64,000 nucleotides of DNA, taken from NCBI GenBank assembly GCA_950097015.1, contig CATNEN010000030.1, positions 3,410,001-3,474,000 of the forward strand, written 5' to 3'. Each line of letters starts with the position of its first letter. The first letter of the stretch is position 1. The notes below the pieces were generated by a model that ran no database searches, was not told where the DNA came from, and saw nothing but the letters and a program-made list of their open reading frames with translations. The translations under genes were made by a program, and so were the position numbers. Of the stretch, positions 1 through 64,000 are shown piece by piece. The stretch comes from Macrostomum hystrix. Lineage: Eukaryota; Animalia; Platyhelminthes.

Positions 1-1227
1 AAGAACTAGCAGGTTAATTACACTGAGAACAATGTAGCTTGCAAAGCAGACCACGCATTTGTGCTTCACCAGAAACGAAATAATCTTTTTCCACCCAGAT
101 GGCGCTGACAATGAGGTGCGCGAATTTATCTTTAGAGCAGAAATGAAGGTAAAGGCGATGAGGATCAGCATCTGCACAATGAGAAACAGGCCAACTAGCG
201 GAATCGTGTTCATCGACTTTGGTGCCGACTGTGACGCGATCAGCACATACAGGGTCATTGACATGATGATAGCGATGGACAGGTTCACGGGGTCGCTCTT
301 GTCCCCAGCCAGGAACATGACGCTAGCGAGCAGCGACAGCAGCTCGAACGGCACAATGACCAGCACAGCGTAGTACATCCACTTTCGCTGCAGGTGAAAC
401 TTGACTTCAACCATGGGAAATAGTCCATCTCCAATGAGATCCTGGCGAAGTTGCCAAGTGACGTTCCTAAGGTTCCACTCCCCGACTTGGTAGAGCTCGA
501 GACCATTGTCCGGTGCACTGTTGTAGTTGACTGACACTGACAGGTTCAGCACGGAGCTGTCGGAGGAGACAGTGCCGATTTGAATGGCGCATTGCTGGCT
601 GTCAAATGGGAATTGTCTCACATTGACAGCGCATGCGAACTGCACCACTGCGAATGTGTAAATCCTCACGTCGCCGGATGGCAACAGAAGTGCATCGAAA
701 AACTTGCTGTTCCTGAGGTCGAAGATCTCGCCCTTGGAGTTGAGGAAGCCAATGTCCGGCAGCCAGACGCTGCTTCGGTCGACTCGCAAATGCGTGGCGC
801 TGTCCGGAGCCGAAGAGTTCCAGGCCAGCCGGGGATCTGTCCAGGCCACCTCCAGCCAGCCAGAAAACTCCAGCATTTCCTTCTCATCAAGCCCGTAGAT
901 GCTTTTCAGCAGGATTTTCATCGCCACCTGGGTCTGCTTGATTCCGTATTGGCTCGGAGACAACAGGACGTGGCACTGCGGCAGCGACTGCGGCCCGATC
1001 GACTCCGACAGAGAGCGGCAGGCGGCCACGCCAGCATTGATCGCTGGATCGATACTGGCAGATGGCGAAGCGAAGCTGCTGAGCAGAACCAGCAATTTAA
1101 ACAATTCGATTTCCTTCCTTGACTTGAAGTTCATTTTTTCCTTTTTTAGAGCCGTTTTGTGCCGTTGGTCCATACAAAGAGCGAGCTGGGCAGGGCTCTG
1201 TTCCAGGATGCCTTCTGTTTTAAGCAT
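1..1227 (-). CDS. Divergent intronless Cys-loop ligand-gated ion channel subunit (paralog A); runs off the window edge near the end of M4
   Basis: My translation of the minus frame open from ATG 1227 to position 1 gives WTDPRLAW, VWLPDIGF, Cys-loop CAVNVRQFPFDSQQC, VGEW, then HLQRKWMYYAVLVIVPFELLSLLAS (M1), M2, M3 and M4. It is absent from the ORF track, presumably because no stop lies in the window. The start codon is uncertain (alternatives downstream). Confidence 0.88.
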   Translation of the reverse strand, partial: MLKTEGILEQSPAQLALCMDQRHKTALKKEKMNFKSRKEIELFKLLVLLSSFASPSASIDPAINAGVAACRSLSESIGPQSLPQCHVLLSPSQYGIKQTQVAMKILLKSIYGLDEKEMLEFSGWLEVAWTDPRLAWNSSAPDSATHLRVDRSSVWLPDIGFLNSKGEIFDLRNSKFFDALLLPSGDVRIYTFAVVQFACAVNVRQFPFDSQQCAIQIGTVSSDSSVLNLSVSVNYNSAPDNGLELYQVGEWNLRNVTWQLRQDLIGDGLFPMVEVKFHLQRKWMYYAVLVIVPFELLSLLASVMFLAGDKSDPVNLSIAIIMSMTLYVLIASQSAPKSMNTIPLVGLFLIVQMLILIAFTFISALKINSRTSLSAPSGWKKIISFLVKHKCVVCFASYIVLSVINLLVL

Positions 1228-1689
1228 GAAGGTTAGAGCAATCTGCTTTCATTTATCGATTCTGAGTTGTGGAGGATGGCAGTCTAATAGTCCACTCACA
1301 CAAATGAGCCAGTATGGACAGGGCAGTCCACTTATTATATGCTGGCTGGAACTAGCTGTTTTGGCAATTCTCCGACTGCTTCATATTCCCTAATATAATA
1401 ATAATAATAATTCTCTAATAAAGACTGAAATAATTCACTCTTTGTGTACCTTACTTGTGTACAAGAGTTCTACTCAGAGATTTCAACAGTTCAGATAAAT
1501 TTCCTGTTTACCTGCATGGTCCTTCCACTTAAAACCAAAACTCATGAGGTTTTCAGTAAATATGACTGTAAAGTGATGTCTTGCGCTAAGAAGCAACAAG
1601 TGCTCAAACTTAGATTCTGCAATTGTATTGAAAGTTTTTTTAGCTCGCATGCAAAAGATAAATAATAAGTTTACCGGTTCTCGGAGACC

Positions 1690-2393
1690 ATTGCGCTTCC
1701 TTCTAGAGAAGTGAAGGTCTACGCATTTCTAATTTTGAAGTTCGGCTGCTCTGTTAGGATCAAGCAGTTTCCGTTCTGGCGACATCAGCTCCTCATCATC
1801 GATTTTAAACATCTCTGCGCGAACTTTGTCGAGCGATCGTGCCGCCAAAGAAGACTTGTGAGCCTTAGTTGGAGAGTGGGATCTGCAAAATATCATTCAG
1901 AAGGCCAGCCGGCCAGTCGTCAGCGGTGGTCAGTACTTTAGCAGTGTCAAGATTTTTTTTCACCTGCAGCGTAAGTGGATGTACTACGCTGTGCTGGTCA
2001 TTGTGCCGTTCGAGCTGCTATCGCTGCTCGCTAGCGTCATGTTCCTTGCTGGGGATAAGAGCGACCCTGTGAACCTGTCCATCGCGATCGTCATGTCCAT
2101 GACCCTGTACGTGCTGATCGGGTCCCAATCGGCGCCAAAGTCGACGAACAAGAGACCCGTTAATTGGCTTGTTTCTCATTGTGCAGATGCTGATCTTCAT
2201 CGCTTTCACCTTTGCCGCCGCCCTGGAACGGAGGGACCGGTCGACTCGCAGCAAGCTGGAGGACGCAGGCCGTAGGCAGCGCAGGACTGGCTTCAGAGGC
2301 GCCCTGGAGAAGCATCAGAATGCGGCGTTCTTCACCTTATACACTATCGCCAGTGCCGCCAACTCGCTCGGCTTCCTGTTTCTCTGGCCCTAG
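1690..2393 (+). pseudogene. 5'-truncated, frameshifted third Cys-loop channel paralog in inverted orientation
   Basis: Fragments in different frames: EVKVYAFLILKFGCSVRIKQFPF (second Cys of the loop lost), VGEWDLQN, FHLQRKWMYYAVLVIVPFELL, then a frameshift near 2145-2165 before FLIVQMLIFIAFTF...FLFLWP*. No N-terminal half is visible. Confidence 0.8.
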
Positions 2394-2439
2394 AAGGGAC
2401 ATTTTGGATTTACGGTAGAACTACAAAGGGGTAAATCCC

Positions 2440-3595
2440 TCCTGACAATTTTTTGTGCTGCACCGAACGGAGCAACGCAAGCACACGAAACTCAAGAACA
2501 AACTCAAACCAAATTTTTGCTGCGCATCTTCTGAAACAATAATCAAGACGCCAGCTCTTCAGACCGTCGAGATATTCAATGGTTCTGACCGAAGGTCGGA
2601 TTTTTTCCATATAAGCTAGGGTATTTCATACACCCCTATACACGAATTAGCACTGCGCCTCAGTGCGGCCTTGCTAGGCCTTCAAAATTTATCAGCATGT
2701 CACCCGAATGTGCCTGCATCATATTCGTCTTCGGTGGTCACCGAACTTTATCTAGACGGAGCTGCTGGACATTGCGCGGCCCTTCTAAAGGGTTTGCATT
2801 GAAGCCTTTCACGTTCAATACCTGACGATGAAGAAGTCCGGGCAGATATTCACGTCTGCGTACGTGTCTGCTTGCCTCTGTGTGTGCTCAGGGGTCAGCG
2901 GAATGAGCAAAATAGTTTCTTTGCTGGCAATTTGGTTGCTGATAAACATTCAGACAGGTTACACGAAGATCAAAGGGTTCCTACTGCTTGTTCGCTACAT
3001 CTTGTGAATTTTGTCCCGTGCGCTAATTTCGTGACTACTTACTGTAAGTAGAACTTTTTGTATAAAGAGAAGGCATAGCGAAATGCTTGGCTGAAGGACC
3101 AGACGGCTCTGATTGGCTGGCACTAGAAAAGCCGCCTGCAGCTTTGACATCCGCAAGGCTTGTATGTATACCTTTCTAATTAAAAAATGTAAGATCAGTC
3201 CGAAACTATTGTTCAATTGGAAGCTGATCCTTCAACTGAAAAACGTGTGCTGTCTATGGGTCCAGAAACAGGGAAGTCTGTGCATCATCAAATGGCCTTT
3301 AAACCTCCATTTTCTTTCGGAGATGATACAGGCACGTTCGGGTGACGTGCTGACAAAGTTGAAAGGCCTGACAAGGCCGCACTGAGGCGCAGTGCAAATT
3401 CGTGTATATATTGGGTGTATGAGAAACACTAGCTTTTATGGAAAAAAAATCTGACCATCGGCCAGAACCGCTGAATATCTTGACGGTCTGAAGGGTCGAA
3501 GATTCTTGTTTTTAAAGATCCGCAACAAAAAAGTTATATTTAACTTCGTGTGCTTGCATTGCTCGGTGCTGGTTCAGTAAAAATATTTGTCAGTG
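2440..3595. mobile_element. Foldback/MITE-like non-autonomous element with ~290-bp imperfect inverted arms
   Basis: 2440-2730 is the reverse complement of ~3318-3595 (e.g. gcactgcgcctcagtgcggccttg vs caaggccgcactgaggcgcagtgc). A further one-arm copy lies at 50840-51130. No TSD was confidently found. Confidence 0.75.
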
Positions 3596-4214
3596 GGGGA
3601 AATAGTACTTCTGTTTAACATTGAATAAACATCAGTTATTCCAGCTTTGAATGAATAAGCACAAAATTATTGATTACTCTTCGATCTCACAATTCTATAA
3701 TGGGGTTTTTCGATCTTAATTACACTGGATTACAAGTGGAATGTAGCTCACATTTAGTATCGAATTCTCAAATGCCAAATGTCTGTTCTGCCACTTCAGC
3801 ATCCCTTAGCAGGCCCAGTTTAAGTACAGAGGCCTCTTTAAAGCTTTTCATGGTTTGCACTGGACTTGGCTTTGCATTGTTTATCGTCTGGCGATAGTCA
3901 AATTTTGAAATTCGATTCCTTAGATGCTGTCGAGGCCAAGTAGGGCGTGCGAAAGTACAGAGCGAAAATCTTTTTTGGAGGACGACTTCTGGTACCATCA
4001 AATAAGTGATATTTAAACACTTAAAAATGGCATGTGTTTGCGGCCGCCTTTCAGGCTTTTGAAATTTAATAAAGAAATTCAAATATTTAATTAGTTCTGA
4101 TTTGATGTGTCTGCGTGAAGTAACTTGCAATTTAACAAAGGTGCATGCTGAGTCCTAGTTGGCCAAAAAGCGAACGGAAAGAAACAGATTGAAAATTGGA
4201 AACTGAAGCATTGA

Positions 4215-4445
4215 TTCGTGCTAGGCTAGATGTTAGAGCGTCGGACACACGACTCACGATGGTCGGGGGTTCGATTTCCGATTCCATTAGAAAAATTGGT
4301 GTTCTATAGACCCTTACATTTGTTTTGCTTGTTCTGTTAACCCAGCTGTTTAACAGGTACCAGCATGAGGGTGGGTGTGACGACTGAACAGCAGTACGCA
4401 GCTTTCAGATGCGCCACGCGATAGCTGCGGCTGTGCTGCACATCT
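4215..4445 (+). mobile_element. tRNA-derived SINE copy
   Basis: A/B-box-like head (gttagagcgtcggac...ggttcgatttccga) followed by a body shared with the copies at 22880, 24135 and 28740. Confidence 0.7.
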
Positions 4446-4472
4446 GGCTCGATTGTGGAAGGCTCTCGGAGT

Positions 4473-5681
4473 CTAAGAGCCCAGCAGGGGCCACAGGACC
4501 AGAAATGCCAACGCATTCAAAACGCTGATGACTAGGTACAGTATGAGATTCCTATGTCTCAGCAACCACATCCAGTACCGCTCCAGAGTTGACAGCGCTC
4601 TCTCCTGGGAAGATTCAATGTTGGGCAGACGGTTTTTATCCACCGCCACAACGAAGGTGAATGCTATGAGGATCAGCATCTGCACAATGAGAAACAGGCC
4701 AACTAGCGGAATCGTGTTCATCGACTTTGGTGCCGACTGGGACGCGATCAGCACGTACAGGGTCATGGATATGACGATAGCGATGGACAGGTTCACAGGG
4801 TCGCTCTTATCCCCAGCCAGGAACATGACGCTAGCAAGCAGCGACAGCAGCTCGAACGGCACAATGACCAGCACAGCGTAGTACATCCACTTACGCTGCA
4901 GGTGAAAGTGGATTTTAAGAGTCTGATAGCTTTGATCAGAAAAATTCAAAAGTACAGATTGCTGGCTAACATTTAGCAGCTCCCATTCACCAACGCCGTT
5001 AACTGCCATAGCATAATCTTCATGGGCTGGTCGGACAGCTAGTCTTATGTTGAATTCAAACTGTTCCGATATCATAGTCCCCAGAGTTATCGCACAGACT
5101 TGCTGGTCGAAGGGAAAGCGTCTCATATTGAGGCTGCATCCAAAGCGAATCACTATGTAAAGCTGGACGTTGATTTCTCCCGTTGAAAACACCGAAGCTT
5201 GCAGAAACTTAGCGTTGCGAAAGTCGAACATTTCATTTTCCTTGACATTCCAGAAACCAATGTCCGGGAGCCAGATACTGCTCCTGTCGACTTTTAGACG
5301 CTGCACGGTGTTCTCGGACGAGTTCCAGGCCACGCGCGGGTCGGTCCAGGCGAGCAGGACCCACGCGGACCATTCCAGCACCTCACTCTCATCCAGCCCA
5401 TAGACCGTCAGGATGCTCATTTCCACTAGAACGTTAGTCTCGTAGCCGAACTGCTTTGGAGACAGCATGACGTGGCACAGCGGCAGCGACTGCGGTCCGA
5501 TAGAATCAGCTAGAGCGCGGCACGCGGCAACCCGGGCGTTCGATGCCGCGTCGGCAGCGGCAGACGGCGAGAAGGCGCCGATCATGAGAAGCAGCAGTTG
5601 CATTAGAATCAGCGAAGAAAGACTGAAGAATCTCGATTTGCTCGAGGCGCATATGGCTGAAAAATTGTTCGCTGCACGCAT
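4473..5681 (-). CDS. Divergent intronless Cys-loop ligand-gated ion channel subunit (paralog B), 402 aa
   Basis: Signal-like hydrophobic N-terminus, WTDPRVAW, IWLPDI, Cys-loop CSLNMRRFPFDQQVC, GEW, four TM segments and a short M3-M4 loop. No vicinal Cys pair, so not a canonical alpha nAChR. Confidence 0.92.
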   Translation of the reverse strand: MRAANNFSAICASSKSRFFSLSSLILMQLLLLMIGAFSPSAAADAASNARVAACRALADSIGPQSLPLCHVMLSPKQFGYETNVLVEMSILTVYGLDESEVLEWSAWVLLAWTDPRVAWNSSENTVQRLKVDRSSIWLPDIGFWNVKENEMFDFRNAKFLQASVFSTGEINVQLYIVIRFGCSLNMRRFPFDQQVCAITLGTMISEQFEFNIRLAVRPAHEDYAMAVNGVGEWELLNVSQQSVLLNFSDQSYQTLKIHFHLQRKWMYYAVLVIVPFELLSLLASVMFLAGDKSDPVNLSIAIVISMTLYVLIASQSAPKSMNTIPLVGLFLIVQMLILIAFTFVVAVDKNRLPNIESSQERALSTLERYWMWLLRHRNLILYLVISVLNALAFLVLWPLLGS

Positions 5682-6284
5682 TTATATATTCGAAGGATCT
5701 AGACTTTATTATGAATCGTAAAGTCAAATAACATGTGAAAGACACACAAGCGAATACGTTTCGTCTGAACGAATATTGTCCAAGCGTGCTCATATAAGTC
5801 ATGATAATTTTTTGCCAGATATTTAACTAAAAAAAATTACACGTTACATTTGGGTTATATTCAATTACATTCAATGTCTGTATTTTTCAGCAAAACTATT
5901 TACTTTTTTTTTTCATTACGCATTTGCGTACAGATATGTCCCTACGACGCTTTCGTATGTCCATATGCTGATCTTGACCTTCATTTTCTTATAAATTAAA
6001 TTACGTAGCAAACATTTCAGGTGCTCGCACTGCACTCACCGGCAAAGTCTCCTGTCTCGTTTTTGGTCATATCTTGGCGAGTCATTTAGTATTTTGAAAA
6101 TTGTAGTTTCCTTTTAAATGTCAGTTTATTTTATACAAGCGACACCCCGTCTCCTGCCGTGTGATATGTCACCGAATAGTCATGCAGGGGCTTCTTTTCA
6201 TTTCAGTGAACGATTTAGACTACTTATAGTACGCTCGTAGATTAGTCGGTTGGTCGATGATTTATCTGAACTATGATTGTGCAA

Positions 6285-6520
6285 GGACATCCGGAGCTGG
6301 ACTCGGCGCACTTAGTAGGGCTGCTCCATACGGCCTTTCAAGCCGTCCAGAGCGTCGGTAACGAGAGGGCTCAGCTGCAGTGCCCGTACTAGTGTACCGA
6401 GCCTCTTCAGGAAGTGAGGAAGGCTACTCAGCAGGGCCCTAATTGGCGGGGCCAAGCACGGACCCAGAGGTACGTGGACTGCATCCTGAGCGACGTCAGA
6501 GCGTCCACTCGCTGGCCACG
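6285..6520 (+). mobile_element. Degenerate LINE 3' fragment (same family as 41440-41780)
   Basis: gctggactcggcgcac...gggctgctcc...cggcctttc...agagcgtcgg matches the 41500-41600 sequence with indels. Confidence 0.6.
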
Positions 6521-6689
6521 CGGTGCGAAATCAGGGGTAGCCTCTATTTGCGGCTGTTGTGAGTCGATTTGCTAACATAAGTTTACACATGCTGTTGAAA
6601 GGAATATAGTGCACCATAATGCATAAATACTCGTAGATAGAGCTTATAGCCTGAGGCACAGACGCAATTATTACGTCTATTATTACAGC

Positions 6690-6850
6690 TGCAGTGTGCC
6701 TAGAGCTGTTCAGTCCATGGACTGGGGAGGCTGTCGCACCCACCCGAATTCGTACCTTAGTACTGATGCTGTTGTGCCCTTTTGACAGCTGGTTGAAGTG
6801 AAGCACTAAGGAGTTAAGGAACATAAGAGATCCTAAGATCTGACCACAGG
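6690..6850 (-). mobile_element. Degenerate SINE body
   Basis: Carries the SINE core gctgttcagtccatggactgggg and cagctggttgaagtgaagca seen at 28800-28900. Confidence 0.5.
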
Positions 6851-7859
6851 GCAACTAGCTCCCAGTAATATATAGTAAACCATACGAACGTACAGTGCGA
6901 AAATGCAGTAGCAGAGACTGGGACCAGACTTTGCACGAATTTATTATAGCTCGAGCAATGAACACGGTATATAAACAAAATGAGCGATTATATAGCTTGA
7001 TGCCACGCCGCCGTTACCACTGTTTATTATGCCAACAGCTAAGTCCAGGGCATTAATCTGAGATGCGTGATGCCTCAAAACTCATAGCTCACCAGACGAC
7101 AGAGAGATGACGAGCGAAGGTGAGACGGAGAGAAAGCCAGAGCCTCCTCCATGGAGGAATTTCATATTGCAAGAGTGCAGGCTGCTTGCAAGGGTGAAAG
7201 GAGACAGACGGAATGGCAGCGCTGCGAAGTGTACACAGTGGTGAAGAGAAGAAGAGTACAATGTAGTGCAGTGTCAGTCTGGCCGAATTGCACTGGCCGT
7301 GAGCAATCAGTCCTTCCCTGCCTCAACCCCTGGTTAAAACGTAGGCGTCGACGCTGAGGTCGCTATTAATTGTCAGGGCGAGAGCGAGAGACGGAAGGTG
7401 AGGAGTCTGAGAGAAAATAGTGAGTCCCCCTCTACGGAGAGCTTCATTTCGCACTGGGCCAGCCAGCAGGGAGGCTTGAGGCTTAGTACATACACAGTTG
7501 CGCTGTACCTAATTTAAAAGTCTCGACTCTCAAGGCCAAAGAGCTGCGCAATTCGTCGCTAAATTACTAAAACCAGAGATTTGTACGCGAATCCGCTTAT
7601 CAGCTATGTGCCTGTTGTGTTTTCAACCTGCCAGCCCGCCAGCCCAGTAATAGCACTCGATTTCCTATCCCTTGCCACAGACAGCGGGCCCAAGCTGCGA
7701 GAACCGGCTGTGCACGCGCACCGATTGGTTGGCGCAGATCTTTTATTAGCCTTTTTTGCCTGCCTCCGATTTCAAGCATTACTAGCTGCGTTATCAAGGC
7801 TTCTGAGAACATTTATAATTTTTTGTTTCTAAAAACTAAGTGACAGTCAAAGACTGGCC

Positions 7860-10800
7860 ATGAGCAACGCAGCTGCAGATGGCGAAGAGTCGGATGCTGG
7901 GTCCCTGCTGCAGAGCCTGATGCTGGCCATGCGGCAGCAGCAACTGATGGAGCTGCAGGAGGCGCTGGCTGAGTCGCATCGAGTTCAGCAGCCGCAGCAG
8001 CAGCAGCAGGTGGCTACAAGCAGCGGCGACGTTGCTGAATCTGACGATGTGTACGCTAAGGCGCCTAGCTGCAAGCCGGGCGGCTACGCTGAGGAAGTCT
8101 TCATTCACCTGACTGAGGCGGACAAGGACGAATTTAGCTGCAGGATCTGGTAAGAATTCAGAGTAATGCCCGACCAGTGCCTAGTGTTACCCTAGACAAA
8201 AGTGCAATACTAACCTCGACAAAAGTGGAGCATTACCCTCGACAAAAGTGGAGTGTTACCCTAGACAAAAGTGTAATACTAACCTCGACAAAAGTGGAGT
8301 GTTACCCTCGACAAAAGTGGAGTGTTACCCTAGACAAAAGTGCAATACTAACCTCGACAAAAGTGGAGCATTACCCTCGACAAAAGTGGAGTGTTACCCT
8401 AGACAAAAGTGTAATACTAACCTCGACAAAAGTGGAGCATTACCCTCGACAAAAGTGGAGTGTTACTCTCGACAAAAGTGGAGTGTTACCCTAGACAAAA
8501 GTGTAATACTAACCTCGACAAAAGTGGAGTGTTACCCTCGACAAAAGTGGAGTGTTACCCTAGACAAAAGTGCAATACTAACCTCGACAAAAGTGGAGCA
8601 TTACCCTCGACAAAAGTGGAGTGTTACCCTAGACAAAAGTGTAATACTAACCTCGACAAAAGTGGAGCATTACCCTCGACAAAAGTGGAGTGTTACTCTC
8701 GACAAAAGTGAGTATTATCCTCTACAAAAGTGTAGTACTACCATCGATAAAAGTGGAGCATTACCCTCGACAAAAGTGGAGTGTTACTCTCGACAAAAGT
8801 GGAGTGTTACTCTCGACAAAAGTGGAGTGTTACTCTCGACAAAAGTGGAGTGTTACTCTCGACAAAAGTGGAGTGTTACTCTCGACAAAAGTGGAGTATT
8901 ACCCTAGACAAAAGTGCAATACTAACCTCGACAAAAGTGGAGCATTACCCTCGACAAAAGTGGAGTGTTACCCTAGACAAAAGTGTAATACTAACCTCGA
9001 CAAAAGTGGAGCATTACCCTCGACAAAAGTGGAGTGTTACTCTCGACAAAAGTGGAGTGTTACCCTAGACAAAAGTGTAATACTAACCTCGACAAAAGTG
9101 GAGTGTTACTCTCGACAAAAGTGAGTATTATCCTCTACAAAAGTGTAGTACTACCATCGATAAAAGTGGAGCATTACCCTCGACAAAAGTGGAGTGTTAC
9201 TCTCGACAAAGGTGGAGTGTTACTCTCGACAAAAGTGGAGTGTTACTCTCGACAAAAGTGGAGTGTTACTCTCGACAAAAGTGGAGTATTACCCTAGACA
9301 AAAGTGTAATACTAACCTCGACAAAAGTGGAGTGTTACCCTCGACAAAAGTGAAGTGTTACTCTCGACAAAAGTGGAGTATTACCCTAGACAAAAGTGTA
9401 ATACTAACCTCGACAAAAGTGGAGTGTTACTCTCGAAAAAAGTGGAGTGTTACTCTCGACAAAAGTGAGTATTATCCTCTACAAAAGTGTAGTACTACCA
9501 TCGATAAAAGTGGAGCATTACCCTCGACAAAAGTGGAGTGTTACCCTCGACAAAAGTGGAGCATTATCCTCGACAAAAGTGGAGCATTACCCTCGACAAA
9601 AGTGGAGTATTACTCTCGACAAAAGTGAAATATGGCTCTCGACCCTTGACCCACGTCGAGCATACCCTAGACAAGCGTTGAACGCTACTGTCAACGAGCG
9701 TTGCATGACTGTACAATTTGATTCGTGAGCTGGGTGAATTTGCACAAGCAATAAGCTAATGCGGAGCGCAATAAGATCTTAGAGCTCCGGCGCGGCTTAT
9801 GAACCCACAAGCCTAAATGATTAGGTCAAAGTTGTGGAAATTTGTTCAACTATAATATGCGCAGGCAGCGATTCTCATTCTTATGCGACAACTAGTTGCC
9901 TTGGCGACCCCGACAGAGCGGTCAACTGGAAACTTTCGCCGGTTAGGAACAGGAAAATTGGAAGGAGGTGGTGGAAGGGGCGCCGTTCGCGCCAGGGTAA
10001 GACAAAGTTCTGCGGCGCTCAATTTCCAAGGTGCAGAGTTAAGAGCGCTGTATTTTCTCACACTTTTCACACCTGTCGAATGCAGAGGTCGTAGGGCAAC
10101 CTATCCCAAATTCACTCTGTTTGTATAGTAAGCTTTGCTGGGTAACTTGCTCAACAAGCTTCTGCAATTTAGCCGCTGAAAGCTAACAATTAATTACTCC
10201 AAGTTGCGCCTATGCATGTAGTTTTTTTCACTACAGTTTAACTACGCAAAAGCAACAGGAGCTCTAGAGTAGGGAGTCAAAACCATTGAATTACGAGGCC
10301 TAAATAAGACGAAAGTGACACGCTGAGATAGTGATTGTCAACCGCCATGTCGTCCAATAAATCAGAACGTCACGCACAGTCGTGCTAATTTGATGGCCAA
10401 TTTTGAATCCGTTCTCCTCTTTCAGCTTCAACATCATCCGCGACTGCTATGAGTGCCGCAACGCGCACAGGTTCTGTCACGCCTGTATCTACGAGTGGTG
10501 CAACCAGTCGGGCCAGGGTTCGAATCTCTGCCCGGTGTGCCGGTGCCCGGGCGAGTACGCGCACAATGCGCCGCTCAGTGAGCGCCTCGGAAAGCGTCGA
10601 GTGCGCTGCGTGGACCAGCCGCCAGGCAAGTGCAACTGGCGCGGCTGTCTCAGCGACCTGGAGAGCCACAAGCATCGGCAGTACGAGATGCACGAGATCT
10701 ACACCAGCTCGGAGCTGCCGGGCCTCAGGCCAGAGCGTACAGGCGACGCAGTCGGACAGAGACTGACAACGACGGAGCTAGTTCGGCGACACAGTGAGGC

Positions 10801-10889
10801 CAAAGGCGACACCTGCAGCGGACAGCAGCGGCGGCGCCCGACTTTTGGGCCGAAGGCAGCAGGACTCGGCTAGGCGCTTGCCCAGCGCT

Positions 10890-10978
<89 letters not shown>

Positions 10979-11456
10979 ACAGGAAGCACAGCAGCACCAC
11001 CAGCAGCAGGAACAACCGCTCCAGTACAAAAGACTTGTGCGGCCTCGGCCGCCGCCGCCAAATGCGGCTCAACGGCTGCGAGAAAGTAGGGAGCAGCTGG
11101 CACTGCTCATGACGCTGCTCACCATTCAGATGCAGGAGCGGCAGCAGGCGATGCAGCAGGCGCAGCTGGAGGCCAGAAGGCGAGAGATTGAGCGGCGCAG
11201 ACAGCTGGCCGAGATTGACAATTTGAACAGGCGTCTGGCTCAGGTGGCTGCGGATGTTAGTCGACCGACGCCTCAACTGCCACAGCAGCAGCAGCAGCAG
11301 CAGCGACAGCAAGGCGCTAATCAGCAGTCAACTCCTCGACTCCCGGCCATAGGAGCTAACGTTCGACGCGATTCTACCACAACGACACAAGGAGGCGGCG
11401 CTGGCAAAACAGGTGGCGGTGGTAGCAGCAGCAGCGGTGCAGGAAATCGCCCCTAA
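7860..11456 (+). CDS. RING (C3HC4) plus TRAF-type zinc-finger protein, two exons (7860-8149, 10426-10873); polyQ/coiled-coil tail in another frame to 11456
   Basis: The phase-2 junction TG|gtaag...tttcag|C restores CRIC-FNIIRDCYECRNAHRFCHAC...CPVC, followed by RVRC...CNWRGCLSDLESHKH. The frame stops at 10873 while a Gln-rich ORF (10794-11456) continues in a different frame. Confidence 0.75.
8176..9627. repeat. 23-bp minisatellite with higher-order structure, filling the RING-gene intron
   Basis: Unit cgacaaaagtggagtgttactct with variants (tagacaaaagtgtaatactaacc). It explains the repetitive STKVECY ORFs. Confidence 0.95.
10890..10976 (+). repeat. (CAG)n tract, polyQ-coding in the 10794 frame
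   Basis: About 28 uninterrupted CAG units. Confidence 0.95.
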
Positions 11457-12253
11457 AGTTTCAATCAATCTAAATTGACGCAATCGCAAAAACTGTGCTT
11501 ATTTAAAATGTGTCTGAGAACACATAAGGAAAACTGAAGGGCACACTCGTAATCAATGTAAAGCTTGACGCCCGTGACTTGACAGATAGTGATATTGAAA
11601 AAAACACAATGAGTTTGCATACCTGTACAGTGAAATGCATGCACTGCTTATTCCAAATCCTCATGATAGTTCTCCGCTTTAGCTTTCATTGAAAAAATAC
11701 CCTGCCATAAATCTTTCTGTGCGCTAGTACAAAAACCCTCGCCCCAGTGTCATTCTATTCTTAACCTGGCTGTAGATCTACCTGTATTAGCTGATCAATT
11801 ATGCAAGAGCAGCTGCATCAAGTAAGCGAATTAATTATCTCCACACAGAAACTGCCGCCCACGCAGACTTGTTGTAAAAAAGGCCTCACTAAATAGTGTA
11901 TCTTTTACTATTTATTTCCGTTTCTTCTCTGCCCGTGCATATTAGCTCGCATTGTTTTAGCGAAATACTATCTAGCTTTTTGAATAACTTTTTAAGTAGT
12001 AAATTTAATTCTAGTAGATTTTAGTAGCAACAAGTGCCTGACATTAATGTACAATAGATAACTGGGAACATTTTTTAGGACACACCCTGTGTCGCAGTAA
12101 AATAATAGTGACTGGCACATTTTACAATGCTTTTATTTCACTCCCGCCTTTCACAATTCGCAATCGAGTCAATTAAGTAATTTCATGTCCAGGAAACTAC
12201 TAATAGTAGGTTAAATGCGCAAAGTGTACTAGTATATACCCGGCCTAATATTT

Positions 12254-12646
12254 TTAGGGCGATTGAGTTTCGGCCACAGTGTCCGAGTCCTCAGTCGCGT
12301 CCTCTTCGCTGATGCCGACATCCTCTTCCTCCTCTTCGTCGTCCATCTCTTCGTCCTCTTCTTCCTCCTCGTCATCTTCTTCTTCTTCCTCTTCCTCTTC
12401 GTCCTCGTCGTTACCGGCGCCGTCTTCGTCCGAGGAGGCGCGCGAGCCGGAGGCGCCGGGCCGAGGGGCTGGCGCAGTCATGCGGCACAGCTGCTTGGCT
12501 GCGGCATTGAATTTGGCATTCAGCTGCGCCTCCAGCCGGCTGAGCAGCTCCTCCTCGTTGACGGGCCCGTCTGGATCAAACCAGCAGTGGCTGGCTAGCG
12601 GGGGCTGGGCCTCCGAGAACAGCGTGGCGGTTGGTAGGCCGGCCAT
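12254..12646 (-). CDS. ANAPC15: Anaphase-promoting complex subunit 15-like, 130 aa
   Basis: TLFSEAQPPLASHCWFDPDGPVNEEELLSRLE resembles the APC15 N-terminus as I recall it (LFPSLFPR..LWFNLDRPCVEETELQQQE), followed by the typical long Asp/Glu tail. AATAAA on the minus strand at 12132-12137. Confidence 0.7.
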   Translation of the reverse strand: MAGLPTATLFSEAQPPLASHCWFDPDGPVNEEELLSRLEAQLNAKFNAAAKQLCRMTAPAPRPGASGSRASSDEDGAGNDEDEEEEEEEEDDEEEEEDEEMDDEEEEEDVGISEEDATEDSDTVAETQSP

Positions 12647-12694
12647 TTATCACAGTCAGGACAGCTGCTGCAGCACAGTCGGTCAGTAAGGGAA

Positions 12695-12702
12695 CTAGAA
12701 AA
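12695..12702 (-). promoter_or_regulatory. Candidate (trans-)splice acceptor TTTTCTAG upstream of ANAPC15
   Basis: ttttggaattttctag lies 48 nt before the ATG, immediately after the 28-bp array. Confidence 0.45.
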
Positions 12703-12719
12703 TTCCAAAAATCTTATCT

Positions 12720-12990
12720 AAATGAGATCTGATCCCACAAAATCTCATTCTCTAGACTGATCCCACAAATCTCATTCTCTAGATTGATCCCACAAAATCT
12801 CATTCTCTATACTGATCCCACAAAATCTCATTCTCTAGATTGATCCCACAAAATCTTATTCTCTAGACTGATCCCACAAAATCTCATTCTCTAGACTGAT
12901 CCCACAAAATCTTATTCTCTAGACTGATCCCACAAAATCTCATTCTCTAGACTGATCCCACAAAATCTCATTCTCTAGACTGATCCTACG
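12720..12990. repeat. 28-bp minisatellite
   Basis: Unit tctagactgatcccacaaaatctcattc, about 9-10 copies. Confidence 0.95.
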
Positions 12991-13371
12991 AATTAAATCT
13001 CAACTTTTAGACTTTTACTGACGGCAAACAAACTTTTATGAGGCAAGCTTTTCTTATGACATTCGCTGGTAAAAGTTTAATAACGAATTTGTTACAAAGG
13101 CAGCTCATAAAAATGGGCAAATTTCAATGAATTCAATATATTTAACTCCAATGTTGTTTAACAAATGCAAGATCGTTAGTTAAGCTACAAGTACAATCCT
13201 TTAATGCATATTTGCTAACATATAGAGAGTAGCCTTAATAGACAAACAAGCAAAATGACGTTTTGATTGAGAAAGATCGCAAAGGTATAGTTCAAATAAG
13301 GCCAAAGTACATTCTCAATTGGCCTGTCCACATTCAACAGACTTGGTCCATTTTTTTATCTGAATTATTCT

Positions 13372-13816
13372 CTGACCTGACACCCTCTCATGATCCTCTC
13401 TGACACCCTATGATCCTCTGCCACCCCATGATCCTCTCTGACACCCCATGATCCTCTCTGACAGCCTATGATCGTCTGACAACCCATGATCCTCTCTGAC
13501 ACTCTATGATCCTCTCTGACACCCCATGATCCTCTCTGACACTCTATGATCCTCTCTGACACCCCATGATCCTCTCTGACACCCCATGATCCTCTCTGAC
13601 AGCCTATGATCGTCTGACAACCCATGATCCTCTCTGACACTCTATGATCCTCTCTGACACCCCATGATCCTCTCTGACAGCCTATGATCCTCTGCCACCC
13701 CATGATCCTCTCTGACACCCCATGATCCTCTCTGACACCCCATGATCCTCTCTGACACTCTATGATCCTCTCTGACACCCCATGATCCTCTCTGAAACCC
13801 TATGATCCTCTCTGAC
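13372..13816. repeat. 20-bp minisatellite directly after the COA7 stop codon
   Basis: Unit atgatcctctctgacacccc. Confidence 0.95.
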
Positions 13817-13818
13817 CA

Positions 13819-14808
13819 TCAACGTTTCTCCCATTTGCGTTGCTGAATCTTGGCATACTGCATGTACTGTCCATACTCCGAGGCCATGTCCTTAGCCCGC
13901 TGGGTCAGCCTGTCGGCCTCCTCGGGGTCCTTCGGCCCGCCATCGCCGCGCCGCATCATTACGGATAGGAGGCCGCAGCCGGCACCGTCGCCCACGTCGC
14001 AGGCGGTGCCAGCCAGCTGGCGAGCTTCGACAGTCCGGCCGGCCTGAATGTACTCCAGGGCGGCGCTGACGCAGGCGACCCCGGCGCCGTCGCGCTCGCC
14101 GGGGCCGAGGCATGCCCGACGGAGCATGGACAGGCCGGACTCCAGGTTGTCGCCGCCACTGCCGCCAGCACGGCCGGCGCGCAGACGAATGCGCCCGAGA
14201 CTGAGGCAGGAGCGTCTAGAGCCGTTAAAAAATTGGCCAGTCTTAGTGACAAGATAAGTCGAAATTACACATAACCCAGTTGGGCCAGGTGTACAGTCAG
14301 TGGCTCTGACATTGGTCTGATCTGAAATTGGCCTGACAGTCCAACCCCGCTGATCTGACATTGGCCTGACAGTCCAACCTGCTGATCCGACATTGGCCTA
14401 CCTGTGCTGCAGCTCATTGCAGGCCCTATCATAGTATTTCTCAGCTTCGGCGGAGTCGCAGTCGGGATGTGGCGGAGCTACAGTGGGATGGTCTCGCGGC
14501 CCATTCATCTTATAATTGGCGTACTTGAAGCAGCTCTCAGCGAAGCCGTGCTTGTCGCAATTGTACTTGAAGGCTTTGGCGCCTTCGGCAGGCAGTTTGC
14601 GCCACATGGAAAGCCACTGGCCGAGAGAATGGCAGGCGTCTTTGTTGCCGTCCTGGTAGCAGGCGTAGCTAAACTGGAAGCCGCGCTCACGCATCTGCTC
14701 CACAAGCTCATCCTCAGACTTCAGCTCCATCAGGCCGTGGTCCGGCCCGGCCGGGTCGTAGTCAGCGATGACGTCAGCTTCATCGGAGTCTTTTGAGGAT
14801 TTCGACAT
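13819..14808 (-). CDS. COA7: Cytochrome c oxidase assembly factor 7 (Sel1-like repeat protein), two exons (14808-14402, 14215-13819), 267 aa
   Basis: FSYACYQDGNKDACHSLGQWL...AFKYNCDKHGFAESCFKY...ACDVGDGAGCGLLSVMMRRGDGGPKDPEEADRL matches the COA7 pattern. The phase-2 intron AG|gtaggc...ctctag|A joins the two track ORFs in frame. Confidence 0.88.
14295..14398. repeat. Short tandem duplication inside the COA7 intron
   Basis: ctgacattggcctgacagtccaacc repeated about 3 times. Confidence 0.7.
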
Positions 14809-14819
14809 GCTCTTTCGGG

Positions 14820-14826
14820 CTGAAAA
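14820..14826 (-). promoter_or_regulatory. Candidate (trans-)splice acceptor TTTTCAG 11 nt upstream of the COA7 ATG
   Basis: Minus strand reads ccctcagttttcag|cccgaaagagcATG. Confidence 0.6.
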
Positions 14827-14857
14827 CTGAGGGATTATTCAAAACAGACTTTAGATA

Positions 14858-17125
14858 GATGCTACTGAGGGATGATGCAACTGAGGGATGATGCTACTGA
14901 GGGATGATGATACTGAGGGATGATGCTACTGAGGGATGATGCAACTGAGGGATGATGCTACTGAGCGATGATGCTACTGAGGGATGATGCTACTGAGGGA
15001 TGATGCTACTGAGCGATGATGCTACTGAGGGATGATGCTACTGAGGGATGATGCTACTGAGGGATGATGCTACTGAGGGATGATGCTACTGAGGGATGAT
15101 GCTACTGAGGGATGATGCTACTGAGGGATGATGCTACTGAGGGATGATGCTACTGAGGGATGATGATACTGAGGGATGATGCTACTGAGGGATGATGATA
15201 CTGAGGGATGATGATACTGAGGGATGATGCTACTGAGGGATGATGCTACTGAGGGATGATGCTACTGAGGGATGATGCTACTGAGCGATGATGCTACTGA
15301 GGGATGATGCTACTGAGGGATGATGCTACTGAGGGATGATGCTACTGAGGGATGATGCTACTGAGGGATGATGCTACTGAGGGATGATGCTACTGAGGGA
15401 TGATGCTACTGAGGGATGATGATACTGAGGGATGATGCTACTGAGGGATGATGATACTGAGGGATGATGCTACAGAGGGATGATGCTACTGAGGGATGAT
15501 GCAACTGAGCGATGATGCTACTGAGGGATGATGCTACTGAGGGATGATGCTACTGAGCGATGATGCTACTGAGGGATGATGCTACTGAGGGATGATGCTA
15601 CTGAGGGATGATGCTACTGAGGGATGATGCTACTGAGCGATGATGCTACTGAGGGATGATGCTACTGAGGGATGATGCTACTGAGGGATGATGCTACTGA
15701 GGGATGATGCTACTGAGGGATGATGCTACTGAGGGATGATGCTACTGAGGGATGATGCTACTGAGGGATGATGCTACTGAGGGATGATGATACTGAGGGA
15801 TGATGCTACTGAGGGATGATGATACTGAGGGATGATGATACTGAGGGATGATGCTACTGAGGGATGATGCTACTGAGGGATGATGCTACTGAGGGATGAT
15901 GCTACTGAGCGATGATGCTACTGAGGGATGATGCTACTGAGGGATGATGCTACTGAGGGATGATGCTACTGAGGGATGATGCTACTGAGGGATGATGCTA
16001 CTGAGGGATGATGCTACTGAGGGATGATGCTACTGAGGGATGATGATACTGAGGGATGATGCTACTGAGGGATGATGATACTGAGGGATGATGCTACAGA
16101 GGGATGATGCTACTGAGGGATGATGCAACTGAGCGATGATGCTACTGAGGGATGATGCTACTGAGGGATGATGCTACTGAGCGATGATGCTACTGAGGGA
16201 TGATGCTACTGAGGGATGATGCTACTGAGGGATGATGCTACTGAGGGATGATGCTACTGAGGGATGATGCTACTGAGGGATGATGCTACTGAGGGATGAT
16301 GCTACTGAGGGATGATGCTACTGAGGGATGATGATACTGAGGGATGATGCTACAGAGGGATGATGATACTGAGGGATGATGATACTGAGGGATGATGCTA
16401 CAGAGGGATGATGCTACTGAGGGATGATGCTACTGAGGGATGATGCTACTGAGCGATGATGCTACTGAGGGATGATGCTACTGAGGGATGATGCTACTGA
16501 GCGATGATGCTACTGAGGGATGATGCTACTGAGGGATGATGCTACTGAGGGATGATGATACTGAGGGATGATGCTACTGAGGGATGATGCTACTGAGGGA
16601 TGATGCTACTGAGCGATGATGCTACTGAGGGATGATGCTACTGAGGGATGATGCTACTGAGGGATGATGCTACTGAGGGATGATGCAACTGAGGGATGAT
16701 GCAACTGAGGGATGATGCTACTGAGGGATGATGCTACTGAGGGATGATGCTACTGAGCGATGATGCTACTGAGGGATGATGCTACTGAGGGATGATGCTA
16801 CTGAGGGATGATGCTACTGAGGGATGATGCTACTGAGGGATGATGCTACTGAGGGATGATGCTACTGAGCGATGATGCTACTGAGGGATGATGCTACTGA
16901 GGGATGATGCTACTGAGGGATGATGCTACTGAGGGATGATGCTACTGAGGGATGATGCTACTGAGGGATGATGCTACTGAGGGATGATGCTACTGAGGGA
17001 TGATGCAACTGAGGGATGATGCTACTGAGGGATGATGCTACTGAGGGATGATGCTACTGAGGGATGATGCTACTGAGGGATGATGCTACTGAGGGATGAT
17101 GCAACTGAGGGATGATGCTACTGAG
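14858..17125. repeat. 16-bp minisatellite, ~140 copies
   Basis: Unit ctgagggatgatgcta with recurring variants (gata, gcaa, gagcg). Confidence 0.97.
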
Positions 17126-17220
17126 GGCAGATGTTGCTGAGGGATGGTGCAACTAAGGGATGATGCTACTGAGGGCAGATGTTGCTGAGGGATGGTGCAA
17201 CTGAGGGCATGTTCAATGAG

Positions 17221-17460
17221 GACACTGAGGGCAGATGACACTGAGGACAGATGACACTGAGGGCAGATGACACTGAGGGCAGATGACACTGAGGGCAGAT
17301 GACACTGAGGGCAGATGACACTGAGGGCAGATGACACTGAGGACAGATGACACTGAGGGCAGATGACACTGAGGGCAGATGACACTGAGGGCAGATGACA
17401 CTGAGGGCAGATGACACTGAGGGCAGATGAAACTGGTGGCAGATGTTACTGAGGGCAGAT
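17221..17460. repeat. Sister 16-bp minisatellite
   Basis: Unit gacactgagggcagat, which shares ctgaggg with the adjacent array. Confidence 0.93.
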
Positions 17461-18131
17461 AGTTCAATTGATTGCTAGTAAACTTGTAAACAATATTCAC
17501 TAGAAGTTAATAGTACAATAGGAACGATGCAGAAGCGAAGAAAAAGGCCGCAATAGTTGTTTATAAAATCTATTAAAAGATCAGCAAAGTCAGTGCTGCG
17601 TAAAGATCATATTTGATCAGTTTGCAGTCATTGAACTTTTAAAGATGTACGCTCGTATTCGATTGAATTGGGAATGCTAAGATTCAGTTGAGAATCAGAA
17701 TGATAGGCGCCAGACAAAATTAAAATGTCTAGTTGAGAAGAACTCTTGAATTCACAGGCATATGCGTTTCTAATGATTAAATTTGTTACGAAAATATGAA
17801 ACAAAAAAAGAGAAATAGGAAAATCCTATACTTAATTATTTCTATATAGTATTGACTTATGATCAGATTATTGATCTTTGTGTTCTAATTAAGGGATATT
17901 TGGGTATGCGACTTAGCTTCATTGTGGCAATCAGAATTAACAAAACAGTAACAAAATTCCAAGAATTGTATATGCATCAAGATTACACAATAATTTACAA
18001 TAGTAATCAACTCCGAAATAGAACATCTGATAGCATACTACTGGCGATCACTACTCACATTGGCACACCAAATAAATCAAACTCTTAGTTTAGGTCTTTG
18101 TTTATCGTAGCAGAATTATAAGGCTGAAAGA

Positions 18132-21100
18132 TCACTTGGAGGACTTGGCCTGGCTGTAGAACTCCATCAGTGCGTAGGGGGGTATATAGAGCTCCAGCTT
18201 CTTCATTGGCACGCTTGATAAGAAGCAGTAGTCGCGCAGAAATACCAGTGTATTCACCAGATCGGCCGGATACTCCGGAGTCTTGGCCCTGCGACAGAGA
18301 GCGACAGAAAATGGGACATTAGAGTGATAGTGATAAAGTACTGATTTGAGTACGAATTCTTTAACCAATTTATCCTGCTCTTTAAACAATCAAATGAATA
18401 CGTTATTATAAATAAAAATACTTGATTACACCTGGCCCAATGGGGTCAGATGTGCAACCGACAGCACAGCCGCAGCTATTGCGTAGGGCATCTAAAGGCT
18501 GCGTACGGCTGTTCAGTCCATGGACTGGAAAAAACGCCACACCTACCCTCAATCGTTCCAGTGGAGTCAGGAATCGAACCCCCGACCTTCACGTCGTGAG
18601 AGTTCGAAGTTGCAATTTCTAGGCTAAAATCCCTCTAACCTAATAATAATAATTTTTTAAAGTGGAATGTGGGCATTAGCACATAGTTTAGTGACATTTG
18701 GTGATCTGGAGGCAACTACGAGGCAGTTCTGCCAATTCCGATAATCACTGAGCACACACTCACACAGGTGAGTACATGTGCCTTGACTGTCCTATTGTCA
18801 GGCAGTGCACATTATCACTGTGCCTTGGAGGCTTGGAGGCTTGGGGCGTAAATTGCACGACAAGCCCCCAAGCCTTTTCTCCGCAGCTGCGCCCCTAAAA
18901 CGAATGCGGCCTCGCCGCGGAATCGAGCTCAGGGCTGAGATTGGAACTTCAGATCCAAGGTGAACTCACTGTGGCAGCTGGTCCAGTTGAGAGCGCACCA
19001 GTTTGCCCAGCATTGCCAGCAGGTCATCCTGACTGTCCGAGTGGAACTGTCGCATCACGGTCACGCAGCCGGCCGTAAACGGCATACCATCGATGGTGCC
19101 GGGCCGCCTGGCTGTGAGGGTGGTGACGGACTTGTCAAATTGCAGAGCCTGCACAGCTCCGGTGATGGCTAGCAGCATCAGGGCTGGAATCAGCGGCTGG
19201 CTCTGAGTGGTCACGTAGATCTTGCTTAGCGGCTCGTGCATGCCTGCCATTGACAAGTGTTGGTTTGATCAACAGTTTGAGCATGAGCAACTGTTCTCTC
19301 ATCTGAATCAGCTCAGCCACAGCCACAGAGAGAGACTTGGCCGGCTTGCCGTGCAATTTACACCCTTGAGGGCCAACCTCCAAGGCACAGTGAGATTCTA
19401 CACTGCCTGGCGATTAGAAAGTCAGGGCAGATGTACACACCTATGTGAGTGCGTGTGCGCTCAAGAGTCAGCGAAATGTGCATAATTGCCTCCTCGCTGG
19501 CTGCAAGTCTACTGGCATACTGCCATTGCCCACAGCCCTCCGGTATATAACTTTGTTATTAAGTGCAAGACTACCTAATCTACTTTAATAACTAGAGTTC
19601 GAATCTACATCGCATGGACAAATGGAAGAGAAAGCTTGGCTAATCTCTAAGGGCTGACACGCAACAGATAGGAGATACTCAGTGGGAACTCAAATCCCCG
19701 AAATTCGTACCACTGGCCTCCAAGAATGAGACGACCTCGAACAGCAGGTCATTGTCCTCTGCCGGATACGGCTTACTGGGATCTCTGTAGTGCTCGTGAA
19801 TCTCGGCCAGCAGCGAGTCGTTGAGCGAACGCAGTACAGCGTGCATGCCCTTGGAGTTGAGCCTGGAGGAGCGGCACAGCTGGCCGGCCAGTTGCCTTCT
19901 GAGCAGCTGCAGCTGGCCAACCCGCAGAAGGCTGTCCGTCAGCTGCTGCAGCTGGCGCTGAAGCCGGCTGGAGGCGCCCGACAGCAGCTTGGCCGGGGCC
20001 TGTCCGGCAGGCAGCAGGCCGTCCAGCGGGCGCATGGACTCGGCCAGGCCAGTCAGCTGATCAACAGCCAGCTTGTCGTTGATCACGTGACGCCTGTACT
20101 GGCGCAGCAGAGTCTGCAACGAGCTGACCAGCATGAAACTCAGCAGCCGGTCTAGGCCAGACAGTCCGAAGCTGTCTAACGCGGTCTCCATGGCAATCCA
20201 GATGCGGGAGTCCAGTACCTCCTGGCGCGACTTCGCATCGTACCAGGCGGCCATCTGGTCTATGTAAACCGTCTGCTTGGGATCCGTGACGCGCAGCAGT
20301 TCGGTTGCTAGGCGACCAATAAAATTGACAGCACGATCGCCGGGCGGAGGTGCAAACTTTGGAATCGGGATGGCTTTAGACTGGTACACGGACTGGAAGT
20401 CCTGCACCTTCTCGCGCAGGAAACTGTTGCACTCCTGCTCCACGTTATAGTTGATGATGCGGCTCACCTGCGTGTGAGTGATTGGCTCATTAAAACTAGT
20501 TTAAGCTAACGCTACTAAAATATTTGGTCTCGTAATTTTAGATCAGAGTTCACTAAATATATCACCATGCTAGTATCGTTTGTGTTCCGTACTGTGTTAG
20601 ACCATATTATCTACTAGATATCTACCATATTATCTACTAGATATCTACCATATTATCTACTAGATTAGATTATCTACCCGATATCTACCATATACTTGTA
20701 CCATATCTTGTACTTGTACTTGTCATAAATTTTTGTAAGCGCACCTCCTCCTGCCAGATCTTGAGTCCGTAGATGTTCACATAGTCCTGAATGTACTCGA
20801 AGGACCTACGAAAGCCGTCCATTCGCTCGCCAAGGGTCAGCAGCCGGCTCTGCAGCTCGTTGGCTCTGCCAGCCTTGGGGTTGGCTGGAAAGATGAGCGC
20901 CTCGTGCAGCGCGAAAGCCACCTGAGCTACCAGCTCCTTGCGAATGCCATCCTCCAGCAGCTTCTGCGGATCCAGCTTCACAATGCCAACTAGAGTGGTC
21001 TTCATCGCCAGGATGCCTTCGCTGAATGTTGAGATCTCGTGGGTCAGCTGGGATACCTGGTAGCGCTCATCAAGCATGCCGTAGTCCTTCACCTTGTCTT

Positions 21101-24100
21101 TGTCTAGGCGAGTTGGCAGCTCCTTCAGTTTGTGCGTCTGAATGCCGATAATCTCTGCCAGCCGCTTGAACATGGTCTTGGGGATTACCTGCGGATGATG
21201 GCAGAACAGGGAGGCCTGGCTACCTTAAAATACCATTCTGTTACCATTGTGACAGGCATGCTAGAAATGGTATGCGGATGCTAGAAATGATATCTGGATG
21301 CTAGAAATGGTATCTGAATGCTAGAAATTATACCTGAATGCTAGAAATGGTACCTGAATGCTAGAAATGGTATCTGAATACTAGGAATGGTATCTGAATG
21401 CTAGAAATGATATCTGAATGCTAGAAATGGTATCTGAATGCTATAAATGGTATCTGAATGCTAGAAATGATATCTGAATGCTAGAAATGATACCTGAATG
21501 CTAGAAATGATATCTGAATACTAGGAATGGTATCTGAATGCTAGAAATGGTATCTGAATGCTAGAAATGGTATCTGAATGCTAGAAATGGTATCTGAATG
21601 CTAGAAATGATATCTGAATGCTAGAAATGGTATCTGAATACTAGGAATGGTATCTGAATGCTAGAAATGGTATCTGAATGCTAGAAATGGTATCTGAATG
21701 CTAGAAATTATACCTGAATGCTAGAAATGGTATCTGAATACTAGGAATGGTATCTGAATGCTAGAAATGGTATCTGAATGCTAGAAATGGTATCTGAATG
21801 CTAGAAATGATATCTGAATGCTAGAAATGGTATCTGAATGCTAGAAATTGTATCTGAATGCTAGAAACAATATCTGAATGCTAGAAACAATATCTGAATG
21901 CTAGAAATGGTATCTGAATGCTAGAAATGATATATGGATGCTAGAAATGACATATGGATGCTAGAAATGATATATGGATGCTAGAAATGATATCTGAATG
22001 CTAGAAATGACATATGGATTCTAGAAATGATAAGCGGATGCTAGAAATGATTTTCCATAATCTCAAAATAGTTGGGATTTCCCATATAAAATGACGATGA
22101 TTTTCATAAAACACAGGGAATTTACTATTAAATAAATTGAGATCTCCCATTAAATAATCTTTCTGGGATTTCCTTTTTAAAATGATGGCATATTCAGATT
22201 AGATGGTTGGGATTTCCGAATAAAATGATTGAGATTTAATTAGAGATAACTGGCATCCAGATAAAAATGGTACCTAAATTCATGAATTGCATTCCAGCGC
22301 TATAGATGAGCTCTACGCGTTAACCAATAGGAAATGGTAATGAATGAATTCGAAACGAATAGTCTGCATACCTGAAGCACTTTTCGCACATAGGTAACGA
22401 GTTCGGCTGAGTAGTACTGGCTAACACTAGCCAGATCTGGGCTATTAGCCTGGCTAATCCTAAGCAGCGGCTGTTCCATAGCTGTGGCCAGCTTCAAGAA
22501 CATGGCCTTGAGCTGAATGGTGATGCGTGGATTCCGTTGGATTCCAGCCTGCATGAAGTTGGTGTAGGTGTCAATGATCACCCAGGCGTAGCTGAGATCA
22601 GCAACAATGTCCAGATGGAGCAGCACTTCCTCCTTGACATTGATAATGCGCATCATCTGGTAGAGCTTGGCGCAGGTCTCCTGAAGGAACTGCACCACCT
22701 GCATGTTGGCATCTAACTGGTGAAATTCTTGCACCTCGCGCAGCGCCTGCATTAGCTGGTCCACCTTGCGGCCGGATTCGGTGGCGTTGGCAAAGTCCAG
22801 CTTGTCCACCTGCGGGAATGCGCAATAAATAACTAGTGCTCTAATTACACTTCATGCACATAATTTTTTTTAAGTTAGACGCTGGTTGTAGCCTAGTGGA
22901 GCATAGGACTCTCGACTTGAAGGTCGGGGGTTCGATTTCCGACTCCACTGGAACAATTTGCAAGACACTTAACTCTGGATTAAAATCTGGGTACCCCATT
23001 TAATAATATAATTGCTTAATTTTATATAATATTAACATTTAATATAACATTTAATATAATATTGCTTCAGTTTACCCAGATTTTAAATGGGTATCAGCAT
23101 CATCTTTGGCAATTGAGGATGGTGTGGCGTCCCCCTAGTCCATGGAGTGTACAGCCGTACGCAGCCTTCAGAAGCGATGCGCAATAGCTGCGGCTGTGCT
23201 GTCGACTGCACATTGCCAAATTAGGCCAGTTTTAATTAATTATTTATTAAGCTAATATTAAAGTTTAAGGATGCCTTGATTCTCTTAGTCTATGGTCTAG
23301 ACCAGGGGTGGGTCTATTGCCCTGGCCCGGTCTCTCCTGTCTCATCTCCCCCCTTCCCCCCTCTTATTTCTTCCGTTCTTCCGGCCCGCTATCGAAGCGT
23401 ATAAAGTTTGAAAAGAAACTAACCTGAGCTGCCAAATTGGCGAACCAGTCCTGCAGTTTAGCATTGGCTGTCACCCTAGTCAAGGGTTTAGTGCCGCTAA
23501 ACACGTCGCTTAGCTCGCGCAAACGTTCCGAGCATTCTACTTTTAGTGCGGCCCAGGTGTTCTCCTTGCGGCTGAGAATACCTGGAAAGGTTTGTTATGG
23601 GAAGATAAGCGAGAGGTCAGGAGTTCGAATCGCAGCCCTTGGTGGGGGGCAATTTGAGTTCTTCAGTCAATTAATTTCCCATGGCTTCACTTCACTCAGT
23701 GGTATAAATTCGTTTAATAGTAATTTCGAGCATCTGGTTTGTGTTTTCGAATCGGCCTGCACACCTGTGAAGACCTCCTTGAGTCTAAACTCAAACTGAG
23801 CAGTCAGGAGCAGCAGCTGGAATAGCTGTTCTCCATTGAAGCGACTCTCGGTCATCACGGTGTCGCGCAATAGCCGGCAAAGTTTGGTACGCTCCTGGGG
23901 CGGCGACAGGGGCGTTGTGTGCAGCATCAGCCAGCGCAGCGTGACGTTGCAGTCGCGAGCAGCGTTTAACAACTGCGGCACACGGTCTAGCACCAGATTG
24001 TCAACTAGGACACCTTCCTTTAACATGTCGGCTGTGCGGCTGATCAGTTCGCTCACTTTGGCACCGTGCATTGTGGCCTGGGTTAGGGGTTGAAGGTACA

Positions 24101-25675
24101 GACCGTGATTTAGTTCGATTTTTTTATTCAGGATGTTGTAGCGTACAAGGCTAGAGCGTCGGACTTACGACTTAAAGGTCGGGGGTTCAATCCCGACTTC
24201 ACTGGAACAATTAGTGTTCATAAGCAAGAGACTCACAACTCTGCATTGCTTCAGCTCACCCAGCTGTTAAATGGGTACCAGCATTAGCTGGGGTAATGAT
24301 GGTGGGTGTGGCGTCTACCCAGTCCATGGACTGAACAGCCGTACGCAATAGCAATAGGTGTAACCAATTAATTAATAGTCTGATGCTTAGTCTACGCACT
24401 TAACATGAACTGGTCGTTACCAGCGAGGGCTAAATGATTATTGAGAGGTCTGGGACTTGAATCCCAGACCCAAAGGGGAAATTTTTTTCGAGGGGGCCGT
24501 GGGCACCGTCGAATCATTTTGGCGACGGTCGAAAGTACGCCAGCGAGGAGGCAATACTGGCATTCTACTGACTCGCAGCACAATAGCTGCGACTGTCACA
24601 AGCTGCACATTTGGCCCAACTGCGTTAAGTGGCATTTAGACACTATTATATCTAAGGCATAGGAATCTAAATGTAGGCATCCAAGGTATGATTCAACTCG
24701 CACCTGTCGTTTAGCATTGGCCGGAGCGGTGGAATTAGCCAATGCTTTAGCAGCAGCTTTGTATGGCTGCCAAGCTTCAGCTAGATTTACTAGCATGCCC
24801 ATGTGCAGCGATAGTACCCAATTGTCTGGAAAGAATTTGTCAACAATTTCTCTCATCTTGGCCTCCTCCAGGTGCAGCAGATCCGGGCTAAAAAAAAGAC
24901 ACACGTAGAGCATAGCGGCCTGATGGGCCAGGGCTGTGCTCCGATGCTCAGGAAATGGAAACGAAGCCACCATGCTGTAGACGTCGTCAGACCGCAGCCG
25001 GTCTATGACCATCTGGACAAATCGAGGACTGACGACCACCCGGCTGAAGTAGCTCTCCGGATATTTGGCGGGTCGGCGCGCATTCGGCGAGCTTGAGTCG
25101 TACTCCGTACTGCGGAGCAGTTTGCAAACGTCATCAATTAGTGTACTGCTACCGCTGGAGTGCCTGTAATAGGCCACTAATAGTCGTTCACGTAGTGGCC
25201 CGGGAAATTTAGCTTCCACAGTGAGCAGCATAACGCCGTACAAAGATAAAGATTCGCATAGCAACTGTTTTCCCTCTGGATTGAGTAGCACAGTCTCAAG
25301 CATCTGTTGAACGTAGATGCCATTCTCCAAGTCACTCAAATAAGTGTTTAGTTTGATGACGTAGCTATAGACACTCTCAAAGGTTTTATAGAAGCGGGTC
25401 AGAATTTCTATGTGATTCTCGCGAAATTCTTCGTCCAATTCCTGCAGATCGGCCCGGGATTGGATTTTGTTTTCGAAGAATTCCGGAGTTCGCAGGTACT
25501 CAAAATCGAAGATTATCTCGTGATAGCGCTGGCTCTCCGGATTTGTCTCCTGTTTGAATGCGTTTGGCACAAATGCAGACAAGTTTAACAATTCGGAGAT
25601 GATACTGGAGCCGCTGGATACAATCTTCAGCAGGTTGCGGCCGCAAAGATTGTTTTCGGCCAGAAAGTCGCTCAT
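18132..25675 (-). CDS. WASHC5: WASH complex subunit 5 (strumpellin), 8 exons, 1170 aa
   Basis: Exons 25675-24704, 24077-23765, 23581-23424, 22809-22372, 21188-20745, 20467-19711, 19243-18970 and 18288-18132 all have GT-AG introns with consistent phases (3,513 nt in total). Hallmarks: [45 protein letters not shown]. Confidence 0.95.
18440..18625 (-). mobile_element. tRNA-derived SINE in WASHC5 intron 7
   Basis: Reverse complement of the head (ggagtcaggaatcgaacccccgacc) and the core ctgttcagtccatggactgg. Confidence 0.75.
18745..18945. repeat. Dispersed repeat, second family (other copy at 38940-39130)
   Basis: cacacactcacac...ctgtgccttgg...aattgcacgacaagcc...ggcctcgc.gcggaatcgagctcaggg is present at both loci, both intronic. 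Confidence 0.7.
20605..20690. repeat. Short 23-bp tandem repeat in a WASHC5 intron
   Basis: tattatctactagatatctacca, about 3 copies. Confidence 0.75.
21254..22050. repeat. 20-bp minisatellite in WASHC5 intron 4
   Basis: Unit atgctagaaatggtatctga with degenerate edges. Confidence 0.95.
22880..23215 (+). mobile_element. tRNA-derived SINE in WASHC5 intron 3
   Basis: A-box tggttgtagcctagtgg, B-box ggttcgatttcc, body gcaagacacttaactctg...tttacccag...aaatgggtatcagca...agtccatgga. Confidence 0.8.
24135..24360 (+). mobile_element. tRNA-derived SINE in WASHC5 intron 1
   Basis: Same head and body as the 22880 copy. Confidence 0.8.
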
Positions 25676-25682
25676 CTGAAAA
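25676..25682 (-). promoter_or_regulatory. Candidate (trans-)splice acceptor TTTTCAG abutting the WASHC5 ATG
   Basis: Minus strand reads tcttaaacttttcag|ATGAGC. Confidence 0.65.
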
Positions 25683-25769
25683 GTTTAAGACATAAATGGA
25701 AAAAATATACTATTTTTTCTTAGCAAGACTATCCTAGACTATTGTCTAAGCGTTGTAGTAGGTCTGGGT

Positions 25770-27060
25770 TTTTGAGACAGATCATCGTAGTCTATGGTCG
25801 AAGTTGTGGGGAAGCTATCGGTTTATCTGAGACAGACCATCGTAGTCTATGGTCAAAGTTGTAGGAAGCTATCGGTTTATCTGAGACAGATCATCGTAGT
25901 CTATGGTCGAAGTTGTGGGGGAGCTATCGGTTTATCTGAGACAGACCATTGTAGTCTATGGTCGAAGTTGTGGGGGAGCTATCGGTTTATCTGAGACAGA
26001 CCATTGTAGTCTATAGTCGAAGTTGTGGGGAAGCTATCGGTTTATCTGAGACAGATCATCGTAGTCTATGGTCAAAGTTGTAGGAAGCTATCGGTTTATC
26101 TGAGACAGACCATTGTAGTCTATGGTCGAAGTTGTGGGGGAGCTATCGGTTTATCTGAGACAGACCATTGTAGTCTATGGTCGAAGTTGTGGGGGAGCTA
26201 TCGGTTTATCTGAGACAGACCATTGTAGTCTATAGTCGAAGTTGTGGGGAAGCTATCGGTTTATCTGAGACAGATCATCGTAGTCTATGGTCGAAGTTGT
26301 GGGGGAGCTATCGGTTTATCTGAGACAGATCATCGTAGTCTATGGTCGAAGTTGTGGGGGAGCTATCGGTTTATCTGAGACAGATCATCGTAGTCTATGG
26401 TCGAAGTTGTGGGGGAGCTATCGGTTTATCTGAGACAGATCATCGTAGTCTATGGTCGAAGTTGTGGGGGAGCTATCGGTTTATCTGAGACAGATCATCG
26501 TAGTCTATGGTCGAAGTTGTGGGGGAGCTATCGGTTTATCTGAGACAGATCATCGTAGTCTATGGTCGAAGTTGTGGGGGAGCTATCGGTTTATCTGAGA
26601 CAGATCATCGTAGTCTATGGTCGAAGTTGTGGGGGAGCTATCGGTTTATCTGAGACAGATCATCGTAGTCTATGGTCGAAGTTGTGGGGGAGCTATCGGT
26701 TTATCTGAGACAGATCATCGTAGTCTATGGTCGAAGTTGTGGGGGAGCTATCGGTTTATCTGAGACAGATCATCGTAGTCTATGGTCGAAGTTGTGGGGG
26801 AGCTATCGGTTTATCTGAGACAGATCATCGTAGTCTATGGTCGAAGTTGTGGGGGAGCTATCGGTTTATCTGAGACAGATCATCGTAGTATATGGTCGAA
26901 GTTGTGGGGGAGCTAACGGTTTATCTGAGACAGATCATCGTAGTCTATGGTCGAAGTTGTGGGGGAGCTATCGGTTTATCTGAGACAGATCATCGTAGTC
27001 TATGGTCGAAGTTGTGGGGGAGCTATCGGTTTATCTGAGACAGATCATCGTAGTATATGG
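25770..27060. repeat. 55-bp minisatellite between PRS and WASHC5
   Basis: Unit gagacagatcatcgtagtctatggtcgaagttgtgggggagctatcggtttatct, about 23 copies. Confidence 0.96.
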
Positions 27061-27512
27061 TACAAGCTATGATGAGGCTTCGGATTTTAACAAACTTATC
27101 TTAAAATATTAAGCAGACCATTAAAAAAACTAAATCCAGATTAAGAACGAATGACTAAATAAATATTAAAAATTTGTCAAGACACAGCAGGCCATGTCTT
27201 TTAGCTTAAAATTAAAATATTAGAAAGTAAAGACAGTAGAAGAAAATAATAAATAATTGTCGATGCATTGTCAAGAGAAAAAACTAATTAGAAAAGTCAC
27301 ATCAAACACAATTAATAGCTGTTAAGATTTTCGTCATTGCTAGAAAAAAACGGTAATCGCTTAGCAAACACTTTAAAAACTGAAATTAGCTCGTAGTAAG
27401 CATAAAAACTTTTGGAATGTACTCTTAGCTTATATAAAACAATCACTATAGCGCGAATTGCTTCAAGAAAGAAGCAATTAAAGAGAATAACAATGTAAAT
27501 GTCAGCGACTCG

Positions 27513-30500
27513 TCACCACCTGTCACAGCAGCCCAATGCGTCGCTATCAGTGAGCAGGTTGGCAATTGGTGAGGCCAGGCTGAGCAGGCGAAATGGTGGG
27601 TGCTCGGCGATGTGGCGCGCGTGCGGCAGACTGTCGGTGATCCAGAAGTGCTCGAAGAGGCCCTGCAGAGTTATTCAAAGGCCAGTAAGTGGACTGAAGG
27701 CTGATGCATTATGCAGGTTTGAAGGCTGAATGGATTCCGAATAAAACCGCACGTTGGCATTTTCTCACCTGACCGTCGGCAAATCGACGCCACGAGTCGC
27801 GCGGAAAAACCGCATGCGTCACGAATGCGCTAACAGCCCTGGCGCCGAGAGACTTCAACGCCGTGGCGCATTGGATTAGGGTGCCTCCGGTCTGCACCAG
27901 ATCGTCGACAATGACCACGTGTCTGCCGGCTGGGGAGCCTTCCTTAACGCGAATAACTCGATTGTCACCGTCGCGCACCTGAGGCCCAATTGAGAGATAA
28001 GGTGATTGAGGAGTAGTAAAAGTATTAGTAGTACTAAAAGCAGTAATATTTAGTAGCAGCTAATAATGAAGCGTGATAATTTAAACAACGCGATTCCCAT
28101 CTAAAATTAAAAAAATGTTTACTCTGCTTTAGACCTCCAAAGCGAAAATGCGCTAGCAATGGACTTTGGATCCTCTTGTTGAGAACTCTTGTCAAATAGG
28201 ACCTTTTGGTCAATACAATGCATAAATGCTTTCACTGAGAGATCGACCAGTCCATTCCGTTCTGACACTCTGATTCTCGCCTGCTTAGCCTAGACCTCTT
28301 AGGAAAAACGTAGACCTTTAAGAAGAAAAGTTTAGCATCGTGGAAAGTGCAACACCAGGAAAAGCAAAGTCAGTCAGTCCTACGCTTACTTGACTCTTAC
28401 CAGAATTACGAGAAGTCTATCAGAAGTGATCTGAGAGACTACTTAGAGTAGTAATACGATTAGAACTGACAGAATTAGAGACCGATTGAAAAGCAAAATA
28501 TTAAACGTTTCAAAACAGCACAGACGGCGCCTTCGAAAAGAAAGAAATCAGTCCACTTATCAGCTGTTCAGTCCATTTGCAAAAATCCACCAGAAAATGA
28601 AATGTGCTGCTTCGAAATCACAAACCTCTAGGTTAGAAGTTCGAATCTGCAACCACAGGTTTCTAAGTTCCCTTAAACAAAGTACAAGGTAAAAAAGCTG
28701 GTTCCAAAATTGCAGCTTGATTCAAAGTGAGCACCTGTCCGATTGGGCCAGATGTGCAGCCGACAGCACAGCCGCAGCTATTGCGCGGTGCATCTGAAGG
28801 CTGCGTACGGCTGATCAGTCCATGGACTGGGGGGACGCCACACCCACCTTCAATTACCCCAGCTAATGCTAGTACCCATTTAACAGCTGGGTGAACTGAA
28901 GCAATGCAGACTTAAGTGTCACGCTAAAGGACACACATTTTTCCAGTGGAGTCAGGAATCGAACCCCCGACCTTCATGTCGTGAGTCCGACGCTCTAACC
29001 ACAAGGCTACAACCTCTACTGTGAGCGCTACCTTTAAGCAGGTGATGACGTCGTCAGCGTGCTCCGGCACGCTGAAGGCCCGATAAAATCGTTTGAAGGC
29101 GCCTTCGTCAGGAAAGGCGATAGCCAGGCCCGGCGAGGCGTCACGGAGGTCCTTCAGCAGCGGATGGAGCAGGTCCATGGCGCTAGTCAGCAGCGGAATC
29201 ACGCAGTCGGTAAAGTAAAAGCGTTCCTGCAGAGCGTGAATGTCGTACACAACTAGCTGGCAGGGGCCGTGGCGCGTTAGAGGAGTGGAGCTCAGGAGTC
29301 TAGCCACGGACATCGCTGTGGCCACTTGGCCTTCCCGATCCACTCGCTCCATGGTGCCGCAGGGGAAGTAGGGCAGCAACAGGGTCAGGGAGCGGACAAA
29401 GTAACGGGGCAGGCTGTGAATGAGGGACACCTGCGGGTTGATGACAGTTTATTGATCGTCATTAAGAATAATGATGGATTAATTATTCTAATTGGGTTGG
29501 TTTTTCCGACTGAAATCATCTGGATTGTCCATTACAATTAAGGTTGGGATTTTCCACTGAAATCATTGGGATTCTCCATTACAATTGGGGCTGGGATTTT
29601 GGACTGAAATCATCGGGATTCTCCTTTACAATTAAGGTTGAGATTTCCCACGGAAATCATCGGGATTCTCCATTACAATTAAGATTGGGATTTCCCACTG
29701 AAATCATCTGGATTCTCCATTACAATTAAGGCTGGGATTTCCCACTGAAATCATCTGGATTCTCCATTACAATTAAGGCTGGGATTTCCCACTGAAATCA
29801 TCTGGATTCTCTATTACAATTAAGATTGGGATTTCTCACTGAAATCATCTGGATTCTCCATTACAATTAAGGCTGGGATTTCCCACTGAAATCATCTGGA
29901 TTCTCCATTACAATTAAGGCTGGGATTTCCCACTGAAATCATCTGGATTCTCTATTACAATTAAGATTGGGATTTCCCACTGAAATCATCTGGATTCTCC
30001 ATTACAATTAAGGCTGGGATTTCCCACTGAAATCATCTGGATTCTCCATTACAATTAAGTTTGGGATTTCTCACTGAAATCATCTGGATTCTCCATTACA
30101 ATTAAGGTTGGGATTTACCACTGAAATCATCTGGATTCTCCATTACAATTAAGATTGGGATTTCCCACTGAAATCATCTGGATTCTCCATTACAATTAAG
30201 GTTGGGATTTCCCACGGAAATCATCGGGATTCTCCATTACAATTAAGGCTGGGATTTCCCACTGAAATCATCGAGATTCTCCATTACAATTAAGGCTGGG
30301 ATTTCCCACTGAATCATCGGGACTTCCTATTGAGACAATAACAATTTGCAATGAAAGTAATTCAAATCTGCCAATAAAATGACTCGGATTTTTTTAGTTA
30401 TTAGTATTACCTATGGAAGGATTGAAATTTTTGCATTCGAGATGATTTAGCCTAGTAGAGTAAAAGATTCCCTAAAAAGGTCGATTTATTTTGTTCACCT

Positions 30501-30753
30501 GTTCAAAAATGACAGCGGGCTCGTGCAGACTAGCCAGAAAAACGACATCCTGACCCGCCATTTGACGCACTTCGCTAATGAAAATATTAGGAAATCCGTC
30601 CGGAAATCGATCCCAGCTCACAATTTCTTTAAATAAGATGAGGCGACTTGTCTGGCTGGCGGCCGCTGAGACAGCGGAATGGTCAGCGATTTCCCGTGCC
30701 AGCTGGGTCATGGAGCTGTGTGCCAGCAGCCATAGCGGTTTCGCGCGCTCAGC
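27513..30753 (-). CDS. Class II (plant PRS3/PRS4-type) ribose-phosphate pyrophosphokinase, 4 exons; no in-frame ATG at the homologous N-terminus
   Basis: Exons 30753-30499, 29430-29032, 27978-27769 and 27662-27513 are all phase 0 with GT-AG introns. Motifs [71 protein letters not shown] and FWITDS match class II PRS. Confidence 0.9.
28740..29015 (-). mobile_element. tRNA-derived SINE in PRS intron 2
   Basis: Full reverse-complement copy of the SINE. The track ORF 28924-29430 merely reads past the splice donor into it. Confidence 0.8.
29500..30325. repeat. 47-bp minisatellite in PRS intron 1
   Basis: Unit gggatttcccactgaaatcatctggattctccattacaattaaggct. Confidence 0.95.
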
Positions 30754-30765
30754 CTTAGCGAATAA
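30754..30765 (-). promoter_or_regulatory. Candidate trans-splice acceptor ahead of the ATG-less first PRS exon
   Basis: Minus strand reads ttttataattttattcgctaag|GCT GAG CGC GCG AAA CCG, in frame with the PRS coding sequence. Confidence 0.55.
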
Positions 30766-30849
30766 AATTATAAAATTCAATGCCGAGCTTCATTGAAAAA
30801 GTTGTTTAATCAAAAAAATAGTTTACTTTATAGATTTACCGCCAATCAA

Positions 30850-31745
30850 TGGGCTAGATCTCGACCTCCCCAGTCTATGGGTTAGACCCGACCTCCCCAG
30901 TCTATGGGTTAGAACCGACCTCCCCAGTCTATGGGTTAGACCCGACCTCCCCAGTCTATGGGTTAGACCCGACCTCCCCAGTCTATGGGTTAGAACCGAC
31001 CTCCCCAGTCTATGGGTTAGAACCGACCTCCCCAGTCTATGGGTTAGACCCGACCTCCCCAGTCTATGGGTTAGACCCGACCTCCCCAGTCTATGGGTTA
31101 GAACCGACCTCCCCAGTCTATGGGTTAGAACCGACCTCCCCAGTCTATGGGTTAGACCCGACCTCCCCAGTCTATGGGTTAGAACCGACCTCCCCAGTCT
31201 ATGGGTTAGACCCGACCTCCCCAGTCTATGGGTTAGACCCGACCTCCCCAGTCTATCGGTTAGACCCGACCTCCCCAGTCTATGGGTTAGACCCGACCTC
31301 CCCAGTCTATGGGTTAGACCCGACCTCCCCAGTCTATGGGTTAGAACCGACCTCCCCAGTCTATGGGTTAGACCCGACCTCCCCAGTCTATGGGTTAGAA
31401 CCGACCTCCCCAGTCTATGGGTTAGACCCGACCTCCCCAGTCTATGGGTTAGACCCGACCTCCTCAGTCTATGGGTTAGACCCGACCTCCCCAGTCTATG
31501 GGTTAGACCCGACCTCCCCAGTCTATGGGTTAGAACCGACCTCCCCAGTCTATGGGTTAGACCCGACCTCCCCAGTCTATGGGTTAGAACCGACCTCCCC
31601 AGTCTATGGGTTAGACCCGACCTCCCCAGTCTATGGGTTAGACCCGACCTCCCCAGTCTATGGGTTAGACCCGACCTCCCCAGTCTATGGGTTAGATCCG
31701 AACTCCTGTCTATGGGTTAGACCCAGATTTCCCCAGTCTATGGGA
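30850..31745. repeat. 27-bp minisatellite between KIAA0753 and PRS
   Basis: Unit atgggttagacccgacctccccagtct. Confidence 0.96.
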
Positions 31746-31863
31746 AACTAAATCCTTAGTCTTAAAGCAATGTTTAAGTTTAGAATAAACAAGATAGAAA
31801 TCAACAAAAAATACTCAACCTCTTAATTATTGTTTCCCAATTCATGACCAAGGTAAAAAAAGT

Positions 31864-31869
31864 TTTATT
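31864..31869 (-). terminator. Candidate polyadenylation signal (AATAAA) of the KIAA0753-like gene
   Basis: tttatt on the plus strand, ~400 nt past the stop codon and ~120 nt before the satellite. Confidence 0.4.
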
Positions 31870-32274
31870 TACTAATTTTGGTAGAATAAGTTCAACTCAC
31901 AGCCAGCCACTGCAGGAATAGCCGCCACTATAAAATTATGTATCGTGTAAAATAATTGTTTCCAAAAATTACTACGAAAATAAAATAGAATCATTTTTAA
32001 TTGGATTAAAAATTGTGTAAGTATGAACAAACTAAAAGGAATGTTGGAAATTATAGCTAGAAATGATTTTAAAAGTAGACACAAACTTTTTTGCAACCGG
32101 TTGCAAAATTTACACAGATTTATTAGCAAAAAAATCGATAAAAAGTCAGCATAACGAATTAACTAAGATGAGAATACGCAGCTCCCTATTCTCTCATGCT
32201 TCTAGAAAATATTTTCTATGAAAAACTATAGAAAAAAAGTACGTTTCGTAGGTTAATTTAAGTAAAAAACTGTT

Positions 32275-33822
32275 TTATCTACTGTCGCCATTATCAGACG
32301 AGTGCTCAGATTCGAACTCCTGACTTCCATAGTCCACGCCGTCTTCTCCAGTTTTGCTATAATAATCCGCGGTTCGAACGTCGGCCTCTTCAGTCGGCGA
32401 ATAGCCGCCTGCGCGGGCGCCCAGGGCCGACAGAGCCGCCGCGGCGGCCGCCTCAGCGGCGCCAACTCCGGTCTCGTTGGCAACTAGATGGCCGACAATC
32501 GCGTCGCTGGCTGACAGAAGCTCGTCAGCGGCATCGGTCAGCATGTCATCTAGCAGCTGCTCGGCGATGGCGTCAGTCAGCTGAGTTGGCCGGAAGCCAA
32601 TAACGCCAGAATTGGCCACCGACGAGCCGGCGTTCAGGTAGTCCCGATAGCGATCCCGCTGCGACCGGATGGCCTGCACCTCCGCCTGCGTCAGCTGCAG
32701 CGCAGCCGGCTGCCTCGCGCCGGCCACTTCGACAGTGCTGCCAAAAACTGGAGCAGGTCTGGCGCCGTTACGATTGTTGACAAAGCGCAACCCGTCTGGC
32801 GGCTCGGCGCGCCAGTGTCCGTCAGCGGCGCAGATTGGCTCGTCGCCGGCGGCCAAAGCGGCGACCCAAGGGTCGCGAATGTCATCGCCTTCGGCCTCCA
32901 GCTGGCAGAGCCGGTGATCGATGTTGCGTAACTCGGCCAGGCTGCCAGCACCGCTGCGGATCAGCGACACCGCTGAGGCTGACAGTGCCGGAGTGCTGAA
33001 GCCGCCGCCGCCACGCAGGCCGAGCTCGCGCCTGATCTCGGCCAGAACATCGGCCACAATGCGGGCCCGGTCATGATCGGCTACCACCGGAGAAGCCGAG
33101 GACGCTGCGGCTTGGACTGCAGGGGGCGAAGCTCCCAAAGTTGGATTAAAGTGAGGCTGCTGTTGGATTTGCCTTTGCTGCTGTTGCTGCTGCCGCTGTG
33201 GCGGCGGGGGCAGCCCGACTCGCGGACTCCGCGGTCTGGTCGGGAACGGGAGAGCGGCCGGGCGGCGCCTGGCACCGGCGCCAGCGCCGCGTCCTAGAAG
33301 GCGCTCGGCCTCCAGCTCGGCCATGCGCGCCGCGTATTGTTGAACCTCCTCGCGCAGGCGCCGCAATTCCAAAGCTTCGTGACGCTTCATTGAGGCGGCA
33401 TTCTCGCGGGGTAACGGCAGCCTAGCGGAGCCGCCTCCATTTGGGCCGGGCCGCCAGGCTCGATCGGTATCTCGAACCGGCGGCGAATGACTGCGCGACG
33501 GCAATTGCTGCTGCTGCTGCTGCTTCTGTCGTCGCTGCTCAACCGCTGCCTTTCTAAAGATGGCGGTGCGGCCCTGATGGAGGCGACGTTCAACATTTTT
33601 AGGGCCGGGAGGTAGTTTGGCGTCCAGCACCTCCCGGCTGTGCTGGAGCTCGCGCCTGGCCAGCCGGCTCATGAGCTCCATGCGTTGCGGATCCAGGGCC
33701 GATGGTCGCTTCTCTATGAGCACTGGCTGCGGATTGACCGCCACCCTAGTAACCAGGTTGCTAGGCGAAGCCGGCCGGTCTAAATTAAACTGCAACTGGT
33801 TTACTGCCTGGCGCGGATTCAT
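32275..33822 (-). CDS. KIAA0753: Moonraker/OFIP (KIAA0753)-like centriolar protein, intronless, 515 aa
   Basis: N-terminal NQLQFNLDRPASPSNLVTRV...VLIEK...RLARREL and C-terminal RYRDYL...FRPTQLTDAIAEQLLDDMLTDAADEL resemble the two conserved ends of KIAA0753 as recalled. Confidence 0.78.
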   Translation of the reverse strand: MNPRQAVNQLQFNLDRPASPSNLVTRVAVNPQPVLIEKRPSALDPQRMELMSRLARRELQHSREVLDAKLPPGPKNVERRLHQGRTAIFRKAAVEQRRQKQQQQQQLPSRSHSPPVRDTDRAWRPGPNGGGSARLPLPRENAASMKRHEALELRRLREEVQQYAARMAELEAERLLGRGAGAGARRRPAALPFPTRPRSPRVGLPPPPQRQQQQQQRQIQQQPHFNPTLGASPPAVQAAASSASPVVADHDRARIVADVLAEIRRELGLRGGGGFSTPALSASAVSLIRSGAGSLAELRNIDHRLCQLEAEGDDIRDPWVAALAAGDEPICAADGHWRAEPPDGLRFVNNRNGARPAPVFGSTVEVAGARQPAALQLTQAEVQAIRSQRDRYRDYLNAGSSVANSGVIGFRPTQLTDAIAEQLLDDMLTDAADELLSASDAIVGHLVANETGVGAAEAAAAAALSALGARAGGYSPTEEADVRTADYYSKTGEDGVDYGSQEFESEHSSDNGDSR

Positions 33823-33833
33823 CCTTCAGTTGG

Positions 33834-33840
33834 CTGAAAG
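33834..33840 (-). promoter_or_regulatory. Candidate (trans-)splice acceptor CTTTCAG 11 nt upstream of the KIAA0753 ATG
   Basis: Minus strand reads cttttaatctctttcag|ccaactgaaggATG. Confidence 0.6.
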
Positions 33841-36800
33841 AGATTAAAAGAGGCTTATTGCTTGTACATAATCTGCACGCCTGGTGTTTATACATTTATT
33901 ATTACTTACTTAAGCCCACCTAGGACAGTAAATGATTCACCCAAATTTAGCTGACTGTTTGCATATTTTTTTAAACACCAGGCTTTTTTAACAAACATGC
34001 TGTACTACTTGTACTTTAATTGCAATTTGTAAGGTGTGAACAAGCTGCAGTAAAAATATCCACCTTCACTATCTACTATAGGTAGATATTTTTGTTTCAA
34101 TAGAACAATTTTAAACAAAACTGTTGCTATCATGGCATAATGTCAAGAAATCAGTTCTTTCATACTGAGTTGTCAGAAGAACTAGCTACAAGCATACAAG
34201 TTCATTACAAGTAATTATAAAAATAATTTGCTGAGAGCTGTGTTGCATACAGAAATTGACTGCAGAAGCTTTTAAAATGGTACCAAAGTTAACATCCATA
34301 CAAATCAAATCATACACATGCAACTTCCAGAATCTCAGCCAGCCTTGCAACTCAGTTTTGAACAAAAAATGCATTGCACAGATTAGTTTGATTGGAATAA
34401 ATATACTTAGATTAGATTATTTCAGCAATTCGATATTTGAAATAATATGACTATAAAGTTACCTGTACATCAAAGCTGCGGACAGTGCATTGATTTGCGA
34501 TCTGATTGAACATTGAGATAAAATCATAGCATATTGAGAAAATATTCCAGCTTTGGGGAAATGGATACCTTAGAGGGAAGTCTGCTAAAAGGGACTAGAG
34601 AACAGTTTTCCATATTTTGGGAGGTTAAAGAAATGTCTGAGTTAAAATTTAATTTTCTAATTCACAACTCAGTTTTCTACAAAACATAGTAGAAGAGAAA
34701 GAGAAGAAACAATCATAGAAGTGAAAGAAAAAAGCAGGAGACAGTAAAAGAGAAGAAAAACAGAGAAGATGGAGATGTGAAAATTGGACTAAATAATTTT
34801 TTTATTAATTTATAATTAAACCCATAAGACAAACAAAGTGCAGAAAAGATAAAACTAAATCACAATTAGTTTTGCCCCATGATAAGGCCTATTAAATCTG
34901 CAACCTCAGTTTCAATTAATTGTCAATTAGTTTTCCCTGTTCTGAGACTTTAAATTAGTTTGTTTCTTTTCTTTTTTTACAACTTAAAACTTGTTTCTTT
35001 ATCCAAATTTTTAGATCCTTGTCTTATCTGTTCTTCTTTGTGCTTTCTTCATTCTCTATTTTTCCCTTTGTCTCCTCTTTGATTTTGGATATGTTGGAAT
35101 AAGGTGCATTTGTTATCTACTTATCAACAAAAGTGGATAAATTAAAGAAGTGATATACAGCTATCATTTTCAAATATTAAATAAAAACCATTGCACTAAT
35201 AATGAAGGAACCTATTCAACTTGGTATGAATTTATACCAAACTTAATTAAATTACTAATATATTGAAATAGAACATTTCTGATTCTCACTATATGCTAGA
35301 TGTATGTGGGAGACACAATTCAGACTATTGACAATGCAGTAGAAAAGCTAAGACTTGGCTGCAAAACTCTTACATAACAATATAGAGTATTGCTAAGAAA
35401 ATGGCAAGGTTTCTTGAAAGAGAAAAGAGACTTTCTTCCTAAAAGAGACTTCTGTACACACTAAGAGTGGTGGGAGAGGATTGTGTGTGGCTATAATAAT
35501 AATAATAATTGACACTAGACCCAAGGGCCAGTGCAGGTGTTGTGTGTCAGGCCATACATGCGCAACACCCAGCCAACCCAGCCAAACCCGCCGGGTGAAA
35601 CGAGGGCCAAGCAAGGTAATTCGCAAAAACCAATCGACCAAGCGCGAAAAATCAAAACGTGGACCAAGGGACAAAAAAGGAAGGCGTGTAGAAAAGGAAA
35701 AAAGGGAGAGAAAAAAAGAGCCAATGAGAGCAAACTAAGTCATAAATAGAGCAAAAACTAAGTCGCACAGCCAGCTAAGATTGTGAGGTTGCACATGTAT
35801 GTGTCAGGCACACTAGCAGGTGGGGACTGCACACCTATTGTACTCCCCAGCTCTCTCGGACACCGGTTGACAGCCACATGTCAGCAACGGAATTTTTTTC
35901 CAAACATATCAGCAGCATCCAAACCCCACAGAATTGCCACATAGAACTGCTTTATTCCATGCCAGCCAGAATTATTATTGGTAGTTGTTATTTGTCTGGT
36001 TAACCAGTTAACCACCCAAGGACTTAATTTCTCCCCTTTCAACGAGCAGGAGCAACAATTCTCCCAAAGACCACTCTTGCCCTGCTGAGAGCCATCTTGT
36101 GAGAGAACCTCACAAAGACCAAACTATACCCTTGAACTAAGTTAGTCCCTGAAACAACCAAATTTCTGGAAATGGTTTTACATTTTTTTATTAGCTGATA
36201 AGCAAAAATAATTTGAGACACAAACTTCAAATCTGAATGACTGTCCTTTTGCAGCTTGTTAATTATTTTATCTTACAAATGATAGAGGTTCTCATGGTAG
36301 CACTACAACCCCGTATAACTTAGTTATAGGTTATAACTCAGTTAACCAGACGAATAATCAAACGGCTATTTGTCCGGTTAACTTGACAAATAACAACTAG
36401 GGCCTACCATTATTATTAACCGACGAAATGTCGGTACTCATTTGCAGCTGAGTAGACTGTGTGCACATCAGGGCAAAGCAGCTTGCCAAAAGGCTGCACG
36501 AATAGTTCTAGACTAGATTGGGAGTCAAACCCAGTCAAGTCAGTGGCTATGGCTGACTAACAAAGGAAAAGCCAGAAACCAGTCTTGGTCTGCCAGCGCA
36601 AGGTCCATTCCCCACTTTTAGTGTGTTAAAATGTATAATTAAATTTAAAGCAATCACCTGTTTGCTTGCAAAGAAAATACTTGATTAGGCCCTATGTAGA
36701 TTTTTAATAAACCTAGCTTGTGAATAAGCAGGAGGCTTTATTGCTTGATTAATATTGTTATTAGTATTAGTGCAGACTCTACTCTAGCCTAGCCTAGCCT

Positions 36801-38123
36801 AGGCCTAGCCTAGCCTAGCAATGCCAGTTTTTGCTAGTAACAACAATAATGCCTGCTTAAAAAAATAAGATTAATAAACATAAAAAATAATTCATAAACT
36901 AAAAACATTGGCGACCATCTAAATATTGTACTTTTAAACTTTTACCATGGTATCACTTTTACACACCAAAGCTGACAAAGCTTGCAGAAAAAAGATCAAC
37001 ATATTAACTTTTAATTCGAGATATTTTAATTTAAATTATATATATTTTTTATATATTTAATTTAATATAATTTTAATTTTCAATTTTAGTTTAGATTGCA
37101 TATAGGCCAGCAAACTGTCTGCATACTATTTATAATGTACAATTTTCTCCCTATTAAACTTAATGTGGCGATTACAGACTTTAAGTCTGTAATTTACTAT
37201 CTTCTGCTGTTCATGGCTTGTTGAAGTTAGGCCTATATAGTGTCCTAGAAATCAAACATAAATGCAAAGCTTGAATTTGTTTCACAAAGAAACGTAATGA
37301 ATTAAACAAAGGATCAAATTGGCGGATGTCTTTTTTGATGCTTTGCGGTTTGTATCTTGGCAGCCAGAATCAGAATCATAACTTACGTCTGGAGCTTACT
37401 TTACAGTATAATCGTAGTTTTATTGTGGCTATCCTCTCGGCTCGGCCGAAGTCAGTAACTGCAGTCCTCCGCAGCTGTCCGTCTATGCAGCCTTCGTCTG
37501 CATAAGGTCGAGCTAAGCATTGCTAATCGAGTCTCTGAAGCGGCTGTCACAAGACTCGTAGCTATAAAGTCTATAAATAGTATCCGTGGATGTGCCGATG
37601 GCAGGATAAATGGCCTGCAAACTAGCTTCTCAGTAAATATATTCGAGATGAGATTCGAAAAGCTGATGCTAATTTACAGCCTAAAAATGATTTGAAGTCT
37701 TAATCAAACCATTTTGCTTTTCTTATTTAGTGGCTTAATGTTTGAAAATGCGCTGGATTAGACAGAGCCCGGCATTTTTGGGCTGCAGCGGCATGGCCAT
37801 CTCAAATTCTCTGATTCGCCCTCTTGTTTAATTATTACTGCTTTCAGTCACTATAGTTAAGGCATCTCCCATGCTTTTTGCAATCTTAAAAATAATTTTT
37901 GGCTTTCCTATAGCTCGTACTTTAGTGCCTTTTGTGTCAAATATTTCTATGGTACTATTTGCGTCTGATCTCTGTGTTTTTTCGGTGCATGTGTCTGCTG
38001 CGATATGATTTCAGCGGTAAAATTCCTAACGAGAAAGACCGGACTACCTCTTTTGATCATCAAGCGTAAACCTTGCGTTATTACTACTGGATCTCAATCA
38101 ATAAACTTATCAGTTAACCAGGC

Positions 38124-40922
38124 ATGGACGGAATAGATGATCAAGACATCAGACGAGCCGAGCTCGACTACTGCTTCAAGAATAGCTTGAACTTTGTAGA
38201 TACACAGGCGATAGATGAGGCAAAGAGTGGTGTTGACGGCGATGTGAGCGATTCGGAGAAAGAAGAGGAGAAGCCGGAAGAATGGCTCGTGGATGTCCGC
38301 TATGCCAGGAGGTTGTTGAAGAAGGCGAACGAGATGCGCGTCAGAAAGCGTCTCTGCGATCTGACAATCGGCCTGAAGGACGGCAAACTGGAGGCGCACA
38401 AGAGCATGCTAGCTGCTGGGTCGCCATTCTTCAAGCGCTTGACTGAGACAACACGCGCAAATACGCTAAATTTCTTTCACGTGACAACAAGCGTGGCAGA
38501 CATTCTATTCGACTTCATGTACACCGGAGAAGTCAACCAGGAGAAGGTGGACAAGCTCAGTCGTTCCGAGAAGCGACAGCTGCGCGAGAAGGCTGAACTG
38601 TTCGAGATTGGGCAGGAGTTGCAGCCACTATGGGAGCGTCTGGAACTCGAACCTGTGGCTGCCTGTAAGCAGAGCCAGCAGAATAAACGCCAGGAGACGC
38701 TCGCTACAGAAGAAGTTAAAGATGCGAGCGCTATTGTCAAAAGCAAGGTGAGAGACAGGTGATCCTTTTGCAGCAACTGGTTACCGAAGCAAAAAATAGA
38801 TACAGAAACTATTAACTATATTATTATTAAATGCTTTAAAAGTGGGCAGTGGGCACATCCCATGGCGACAGAAGACCGCAGTCAGCTAGGAAACAATAAT
38901 TCTAACATTTCCGCTGACTCCTGAGCACGCACGCACACAGATACTGTACACAGGCACACTCACACGTGTGTATAAAATGCCCTGAGTTTCTCATCGTCAG
39001 GCACTGTACACTCTCACTGTGCCTTGGTGTTGGCCCTCAAGAGCTTAAATTGCACGACAAGCCTCCAAGCCTTTTCTTCGCTGCTGCACCTGAAATGAAT
39101 GTGGCCTCGCAGCGGAATCGAGCTCAGGGACCTTGGTGCAAGAGGGAAACGCGTTAACCGCTCTGCCACTCCCAAAATCGATCCATATACTGGTAAACAA
39201 TCGCAAAGGCTTAACTAAGGGCAAGAGATATATAGCAGTCAAGGCTGTTTACACCAATCACCGCTCATTTAGCTTCAAAAGCTTATGCAAGTGCTGCTAT
39301 AAAAAATTCATCAGACTCATTCGTGATTCGTATTGCCAATTTGTCGTGCTTGGATGGCCTATCGAGATTAACGTTTAGACTTTCCGAATCGCAGAAAAAA
39401 GCAACTCAAAATTTCACAGGTCCTGTACATGAACGAGCGCAGAAAGCAGGGCGACTTCGCCGACTGGAAGATTCGCATCAGCGCCGTTGACATTCCTGTC
39501 AGCAAGGTGTTCCTGGCTGCCAGCAGCAACTACTTCGCCGACTTCTTCGCCAGAAATCCCATGGATGCCAAATCGGAAACTTACACCTTAACGGAGTTGA
39601 ATCGGCGAACTTTCCGCAAAGTGCTCAACTTTATCTACACTGGTCACGTGATCACCGAGGGACGAACCATGGACGAGCTCAAGCACCTGCTGTTCCAGGC
39701 TTGCTACTTAGGCATCACTGATCTGTCTAGCCGGCTGGTGCAGGAGTTCGAATCCCGTCTAGACAATGAGAACTGCTTTTCAATATTCGCCTACTCAAAC
39801 ACAATAAATTGTCGTCAGCTATTCAAGTCCGTGTCGCGCTACGTTGGCCGCCTGGGCTCAAAATCCGCTCTCAACTCCGGCTTCCTCAAGTTGGAATTCA
39901 ACGATCTGCGCGCCGCTCTACTGAATTCGGAATTGCGCTTCGACTGCGCCGAAGCTAACGACGAAACAGAAGCTGGCACCGCCTGCCTTCCCTGGCCAGG
40001 CGAGTTTGAGTGGCGCACTCTTGATTTGCTGATCGCGTGGATTCGCGTCGACCGCATCAAGCGATCCAGTCACGTGACGGAGCTGTTCGAGCTAGTTGAC
40101 AAGCTGGGCAGGCCGCCCTACACCGGCCGCAAAGATGAAATGCACAAGCGGCTGCCACAGGAGCTGAACAATGTCATGTCCACCTATTACACAAAGATGA
40201 TACAGGAACCTCAGCGAGGCGGCAAGCAGCCATCACCGCAGCCGGAGACAAAACAGTCAGCAATTCGTGCGCGCCGCTACCTGCTGCCGACTCAGCTGCT
40301 CGTGTCTCGAGAGTTTTCGCTAGCCGGACCGGAGCTTCCGGATGCGGCTCTCAAGCCGGAGAAGCTTATATCGGCTGACCTGGCCGAGGAGGAGCCCGGC
40401 AGCTGCTGGCAGCTGGCGCCAACTGAATGGCAGCTGCAGTCGGTGCGGATTTACAGCGCCAACCAGGCCCTGACCCGGCTTTCCGGCCTCGAACTGACCT
40501 ATCATCGGTATCCGCTGTTCGCAGACAATGCCGTCACGGAGACACGCACCATCTGCTGTGGCTATCGTGGCGCGTTTGAGAAGATTTTGGAACTCGACCA
40601 GACCGAGAGAGTTGTTCAACTTGGCCTCGGTGGCTCTGCTGGCGGCGTTCGCAGCGCCTTCATTGCTTGGATATCAACCTGCGGCGGCCGGCGCCTGGAA
40701 GCGGCGAACGCGGAGCCTCAGTCAGCTGGAAGCGATGGCGCCAGTTGCGATGGCATCGAGCAGTGCATCAAGTCGCCGAAGGGAAGCCGAGGCTTCCTGC
40801 ACGGCTTCGATCTGCGATTCAGCGAAGCCGGCGGCGGCTCACTGACCATTGTGTGGGCCGTTGAGGCCGAAGTCGACGGTCTAGGCGAAGCGCCGTGGAG
40901 CTCCGTGGTTGAAAATGACTAA
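38124..40922 (+). CDS. BTB-BTB(-BACK) protein with a jacalin-like C-terminal region, two exons (38124-38747, 39420-40922)
   Basis: The phase-0 intron AAG|gtgaga...tttcacag|GTC CTG TAC ATG joins the two track ORFs. BTB motifs: LCDLTIGLKDGKLEAHKSMLAAGSPFF and FADWKIRISAVDIPVSKVFLAASSNYF. Confidence 0.85.
38940..39130. repeat. Dispersed repeat, second family, in the BTB-gene intron
   Basis: Aligns by eye with 18745-18945. Confidence 0.7.
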
Positions 40923-41439
40923 TTCGGTCTCTTGTTGTGATCGCTTTTTAAAAAAACTAGACGACATGACCACCGCTTGCCTACAAGTAAATTTCTTCTT
41001 GTAGCCGTATTTTTTGTGAAGAAGCGAAAAGCATAACCAATTATAACTTGCCCCCCATATATTCTAGAACTTCTAATAACTAGGACTAAGGTATTACTTT
41101 TTAGTTCTCAAGCTCGCACAGAGTACCGACAGTAGCCACTAAAATACACTCCCTAATTAAGTCCTCAAGTTTAGCCTCGAAAGTTCGAATTTCTTTCCTT
41201 TATCAAAAAGTTTTCCTACTAAAAGCTAATACGCTCGTATGATCGTTATAAGGTTTATTGCCACTAAAGCATCCTATAGTCTCTCGCACTGCGGTCAGGA
41301 AGTCGCTTCACGTTCCAAGAGAAAATAAACTGGGTATTGAACGGAGAGCTCTCGGATAATTAGGCGTTGCACAATGTCGCGACAAGGACTACTAAAGTAG
41401 CTAACTACTAGTGGTCATCGCGAATCAACCGAATCTTAG

Positions 41440-41780
41440 TGGTAGAAGCCGTGGCCGAGTGTACCGAGTCGTGGACGCTGACGGCTACGCTGGAGCGGCA
41501 GCTGGACTCGGCGCACTCGGGGCTGCTCCGTGCGGCCTTTCCAGCTGAGGAGAGCGTCGGGACCGAGGCTCTGTACGAAAGAGCCCAGCTGCAACGCCCG
41601 TCCACCATCCTGCGCCAGCGGCGACTTCGACTAGCGGGCCACGTTATTCGGGCCGAGAGCTACTGCCGCCAGCCCGCCCAGGACGTCCTGCTGCTCACCC
41701 TGAGCGACGCCGGGGCGCCCGACACTGCCACCGGCGTGGACCATGTTCGCGCGCTGGCTCTGCGGCGCACCATCTGACGC
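41440..41780 (+). mobile_element. 5'-truncated LINE (RTE/L2-like ORF2 C-terminus)
   Basis: ESWTLTATLERQLDSAHSGLLR...RQRRLRLAGHVIR resembles the post-RT E(S/T)WTL...RL.xAGH.xR tail of non-LTR ORF2. A degenerate copy lies at 6285. Confidence 0.7.
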
Positions 41781-42944
41781 TGCCTCCCTGACTTTTGGGG
41801 CTAGCGTATTTTGTTGTTGTTGTTGCTAGTGGTTGAAGGGTGAAACATTCGCTGTAGTTTTTAGTTAGACTAAGCAGGCAGGCACACACTAAGGCCGATT
41901 CAATTAGCAGAGAGTCAGGGACTCAGTCAAACTTAAAAAGAACAAAGACGGTCGGTCTTTAGCCCTCACAAGAGCACTGCTTAAATAGCACACAAACATA
42001 AAAGAAACAATCGCGTGAGTTTCTAAAAATATAAACTGACAAGTAAACATCTCAAGTTATCTTGTCCCTTAGGATTACGTAAGGCAGGCATTACAAAAAG
42101 GCAAATAAAGAGACAAAAGAATCACTTACTCAGGTATTAACAAGGCACTCTCCCGGTAGTGACCACGGGAGAATTTTGAATACTCACTGCCTACTTCACG
42201 ATAGCTCTCAAATTGAATGACCGATTTTCGTGAAATTCCACCATATGGGTCGAAATTATGCTCCCTTCACGCTGAACTAACCTTCAAAGCCGCCCGACGT
42301 CAGCACCTTCGAGATATTCAGCGATTCTTGTCAAAGACCCCGGTGGCAAGGACAAATAAAATTGCTCTGCGTAATCCATTCGGTTCAATAGTAATAATAA
42401 TTAGTAATATAATCAATACAATATAGTAAAAAATAATAGCCGACAACGTAAATAATGAAATTTAGTGGGTTCAACTTTTTTAATATTAATTGGTGGTTTG
42501 TGCCCGTGGTGTTTCTACTGTTAACAAACTAGCGAAACTACCTCACTTCAAGATTATATTTGGGCTTGCACTGCCATTAGTACTTAAAGCTACAGTATTG
42601 TTAAGTAAACATGCCTGTACACCACATGTACATTTCAGATCGGAATAAGTGCGCCATATCGACAAGCGCGGACAATACAATAGGACTGTATTATTTAAAG
42701 ATATTTGACGCAATCAAACATGTAAGGGGAAACTGACTAAAATGAGTTTCATGAGCGCATGCATGAAGGCAATGCACTGCTAAAGTTAATTGTCAATGCT
42801 CCTAGAATGTGAGCAATTGATTGGTTTGATTCGCGCTGTATATTACATATAGGCAGTGTCCTTTAGGTAAAAGTACATGATATTGTATGGGAAGTTGTAG
42901 CCATAGATAATCTATGTAAAAGCTTTGGACGATCTTTGCCGAGA

Positions 42945-43015
42945 ATGGGTTGTAGCCTCGTGGTTAGAGCGTTGGACTCACGACTTGAAGGTCATGAGTT
43001 CGATTCCCGACTCCA
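42945..43015 (+). mobile_element. Isolated tRNA-like SINE head
   Basis: ggttgtagcctcgtggttagagcgttggactcacgacttgaaggtcatgagttcgattcccgactcca matches the SINE heads; the anticodon stem does not pair. Confidence 0.6.
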
Positions 43016-43137
43016 AAAAAATACTCAGTCAAGTTAGGAATGAAATAAGGCGTGCAGTCTTAGCAAATATTTGCATAGTTTGGTTTCATGGTTGCATAAA
43101 CCTCGATGGCGAATTGGTTATTGGTTGAATGTTTTGG

Positions 43138-43750
43138 AAGATAAGGAAAAAAGAAATGTGGGTATTTGAAATACCCCATGGTCTTACAACTGTTAATAAG
43201 GGGCAGATTTCACCACAGATAAGGAAAAGAAATGTGGGTATTTGAAATACCCCATGGTCTTACAACAGTTAATAAGGGGCAGATTTCACCACAGATAAGG
43301 AAAAAAGAAATGTGGGTATTTGAAATACCCCATGGTCTTACAACTGTTAATATTGGGCAGATTTCACCACAGATAAGGAAAAGAAATGTGGGTATTTGAA
43401 ATACCCCATGGTCTTACAACTGTTAATATTGGGCAGATTTCACCACAGATAAGGAAAAGAAATGTGGGTATTTGAAATACCCCATGGTCTTACAACTGTT
43501 AATAAGGGGCAGATTTCACCACAGATAAGGAAAAAAGAAATGTGGGTATTTGAAATACCCCATGGTCTTACAACTGTTAATAAGGGGCAGATTTCACCAC
43601 AGATAAGGAAAAAAGAAATGTGGGTATTTGAAATACCCCATGGTCTTACAACTGTTAATAAGGGGCAGATTTCACCACAGATAAGGAAAAGAAATGTGGG
43701 TATTTGAAATACCCCATGGTCTTACAACAGTTAATAAGGGGCAGATTTCA
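43138..43750. repeat. 76-78-bp tandem array (~8 copies) with an internal hairpin
   Basis: Unit gataaggaaaa(aa)gaaatgtgggtatttgaaataccccatggtcttacaactgttaataaggggcagatttcaccaca. Confidence 0.95.
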
Positions 43751-44367
43751 CTATATCGTACACGAGTCTACGTCAATGTGAAACACCTATGAAACACAAG
43801 CTTGGCTTCCGAATAATGTGAGGCACTGGTCCCTCAGTGCCTGGTCCAGGCATGCGGTCAGTAATGTATAAGGCTCCACCGATGCATCGCATGTTTGCCT
43901 AGCAACACCAGAAAGGTGTGGAATAGTTTGAGAGCATATTGCATAGATTTGCTCATTCGCAATAATTCTGGCATTGTGTTTCACTGCAACTGCTAGTTAG
44001 AAGAATGACACTCGTGTGGCCATCAATCAATTCGGGGTTGGTATGCTCTGAGCACTAGAATCATATAGAAATTCATATAAGATTTACTTTTCTTTATTTC
44101 TTTAATAATCAAGAAATAAAATATTGAGCTGCGAGTAGAAATTTGAGCTCATTAAGGAATGCTAACTTAATTTTCGATTCGCTCGAATTATTAATAAAAA
44201 TAAATAAAAAACTACATTGAATTTCTTCGAGCATATTTGCGTCCGCCTTGAGCGAAAGCCTAATCACTATCACTAATTAGTCCTCAGTCACTCAGTCTCC
44301 CCAATGCTCCACTGCCCTTAAAGTGCAGAAGAAAGTTTAGTGAGGGAAGAGAAGGCCTTTAGACCAG

Positions 44368-46115
44368 GATATGGGGAAGTAGGATTTCGGAGGGTAGAGC
44401 TGGGGGATGTAGGATTTCGGAGGGTAGAGATGGGAGAAGTAGGATTTCGGAGGGTAGAGCTGGGGGAAGTAGGATTTCGGAGGGTAGAGATGGGGGAAGT
44501 AGGATTTGGGAGGTGAGAGATGGGGGAAGTAGGATTTCGGAGGTGAGAGATGGGGGAAGTAGAATTTCGGAGGGTAGAGCTGGGGGAAGTAGGATTTCGG
44601 AGGGTAGAGATGGGGGAAGTAGGATTTCGGAGGGTAGAGCTGGGGGAAGTAGGATTTCGGAGGGTAGAGCTGGGGGAGTAGGATTTCGGAGGTGAGAGAT
44701 GGGGGAAGTAGGATTTGGGAGGGGAGAGCTGGGGTAAGTAGGATTTCGGAGGGTAGAGATGGGGGAAGTAGGATTTCGGAGGTGAGAGATGGGGGAAGTA
44801 GAATTTCGGAAGGTAGAGCTGGGGGAAGTAGGATTTCGGAGGGTAGAGATGGGGGAAGTAGGATTTCGGAGGGTAGAGCTGGGGGAAGTAGGATTTCGGA
44901 GGGTAGAGCTGGGGGGAAGAAGGATTTCGGAGGGTAGAGATGGGGGAAGAAGGATTTCGGAGGGTAGAGCTGGGGAAGTAGGATTTCGGAGGGTAGAGAT
45001 GGGGGAAGTAGGATTTCGGAGGTGAGAGCTGGGGGAAGTAGGATTTCGGAGGGTAGAGCTGGGAGAAGTAGGATTTCGGAGGGTAGAGCTGGGGGAAGTA
45101 GGATTTCGGAGGGTAGAGATGGGGGAAGTAGGATTTCGGAGGGTAGAGCTGGGGGAAGTAGGATTTCGGAGGGTAGAGCTGGGGGAGTAGGATTTCGGAG
45201 GTGAGAGATGGGGGAAGTAGGATTTGGGAGGGGAGAGCTGGGGGAAGTAGGATTTCGGAGGGTAGAGATGGGGGAAGTAGGATTTGGGAGGGGAGAGCTG
45301 GGGGAAGTAGGATTTCGGAGGTGAGAGATGGGGGAAGTAGGATTTGGGAGGTGAGAGCTGGGGGAAGTAGGATTTGGGAGGTGAGAGATGGGGGAAGTAG
45401 AATTTCGGAGGTGAGAGCTGGGGGGAAGTAGGATTTCGGAGGTTAGAGCTGGGGGAAGTAGAATTTCGGAGGGTAGAGCTGGGGGAAGTAGGATTTCGGA
45501 GGGTAGAGATGGGGGAAGTAGGATTTGGGAGGTGAGAGATGGGGGAAGTAGGATTTGGGAGGTGAGAGATGGGGGAAGTAGGATTTCGGAGGGTAGAGAT
45601 GGGGGAAGTAGGATTTGGGAGGTGAGAGATGGGGGAAGTAGGATTTGGGAGGTGAGAGATGGGGGAAGTAGGATTTCGGAGGGTAGAGATGGGGGAAGTT
45701 GGATTTTGGAGGGTAGAGATGGGGGAAGTAGGATTTCGGAGGGTAGAGATGGGGGAAGTTGGATTTTGGAGGGTAGAGATGGGGGAAGTAGGATTTTGGA
45801 GGGTAGAGATGGGGGAAGTAGGATTTTGGAGGGTAGAGATGGGGGAAGTAGGATTTTGGAGGGTAGAGATGGGGGAAGTAGGATTTTGGAGGGTAGAGAT
45901 GGGGGAAGTTGGATTTTGGAGGGTAGAGATGGGGGAAGTAGGATTTCGGAGGGTAGAGATGGGGGAAGTTGGATTTTGGAGGGTAGAGATGGGGGAAGTA
46001 GGATTTGGGAGGGGAGAGCTGGGGGAAGTAGGATTTGGGAGGGGAGAGCTGGGGGAAGTAGGATTTTGGAGGGTAGAGATGGGGGAAGTAGGATTTTGGA
46101 GCGGAGAGCTGAGGG
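44368..46115. repeat. 30-bp G-rich minisatellite
   Basis: Unit gggggaagtaggatttcggagggtagagat. It is the source of the 613-aa and 247-aa repetitive ORFs. Confidence 0.96.
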
Positions 46116-46319
46116 AGTTTTTCTGGGATTCCGTATTCCAGGATCTGGGTGCCAGTCTCGCCAAGCTCAAGCATACGAGCAACCATTCCATGAAATTCAA
46201 ATTAGTCCAGCTTGAAGCAGACTGGTCAATAAGGAGACGAAGACTGTCTGCTTGATCGCACGCTTCGACAAATTCCAGACAGAATTAGACTATGGCTGAG
46301 TATGGCTTCAGCCATGCTG

Positions 46320-47940
46320 ACAGTTCTCCCCTTCAGCTAGACTGAGAGTTCTCCCCTTCAGCTAGACTGAGAGTTCTCCCCTTCAGCTAGACTGAGAGTT
46401 CTTCCCTTCAGCTAGACTGAGAGTTCTCCCCTTCAGCTAGACTGAGAGTTCTTCCCTTCAGCTAGACTGAGAGTTCTCCCCTTCAGCTAGACTGAGAGTT
46501 CTTCCCTTCAGCTAGACTGAGAGTTCTCCCCTTCAGCTAGACTGAGAGTTCTTCCCTTCAGCTAGACTGAGAGTTCTCCCCTTCAGCTAGACTGAGAGTT
46601 CTTCCCTTCAGCTAGACTGCTAGTTCTCCCCTTCAGCCATGCTGACAGTTCTCCCCTTCAGCTAGACTGAGAGTTCTTCCCTTCAGCTAGACTGAGAGTT
46701 CTTCCCTTCAGCTAGACTGAGAGTTCTCCCCTTCAGCTAGACTGAGAGTTCTTCCCTTCAGCTAGACTGAGAGTTCTCCCCTTCAGCTAGACTGAGAGTT
46801 CTCCCCTTCAGCTAGACTGAGAGTTCTCCCCTTCAGCTAGACTGAGAGTTCTCCCCTTCAGCTAGACTGAGAGTTCAGAACTCTCAGCTAGACTGAGAGT
46901 TCTCCCCTTCAGCTAGACTGCTAGTTCTCCTCTTCAGCCATGCTGACTGTTCTCTCCTTCAGCTAGACTGAGAGTTCTCCCCTTCAGCTAGACTGCTAGT
47001 TCTCCCCTTCAGCTAGACTGAGAGTTCTCCCCTTCAGCTAGACTGAGAGTTCTCCCCTTCAGCTAGACTGAGAGTTCTCCCCTTCAGCTAGACTGAGAGT
47101 TCTCCCCTTCAGCTAGACTGAGAGTTCTCCCCTTCAGCTAGACTGAGAGTTCTCCCCTTCAGCTAGACTGAGAGTTCTCCCCTTCAGCTAGACTGAGAGT
47201 TCTCCCCTTCAGCTAGACTGAGAGTTCTCCTCTTCAGCCATGCTGACAGTTCTCCCCCTTCAGCTAGACTGAGAGTTCTCCCCTTCAGCTAGACTGCTAG
47301 TTCTCCCCTTCAGCTAGACTGCTAGTTCTCCCCTTCAGCTAGACTGAGAGTTCTCCCCTTCAGCTAGACTGAGAGTTCTCCCCTTCAGCTAGACTGAGAG
47401 TTCTCCCCTTCAGCTAGACTGAGAGTTCTCCCCTTCAGCTAGACTGAGAGTTCTCCCCTTCAGCTAGACTGAGAGTTCTCCTCTTCAGCCATGCTGACAG
47501 TTCTCCCCCTTCAGCTAGACTGCTAGTTCTCCCCTTCAGCTAGACTGCTAGTTCTCCCCTTCAGCCAGACTGCTAGTTCTCCCCTTCAGCTAGACTGAGA
47601 GTTCTCCCCTTCAGCTAGACTGAGAGTTCTCCCCTTCAGCTAGACTGAGAGTTCTCCCCTTCAGCTAGACTGAGAGTTCTCCTCTTCAGCCATGCTGACA
47701 GTTCTCCCCCTTCAGCTAGACTGAGAGTTCTCCCCTTCAGCTAGACTGCTAGTTCTCCCCTTCAGCTAGACTGAGAGTTCTCCCCTTCAGCTAGACTGAG
47801 AGTTCTCCCCTTCAGCTAGACTGAGAGTTCTCCCCTTCAGCTAGACTGAGAGTTCTCCCCTTCAGCTAGACTGAGAGTTCTCCCCTTCAGCTAGACTGAG
47901 AGTTCTCCCCTTCAGCTAGACTGCTAGTTCTCCCCTTCAG
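46320..47940. repeat. 25-bp minisatellite
   Basis: Unit ttctccccttcagctagactgagag. Confidence 0.96.
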
Positions 47941-49069
47941 TAGGGGTTTACTCTACACTTCCTACTATCAGCTCCCAGCAGGCAAACTCCATACTGGCAT
48001 GTATTATCGGCCATACTGGCCTGGCTTCTAGCGGGCGGCAGCTATCGGCATCTATTGCGCAACACGCATCCCCTATCTAAGCTGGAGAATGGGGATTTTC
48101 ATATTCATTCAAATCCACGCTGGTGGCAGTCAGATGTGGGTTCAGTAACAGCTTGGCGGTCCACTTGGATTCTCATTAGCGATATGCCACTATCTATAGG
48201 GCTGTGAAATCCCCCGATTGGTGTCCGCTGGTTGGGAAAGGGTTAATCAGCCAGCGATAGACGGAGCTGCGCCCGACCCCCCTCCGCCAGCCTTCATGCA
48301 TCCAGCAATTAGATAGATACTGAACTACAGCTAGAACACTTTTTCTAGTCTTCTGTGCCAACTGTACAATACGATACGCAATATAGACCAATTGTAATGA
48401 CTAAGACTGTTTGCTTGCTGCTTGCTGGTTGCAGAAACTAGCTATTATTTCTCAGATCGTTTCTATGAAACTTAAAAGCGGAGTTGGAGAATTTTAACAG
48501 CATGAGGTCGTCAGTCTTTGTAATAGTATGTTTCTATTGACGGAAGCCTCGGTTGTGTAATCATCAAATGGCGCCCATTGTGACCCGTAGTTCGGCTTCT
48601 TGGGCTAGCAACCCACCTGGAAACCCACTTTGAATTGTTTGAAATTGAAGATTTTGACACAGCCGACACTTGAGATGCCGCGCTGCTTAGTCCAGAGCCA
48701 ACCTAGGGCTTTTTATATATAAACAGTTCGTGGCTTTGGAAGCTCGCCAACTGAACACCGGTGAAAATGGGCGGGTGGCTGCGATTGCGTCATCATCAAA
48801 CGAGCTACGAAGCGAGGCCAGAAGGAGCATGCCGCCACAGCTGCCACTGAAAATGCTGCATGGGAGGAGGCTGGCTGCCACCCTCTGTATAAACACCACA
48901 CAGACGTATGAGTCAGAGTCAGCCCACAGAGCCCATGAGAACTGAGCCTAGGCTAAGCAGTCGGTTTGAAATTAAAAGATGACATGCTCAATGGAGTTTA
49001 AAGAGCAAGAAAACCATATAAATATTTGCAGACCAATTTGGCAGAGATAAATCTGATGATCTCTGAGAT

Positions 49070-50390
49070 ACAGACAACAGACTGATACAGACAGATATAC
49101 AGACAGATATACAGACAGAGAGATACAGACAGAGAGATACAGACAGATATACAGACAGATATACAGACAGAGAGATACAGACAGAGAGATACAGACAGAG
49201 AGATACAGACAGAGAGATACAGACAGAAAGATACAGACAGATACAGACAGACAGATACAGACAGAGAGATACAGACAGAGAGATACAGACAGAGAGATGC
49301 AGACAGAGAGATACAGACAGAGAGATACAGACAGAAAGATACAGACAGATACAGACAGACAGATACAGACAGAGAGATACAGACAGAGAGATGCAGACAG
49401 AGAGATACAGACAGAGAGATACAGACAGAGAGATACAGACAGAGAGATACAGACAGATATACAGACAGATATACAGACAGAGAGATACAGACAGAGAGAT
49501 GCAGACAGAGAGATACAGACAGAGAGATACAGACAGACAGATACAGACAGAGAGATACAGACAGAGAGATACAGACAGAGAGATACAGACAGAGAGATGC
49601 AGACAGAGAGATACAGACAGAGAGATACAGACAGACAGATACAGACAGAGAGATACAGACAGAGAGATACAGACAGAGAGATACAGACAGATATACAGAC
49701 AGATATACAGACAGAGAGATGCAGACAGAGAGATACAGACAGAGAGATACAGACAGAGAGATACAGACAGAGAGATACAGACAGATATACAGACAGATAT
49801 ACAGACAGAGAGATACAGACAGAGAGATGCAGACAGAGAGATGCAGACAGAGAGATACAGACAGAGAGATACAGACAGACAGATACAGACAGAGAGATAC
49901 AGACAGAGAGATACAGACAGAAAGATACAGACAGATACAGACAGACAGATACAGACAGAGAGATACAGACAGAGAGATGCAGACAGAGAGATACAGACAG
50001 AGAGATACAGACAGAGAGATACAGACAGAGAGATGCAGACAGAGAGATACAGACAGAGAGATACAGACAGAAAGATACAGACAGATACAGACAGACAGAT
50101 ACAGATAGAGAGATACAGACAGATACAGACAGACAGATACAGACAGAGAGATACAGACAGAGAGATACAGACAGAGAGATACAGACAGAGAGATGCAGAC
50201 AGAGAGATACAGACAGAGAGATACAGACAGAAAGATACAGACAGATACAGACAGACAGATACAGATAGAGAGATACAGACAGATACAGACAGACAGATAC
50301 AGACAGAGAGATACAGACAGAGAGATACAGACAGAGAAATACAGACAGAGAGATACAGACAGAGAGATACAGACAGAGAGATGCAGACGG
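49070..50390. repeat. 14-bp / compound (ACAG, AG, AT) satellite
   Basis: Unit acagacagagagat. It is the source of the QTERYR and VCISLS ORFs. Confidence 0.96.
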
Positions 50391-50839
50391 AGGCATCGAT
50401 GCAGGAGACAGACATAAAAGGAGAGTGCATGCTATTAAGCCGAGCAAAATTCATTCGGTTTTCTGCCCGTCGCCACGGCTAGAAGAGGCCTCAATAAAAT
50501 CTGCACTTTAAGGCCGCAAATAGGACTAACTTATTGGTTCTGTTGGATTCGGCCACTCGAACAAGTCCATAATGCGTACACATCTGTGCGCTTGGCAGGC
50601 CAGCAATTAGTTTTCTGTCATTTTCTGCTGCAGTCCCGGCTCCGTAGTAGATCCCACAGCTCAAATAGTCCTGCTAATCCGGTTGTGTAATGGGATAAAA
50701 CCCTGCTCCTAAACTACAATTTTTTTCCCATATCTGATGCAATTGATACAGATCCCTGAAATCCCTAAGGACCTAAGGATGATAAGAAAATTAAAAGAGT
50801 TAAACATTTCTCAAGTTTTATGTCTGGAATATGACAACA

Positions 50840-51130
50840 TTTTTGTGCTGCACCCGAACGGAGCAACGCAAGCTCACGAAACTCAAGAACACCGGCCAAC
50901 TTTTTGTTGCGCATCTTCTGAAACAATAATCAAGTCGCCAGCCCTTCAGACCGTCGAGATATTCAATGGTTCTGGCCGAAGGTCAGATTTTTCCCATAAG
51001 CGTTAGTGTATTTCATACACCCCTATACACGAATTAGCACTTCGCCTCAGTGCCGCCTTGCCAGGCCTTCAAACTTTATCAGCATGTCACCCGAATGTGC
51101 CTGCATCATCTCCGTCTTCGGTGGTCACCT
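50840..51130 (+). mobile_element. Single-arm copy of the 2440-3595 foldback element
   Basis: tttttgtgctgcacccgaacggagcaacgcaagc...tgtcacccgaatgtgcctgcatcat matches 2450-2730. Confidence 0.75.
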
Positions 51131-53266
51131 ACTTTTATCTAGATGGACTGCTGGACCTTCAAGGGCTACAACAGGTGGAACTAGGCCTCTATGGAAACCC
51201 TGAGGCGAATTTATATAATTTCACTTATCAGGCCTAAATATTAGGCGCAGCTAAACCACAGGACACCATCGCCTAGTCTGTCAACCAATCAGTCACCACC
51301 CAACGCTGTTAGAATTCAGGCGGCACCTACATCTGAAATGTAAACCATTTTTCGGCTTTCTGAATATAAATATAAAAATATGTTTTGTCTATAAAAACTG
51401 TCCAAGCAGTTTTTTATTGCTGTAATTTATCAAAGTTGTTCTTATTCATTAGTAATAATCTAAACTAGCATCGCCACAGATTCGAACTTATAACCCTTGC
51501 TGAGCTGAGTTCAGATAGACAGAAAAAACTGTTTTGCCTTTCTGTAGAAAGAACGAAAGAAAAAAAAATAATTTCGAGTCTTTCTTAACTTTCACACATG
51601 AGGTACGATGAGGGCGGTGCTTCGCAGATCGAACGCCTTTAATGTTGCTCACACATACATATTCGCTGCGATAGTGATTATACAAAATTGGATATAGTGC
51701 AAATAATGAGTGCTGTTTGTGTGCACAAGAACACATTTCATAGTGAACAGTATAGCAACCGTAAAGCTTTACAAGCAGATATGTACACGCATATTGAACT
51801 TGCTACAATAACTGGCTACGCTTTACAGAGAAATTCTAAAGTAAAAAGTATTATGTTTTTAGCATGGCTTCACGGGATATTGTTTTTACCCTGCAAGCAA
51901 CAGCTTGAGGGCAAAGCACTCCAAATTGGTTAAAACTGACATTCGAATTTCATTGGCTGTTGTAAGTCACGTGCTTTGTTTCTCAGGGCAAGGAAAAATA
52001 GATTCACCCGAAAAGTTTCTAAAAATAGAAAAGCGTAACCTTGCTTTCTAATAAGCCAATCGAATTTTAAAGGCTACAGTTTTTTGCATAATGTCGGTAG
52101 GTTCTTCGACAAAAGTTATTGAACTAATCTTACAAAAACACTTCTTGAGATTTTAGCAAATTATCAGTCAACCTTCAGCAAACGATGGACTTGCAAGAAC
52201 GGAAAAAATAACAAAAAGTGACGTAAAGTCCGTGTTACCAGCAGGCATTTGCGAGTCTAGCTGTTTTTATCCCCAAGTATACTTTACAATGCTTGTTCCT
52301 ACGAAGTATGAGCTCATTTATGACGTCGATGCTTTAAGAAAAATATGGCAGAAAAAACACAGAAAACGACTTGATTCAGAAATTCGATAACATAGCTATG
52401 CTTCTAGAGGCGCCAAGGCGGCACAGTTCCGCGCCAACATTGCGGCACCTTAATAGCCATTGTGGACAAGGAAAAAGCTAAGGCAATTTCTCTTTCCTAC
52501 TACATTTAATGTGCAGAAACGGGTTTTATGACCGCGATAGTGCCTGCAATTCTGGAGCAAAAGCTATGGCTATTATTCCAGATTATGCTTGCCTTTGCAC
52601 CCATGGCTTCCGTTCCTTCCCTGTCTAGAAGCAGGGCGCACACAGGAGAGATACGAAAGCATTTGACCGTATTGTAGACTCTCTCTATACACCATATAGC
52701 AAACACAGTGCTGGCGAATACAGGAAAAATGGTGTGCACTCAGAATCTACACGAGGCTCCAGAATTGGAATCGAAAGTCATCATAAAAGTGAGCATATTT
52801 TCTAAGCGTTCTCAAACTTTGCCAAAAAACATTACTTTTTTCGGAAGTTAAATGAAGCAAGAAAAATTACTGGCTTGCCTTGGCGATTTGCTACTAAGTC
52901 TAATTAAAAATTCGACGCATAACACCAAGAATTGACGAAAGTTATAGCGAAAGAGCAGTGCTTTTCGCTTCGCTTTTAAGCTTATTTTGTCTTGGAAAGA
53001 ACAGAGTTCGAAAGTACAGAAAACGTTGAGCCTTAAAAGATTCTACACTTACAATTTCTGTCCTTTATGCAACTCAGTCGAATGGCCCACGTGACGAAAA
53101 AGTAAATGTTTAATATTTCCCATTTGCCCACCAACTTTGATTGCACTTTTATGCTCTGTGTATAAATTCTGACTATTTTTCTATCTCGGACTCTGTCCAT
53201 AGTCTATGGTAAAAAGCAGACCTGTTTGAAGAAGAAGTGTCTGTGGTAAAAAGTGTACACTGGACG

Positions 53267-56200
53267 CATAGAATTCTAGATATCAAACTGGAAGTGAAGG
53301 CTTTGAGGGGGGCGTACAAAACCGGGCCGAATGAAAAATCCGTCCCAATGAAGCAATAGGAATGCTATAGGATATTTTCCTATTTTGCGATGCGATACCA
53401 AGAATGTTATTGTAAATAAATTTATTTTGCAGCAATTTATTTTTGGATTTCTTACTTCATTAGAATTGAAAATTAAGAATTAAGTATATTGTTGGGCATA
53501 TTCCATTGCATTACAGATGAAACAAAAGTAGTGCGATTTTGAGCGCATATGGGATTGAGCATGAAAAATTTCAGAGTCTCACGATTACTTGTTGGTTCAG
53601 CAGCTAAACTTGGCAACTTTTCGCCCCGAAAGTGCTCCCGATGCAGTCAGACGGCTGGTCCAATTCTTGGCAGCAGTGTTGAACATTTTCCGGCATAGTG
53701 GCTGCAGAAGAGGATGCTGAAGCTCGCAGTGTGTTTGGAATCGTAGATTTGGAAGGCGCGCAAACATCTCTGAGCAGATTGCTTCAAACAATGTAGCATG
53801 TCGATTATTCGAATTGAGGAACTGTTGGCAGGTCTGCAACTGGGCAATGATCTCCCAGGAAGCCGTACACGCGGCGAAGGCGAGCTCAGAAGGCTCAGTC
53901 AACCCGCCACGGTTCACTTGCCGCAGAAAAGTTGACGATGCGTCAAGTACTGCGTCGTTGGGCCGAGACAGTAGCAGTTCATTGCATGACGCACAGCTTC
54001 TGAGAGCAGAAATCGATTTGGCGAACTTGCCGGCCACATAATAGACGACGTTGGAATCTGCAGCGTCAATCTTCTCATCGAGACTCAGCTGAATAGCAAT
54101 CTCTTCGACTTCTTTCAACAGATCACGGCTCTCGCTGCTTGCTTCGGCGGATAGAGCCTGAATGGCCATTGGCGTGACGCGGCTGAACTGCAATAGCGAT
54201 ACTGACCGGATGGCTTTCTCCGCATCCAAAACATCCCTGCATGATACATAGTAGTTCAATCCTTTGCGATGACGATACCATCCAAATCTTCCTTCTAGTG
54301 GATCCGATTGCAGCATTCCAATGAGCACATACTCAAACATCAGACTGGTAAGCAGGTACCGAGATACCTGCACCAACGCTTCGAGTGTGTGACCTAGAGC
54401 TAGAAATGTTTCATCGCTCAGACCTCGGCTCTTGCATTCCTTCCACTTCCGCACGTAGTTTGCCACGTCGGACAAATATTCCAGCTTCCAATCGGTATCA
54501 GATCTGATAGGATCTCTGTGGCAATCCCGCTTGTGCTTGCCAATTGTGCTCGTTTTCACATTCAGCACGTACCAAAGTTGTGTGACGGCGGTAACAAAAT
54601 TTGCCGTGTCGTTCCAAGGCTTGCCCTGATTTTTTGTATAGTAAAGCAGAGCGTTAGCAGTAGACTCGGAAAACAAGGCAAGTGAAAGTTTGATGGACGT
54701 CTTCTGAATGCTCTTGGGATTAATTACACTTGAATTAAGCTTTGGTGCCAGCTTCACAGGCTTCTCCTTTTCCAGCTCGAAAAGGTGTCGGATGTTGCCG
54801 AATTCAGCCACGATAAACTCGCCATTATTCTTCAGTGTGAGACCAGAAAAAAACTGACTTTCCAAGATGGGAAGCTCCAGAACTTGCCTCTTTTGGAAGT
54901 TGTTATAGATGTTCTTCATCGTGTGGGTCGGATCGAACAGCAGAAAAATCTTCTTATTCGCATCATGAGGATGAGGAATCGACGTTTTAAGAACGCCGCC
55001 GCAAAGCTTGTGGATAAAGAAGGCACGATTAGCTGAATGATTATCAACTAGGATAGTAACGACATTCAGATTGGTGCGCTGAAGCATTTCCATCACGCTC
55101 AAGTAGTGCACATGCAAGACGTCCGCCGTCAGCTTGCTCAAAGGAAAGAGTGCAACAACGTCACGGAACTTTCCAGCGATGGACTTGACCATGAAGCAGA
55201 GCATTGTTGACGCTGATGTACTCTCCTGCATACCCACAATCTTTCCGGCAGAGTACTCAATTCTTCTGTTCAGATGTATCTCGTCGATAATTAAATTCAC
55301 GTTCGACTCCAAAATCGACAGATCCTGAGTTCTGAGATGAAGGTATCGCTCATCAGAAACTCCAGGAGTCACTGAAAGCGGGCTGGCGATCGCCGTAAGG
55401 CGGCGAACGGATGGCAGGATTAGCACTTCCTGGTCCAGCAAAGACTGATAGCATGCCGTACTAGTAGACTTCAGAGTCATCGCAAACACGATCAGATCAG
55501 GAGAGTAGCGCAAGGATGGCTTACTAATGCAAGACAGCTTCAATTGCTCCATAATAAATTGAATGCGCTGGTGAAGCGGTTCGGCGGTGTCCTGACACTC
55601 TGCAGTCCATCTAGTAAGGCAGTCAATGGCGTCCTCAATTAATTTTTTGTCTTCTGTCCCATTGTTTTTACTCGAAATTTGTGTCCAGGACTTAATTTTG
55701 GCATGCAAATTTTGAATTTGGGAGAACAAGCAAACCTTGCCGCAGTCCAAAAATTGTAGCAATCTCTTCTGCTGTACCGGCAGTCCATTGAGACTTGCTG
55801 CAACAGTCATGTCTGCACGAATTTGCAGGGAGCAGAGAATTTCGGGGACGTCTCCATTGTCTACATGAACAAGACAAAATGTAATTTTGCTAGGCTTAGA
55901 CAGTACTAGGAAATCGGTTGGAATCATGTTGCACTCCAGCTGGCGTACGACGTCGGCAAGTGAGGCTATCTCATCTTGAGTGAGAAACTCAGCAGCCGCG
56001 TTTTCCATCCGGTCTTGCTCAAATTGATGCCTCTGCTCTGCTGTAGCTCTTTCTGCTCGAGATGGCAAAGCTGTTGGCTGCAGTCGCTCAGGAAGCTGCG
56101 TAAATATAGTAGGAATGGCATCCTTTTTTAGTCTGCGCTTGATGAGAGCTTCGCCATCCCTCGTGCGCTTTCGACGAAGATTTGTGTCCTGAGATGTGGC

Positions 56201-56813
56201 AACGAAGTCATCGTCTGTGAAGTGCAGGGAGCACAGTCTCGATTGCGTTGTTGGGGTATAATTTTCCCTTCGAATTCGCCGCAACCATTCTTGGAGAAGT
56301 TGTTGATCTTTGAGAGGAAATTCGTGAAATGAAACTTTGAAAGCTGCTTCAGAAGTTACGGTGGAACATTTCCTCAGGTATCCAGAATGGCAGTTGAACG
56401 CAGCACATTTGTAACCCATTTGCTTTTGAGTTCGGAGTGACAAAGAAATCTTTAAAAGACTTTAAAAACGGAAACTTTTTTACTTTAAAAATAATTTAAA
56501 GTTGGTGGGAAATAATTCGGTCTATATAATTTACCATAGCTTTAGTGGGGTGTTGGTCGTAGCCTACACTGTACAGTGCTATATTTGGCCTCCGATCAGA
56601 GTGGAAGGGAATCTACACTCTCCCCAGGACAGCAGTCTTAGATTAGAATGTACATAGACGCTATCGCGGAGGGAGGGGTTGGTCTCTGCAAAGATATGAG
56701 AGGATAGAGGGACGAGGGACGAAGCGACGAAGGCCCAGTCGGCCCGGTTTCGTACGCTTGCAGACCCCACTCACAAAAGCCTTCACTTCCAGTTTGATAT
56801 CTAGAATTCTATG
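53267..56813 (-). mobile_element. Intact P-superfamily (THAP) DNA transposon, 3,547 bp
   Basis: Perfect 38-bp TIRs CATAGAATTCTAGATATCAAACTGGAAGTGAAGGCTTT (53267-53304 and reverse complement at 56776-56813), flanked by the 8-bp direct repeat ACTGGACG (53259-53266, 56814-56821). Confidence 0.95.
53597..56419 (-). CDS. THAP-domain P-element-type transposase, 940 aa, intronless
   Basis: THAP signature CAAFNC..FHEFP..W..LCSLHF..AIPTIF; catalytic-region motifs LIIDEIH, ILVDNHSAN, FDPTHTMKN (DxxH) and QSDPLEGRFG. The first ATG is at 56419 (the track starts upstream, at a non-ATG codon). Confidence 0.93.
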   Translation of the reverse strand: MGYKCAAFNCHSGYLRKCSTVTSEAAFKVSFHEFPLKDQQLLQEWLRRIRRENYTPTTQSRLCSLHFTDDDFVATSQDTNLRRKRTRDGEALIKRRLKKDAIPTIFTQLPERLQPTALPSRAERATAEQRHQFEQDRMENAAAEFLTQDEIASLADVVRQLECNMIPTDFLVLSKPSKITFCLVHVDNGDVPEILCSLQIRADMTVAASLNGLPVQQKRLLQFLDCGKVCLFSQIQNLHAKIKSWTQISSKNNGTEDKKLIEDAIDCLTRWTAECQDTAEPLHQRIQFIMEQLKLSCISKPSLRYSPDLIVFAMTLKSTSTACYQSLLDQEVLILPSVRRLTAIASPLSVTPGVSDERYLHLRTQDLSILESNVNLIIDEIHLNRRIEYSAGKIVGMQESTSASTMLCFMVKSIAGKFRDVVALFPLSKLTADVLHVHYLSVMEMLQRTNLNVVTILVDNHSANRAFFIHKLCGGVLKTSIPHPHDANKKIFLLFDPTHTMKNIYNNFQKRQVLELPILESQFFSGLTLKNNGEFIVAEFGNIRHLFELEKEKPVKLAPKLNSSVINPKSIQKTSIKLSLALFSESTANALLYYTKNQGKPWNDTANFVTAVTQLWYVLNVKTSTIGKHKRDCHRDPIRSDTDWKLEYLSDVANYVRKWKECKSRGLSDETFLALGHTLEALVQVSRYLLTSLMFEYVLIGMLQSDPLEGRFGWYRHRKGLNYYVSCRDVLDAEKAIRSVSLLQFSRVTPMAIQALSAEASSESRDLLKEVEEIAIQLSLDEKIDAADSNVVYYVAGKFAKSISALRSCASCNELLLSRPNDAVLDASSTFLRQVNRGGLTEPSELAFAACTASWEIIAQLQTCQQFLNSNNRHATLFEAICSEMFARLPNLRFQTHCELQHPLLQPLCRKMFNTAAKNWTSRLTASGALSGRKVAKFSC

Positions 56814-57336
56814 ACTGGACGTGTAAGGCTGGAAAGACTGTCAGAGCTATCGCTGGCTTTGAGCTACGTTCTTTTTATTTCCCCCAGACGTCTGTGAGTT
56901 GTCTAGGGTAAACGTTCCGTTTATCCGCCCCGGCGAGCGGGAAATAAATCATTAAGACATAGACTGCGTTGGCGGGAAAACGGGGAATACATTTTCATCT
57001 AACGAAAATGTAACTATAGCTTCGTCGCATTAAAATCAAGTTAGACTGAATCAGTTGGACTAGCGAAAATGGTTCAACCTGCTTGTTTAAGAAAATAGTG
57101 TGGGAAAATAGCGAAAAAAGCTCGTATAATATGGCTCACTGTGAACACAAGGTTACCTGCTTTTGGTGTTTGTAATAGCTATTCATTTGATCTATGTAAT
57201 TATTTTAGTAGCTAATGATTTGTGACACAGTCACATTTAACTAACTTTGAATTCTTACCGTGTCGCTGAAAAATCTGCAATATCTCAATAAAAGTAGAGC
57301 CCACACAATGTAGAAAAAGCCACAACAAAGCTTAAA

Positions 57337-59790
57337 TCACACGTATCCACTGGGCATGAAGCTGTAGTCGCAGATTGTCCTCATGGCCTCCGAGTTGGCC
57401 CGCCAGAGACGTTGCTGGGAGCCCCCAGCCGATGAGACAGTGTCGGGCGTGGCAGTGCCACTCCAGCCGAAGGCCGACGAAGACAGGTAGAGCAGGTCGC
57501 GATGGCTTCTAGCCTCGCTACCGCCGCGGCCATTGGCGCCGCAACCGCCGGTTGAAGGAGACGATGAAGCGGTGGTCTGGCTGCGGCTGTCCGCAGCGCC
57601 TCTGCTTAACCGCCTGCTGAGTGTGTGTCGCTCCTGAATCTGCTTCTGCAGGCTGACGGTTTCCTCGCTGGTTGTTAGGTAGTACAGAAAGCGCTTCACG
57701 TCTCTGAGACGAGCACCGGCCACCTCGACGCGACGCAGGCCGTCTGGAAGATCCTCGGCCTCCTCCGGCGGCAGCAGGCGCAGTGTGCAGCTGTGACGGC
57801 TAGCCAGCGACTTCACCACGGGATCAAACAGGAAGGCCTCGCTCTGGGCCAGGCTGCCCCCTGCCCGGATGTGGAAGAAGTAGAAAGCTCGCTGACCAGC
57901 TGCTCGGCGCTCGGCTGGCAGCGGGCTCTTTGGCGCCGGGCCATCGCGCGGCTGCCCACGCATAGCTGAGAAGGTCCGGCACCGACGACGCAGCTCAGCA
58001 GCGTGTCTGACGTCGGCGATGCGTCGAGGCTGACTCGATGGCGGCTGGTTGTCGAATTCAAACTCCTGAGGCCGGCGCTCTTGCCTGTGATGGTCCCGGG
58101 GAGGGAACTGAATCGGTTGGTTTTCGCCGTTTAGCTTACCAGGGCATGAGTCGCGTCGAACCCGCGGCCTGCGCTGATGCTCAAAGATACCATCGGCACC
58201 GATATAGTCGTTGTCGCCAATGTTATCGCCGCACTCATCGTCATCATCGCAGAACATGTGCAGCCGCTCGAGACCTTCGACCAAGGAGCGACGCTGAGCG
58301 TAATAGCGCGGTCGGTAGAGCACAGTCGGGTTGCTGTCGATCACGCGGTGACGTCGGCCAGAAGCTGCCGCAGCGGCCTGGCTCACAGCTGGAAGTAGGC
58401 GCATTCGAGGCACGTCTCGCGCGCGCTGGCTTCGACTCCGGCTGCGTCGCAGCGTGATTCGGATCTGCCGTGGCGAGTCTGATGATTCTCTGTCGACAGT
58501 TTTTGCATTCGTCATGGACGCTGGTGTGATTGTCTGACACGCATCATCTCGCATGCTGGGCGCCTGAGGACGCCCCTCTGACTGGGCTGGGACGGCGCTT
58601 CTGGTCGTTGGTCGACTTCGGGATGGCGCCTGTGCTGGCGTCGTTCCAGCGGCTGTCTGTGCAGCCAGAACTTTTTCTGGTTTCTGTTCTGAAGACTGCT
58701 GAGGTTCCAGGCTTGCCGGGTCATTCGGATTCCAATGCGACTGCTGCGCTTGGCTGTCCGTAAAAAGTCGATCTCTTTGCTGCTGTTGCTGCAATTCCTG
58801 CTGTTTTTGTAGGTTCTGTTGTTGTTGCCCTTGTCTCTGGTGCTGCAGTTGTTGCTGCTGTTGTAATAATTGTTGCTGCTGTAGTCTCTGTTGCTGCTGC
58901 TTAAGAATTTGAAGCTGATGATGATGCATCAGGCGTTGTTGTTGCAGTAACTTCTGCCGCTGCTGCAGCTGGCTCTGAAGCTCCTGCTGTTGAAAGTGTT
59001 GTTGCTGCTTCTGTCGCATTAGAGTTTGGTGCTGCTGTTGTTGAAGCAAATCCAGCTCTGGCAGCGGGGGAGCTCCCCTGCGTCCGCGCATCAGAGTTTC
59101 ACCCCCGCAAACAGCGGCTTCAGTTCCTACGGGTCCAGCGCCACCCTGCTCAATGATGGCATCCACCTCCAGGTCCATCGCCGACGATGCGTCCTCCTCC
59201 TCGGCCTTGCTCATGATTGGAGCGAAATTATTCGGCAATGGTTGCTTGGCCAGTTGCCGAACTAATTGCTGCTGCTGCTGGATGCACTGTCGCCTCGGAC
59301 TCAGTCCATAGTTGCCGTGCACTGGGCAGGATCGGTTCTGAACTGCGGCTGCAGATGATTGGCTTCGCTTCGCCGGCTGAGTGCGACCAGCGGCATTGTA
59401 CTGGCATCGCTGACCGACCAAGATGCCAGCATCCTTGTCGGCGTACTGTGGTGGCGGAGGCAGCGTTGGCGGCTGCGGCAGAGGTCGCTGCGGCGGCAGT
59501 ATTTTCGCATCCTTCGCTCTGCCTGACTTACCGAGGCCGTTTCCCAGGACGCCGACGACCGCCACGTTCCCAGGGCCGTTCTGGTAGCCGGGGTGAGTCT
59601 GGCGCGCTTTGAACAGAGGCGACTCGCTGCCGCCATTTTCCACAATGTAGTCCGTGATCACAAAGTTATAGCTGTGCGTCGGCTTCTGATCAGCTGGTGA
59701 CACGCCGACCCCGCCGCCACTGGAGCTGCTCGCTGATTTCTGTGTCTTTTCACCTGGCCGCTTGGCTAGCCGAGACTGACGCGCGCCCAT
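57337..59790 (-). CDS. Gln/Pro/Arg-rich orphan protein with an N-myristoylation-like start and a small globular region near the C-terminus
   Basis: The ORF is open for 830 codons in GC-rich, coding-like sequence. The first ATG gives MGARQS (MGxxxS). Product unknown. Confidence 0.65.
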   Translation of the reverse strand: MGARQSRLAKRPGEKTQKSASSSSGGGVGVSPADQKPTHSYNFVITDYIVENGGSESPLFKARQTHPGYQNGPGNVAVVGVLGNGLGKSGRAKDAKILPPQRPLPQPPTLPPPPQYADKDAGILVGQRCQYNAAGRTQPAKRSQSSAAAVQNRSCPVHGNYGLSPRRQCIQQQQQLVRQLAKQPLPNNFAPIMSKAEEEDASSAMDLEVDAIIEQGGAGPVGTEAAVCGGETLMRGRRGAPPLPELDLLQQQQHQTLMRQKQQQHFQQQELQSQLQQRQKLLQQQRLMHHHQLQILKQQQQRLQQQQLLQQQQQLQHQRQGQQQQNLQKQQELQQQQQRDRLFTDSQAQQSHWNPNDPASLEPQQSSEQKPEKVLAAQTAAGTTPAQAPSRSRPTTRSAVPAQSEGRPQAPSMRDDACQTITPASMTNAKTVDRESSDSPRQIRITLRRSRSRSQRARDVPRMRLLPAVSQAAAAASGRRHRVIDSNPTVLYRPRYYAQRRSLVEGLERLHMFCDDDDECGDNIGDNDYIGADGIFEHQRRPRVRRDSCPGKLNGENQPIQFPPRDHHRQERRPQEFEFDNQPPSSQPRRIADVRHAAELRRRCRTFSAMRGQPRDGPAPKSPLPAERRAAGQRAFYFFHIRAGGSLAQSEAFLFDPVVKSLASRHSCTLRLLPPEEAEDLPDGLRRVEVAGARLRDVKRFLYYLTTSEETVSLQKQIQERHTLSRRLSRGAADSRSQTTASSSPSTGGCGANGRGGSEARSHRDLLYLSSSAFGWSGTATPDTVSSAGGSQQRLWRANSEAMRTICDYSFMPSGYV

Positions 59791-60969
59791 GCTGACTAGC
59801 GATGTAGCCGGCAGTCTGTGGCGGTCCAACAGTCCGGTGCCTCAGTCCATTTTCTGGCCCAATACAATATGCAGAAATCTGCTCTCTCAGTGTCTTTTCT
59901 GGGAAGCTTCCACCTTTCTTTTGTTGGCAGCGGACTGTAATTAGCACTTTGCTACTTTCCCAAACCTGGCTGGCCTTGATACGTGTTTCGGGCGGTGTTC
60001 GGGGAAGGAAATGCACACTTGCAGTGTCAGCAGGAGCAGGGGAGGGCTAAGCGCGGCACCTTAGACTTGTGCGATCGGTTTCACAGGTCAAGAAGTGTTA
60101 GTTGCTTAGTTTTCTCCGCTTTAACTGTCAAGGGCACGCGTACGTGGCTGGCTGGATGCTTTAGCTGTACGCTGCTGACTGGGGAAATTTGCTGTGCCAA
60201 TCTTGGAGAAGGCAAAAGGCGAGCTGCCTTTTTACAGAGAGCGAACTGGAAAGAACCCAAAAGTAGGGAATCTCGTTTGGTTGCTTGGCCAAGCCGGAGG
60301 GGGCGGCAACATATAGGACTGCGGAGGAAAGAGAGAGAGAGATTTTCAGGGCTTGGAAGCACGCTGGGACCTTGGCTTTCCACTCCTGACTCTCTCGCCA
60401 TTGGTTGCTGCTGCTGTGGCTATATAGAGTGCAGGACAGAGACCACTGTAGACACTACTATGCGTTATGCCGATGGCTAAAAATGGCATCCCTAGTGGTC
60501 CGCTAGCCTACCTTCTACCTCACTGCCTCATTGCCACCCACCCCAGCCACCCGGATTCTGCTCCGCTGGCTCCTGTGGTTATTCAAATGCGGAGCCATTG
60601 CTGGGGACTTGTCAAAAGTTCTGCACCCGGTGGCCGCATGGGCGTTTCCCAGTGTCAGCTCTGCATGACCTGCTCAGCGCCCACCTGGACAATGGGGAGT
60701 TCCGTCAATAATTTTCATAACTTCTTACTATGACTATTGCAATTCCAATTCTTCATTCTTTGCAATCTTTTCGCAACTTTCTGTGCACTGAGAAACCCTT
60801 GGGAAATTTGAGGGTAGGAAAGAAGATGGGGAATATACGTTGACGCAGTGACAATTTCGTCCTCAAAACGTACTATTCTATGGTCAGGTTAGTTAGTCAG
60901 ATAAAGCTACTTCACTGATGCTGCGGACACTTTCCCTAGCTAATGTGGAATTAGTTTCACTGCACCTGA

Positions 60970-61380
60970 CAGAGAATGGGACAATGGGAGAATCGGAGCT
61001 GATGGACAATGGGAGAATTGGAGGTGATGGACAATGGGAGAATTGGAGGTGATGGACAATGGGAGAATTGGAGGTGATGGACAATGGGAGAATTGGAGGT
61101 GATGGACAATGGGAGAATTAGAGGTGATGGACAATGGGAGAATTAGAGGTGATGGACAATGGGAGAATTGGAGGTGATGGACAATGGGAGAATTCGAGGT
61201 GATGGACAATGGGAGAATTCGAGGTGATGGACAATGGGAGAATCGGAGCTGATGGACAATGGGAGAATTCGAGGTGATGGACAATGGGAGAATTGGAGGT
61301 GATGGACAATGGGAGAATTCGAGGTGATGGACAATGGGAGAATCGGAGGTGATGGACAATGGGAGAATCGGAGGTGATGG
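60970..61380. repeat. 25-bp minisatellite
   Basis: Unit gatggacaatgggagaattggaggt. Confidence 0.95.
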
Positions 61381-62091
61381 TCGGGAGAGGATAAGGATAA
61401 TGCGTTGAAATGTGGATTGATTTATTGACTTACATTTTTATAGCTTTTGGCAGCTATCAAAGATAAAAAGTGTTAAGCAGAAGTGTTAACCAAGCGTCAG
61501 TGGTCGAAGCTAGAACTATTTGAGACCCGTCAAATTCGATGATATTGATTCTGGAAGCTAGCAGAATACTTAGCACCGCTATGTCGGCGAATGACGAACC
61601 TGATTTGCAACTTGATTTGTTGTTCTGCTGTTTTAATCTGAAGCGGCATAGGATATGATCTCTACAAGAGTTTTCACAGGCAAACACGCCGCTCATCAGT
61701 ACAACTATTTGCTTAGGCTTTATTTGCATACTTCTGGAGCGAAATCATACTCATGCTCAAATGAACCAGCTCACTGACCCTGGCTGTCTGCAGCTTCTTG
61801 CCAGCGAATCTCCTTTCGCTTTAAAGAACAACTTTACATTAATATTTTCATTCCCAATCTCTATCATCTGATGGAGAAAGTCTTTACTGCTAGTCAAGAT
61901 TGGCCTGCAGTTGGAATTGCATGATTTCCGGTCTAGCGAGTTTTGAATTTCCATCGCTAGAGTCTTCTTGTGGTTAAAAGCACTCGTGTGAATATGAGAC
62001 CATCATAATACTACACATAGTTCATATATACCACTTTAGGTTCAAGAATTCTAAATACAAAAGCTAAGTAGCCTTCCTTCAGGCTACTTCC

Positions 62092-63490
62092 TTCAGTTGC
62101 TTAGTTGCTTCAGTTGCTTCAGGTCTTTCAGTTGCTTCAGTTGCTTCAGGTCTTTCAGCTGCTTCAGTTGCTTCAGTTGCTTCAGTTGCTTCAGTGGCTT
62201 CAGTTGCTTCAGGTCTTTCAGTTGCTTCAGTTGCTTCAGGTCTTTCAATTGCTTCAGTTGCTTCAGGTCTTTTAATTGCTTCAGTTGCTTCAGGTCTTTT
62301 AATTGCTTCAGTTGCTTCAGGTCTTTTAATTGCTTCAGTTGCTTCAGGTCTTTTAATTGCTTCAGTTGCTTCAGGTCTTTCAATTGCTTCAGTTGCTTCA
62401 GGTCTTTCAGCTGCTTCAGGTCTTTCAGTTGCTTCAGTTGCTTCAGGTCTTTTAATTGCTTCAGTTGCTTCAGGTCTTTCAATTGCTTCAGTTGCTTCAG
62501 GTCTTTCAGTTGCTTCAGTTGCTTCAGGTCTTTCAATTGCTTCAGTTGCTTCAGGTCTTTCAGTTGCTTCAGTTGCTTCAGGTCTTTTAATTGCTTCAGT
62601 TGCTTCAGGTCTTTCAATTGCTTCAGTTGCTTCAGGTCTTTCAACTGCTTCAGTTGCTTCAGGTCTTTTAATTGCTTCAGTTGCTTCACTTGCTTCAGTT
62701 GCTTCAGGTCTTTTAATTGCTTCAGTTGCTTCAGGTCTTTTAATTGCTTCAGTTGCTTCAGGTCTTTTAATTGCTTCAGTTGCTTCAGGTCTTTCAGCTG
62801 CTTCAGGTCTTTCAGTTGCTTCAGTTGCTTCAGGTCTTTTAATTGCTTCAGTTGCTTCAGGTCTTTCAATTGCTTCAGTTGCTTCAGGTCTTTCAGTTGC
62901 TTCAGTTGCTTCAGGTCTTTCAGTTGCTTCAGTTCCTTCAGGTCTTTTAATTGCTTCAGTTGCTTCAGGTCTTTCAATTGCTTCAGTTGCTTCAGGTCTT
63001 TCAATTGCTTCAGTTGCTTCAGGTCTTTCAATTGCTTCAGTTGCTTCAGGTCTTTCAATTGCTTCAGTTGCTTCAGGTCTTTCAATTGCTTCAGTTGCTT
63101 CAGGTCTTTCAATTGCTTCAGTTGCTTCAGGTCTTTTAATTGCTTCAGTTGCTTCAGGTCTTTTAATTGCTTCAGTTGCTTCAGGTCTTTCAGCTGCTTC
63201 AGGTCTTTCAGTTGCTTCAGTTGCTTCAGGTCTTTTAATTGCTTCAGTTGCTTCAGGTCTTTCAATTGCTTCAGTTGCTTCAGGTCTTTCAGTTGCTTCA
63301 GTTGCTTCAGGTCTTTCAATTGCTTCAGTTGCTTCAGGTCTTTCAATTGCTTCAGTTGCTTCAGGTCTTTCAATTGCTTCAGTTGCTTCAGGTCTTTCAA
63401 TTGCTTCAGTTGCTTCAGGTCTTTCAATTGCTTCAGTTGCTTCAGGTCTTTTAATTGCTTCAGTTGTTTCAGTTGCTTCAGTTGCTTCAG
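62092..63490. repeat. 27-bp (3 x 9-bp) minisatellite
   Basis: ttgcttcag-ttgcttcag-gtctttcaa/ttaa. It gives long open frames on both strands. Confidence 0.96.
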
Positions 63491-64000
63491 CTCGTGGGCT
63501 AGCTGTTTTTTGACCCCTTTATTTTCTATAAAACCAATAAATACGCATTGCTAGCTAATTGACGCACTACAAGAGAAGGGCTGGATTCCTTCCTCTGACT
63601 TCCTTCCCTAATAATTATTTTCTGCTTACTTTCTTCCAGGTCAGTACACGCGCTTGCATTAGAATATAGAAAACACGACTCGATCTGTTACCTATTTCAC
63701 AGCTGGGCATCTTTCAAAAGCGTACTTGAAAATAATTGGTGAAATTTATTTTTATACAGTCGTCAAAACCTATTCAATATGTTGTTTTAAATGAAACAAA
63801 ACAAAAATACTCATAAACTAAAAATTGACTTTTTTCTGTCGATGTCCCTTGACATTTGTTGGTGCTAAATAGTTCCCTTTGCAACTGCAAGTAGAAAATT
63901 AACAGTCAATCAAAATTCACGATGAAAATTTTCACGGCCCAAGAAGCGGAATATTATGTTATTATTTGTTTTAATACCCGACACTTTTTAATCTACGAGC

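Follow-up and report, generated by a model that had tools for sequence, protein, structure and literature searches.

Five conserved genes of the flatworm Macrostomum hystrix, moonraker/KIAA0753-like, PRPP synthetase (PRS), WASHC5, COA7 and ANAPC15, follow one another in this order on the minus strand of the window (the whole 64,000-nt stretch of DNA analyzed here), according to Pfam and PDB searches. We consider it most likely, with a probability of roughly 0.6, that they form a conserved co-oriented block with spliced leader (SL)-capped mRNAs, which is probably an operon at least in part. Assembled RNA contigs showed SL trans-splicing of the two distal genes, COA7 and ANAPC15, and we infer it for the moonraker-like, PRS and WASHC5 mRNAs.

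Gene content and genomic setting

The gene models and the region upstream of the block are as follows (positions are those of the window).

32275..33822, minus strand: gene 1, moonraker/KIAA0753-like, single exon, 515 aa
27516..30753, minus strand: gene 2, PRPP synthetase-like, four coding exons (30753-30499, 29430-29032, 27978-27769, 27662-27516)
18132..25675, minus strand: gene 3, WASHC5/strumpellin, multi-exon, stop codon 18132-18134
13819..14808, minus strand: gene 4, COA7 CDS, two exons (14808-14402, 14215-13819)
12254..12646, minus strand: gene 5, ANAPC15, single coding exon, 130 aa, acidic tail
33841..38123, no strand: AT-rich region (GC ~0.35-0.37) from the divergent BTB gene to gene 1

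All five assignments of the initial annotation, which had placed these genes on one strand, gained support from Pfam or PDB, the moonraker/KIAA0753 match being weak. The similarity is very strong for WASHC5, where four exon ORFs match PF10266 at 1.6e-137, 3e-74, 1.4e-63 and 1.5e-61. The best PDB match of COA7 exon 1 is human COA7 (7MQZ, E 3e-9), and ANAPC15 scores 28 bits against a Pfam cut-off of 27. Membership of gene 2 in the PRPP synthetase family is supported by matches of its exon 3 to PF00156 (37.6 bits) and to ribose-phosphate pyrophosphokinases in PDB (1e-10), and by the M. lignano orthologue, which carries PF13793 and PF00156. Its first intron harbors a 47-mer array (29495-30322), and its second a SINE-like element. 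The protein of gene 1 is 65% identical to M. lignano BOX15_Mlig005211g1 and matches PF15718 (MNR) at 23.5 bits, under the Pfam gathering cut-off of 27 and in N-terminal residues 5-44 only; we assign it to the moonraker/KIAA0753 family tentatively.

Neighboring genes of the block are adjacent and co-oriented, and no conserved opposite-strand gene was found within 12254-33840. The block is flanked by genes of the opposite strand, a RING-like gene (plus strand, 10403 onwards) and BTB genes (plus strand, 38124 onwards). A single operon promoter would have to lie in the AT-rich region 33841..38123, where blastn against M. lignano found no nucleotide conservation except one 73-nt piece. Searches for tRNAs and Rfam RNAs within 11-39 kb and for an SL RNA gene within the window gave no hits.

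The main alternative, which we regard as fairly unlikely, is that the five genes are independent, each with its own promoter in a 1.1-3.3-kb spacer and a short outron replaced by the SL, their order representing ordinary congeneric synteny. In favor of it, a same-strand run has a chance of about 6% by orientation alone, and the published estimate for M. lignano is that most SL-spliced genes (~60%) lie outside operons (PMC8629364).

Confirmed and predicted spliced leader acceptors

The RNA evidence consists of assembled contigs from four public runs (X1, X5, X6, X7) of two studies, examined over 11500-14857. Together with the predicted acceptors of the three proximal genes, it defines the following features.

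14827..14833, minus strand: SL acceptor of COA7, CCCTCAG; SL tails at 14827 in X5, X6, X7 and X1
12695..12702, minus strand: SL acceptor of ANAPC15, TTTTCTAG; SL tails at 12695 in X5 and X6
13114..13818, minus strand: probable COA7 3' UTR, through a 20-mer array (13389-13816) to ~13114
25676..25682, minus strand: predicted acceptor TTTTCAG, adjoining the WASHC5 ATG
30754..30758, minus strand: predicted PRS acceptor CTAAG, adjoining the first PRS codon (GCT)
33834..33840, minus strand: predicted acceptor CTTTCAG, 11 nt 5' of the moonraker-like ATG

The same SL tail is found on COA7 and ANAPC15. Its reverse complement, TGCGAAGACTCAATTTATTGCAT, equals the 3' portion of the SL published for M. lignano (PMC8629364), and the SL of M. 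hystrix ends in …CTCAATTTATTGCATG. The COA7 exon starts at 14826, and the AUG of the SL shares the reading frame of the COA7 ATG (18 nt, no stop). The ANAPC15 exon starts at 12694, and a second acceptor of this gene, CTGCAG at 12668, is SL-joined in run X1. Since the leader is joined directly at 12695 and 14827, COA7 and ANAPC15 have no upstream exon; the initial annotation had identified none for any gene of the block. The five acceptor strings that it listed were all found in place, and the SL tails join ANAPC15 at the predicted position 12695; its COA7 acceptor, TTTTCAG at 14820, has to be replaced, as the RNA contigs place the SL junction 7 nt upstream, at 14827. The COA7 intron 14216-14401 is removed in three SL-tailed runs, with the joint 14215/14402, so the contigs are RNA. 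The COA7 3' UTR probably reaches ~13114, as judged by contigs covering 13114-13396 and by smaller ones within the array, with depths like those of the COA7 exons, although assembled contigs do not fix where the RNA really ends. This leaves a spacer of ~420 nt before the ANAPC15 acceptor, or ~160 nt after subtraction of a 28-mer array. No contig bridges a gap and no precursor RNA is present among them, as independent genes would have it; this absence is nevertheless uninformative, because the contigs likewise miss the COA7 intron.

Acceptor motifs beside the ATGs of the block are enriched over background: YTNCAG ends 0-21 nt 5' of the start codon in four of the five genes, compared with 6% of all same-strand ATGs. 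The PRS acceptor, AAG, is weaker than the other four, and the corresponding position in M. lignano lacks an AG. No ATG lies upstream in the PRS reading frame, so that an AUG contributed by the SL would be in frame. In M. lignano, an SL-like 14-mer (12 of 14 positions identical) abuts the WASHC5 ATG at the same spot where TTTTCAG immediately precedes ATG in the window, and this apparent remnant lends indirect support to trans-splicing at the predicted WASHC5 acceptor.

Intergenic gaps and tandem arrays

Each of the four gaps, numbered from the moonraker-like gene to ANAPC15, contains tandem repeats.

30842..31744, no strand: gap 1 minisatellite, 27-mer x 33
25773..27061, no strand: gap 2 minisatellite, 55-mer x 23.5
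14858..17460, no strand: gap 3 satellites, 16-mer x 147 (14858-17207) and a related 16-mer x 15 (17221-17460)
12729..12986, no strand: gap 4 minisatellite, 28-mer x 9, in the remaining ~420-nt spacer; contig depth almost nil

The stop-to-acceptor distances in gaps 1-4 are 1521, 1840, 3304 and 1123 nt, and fall to 618, 551, 714 and 437 nt after subtraction of the TRF arrays; the latter values are upper bounds because they are measured from the stop codon. The shortening of the gaps without their satellites, described in the initial annotation, is thus reproduced (1.1-3.3 kb to 0.44-0.71 kb). Such short repeat-subtracted spacers argue against five independent genes, above all in gap 4, where the ~160 nt from the probable COA7 3' end to the acceptor fall within the published operon mode, a repeat-adjusted spacer of ~100 bp in M. 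lignano (PMC8629364). It is probable that at least one adjacent pair is co-transcribed, COA7 and ANAPC15 being the best candidate; that all five genes constitute one transcription unit is a more tentative proposal, about which we are doubtful.

The raw spacers of 1.1-3.3 kb leave room for promoters, which counts against an operon.

Tandem arrays make up 24% of the whole window and are therefore not specific to the gaps of the block; satellites as an operon-specific trait were accordingly rejected.

A second alternative, which appears unlikely, is a chain of at least two shorter units, for example moonraker-PRS-WASHC5 and COA7-ANAPC15, with an internal promoter in gap 3 (18131-14828, 714 nt unique). 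C. elegans provides a precedent, since its operons are known to include hybrid ones with internal promoters. Gap 3 is also the largest one (3.3 kb in the window, 4.4 kb in M. lignano), and two-gene operons account for three quarters of those called in M. lignano (PMC8629364). On the other hand, gap 3 still lies under the 1-kb repeat-adjusted threshold used in that species, and the internal promoter is without positive evidence.

Comparison with M. lignano

The initial annotation had suggested examining gene order in related flatworms. The five genes and the divergent BTB gene are collinear on a single M. lignano contig, NIVC01004564.1, in the order BTB (minus strand), moonraker, PRS, strumpellin, COA7, ANAPC15, with protein identities of 58-95%. 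The synteny takes in the flanking opposite-strand genes and hence is not operon-specific, as would be expected for independent genes. Moreover, the NCBI names of the moonraker and ANAPC15 orthologues in M. lignano make each of them g1 of a separate transcriptional unit (Mlig005211 and Mlig015732), which favors either independent genes or a chain of shorter units. The M. lignano transcriptional units are split at repeats, according to the authors (PMC8629364). A literature search with the two unit names gave no match, and no documentation of the operon status of this block was found in the texts on M. lignano operons that were consulted. COA7 exon 1 had no match in a word-based protein search. 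Exact look-ups of the ANAPC15 and moonraker-like proteins in public assemblies gave no match either, which sets the genome apart from the annotated M. lignano assembly; the species is a different one from M. lignano strain DV1.

Blastn alignment with M. lignano recovered only exons and one SINE-like element, and no conserved non-coding sequence in the gaps; the lack of conserved gap sequence, such as conserved promoters might show, is a weak argument against independent genes. Arrays are present in all four gaps of both species, and their repeat units are unrelated in sequence. Homology of the satellites was rejected, as equal-period units compared in their best rotation are no more alike than shuffled sequences. 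The CDS starts of the NCBI annotation of M. lignano were also rejected as proxies for SL sites, being shifted by -9 to +47 nt relative to the ATGs, with no preceding AG.

Relation to known operons

In M. lignano, operons of 2-9 genes were called by location on the same strand, SL splicing of the downstream gene and a distance below 1 kb, from which TRF and RepeatMasker repeats are subtracted before the threshold is applied (Ustyantsev & Berezikov 2021, PMC8629364). In the block, all five genes are adjacent in the same orientation, the SL is present on the downstream genes COA7 (14827) and ANAPC15 (12695/12668), and each of the four gaps is shorter than 1 kb without repeats (437-714 nt). Since the published procedure already corrects for repeats, the earlier suggestion that such a block could escape distance-based operon finders is not new. 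The block shares with the M. lignano SL operons (Wudarski et al. 2017, PMC5730564; PMC8629364) the last 24 nt of the SL (a figure that includes the final G common to SL and genome), the type of acceptor just 5' of the ATG, co-stranded conserved housekeeping genes, and repeat-swollen spacers that drop below 1 kb once repeats are subtracted; it differs in the separate unit names of its first and last orthologues. Conserved housekeeping genes are enriched among SL-spliced and operon genes of M. lignano.

Operons of parasitic flatworms of the same phylum (Schistosoma, cestodes) are likewise SL-resolved polycistrons called by proximity and downstream SL (PMC12582326). The thresholds in these studies are 300 bp or less, at which the block would fail if repeats were not subtracted, and chimeric gene models whose spacers measure several kilobases were noted (PMC12582326).

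The block resembles C. elegans operons in its functionally unrelated genes, and the Macrostomum spacer mode is also ~100 nt once repeats are removed. Operons of C. elegans, reportedly treated by Blumenthal and Gleason in 2003, comprise co-transcribed unrelated genes, with upstream 3'-end formation coupled to downstream SL trans-splicing. However, a dedicated SL2-type leader and raw spacers of ~100 nt characterize C. elegans, whereas Macrostomum has a single SL, with the same tail on COA7 and ANAPC15, and the minisatellite-filled raw spacers of the block (1.1-3.3 kb) exceed those of C. elegans 10-30 times in length. Another difference is the AUG at the end of the Macrostomum SL, which can supply a start codon or extend one.

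Possible mode of expression

If the block is an operon, transcription by RNA polymerase II would begin in the AT-rich stretch that separates the moonraker-like gene from the divergent BTB gene, and would continue into the downstream genes. Cleavage and polyadenylation would complete each upstream mRNA, and SL addition at the acceptor just 5' of the start codon would cap the next cistron as it is released. Co-transcription would make this a five-gene operon conserved across Macrostomum species and a convenient test case for polycistronic transcription that tolerates kilobases of intercistronic tandem repeats. Repeat-inflated SL-resolved operons have already been published for M. lignano, so the gain is at the level of annotation: exact SL sites for two genes, ANAPC15 and COA7, a 3' UTR that carries a satellite, and corrections to the gene models.

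In the same scheme, the minisatellites would have expanded neutrally in 3' UTRs and spacers, as everywhere in the genome. That they are instead working parts of the polycistron, either reserve or decoy banks of 3' splice sites or a means of slowing Pol II for 3'-end cleavage and SL addition, seems highly improbable. Both RNA-confirmed acceptors sit in what seem to be decayed units at the ends of the neighboring arrays: CCCTCAG of COA7 follows the gap 3 array, whose ~160 16-mer units each contain CCCTCAG (in gene orientation), and TCTAG of ANAPC15 follows the 28-mer array, whose units hold TCTAG.

Gene content of the block

Five protein-coding genes were found on the minus strand between 12254 and 33840, in line with the co-orientation proposed in the initial annotation, and plus-strand genes bound the block. 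The window has a G+C content of ~46%, and tandem arrays make up 24% of its 64 kb.

Genes of the block and its bounds
33822-32275, minus strand: gene 1, moonraker/KIAA0753-like; single exon, 515 codons
30753-27516, minus strand: gene 2, PRPP-synthetase-like (PRS); four exons
25675-18132, minus strand: gene 3, WASHC5/strumpellin; multi-exon, four of the exon ORFs scoring E 1e-61 to 1e-137
14808-13819, minus strand: gene 4, COA7; two exons, top PDB match human COA7 (7MQZ), E 3e-9
12646-12254, minus strand: gene 5, ANAPC15; 28 bits (cut-off, 27)
from 10403, plus strand: RING-like gene bounding the block
from 38124 and from 39429, plus strand: BTB genes bounding the block

The N-terminus of gene 1 scores 23.5 bits against Pfam 'moonraker' (KIAA0753), under the threshold of 27. 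The exons of PRS, WASHC5 and COA7 were searched singly; PRS exon 3 matches PF00156 (37.6 bits) and ribose-phosphate pyrophosphokinases of the PDB (~1e-10), and the M. lignano PRS orthologue has both PF13793 and PF00156. The final exon and stop codon of WASHC5 were located by comparison with M. lignano, the source of the closest database proteins (58% identity for ANAPC15, 65% for moonraker; at the exon level, 77% for COA7 and 90-95% for strumpellin). Proteins of the window had no exact database counterpart, which points to a Macrostomum-like species distinct from the annotated M. lignano DV1 assembly.

Spliced leader addition at COA7 and ANAPC15

All five predicted acceptor strings are present at their predicted positions. 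In four of the five genes, the YTNCAG motif published for trans-splicing ends 0-21 nt before the start codon, against a background of 6% of all same-strand ATGs; the PRS acceptor is AAG only, without YTNCAG.

Contigs of four runs were aligned to 11500-14857; three of the runs are of organism C (study P2), the fourth is of organism A (study P1). Each organism C run lacks the COA7 intron (14216-14401, GT..AG, minus strand), which identifies these three runs as RNA. The loose tails at contig ends read, in reverse complement, TGCGAAGACTCAATTTATTGCAT. This corresponds to the 3' portion of the 35-nt spliced leader (SL) published for M. lignano; the last G of the leader falls on the G of the genomic acceptor. 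COA7 and ANAPC15, two genes of the block, are thus shown to undergo SL trans-splicing. At both, the tails join a bare acceptor, as had been proposed for every gene of the block. In ANAPC15 the junction lies at the predicted 12695, between TTTTCTAG and TTCC; in run X1 the tail joins an alternative CTGCAG (12668) instead. In COA7 it lies, in 4/4 runs, at 14827, between CCCTCAG and TTTTCAGCCC, 7 nt upstream of the predicted and better-looking TTTTCAG, which is not used. A leader AUG joined at 14827 shares the reading frame of the COA7 AUG (18 nt without a stop, 14809-14827) and, if used, would add seven residues to COA7; joined at the predicted site, it would be out of frame.

Each RNA-supported acceptor lies in what seems to be a degenerate end unit of the adjoining array: CCCTCAG in that of the 16-mer array (region 14827-14900), TCTAG in that of the 28-mer array (region 12695-12760). 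The arrays thus carry many acceptor-like strings.

Predicted starts of WASHC5 and PRS

At the position homologous to the WASHC5 acceptor (TTTTCAG, 25676), M. lignano has no acceptor. Its genome there reads CAATTAAATGCATG (20629-20642 of the orthologous stretch) followed by ATGAGC. This 14-mer equals the 3' end of the leader at 12 of 14 positions and adjoins the WASHC5 ATG exactly where the leader of the window species would join; it is the sole such match in 21.6 kb, with 0.24 expected anywhere on both strands. It looks like the trace of a leader that may have entered the genome as a copy of a trans-spliced mRNA, and thereby suggests, from genomic sequence, ancestral trans-splicing at the WASHC5 acceptor.

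Upstream of the conserved N-terminal codons of PRS there is no in-frame ATG in either the window or M. lignano, and the nearest one in the window (30733; region 30733-30753) is out of frame. A leader AUG joined at the predicted CTAAG would be in frame. The homologous M. lignano spot lacks an AG.

Intergenic spacers and operon status

Gap lengths were taken from stop codon to acceptor, and TRF arrays were then subtracted. The predicted shrinkage on removal of satellites proved arithmetically correct: the measured distances fall from 1123-3304 to 437-714 nt.

Spacer lengths with and without TRF arrays
gap 1, moonraker > PRS: 1521 nt; 618 nt without arrays
gap 2, PRS > WASHC5: 1840 nt; 551 nt without arrays
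gap 3, WASHC5 > COA7: 3304 nt; 714 nt without arrays
gap 4, COA7 > ANAPC15: 1123 nt; 437 nt without arrays

In gap 4, RNA contigs cover 13114-13396 and lie within the 20-mer array at a depth like that of the COA7 exons. The COA7 3' UTR therefore probably runs through this array to ~13114, although contigs cannot fix RNA ends; from there to the ANAPC15 acceptor is approximately 420 nt, or 160 nt without the 28-mer array. This 20-mer minisatellite (13389-13816) directly follows the COA7 stop codon. Contig depth is almost zero in the spacer 12732-13067, but the COA7 intron, certainly transcribed, is equally silent (zero depth), so the silent spacer is uninformative on a precursor.

In M. lignano, precursors carrying several sites of trans-splicing have been described as 'transcriptional units' (Wudarski et al. 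2017, PMC5730564), and 15% of genes lie in operons of up to nine genes, with a spacer mode near 100 bp (Ustyantsev & Berezikov 2021, PMC8629364). That study found conserved genes enriched among SL-spliced genes, and repeats adding substantially to operon spacer length. It required the same orientation, an SL-spliced downstream gene and an intergenic distance <1 kb after subtraction of TRF and RepeatMasker repeats. The central idea of the initial annotation, that satellites inflate operon spacers so that distance-based finders could miss them, was therefore already published. Studies of parasitic flatworms used thresholds of 300 bp or less but noted several-kb spacers in chimeric gene models (PMC12582326). 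The block would qualify as an operon by the M. lignano criteria, provided that PRS and WASHC5 are SL-spliced.

Gene order and orientation are the same on M. lignano contig NIVC01004564.1 (GCA_002269645.1): BTB (minus), then moonraker > PRS (335 aa) > strumpellin (1161 aa) > COA7 > ANAPC15. All four gaps contain arrays there too, but built from units that are not related to the window's; at the nucleotide level, only exons and one SINE-like element are conserved. Because the flanking opposite-strand genes are also syntenic, the conserved order fits an operon without singling one out. By their NCBI names (Mlig005211g1 and Mlig015732g1), the M. lignano orthologues of genes 1 and 5 are assigned to different transcriptional units; units built from RNA-seq tend to break in repeat-rich spacers (Ustyantsev & Berezikov 2021, PMC8629364). 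The initial observation is thus largely borne out, with SL trans-splicing observed in two genes. Operon status is probable, though unproven: we favour co-transcription of at least one gene pair (probability roughly 0.65), a single unit of all five is a tentative reading, less likely than not, and separate promoters for all five genes appear unlikely.

Additional observations

M. lignano lacks the third PRS intron of the window (27663-27768); its counterparts of exons 3 and 4 lie in a single uninterrupted ORF (18053-18409 of the orthologous stretch). A SINE-like element occurs at 28752-29011 (PRS intron 2) and 18450-18600 (a WASHC5 intron); it contains a tRNA-like stretch that ARAGORN did not call and is 84-87% identical to an element of M. 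lignano (575-832 of that stretch). Relative to the window, organism C contigs have insertions of 34 nt (at 13329) and 9 nt (after 11582) and several SNPs in 11571-11920, probably allelic or strain differences. A 1132-nt RNA contig (runs X5 and X7; 11500-12315) begins within the ANAPC15 coding region, covers the 3' UTR and extends beyond 11500, towards the convergent plus-strand gene. A contig over two genes is not equivalent to a single transcript; the 3' ends of these genes may overlap.

What the first reader, a model, noticed from the sequence alone, without database searches (positions are those of the whole stretch)
30499..30800. PRPP synthetase lacks its own start codon: AUG probably donated by the spliced leader
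Seen: homology to class II PRS extends upstream of the first in-frame Met ([19 protein letters not shown]) to an acceptor, ctaag|GCT, exactly at a codon boundary. The nearby ATGs (ATGAAGCTC, ATGGCTGCT) are out of frame and stop quickly, and I found no upstream coding exon before the KIAA0753 3' end. Known: flatworm spliced leaders end in AUG, which can initiate translation. Inferred: SL-AUG plus this exon gives [11 protein letters not shown]..., a 338-aa protein of typical PRS4 length. The gene would then depend on trans-splicing for a full-length product.
Basis: partly seen in the sequence, partly recalled or inferred. Interest (0 to 1): 0.75.

Follow-up and report, generated by a model that had tools for sequence, protein, structure and literature searches.

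The report
Spliced leader supplies PRPP synthase start codon
In the flatworm Macrostomum hystrix a plant-type (PRS4-like) PRPP synthase gene has no start codon of its own, and RNA assemblies show the AUG-ending spliced leader joined in frame directly in front of its first codon; this is a well-supported new example of a mechanism already known in flatworms.

Summary
The window comes from the Macrostomum hystrix assembly (220,453,370 bases, 42 contigs). A four-exon PRS4-like (class II-like) PRPP synthase gene lies on the minus strand, 30753 to 27513. Its frame is open upstream of the first in-frame Met (Met15), has no ATG, and meets a stop 13 codons upstream of an AG acceptor.

Spliced contigs from three runs of one study read ...CGAAGACTCAATTTATTGCATG|GCTGAGCGC. 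That is the 3' end of the 35-nt Macrostomum spliced leader, joined at 30753 with its ATG in frame.

- Homologues from animals, a choanoflagellate and plants align right up to this junction, and most have their own Met exactly one residue before it.
- Met15 is a conserved internal residue lying inside helix 1.
- Both M. lignano orthologues are annotated as partial and start at the same codon, with no upstream ATG. One keeps a CAG acceptor there.
- Codons 6-14 differ between the species only synonymously.

Translation from the leader AUG is inferred, not shown. The mechanism is known from Cheng et al. 2006. This scan has already confirmed other cases on other DNA of this genome (CHMP6, NDUFA5, SFMBT, PPP2R3C). 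I class it as a new member of a known kind, of modest interest.

The parts
30754..30755 (-). AG of the trans-splice acceptor (cgctaAG|GCT). The G at 30754 is identical to the last G of the leader, so the aligner extends the match by one base.
   Evidence: contigs match the genome down from 30754, then continue with leader sequence.
30756..30792 (-). Last part of the outron: a T/A-rich tract (ttttataattttattcgct) and the in-frame stop TGA at 30792-30790, with no in-frame ATG.
30499..30753 (-). Exon 1, 85 codons ([10 protein letters not shown]...AVIFEQ). It is the first coding exon and has no start codon. The donor is CAG|gtgaac.
30709..30711 (-). First in-frame genomic ATG (Met15 of the exon, Met16 of the protein). 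It is a conserved internal residue of the HPSM/HSSM motif.
30683..30733 (-). Out-of-frame ATG in a strong context (GCTATGG) followed by a 16-codon frame ([16 protein letters not shown]). It starts upstream of the Met15 ATG and ends downstream of it.
   Evidence: read directly from the sequence.
29032..29430 (-). Exon 2, 133 codons ([11 protein letters not shown]...ITCLK). Acceptor cag|GTG, donor AAG|gtagcg.
   Evidence: (the loose end of the contig equals the start of exon 2).
27769..27978 (-). Exon 3, 70 codons, carrying the PRPP/ribose-5-phosphate loop [14 protein letters not shown].
27513..27662 (-). Exon 4 coding part, 49 codons plus the stop ([14 protein letters not shown]...GCCDRW*).
30842..31744 (.). 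27-bp tandem array (33 copies) in the outron or intergenic region, between the acceptor and the upstream gene.
29495..30322 (.). 47-bp tandem array (17.6 copies) inside intron 1.

Best explanation
This is the single PRS4-like (class II-like) ribose-phosphate diphosphokinase gene of Macrostomum hystrix. Its pre-mRNA is trans-spliced at the AG at 30755-30754. The 35-nt spliced leader, which ends in AUG, is joined directly to GCU GAG CGC. The leader's AUG therefore becomes codon 1 of a 338-codon frame, [20 protein letters not shown].... The genome provides no start codon for the conserved N-terminus. A full-length enzyme, including its first beta-strand, can be made only from the trans-spliced mRNA. 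Shown here: the leader-exon junction in RNA-derived contigs, the in-frame ATG, the lack of any genomic ATG, the homology up to the junction, and the same design in M. lignano. Inferred: that ribosomes start at the leader AUG, as was demonstrated for schistosome mRNAs by Cheng et al. 2006.
For: - **Junction.**: in runs X3, X4 and X5, contigs of 1174-1253 nt cover 30754..30496 with no mismatch. They continue upstream with the reverse complement of ATGCAATAAATTGAGTCTTCG, that is CGAAGACTCAATTTATTGCAT plus G. They continue downstream with the start of exon 2, so they are intron-free.
- **Leader identity.** One search gives the published SL, CGGTCTCTTACTGCGAAGACTCAATTTATTGCATG. Searches find exact copies in this genome followed by gtaag.
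- **No retrocopy.** One search finds only one genomic copy of the gene, so a retrocopy does not explain the contigs.
- **No genomic start.** One search shows no in-frame ATG between the outron stop and Met15.
- **Homology to the junction.** In some searches, exon 1 aligns from its first residue. In 30 aligned homologues the initiator Met usually sits one column before the Macrostomum Ala (for example MAQSAKPVLMYSHPSM and MAQVKDDVLLFAHPSM). Met15 aligns with the conserved internal Met of HPSM. In one search the Bacillus subtilis enzyme 1dkr aligns from its residue 7.
- **Fold.** In one search (AlphaFold model, pLDDT 87.5) the first strand is residues 7-11 and helix 1 is residues 13-30, so Met15 lies inside helix 1.
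- **M. lignano.** In some searches both orthologues are annotated as partial and start at the same Ala. Locus L015 has cacAG|GCTGAT, and there is no upstream in-frame ATG.
- **Coding constraint.** In one search, codons 6-14 show 4 synonymous and 0 non-synonymous differences between the species.
- **Blocking ATG.** In some searches, a strong-context out-of-frame ATG in M. hystrix lies between the leader AUG and Met15. Ribosomes that skip the leader AUG would mostly be diverted there.
Against: - There is no ribosome-profiling or peptide evidence, so the actual initiation site was not observed.
- The RNA evidence is assembled contigs from one study, not raw reads. Contigs drop rare isoforms, so a minor cis-spliced or differently trans-spliced form cannot be excluded.
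- The runs are not on record as RNA. Their RNA origin is deduced from the missing introns and the leader.
- The AUG context in the leader (U at -3) is not optimal, although +4 is G.
- One of the two M. lignano copies (L012) has TG instead of AG at the acceptor. In M. lignano, Met15 is the first AUG after the leader AUG.
Confidence: 0.85

Rival explanations
1. The mRNA is trans-spliced as seen, but the leader AUG is skipped. The enzyme is made from the first genomic Met (MTQLA...), giving a protein 15 residues shorter.
For: The leader AUG lies only 32 nt from the cap and has U at -3. Met15 has a purine at -3 in M. lignano (CTCAATGG). A genome-only gene model of M. lignano (UniProt A0A1I8JGX9) starts there.
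Against: Such a product would lack strand 1 and the start of helix 1. The Met is a conserved internal residue in homologues that start further upstream. Codons 6-14 are under purifying selection, with 4 synonymous and 0 non-synonymous changes. In M. hystrix a strong out-of-frame ATG intervenes.
Confidence: 0.07
2. A further, cis-spliced 5' exon with its own ATG exists upstream, for example beyond the 27-bp array. The leader-bearing form would then be only one of several isoforms.
For: About 1.5 kb separates the acceptor from the upstream gene. I did not lay reads on that stretch, and contigs drop rare variants.
Against: All three runs give the leader at 30753 and nothing else. M. lignano transcript-based models also begin exactly at this codon and are flagged as partial. 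The N-terminus with the leader Met already matches the length of the homologues, so no residues are missing.
Confidence: 0.05
3. The locus is a decaying gene that lost its start codon, and the in-frame leader AUG is a one-in-three coincidence.
For: By chance, a third of acceptors would put the leader AUG in frame.
Against: The frame is intact over four exons with canonical splice sites. The gene is expressed and spliced. Catalytic motifs are conserved. The same design is kept in M. lignano under purifying selection: 27 synonymous-only against 20 non-synonymous codon differences in exon 1.
Confidence: 0.02

Closest known systems
[quoted passage not shown]
   Same: The leader ends in AUG. The AUG is joined in frame to an ORF whose conserved N-terminus has no genomic start codon. 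According to PMC9851317, the leader AUG is in frame in 28% of S. mansoni trans-spliced transcripts, and more than 40 cDNAs need it.
   Different: The species is different (a free-living macrostomorph, not a schistosome) and so is the gene (PRS4-like PRPP synthase). Translation was not tested here.
Other leader-AUG-dependent genes of this same genome found by this scan (CHMP6, NDUFA5, SFMBT, PPP2R3C)
   Same: Same genome, same leader, and the same kind of RNA-contig evidence, according to those notes.
   Different: They concern other loci and other proteins. I did not re-check those reports.
Plant class II PRPP synthases (spinach isozyme 4, KPRS4_SPIOL; Arabidopsis PRS3/PRS4)
   Same: Full-length collinear similarity at about 50% identity for the M. 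lignano orthologue, similar length, and the shared motifs [21 protein letters not shown](T/S)GGT and FWITDS.
   Different: The gene is animal, with introns, and is trans-spliced. Its nearest relatives are PRS4-like genes of marine invertebrates and choanoflagellates. The phosphate independence and broad donor range that define class II were not tested.
Class I PRPP synthases (Bacillus subtilis 1dkr, human PRPS1/2)
   Same: Same two-domain fold family. The family profile matches them at E 1e-20 to 1e-25. This genome also holds three class I-type loci.
   Different: They are much more distant. Exon 2 alone finds no solved structure by sequence, and exons 1, 2 and 4 give no significant Pfam match on their own.

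Membership tests
mRNA whose initiator AUG is donated by the flatworm spliced leader | The species has an SL RNA whose leader exon ends in AUG, followed by a GU donor. | tested here: met
   exact 35-mers ending ATG and followed by gtaag, in tandem units on C15, C17 and C42.
mRNA whose initiator AUG is donated by the flatworm spliced leader | The leader is joined to the gene's first exon at an AG acceptor in mature RNA. | tested here: met
   three runs give ...TTGCATG|GCTGAGCGC at 30753, and the same contig is spliced to exon 2.
mRNA whose initiator AUG is donated by the flatworm spliced leader | The leader AUG is in frame with the main ORF, with no stop between them. | tested here: met
   the AUG directly abuts codon GCT, with no untranslated bases between.
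mRNA whose initiator AUG is donated by the flatworm spliced leader | There is no genomic in-frame AUG upstream of conserved, structurally needed N-terminal residues. | tested here: met
mRNA whose initiator AUG is donated by the flatworm spliced leader | Translation actually initiates at the leader AUG. | not testable with these tools
   This needs ribosome profiling, N-terminal proteomics or a reporter assay.
PRPP synthase (ribose-phosphate diphosphokinase) family | Collinear match to family models, including the PRPP/ribose-5-phosphate binding loop. | tested here: met
   exon 2 matches TIGR01251 positions 71-173 and exon 3 matches positions 200-260 (E 9e-16); exon 3 matches PF00156; the family profile matches solved PRPP synthases.
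Class II (PRS4-type) PRPP synthase | The closest sequence relatives are PRS4-type proteins rather than class I. | tested here: met
   the top hits are named ribose-phosphate pyrophosphokinase 4(-like) and include spinach KPRS4. The class I-type loci are separate genes.
Class II (PRS4-type) PRPP synthase | Activity without phosphate, a broad range of diphosphoryl donors, and no allosteric ADP inhibition (criteria as given in PMC3380012). | not testable with these tools
   These are biochemical properties and need an enzyme assay.

The most novel reading that the evidence does not exclude
The genomic start codon that other animals have at exactly this position (M-A...) was replaced in the Macrostomum lineage by a trans-splice acceptor. 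The gene has then depended wholly on the leader AUG at least since M. hystrix and M. lignano diverged. Trans-splicing would be an obligatory on-switch for this PRPP synthase, and a single acceptor mutation (AG to TG, as in the M. lignano copy Mlig028349g1) would silence a duplicate without touching its coding sequence.
Probability: 0.45. Interest if true: 0.4.

Novelty: new member of a known kind. Interest (0 to 1): 0.3.

Why it matters
The finding gives a clean, cross-species example of a housekeeping-type metabolic gene that cannot be translated into a full-length protein without spliced-leader trans-splicing.

It also has a practical side for annotation:
- Genome-only gene finders truncate such genes at the first internal Met, as in the M. 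lignano UniProt model that starts at MAQLAKEI.
- Transcript-based pipelines flag them as partial.

Flatworm annotation pipelines should therefore add the leader AUG at in-frame trans-splice sites.

It adds nothing new to the mechanism itself. That has been known since 2006, and this scan has already seen it repeatedly in this genome.

Tried and rejected
- **Exon 1 alone against Pfam and NCBIfam** gave nothing significant. This class is too divergent for a single exon. Homology was shown by BLASTP and by alignment instead.
- **Word search with exon 1 alone** found nothing, because the length window excludes full-length relatives.
- **The first profile search (A1)** was swamped by plant PRS4 proteins and showed no Macrostomum protein. 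A profile weighted towards animal sequences (A3) found the M. lignano orthologues.
- **Alignment A2** was mis-aligned and was discarded.
- **The representative search with exon 2** gave no hit closer than 62% identity.
- **The bacterial promoter/terminator scan** is irrelevant for a eukaryote and was ignored.
- **M. lignano gene identifiers** turned up nothing in papers or supplements.
- **Retrocopy of a trans-spliced mRNA** was considered as the source of the contigs and rejected, because there is only one genomic copy.
- **Horizontal transfer from a plant** was considered and rejected, because PRS4-like genes are widespread in invertebrates and unicellular relatives of animals.
- **Reads were laid on 30330-30838 only**, to avoid the flanking tandem arrays.

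Full report
**Origin of the window.** The window is G000:C30:3410001-3474000 of an assembly of 220,453,370 bases in 42 contigs. Those are exactly the figures given for Macrostomum hystrix in Wiberg et al. 2023 (PMC10468722, Table 1). [quoted passage not shown]

**The observation.** The gene lies on the minus strand.
- Exon 1 begins at ctaag|GCT GAG CGC GCG AAA CCG CTA TGG at 30753 and ends CAG|gtgaac at 30499. It has 85 codons, [19 protein letters not shown]...AVIFEQ.
- Read in frame upstream, the genome gives Q*SSALNFIILFAK|AERAK. The stop is at 30792-30790, and there is no ATG before Met15 at 30711-30709.
- The other exons are 29430-29032 (133 codons), 27978-27769 (70 codons) and 27662-27516 (49 codons), with the stop at 27515-27513. 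All introns are GT-AG.

Each exon was searched by reference. For full-length work I used the M. lignano orthologue returned by the protein search.

**What the gene is.**
- Exon 3 matches PF00156 and TIGR01251 positions 200-260 (E 9e-16). Exon 2 matches TIGR01251 positions 71-173.
- An exhaustive search with exon 2 found 562 representatives at E<=1e-10. The best was a Styela clava 'ribose-phosphate pyrophosphokinase 4-like' protein.
- Profile searches returned plant PRS4 proteins, including spinach KPRS4. With an animal-weighted profile they returned PRS4-like proteins of sponges, cnidarians, molluscs, annelids, brachiopods, echinoderms, hemichordates, amphioxus, tunicates, choanoflagellates and Capsaspora.
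- It is therefore an ordinary, if little-studied, holozoan gene of the class II-like type, not a plant transfer.
- The genome has one copy and three further class I-type loci.

**The decisive test.**
- The published M. lignano leader is CGGTCTCTTACTGCGAAGACTCAATTTATTGCATG (PMC8629364). It has more than 20 exact copies in this genome. In the tandem units it is followed by gtaagacaccg..., which is the SL RNA donor.
- Public runs holding the gene were found. Four runs of one 2020 study hold 36-38% of the sampled words of 27400-30800, which is about the exon share.
- I laid three of them on 30330-30838, a stretch chosen to avoid the flanking tandem arrays.
- Each gave one contig of 1174-1253 nt that matches 30754..30496 without a mismatch. 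Beyond 30754 it continues with ATGCAATAAATTGAGTCTTCG on the plus strand, which is CGAAGACTCAATTTATTGCAT on the gene strand. The G at 30754 is shared by the genome and the leader.
- At the other end the contig continues with the first bases of exon 2.
- The mature RNA therefore reads ...TTGCATG|GCTGAGCGC. The introns are removed and the leader ATG is in frame, with not a single base between it and codon 2.
- Because the genome holds only one copy of the gene, a retrocopy cannot account for these contigs.

**Is the leader AUG the start?** Four lines of evidence say that translation must begin upstream of Met15. The leader AUG is the only AUG there.
1. *Homology.* Exon 1 alone aligns from its first residue to residue 3 of homologues (E 7e-24 and 4e-21). 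In a 30-sequence alignment the initiator Met of most animal, choanoflagellate and plant relatives lies one column before the Macrostomum Ala. Met15 aligns with the conserved internal Met of the HPSM motif. The Bacillus subtilis enzyme 1dkr aligns from its residue 7.
2. *Structure.* An AlphaFold model of the M. lignano orthologue (pLDDT 87.5) places strand 1 at residues 7-11 and helix 1 at residues 13-30. A Met15 start would delete a core strand.
3. *Comparison between species.* Both M. lignano copies (PAA76673.1 and PAA47127.1) are annotated as partial and begin at the same Ala. The locus of the first has cacAG|GCTGAT at the same codon boundary, and neither has an upstream in-frame ATG. The neighbouring genes (a moonraker-like gene upstream, strumpellin downstream) are the same. 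Codons 6-14 show four synonymous and no non-synonymous differences. The 100 nt of outron are barely alignable, with 48 identical columns of 120.
4. *Scanning.* In M. hystrix a strong-context out-of-frame ATG (30733-30731) opens a 16-codon frame that overlaps the Met15 ATG. Ribosomes that miss the leader AUG would mostly be lost there. This is an inference from the scanning model.

**What is not shown.**
- No data here show ribosomes or peptides.
- The RNA evidence is contigs from one study.
- A fourth run from another study and a differently labelled organism (X1) holds an identical exon 1-exon 2 junction but does not reach the 5' end.

**Possible operon.** The upstream gene ends at 32275 on the same strand. 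After subtracting the 903-bp tandem array, the gap is about 620 bp. That is under the 1-kb repeat-adjusted criterion used for M. lignano operons. The gene could therefore be a downstream operon member, but this was not tested.

**Comparison with what is known.**
- All reported flatworm leaders end in AUG. Cheng et al. 2006 showed that this AUG can serve as initiator. [quoted passage not shown]
- Wiberg et al. 2023 remark that the Macrostomum leader probably includes the final ATG as a start codon.
- This scan has already confirmed the same design for CHMP6, NDUFA5, SFMBT and PPP2R3C elsewhere in this genome. I did not re-check those reports.

**Verdict.** The present case is a well-documented new member of a known kind. 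The added value is threefold: the conservation across two Macrostomum species, the exact replacement of the position where other animals carry their own ATG, and the lesson for gene annotation. My confidence that the leader AUG is the functional start is 0.85, and my interest score is 0.3.

Noticed in passing
L012:3990-4010 compared with L015:3990-4010 (M. lignano NIVC01004564.1 and NIVC01000803.1): The two M. lignano copies of this gene differ at the trans-splice acceptor: cacAG|GCT in one and cacTG|GCT in the other. The second copy may have lost trans-splicing, and with it its start codon, or this may be an assembly error.
   Followed up: partly
Protein P0394 (UniProt A0A1I8JGX9, M. lignano): A genome-only gene model of the orthologue starts at the internal Met (MAQLAKEI...) and is truncated. 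The transcript-based GenBank models are flagged as partial. Both are annotation artefacts of a start codon donated by the leader.
   Followed up: partly
Proteins (for example P0286 Lingula, P0320 Branchiostoma, P0281 Paramuricea, P0164 Ephydatia, P0331 Capsaspora): PRS4-like (class II-like) PRPP synthase genes are widespread in marine invertebrates and in unicellular relatives of animals. [quoted passage not shown] No animal member seems to have been characterised.
   Followed up: partly
L003, L004 and L005 (G000:C3:9792961, C7:8561392, C7:9274918): Exact 35-nt leader copies are followed not by the gtaag intron but by unrelated sequence. L003 and L004 share the upstream bases ccgtaaaga with true SL RNA genes, and L005 has ccataaaga. 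They may be SL pseudogenes, or retrocopies of trans-spliced RNAs with a longer leader 5' end.
   Followed up: no
G000:C39:12667884-12685526: A leader-like 35-mer with three mismatches (CGGTCTCTTACTGCGAAGACTCTCTTTTTTGCATG) recurs about every 927 bp in a long tandem array.
   Followed up: no
G000:C15:9730-33054, C17:2765-120870 and C42:14534-62132: True SL RNA genes sit in tandem units of about 11.6 kb on three contigs. I did not examine what else the unit carries.
   Followed up: no
window:25773-27061, 29495-30322 and 30842-31744: Three long tandem arrays lie around and inside the gene. Their units are 55, 47 and 27 bp, with 23.5, 17.6 and 33.4 copies at 92-97% identity. M. lignano also has a tandem array just upstream of its acceptor, with a different unit.
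   Followed up: no
window:19679-25675 (minus strand): The downstream neighbour is strumpellin (WASH complex subunit 5). PF10266 matches its first exon at E 1.6e-137. The order moonraker-like, PRS4-like, strumpellin is the same in M. lignano.
   Followed up: partly
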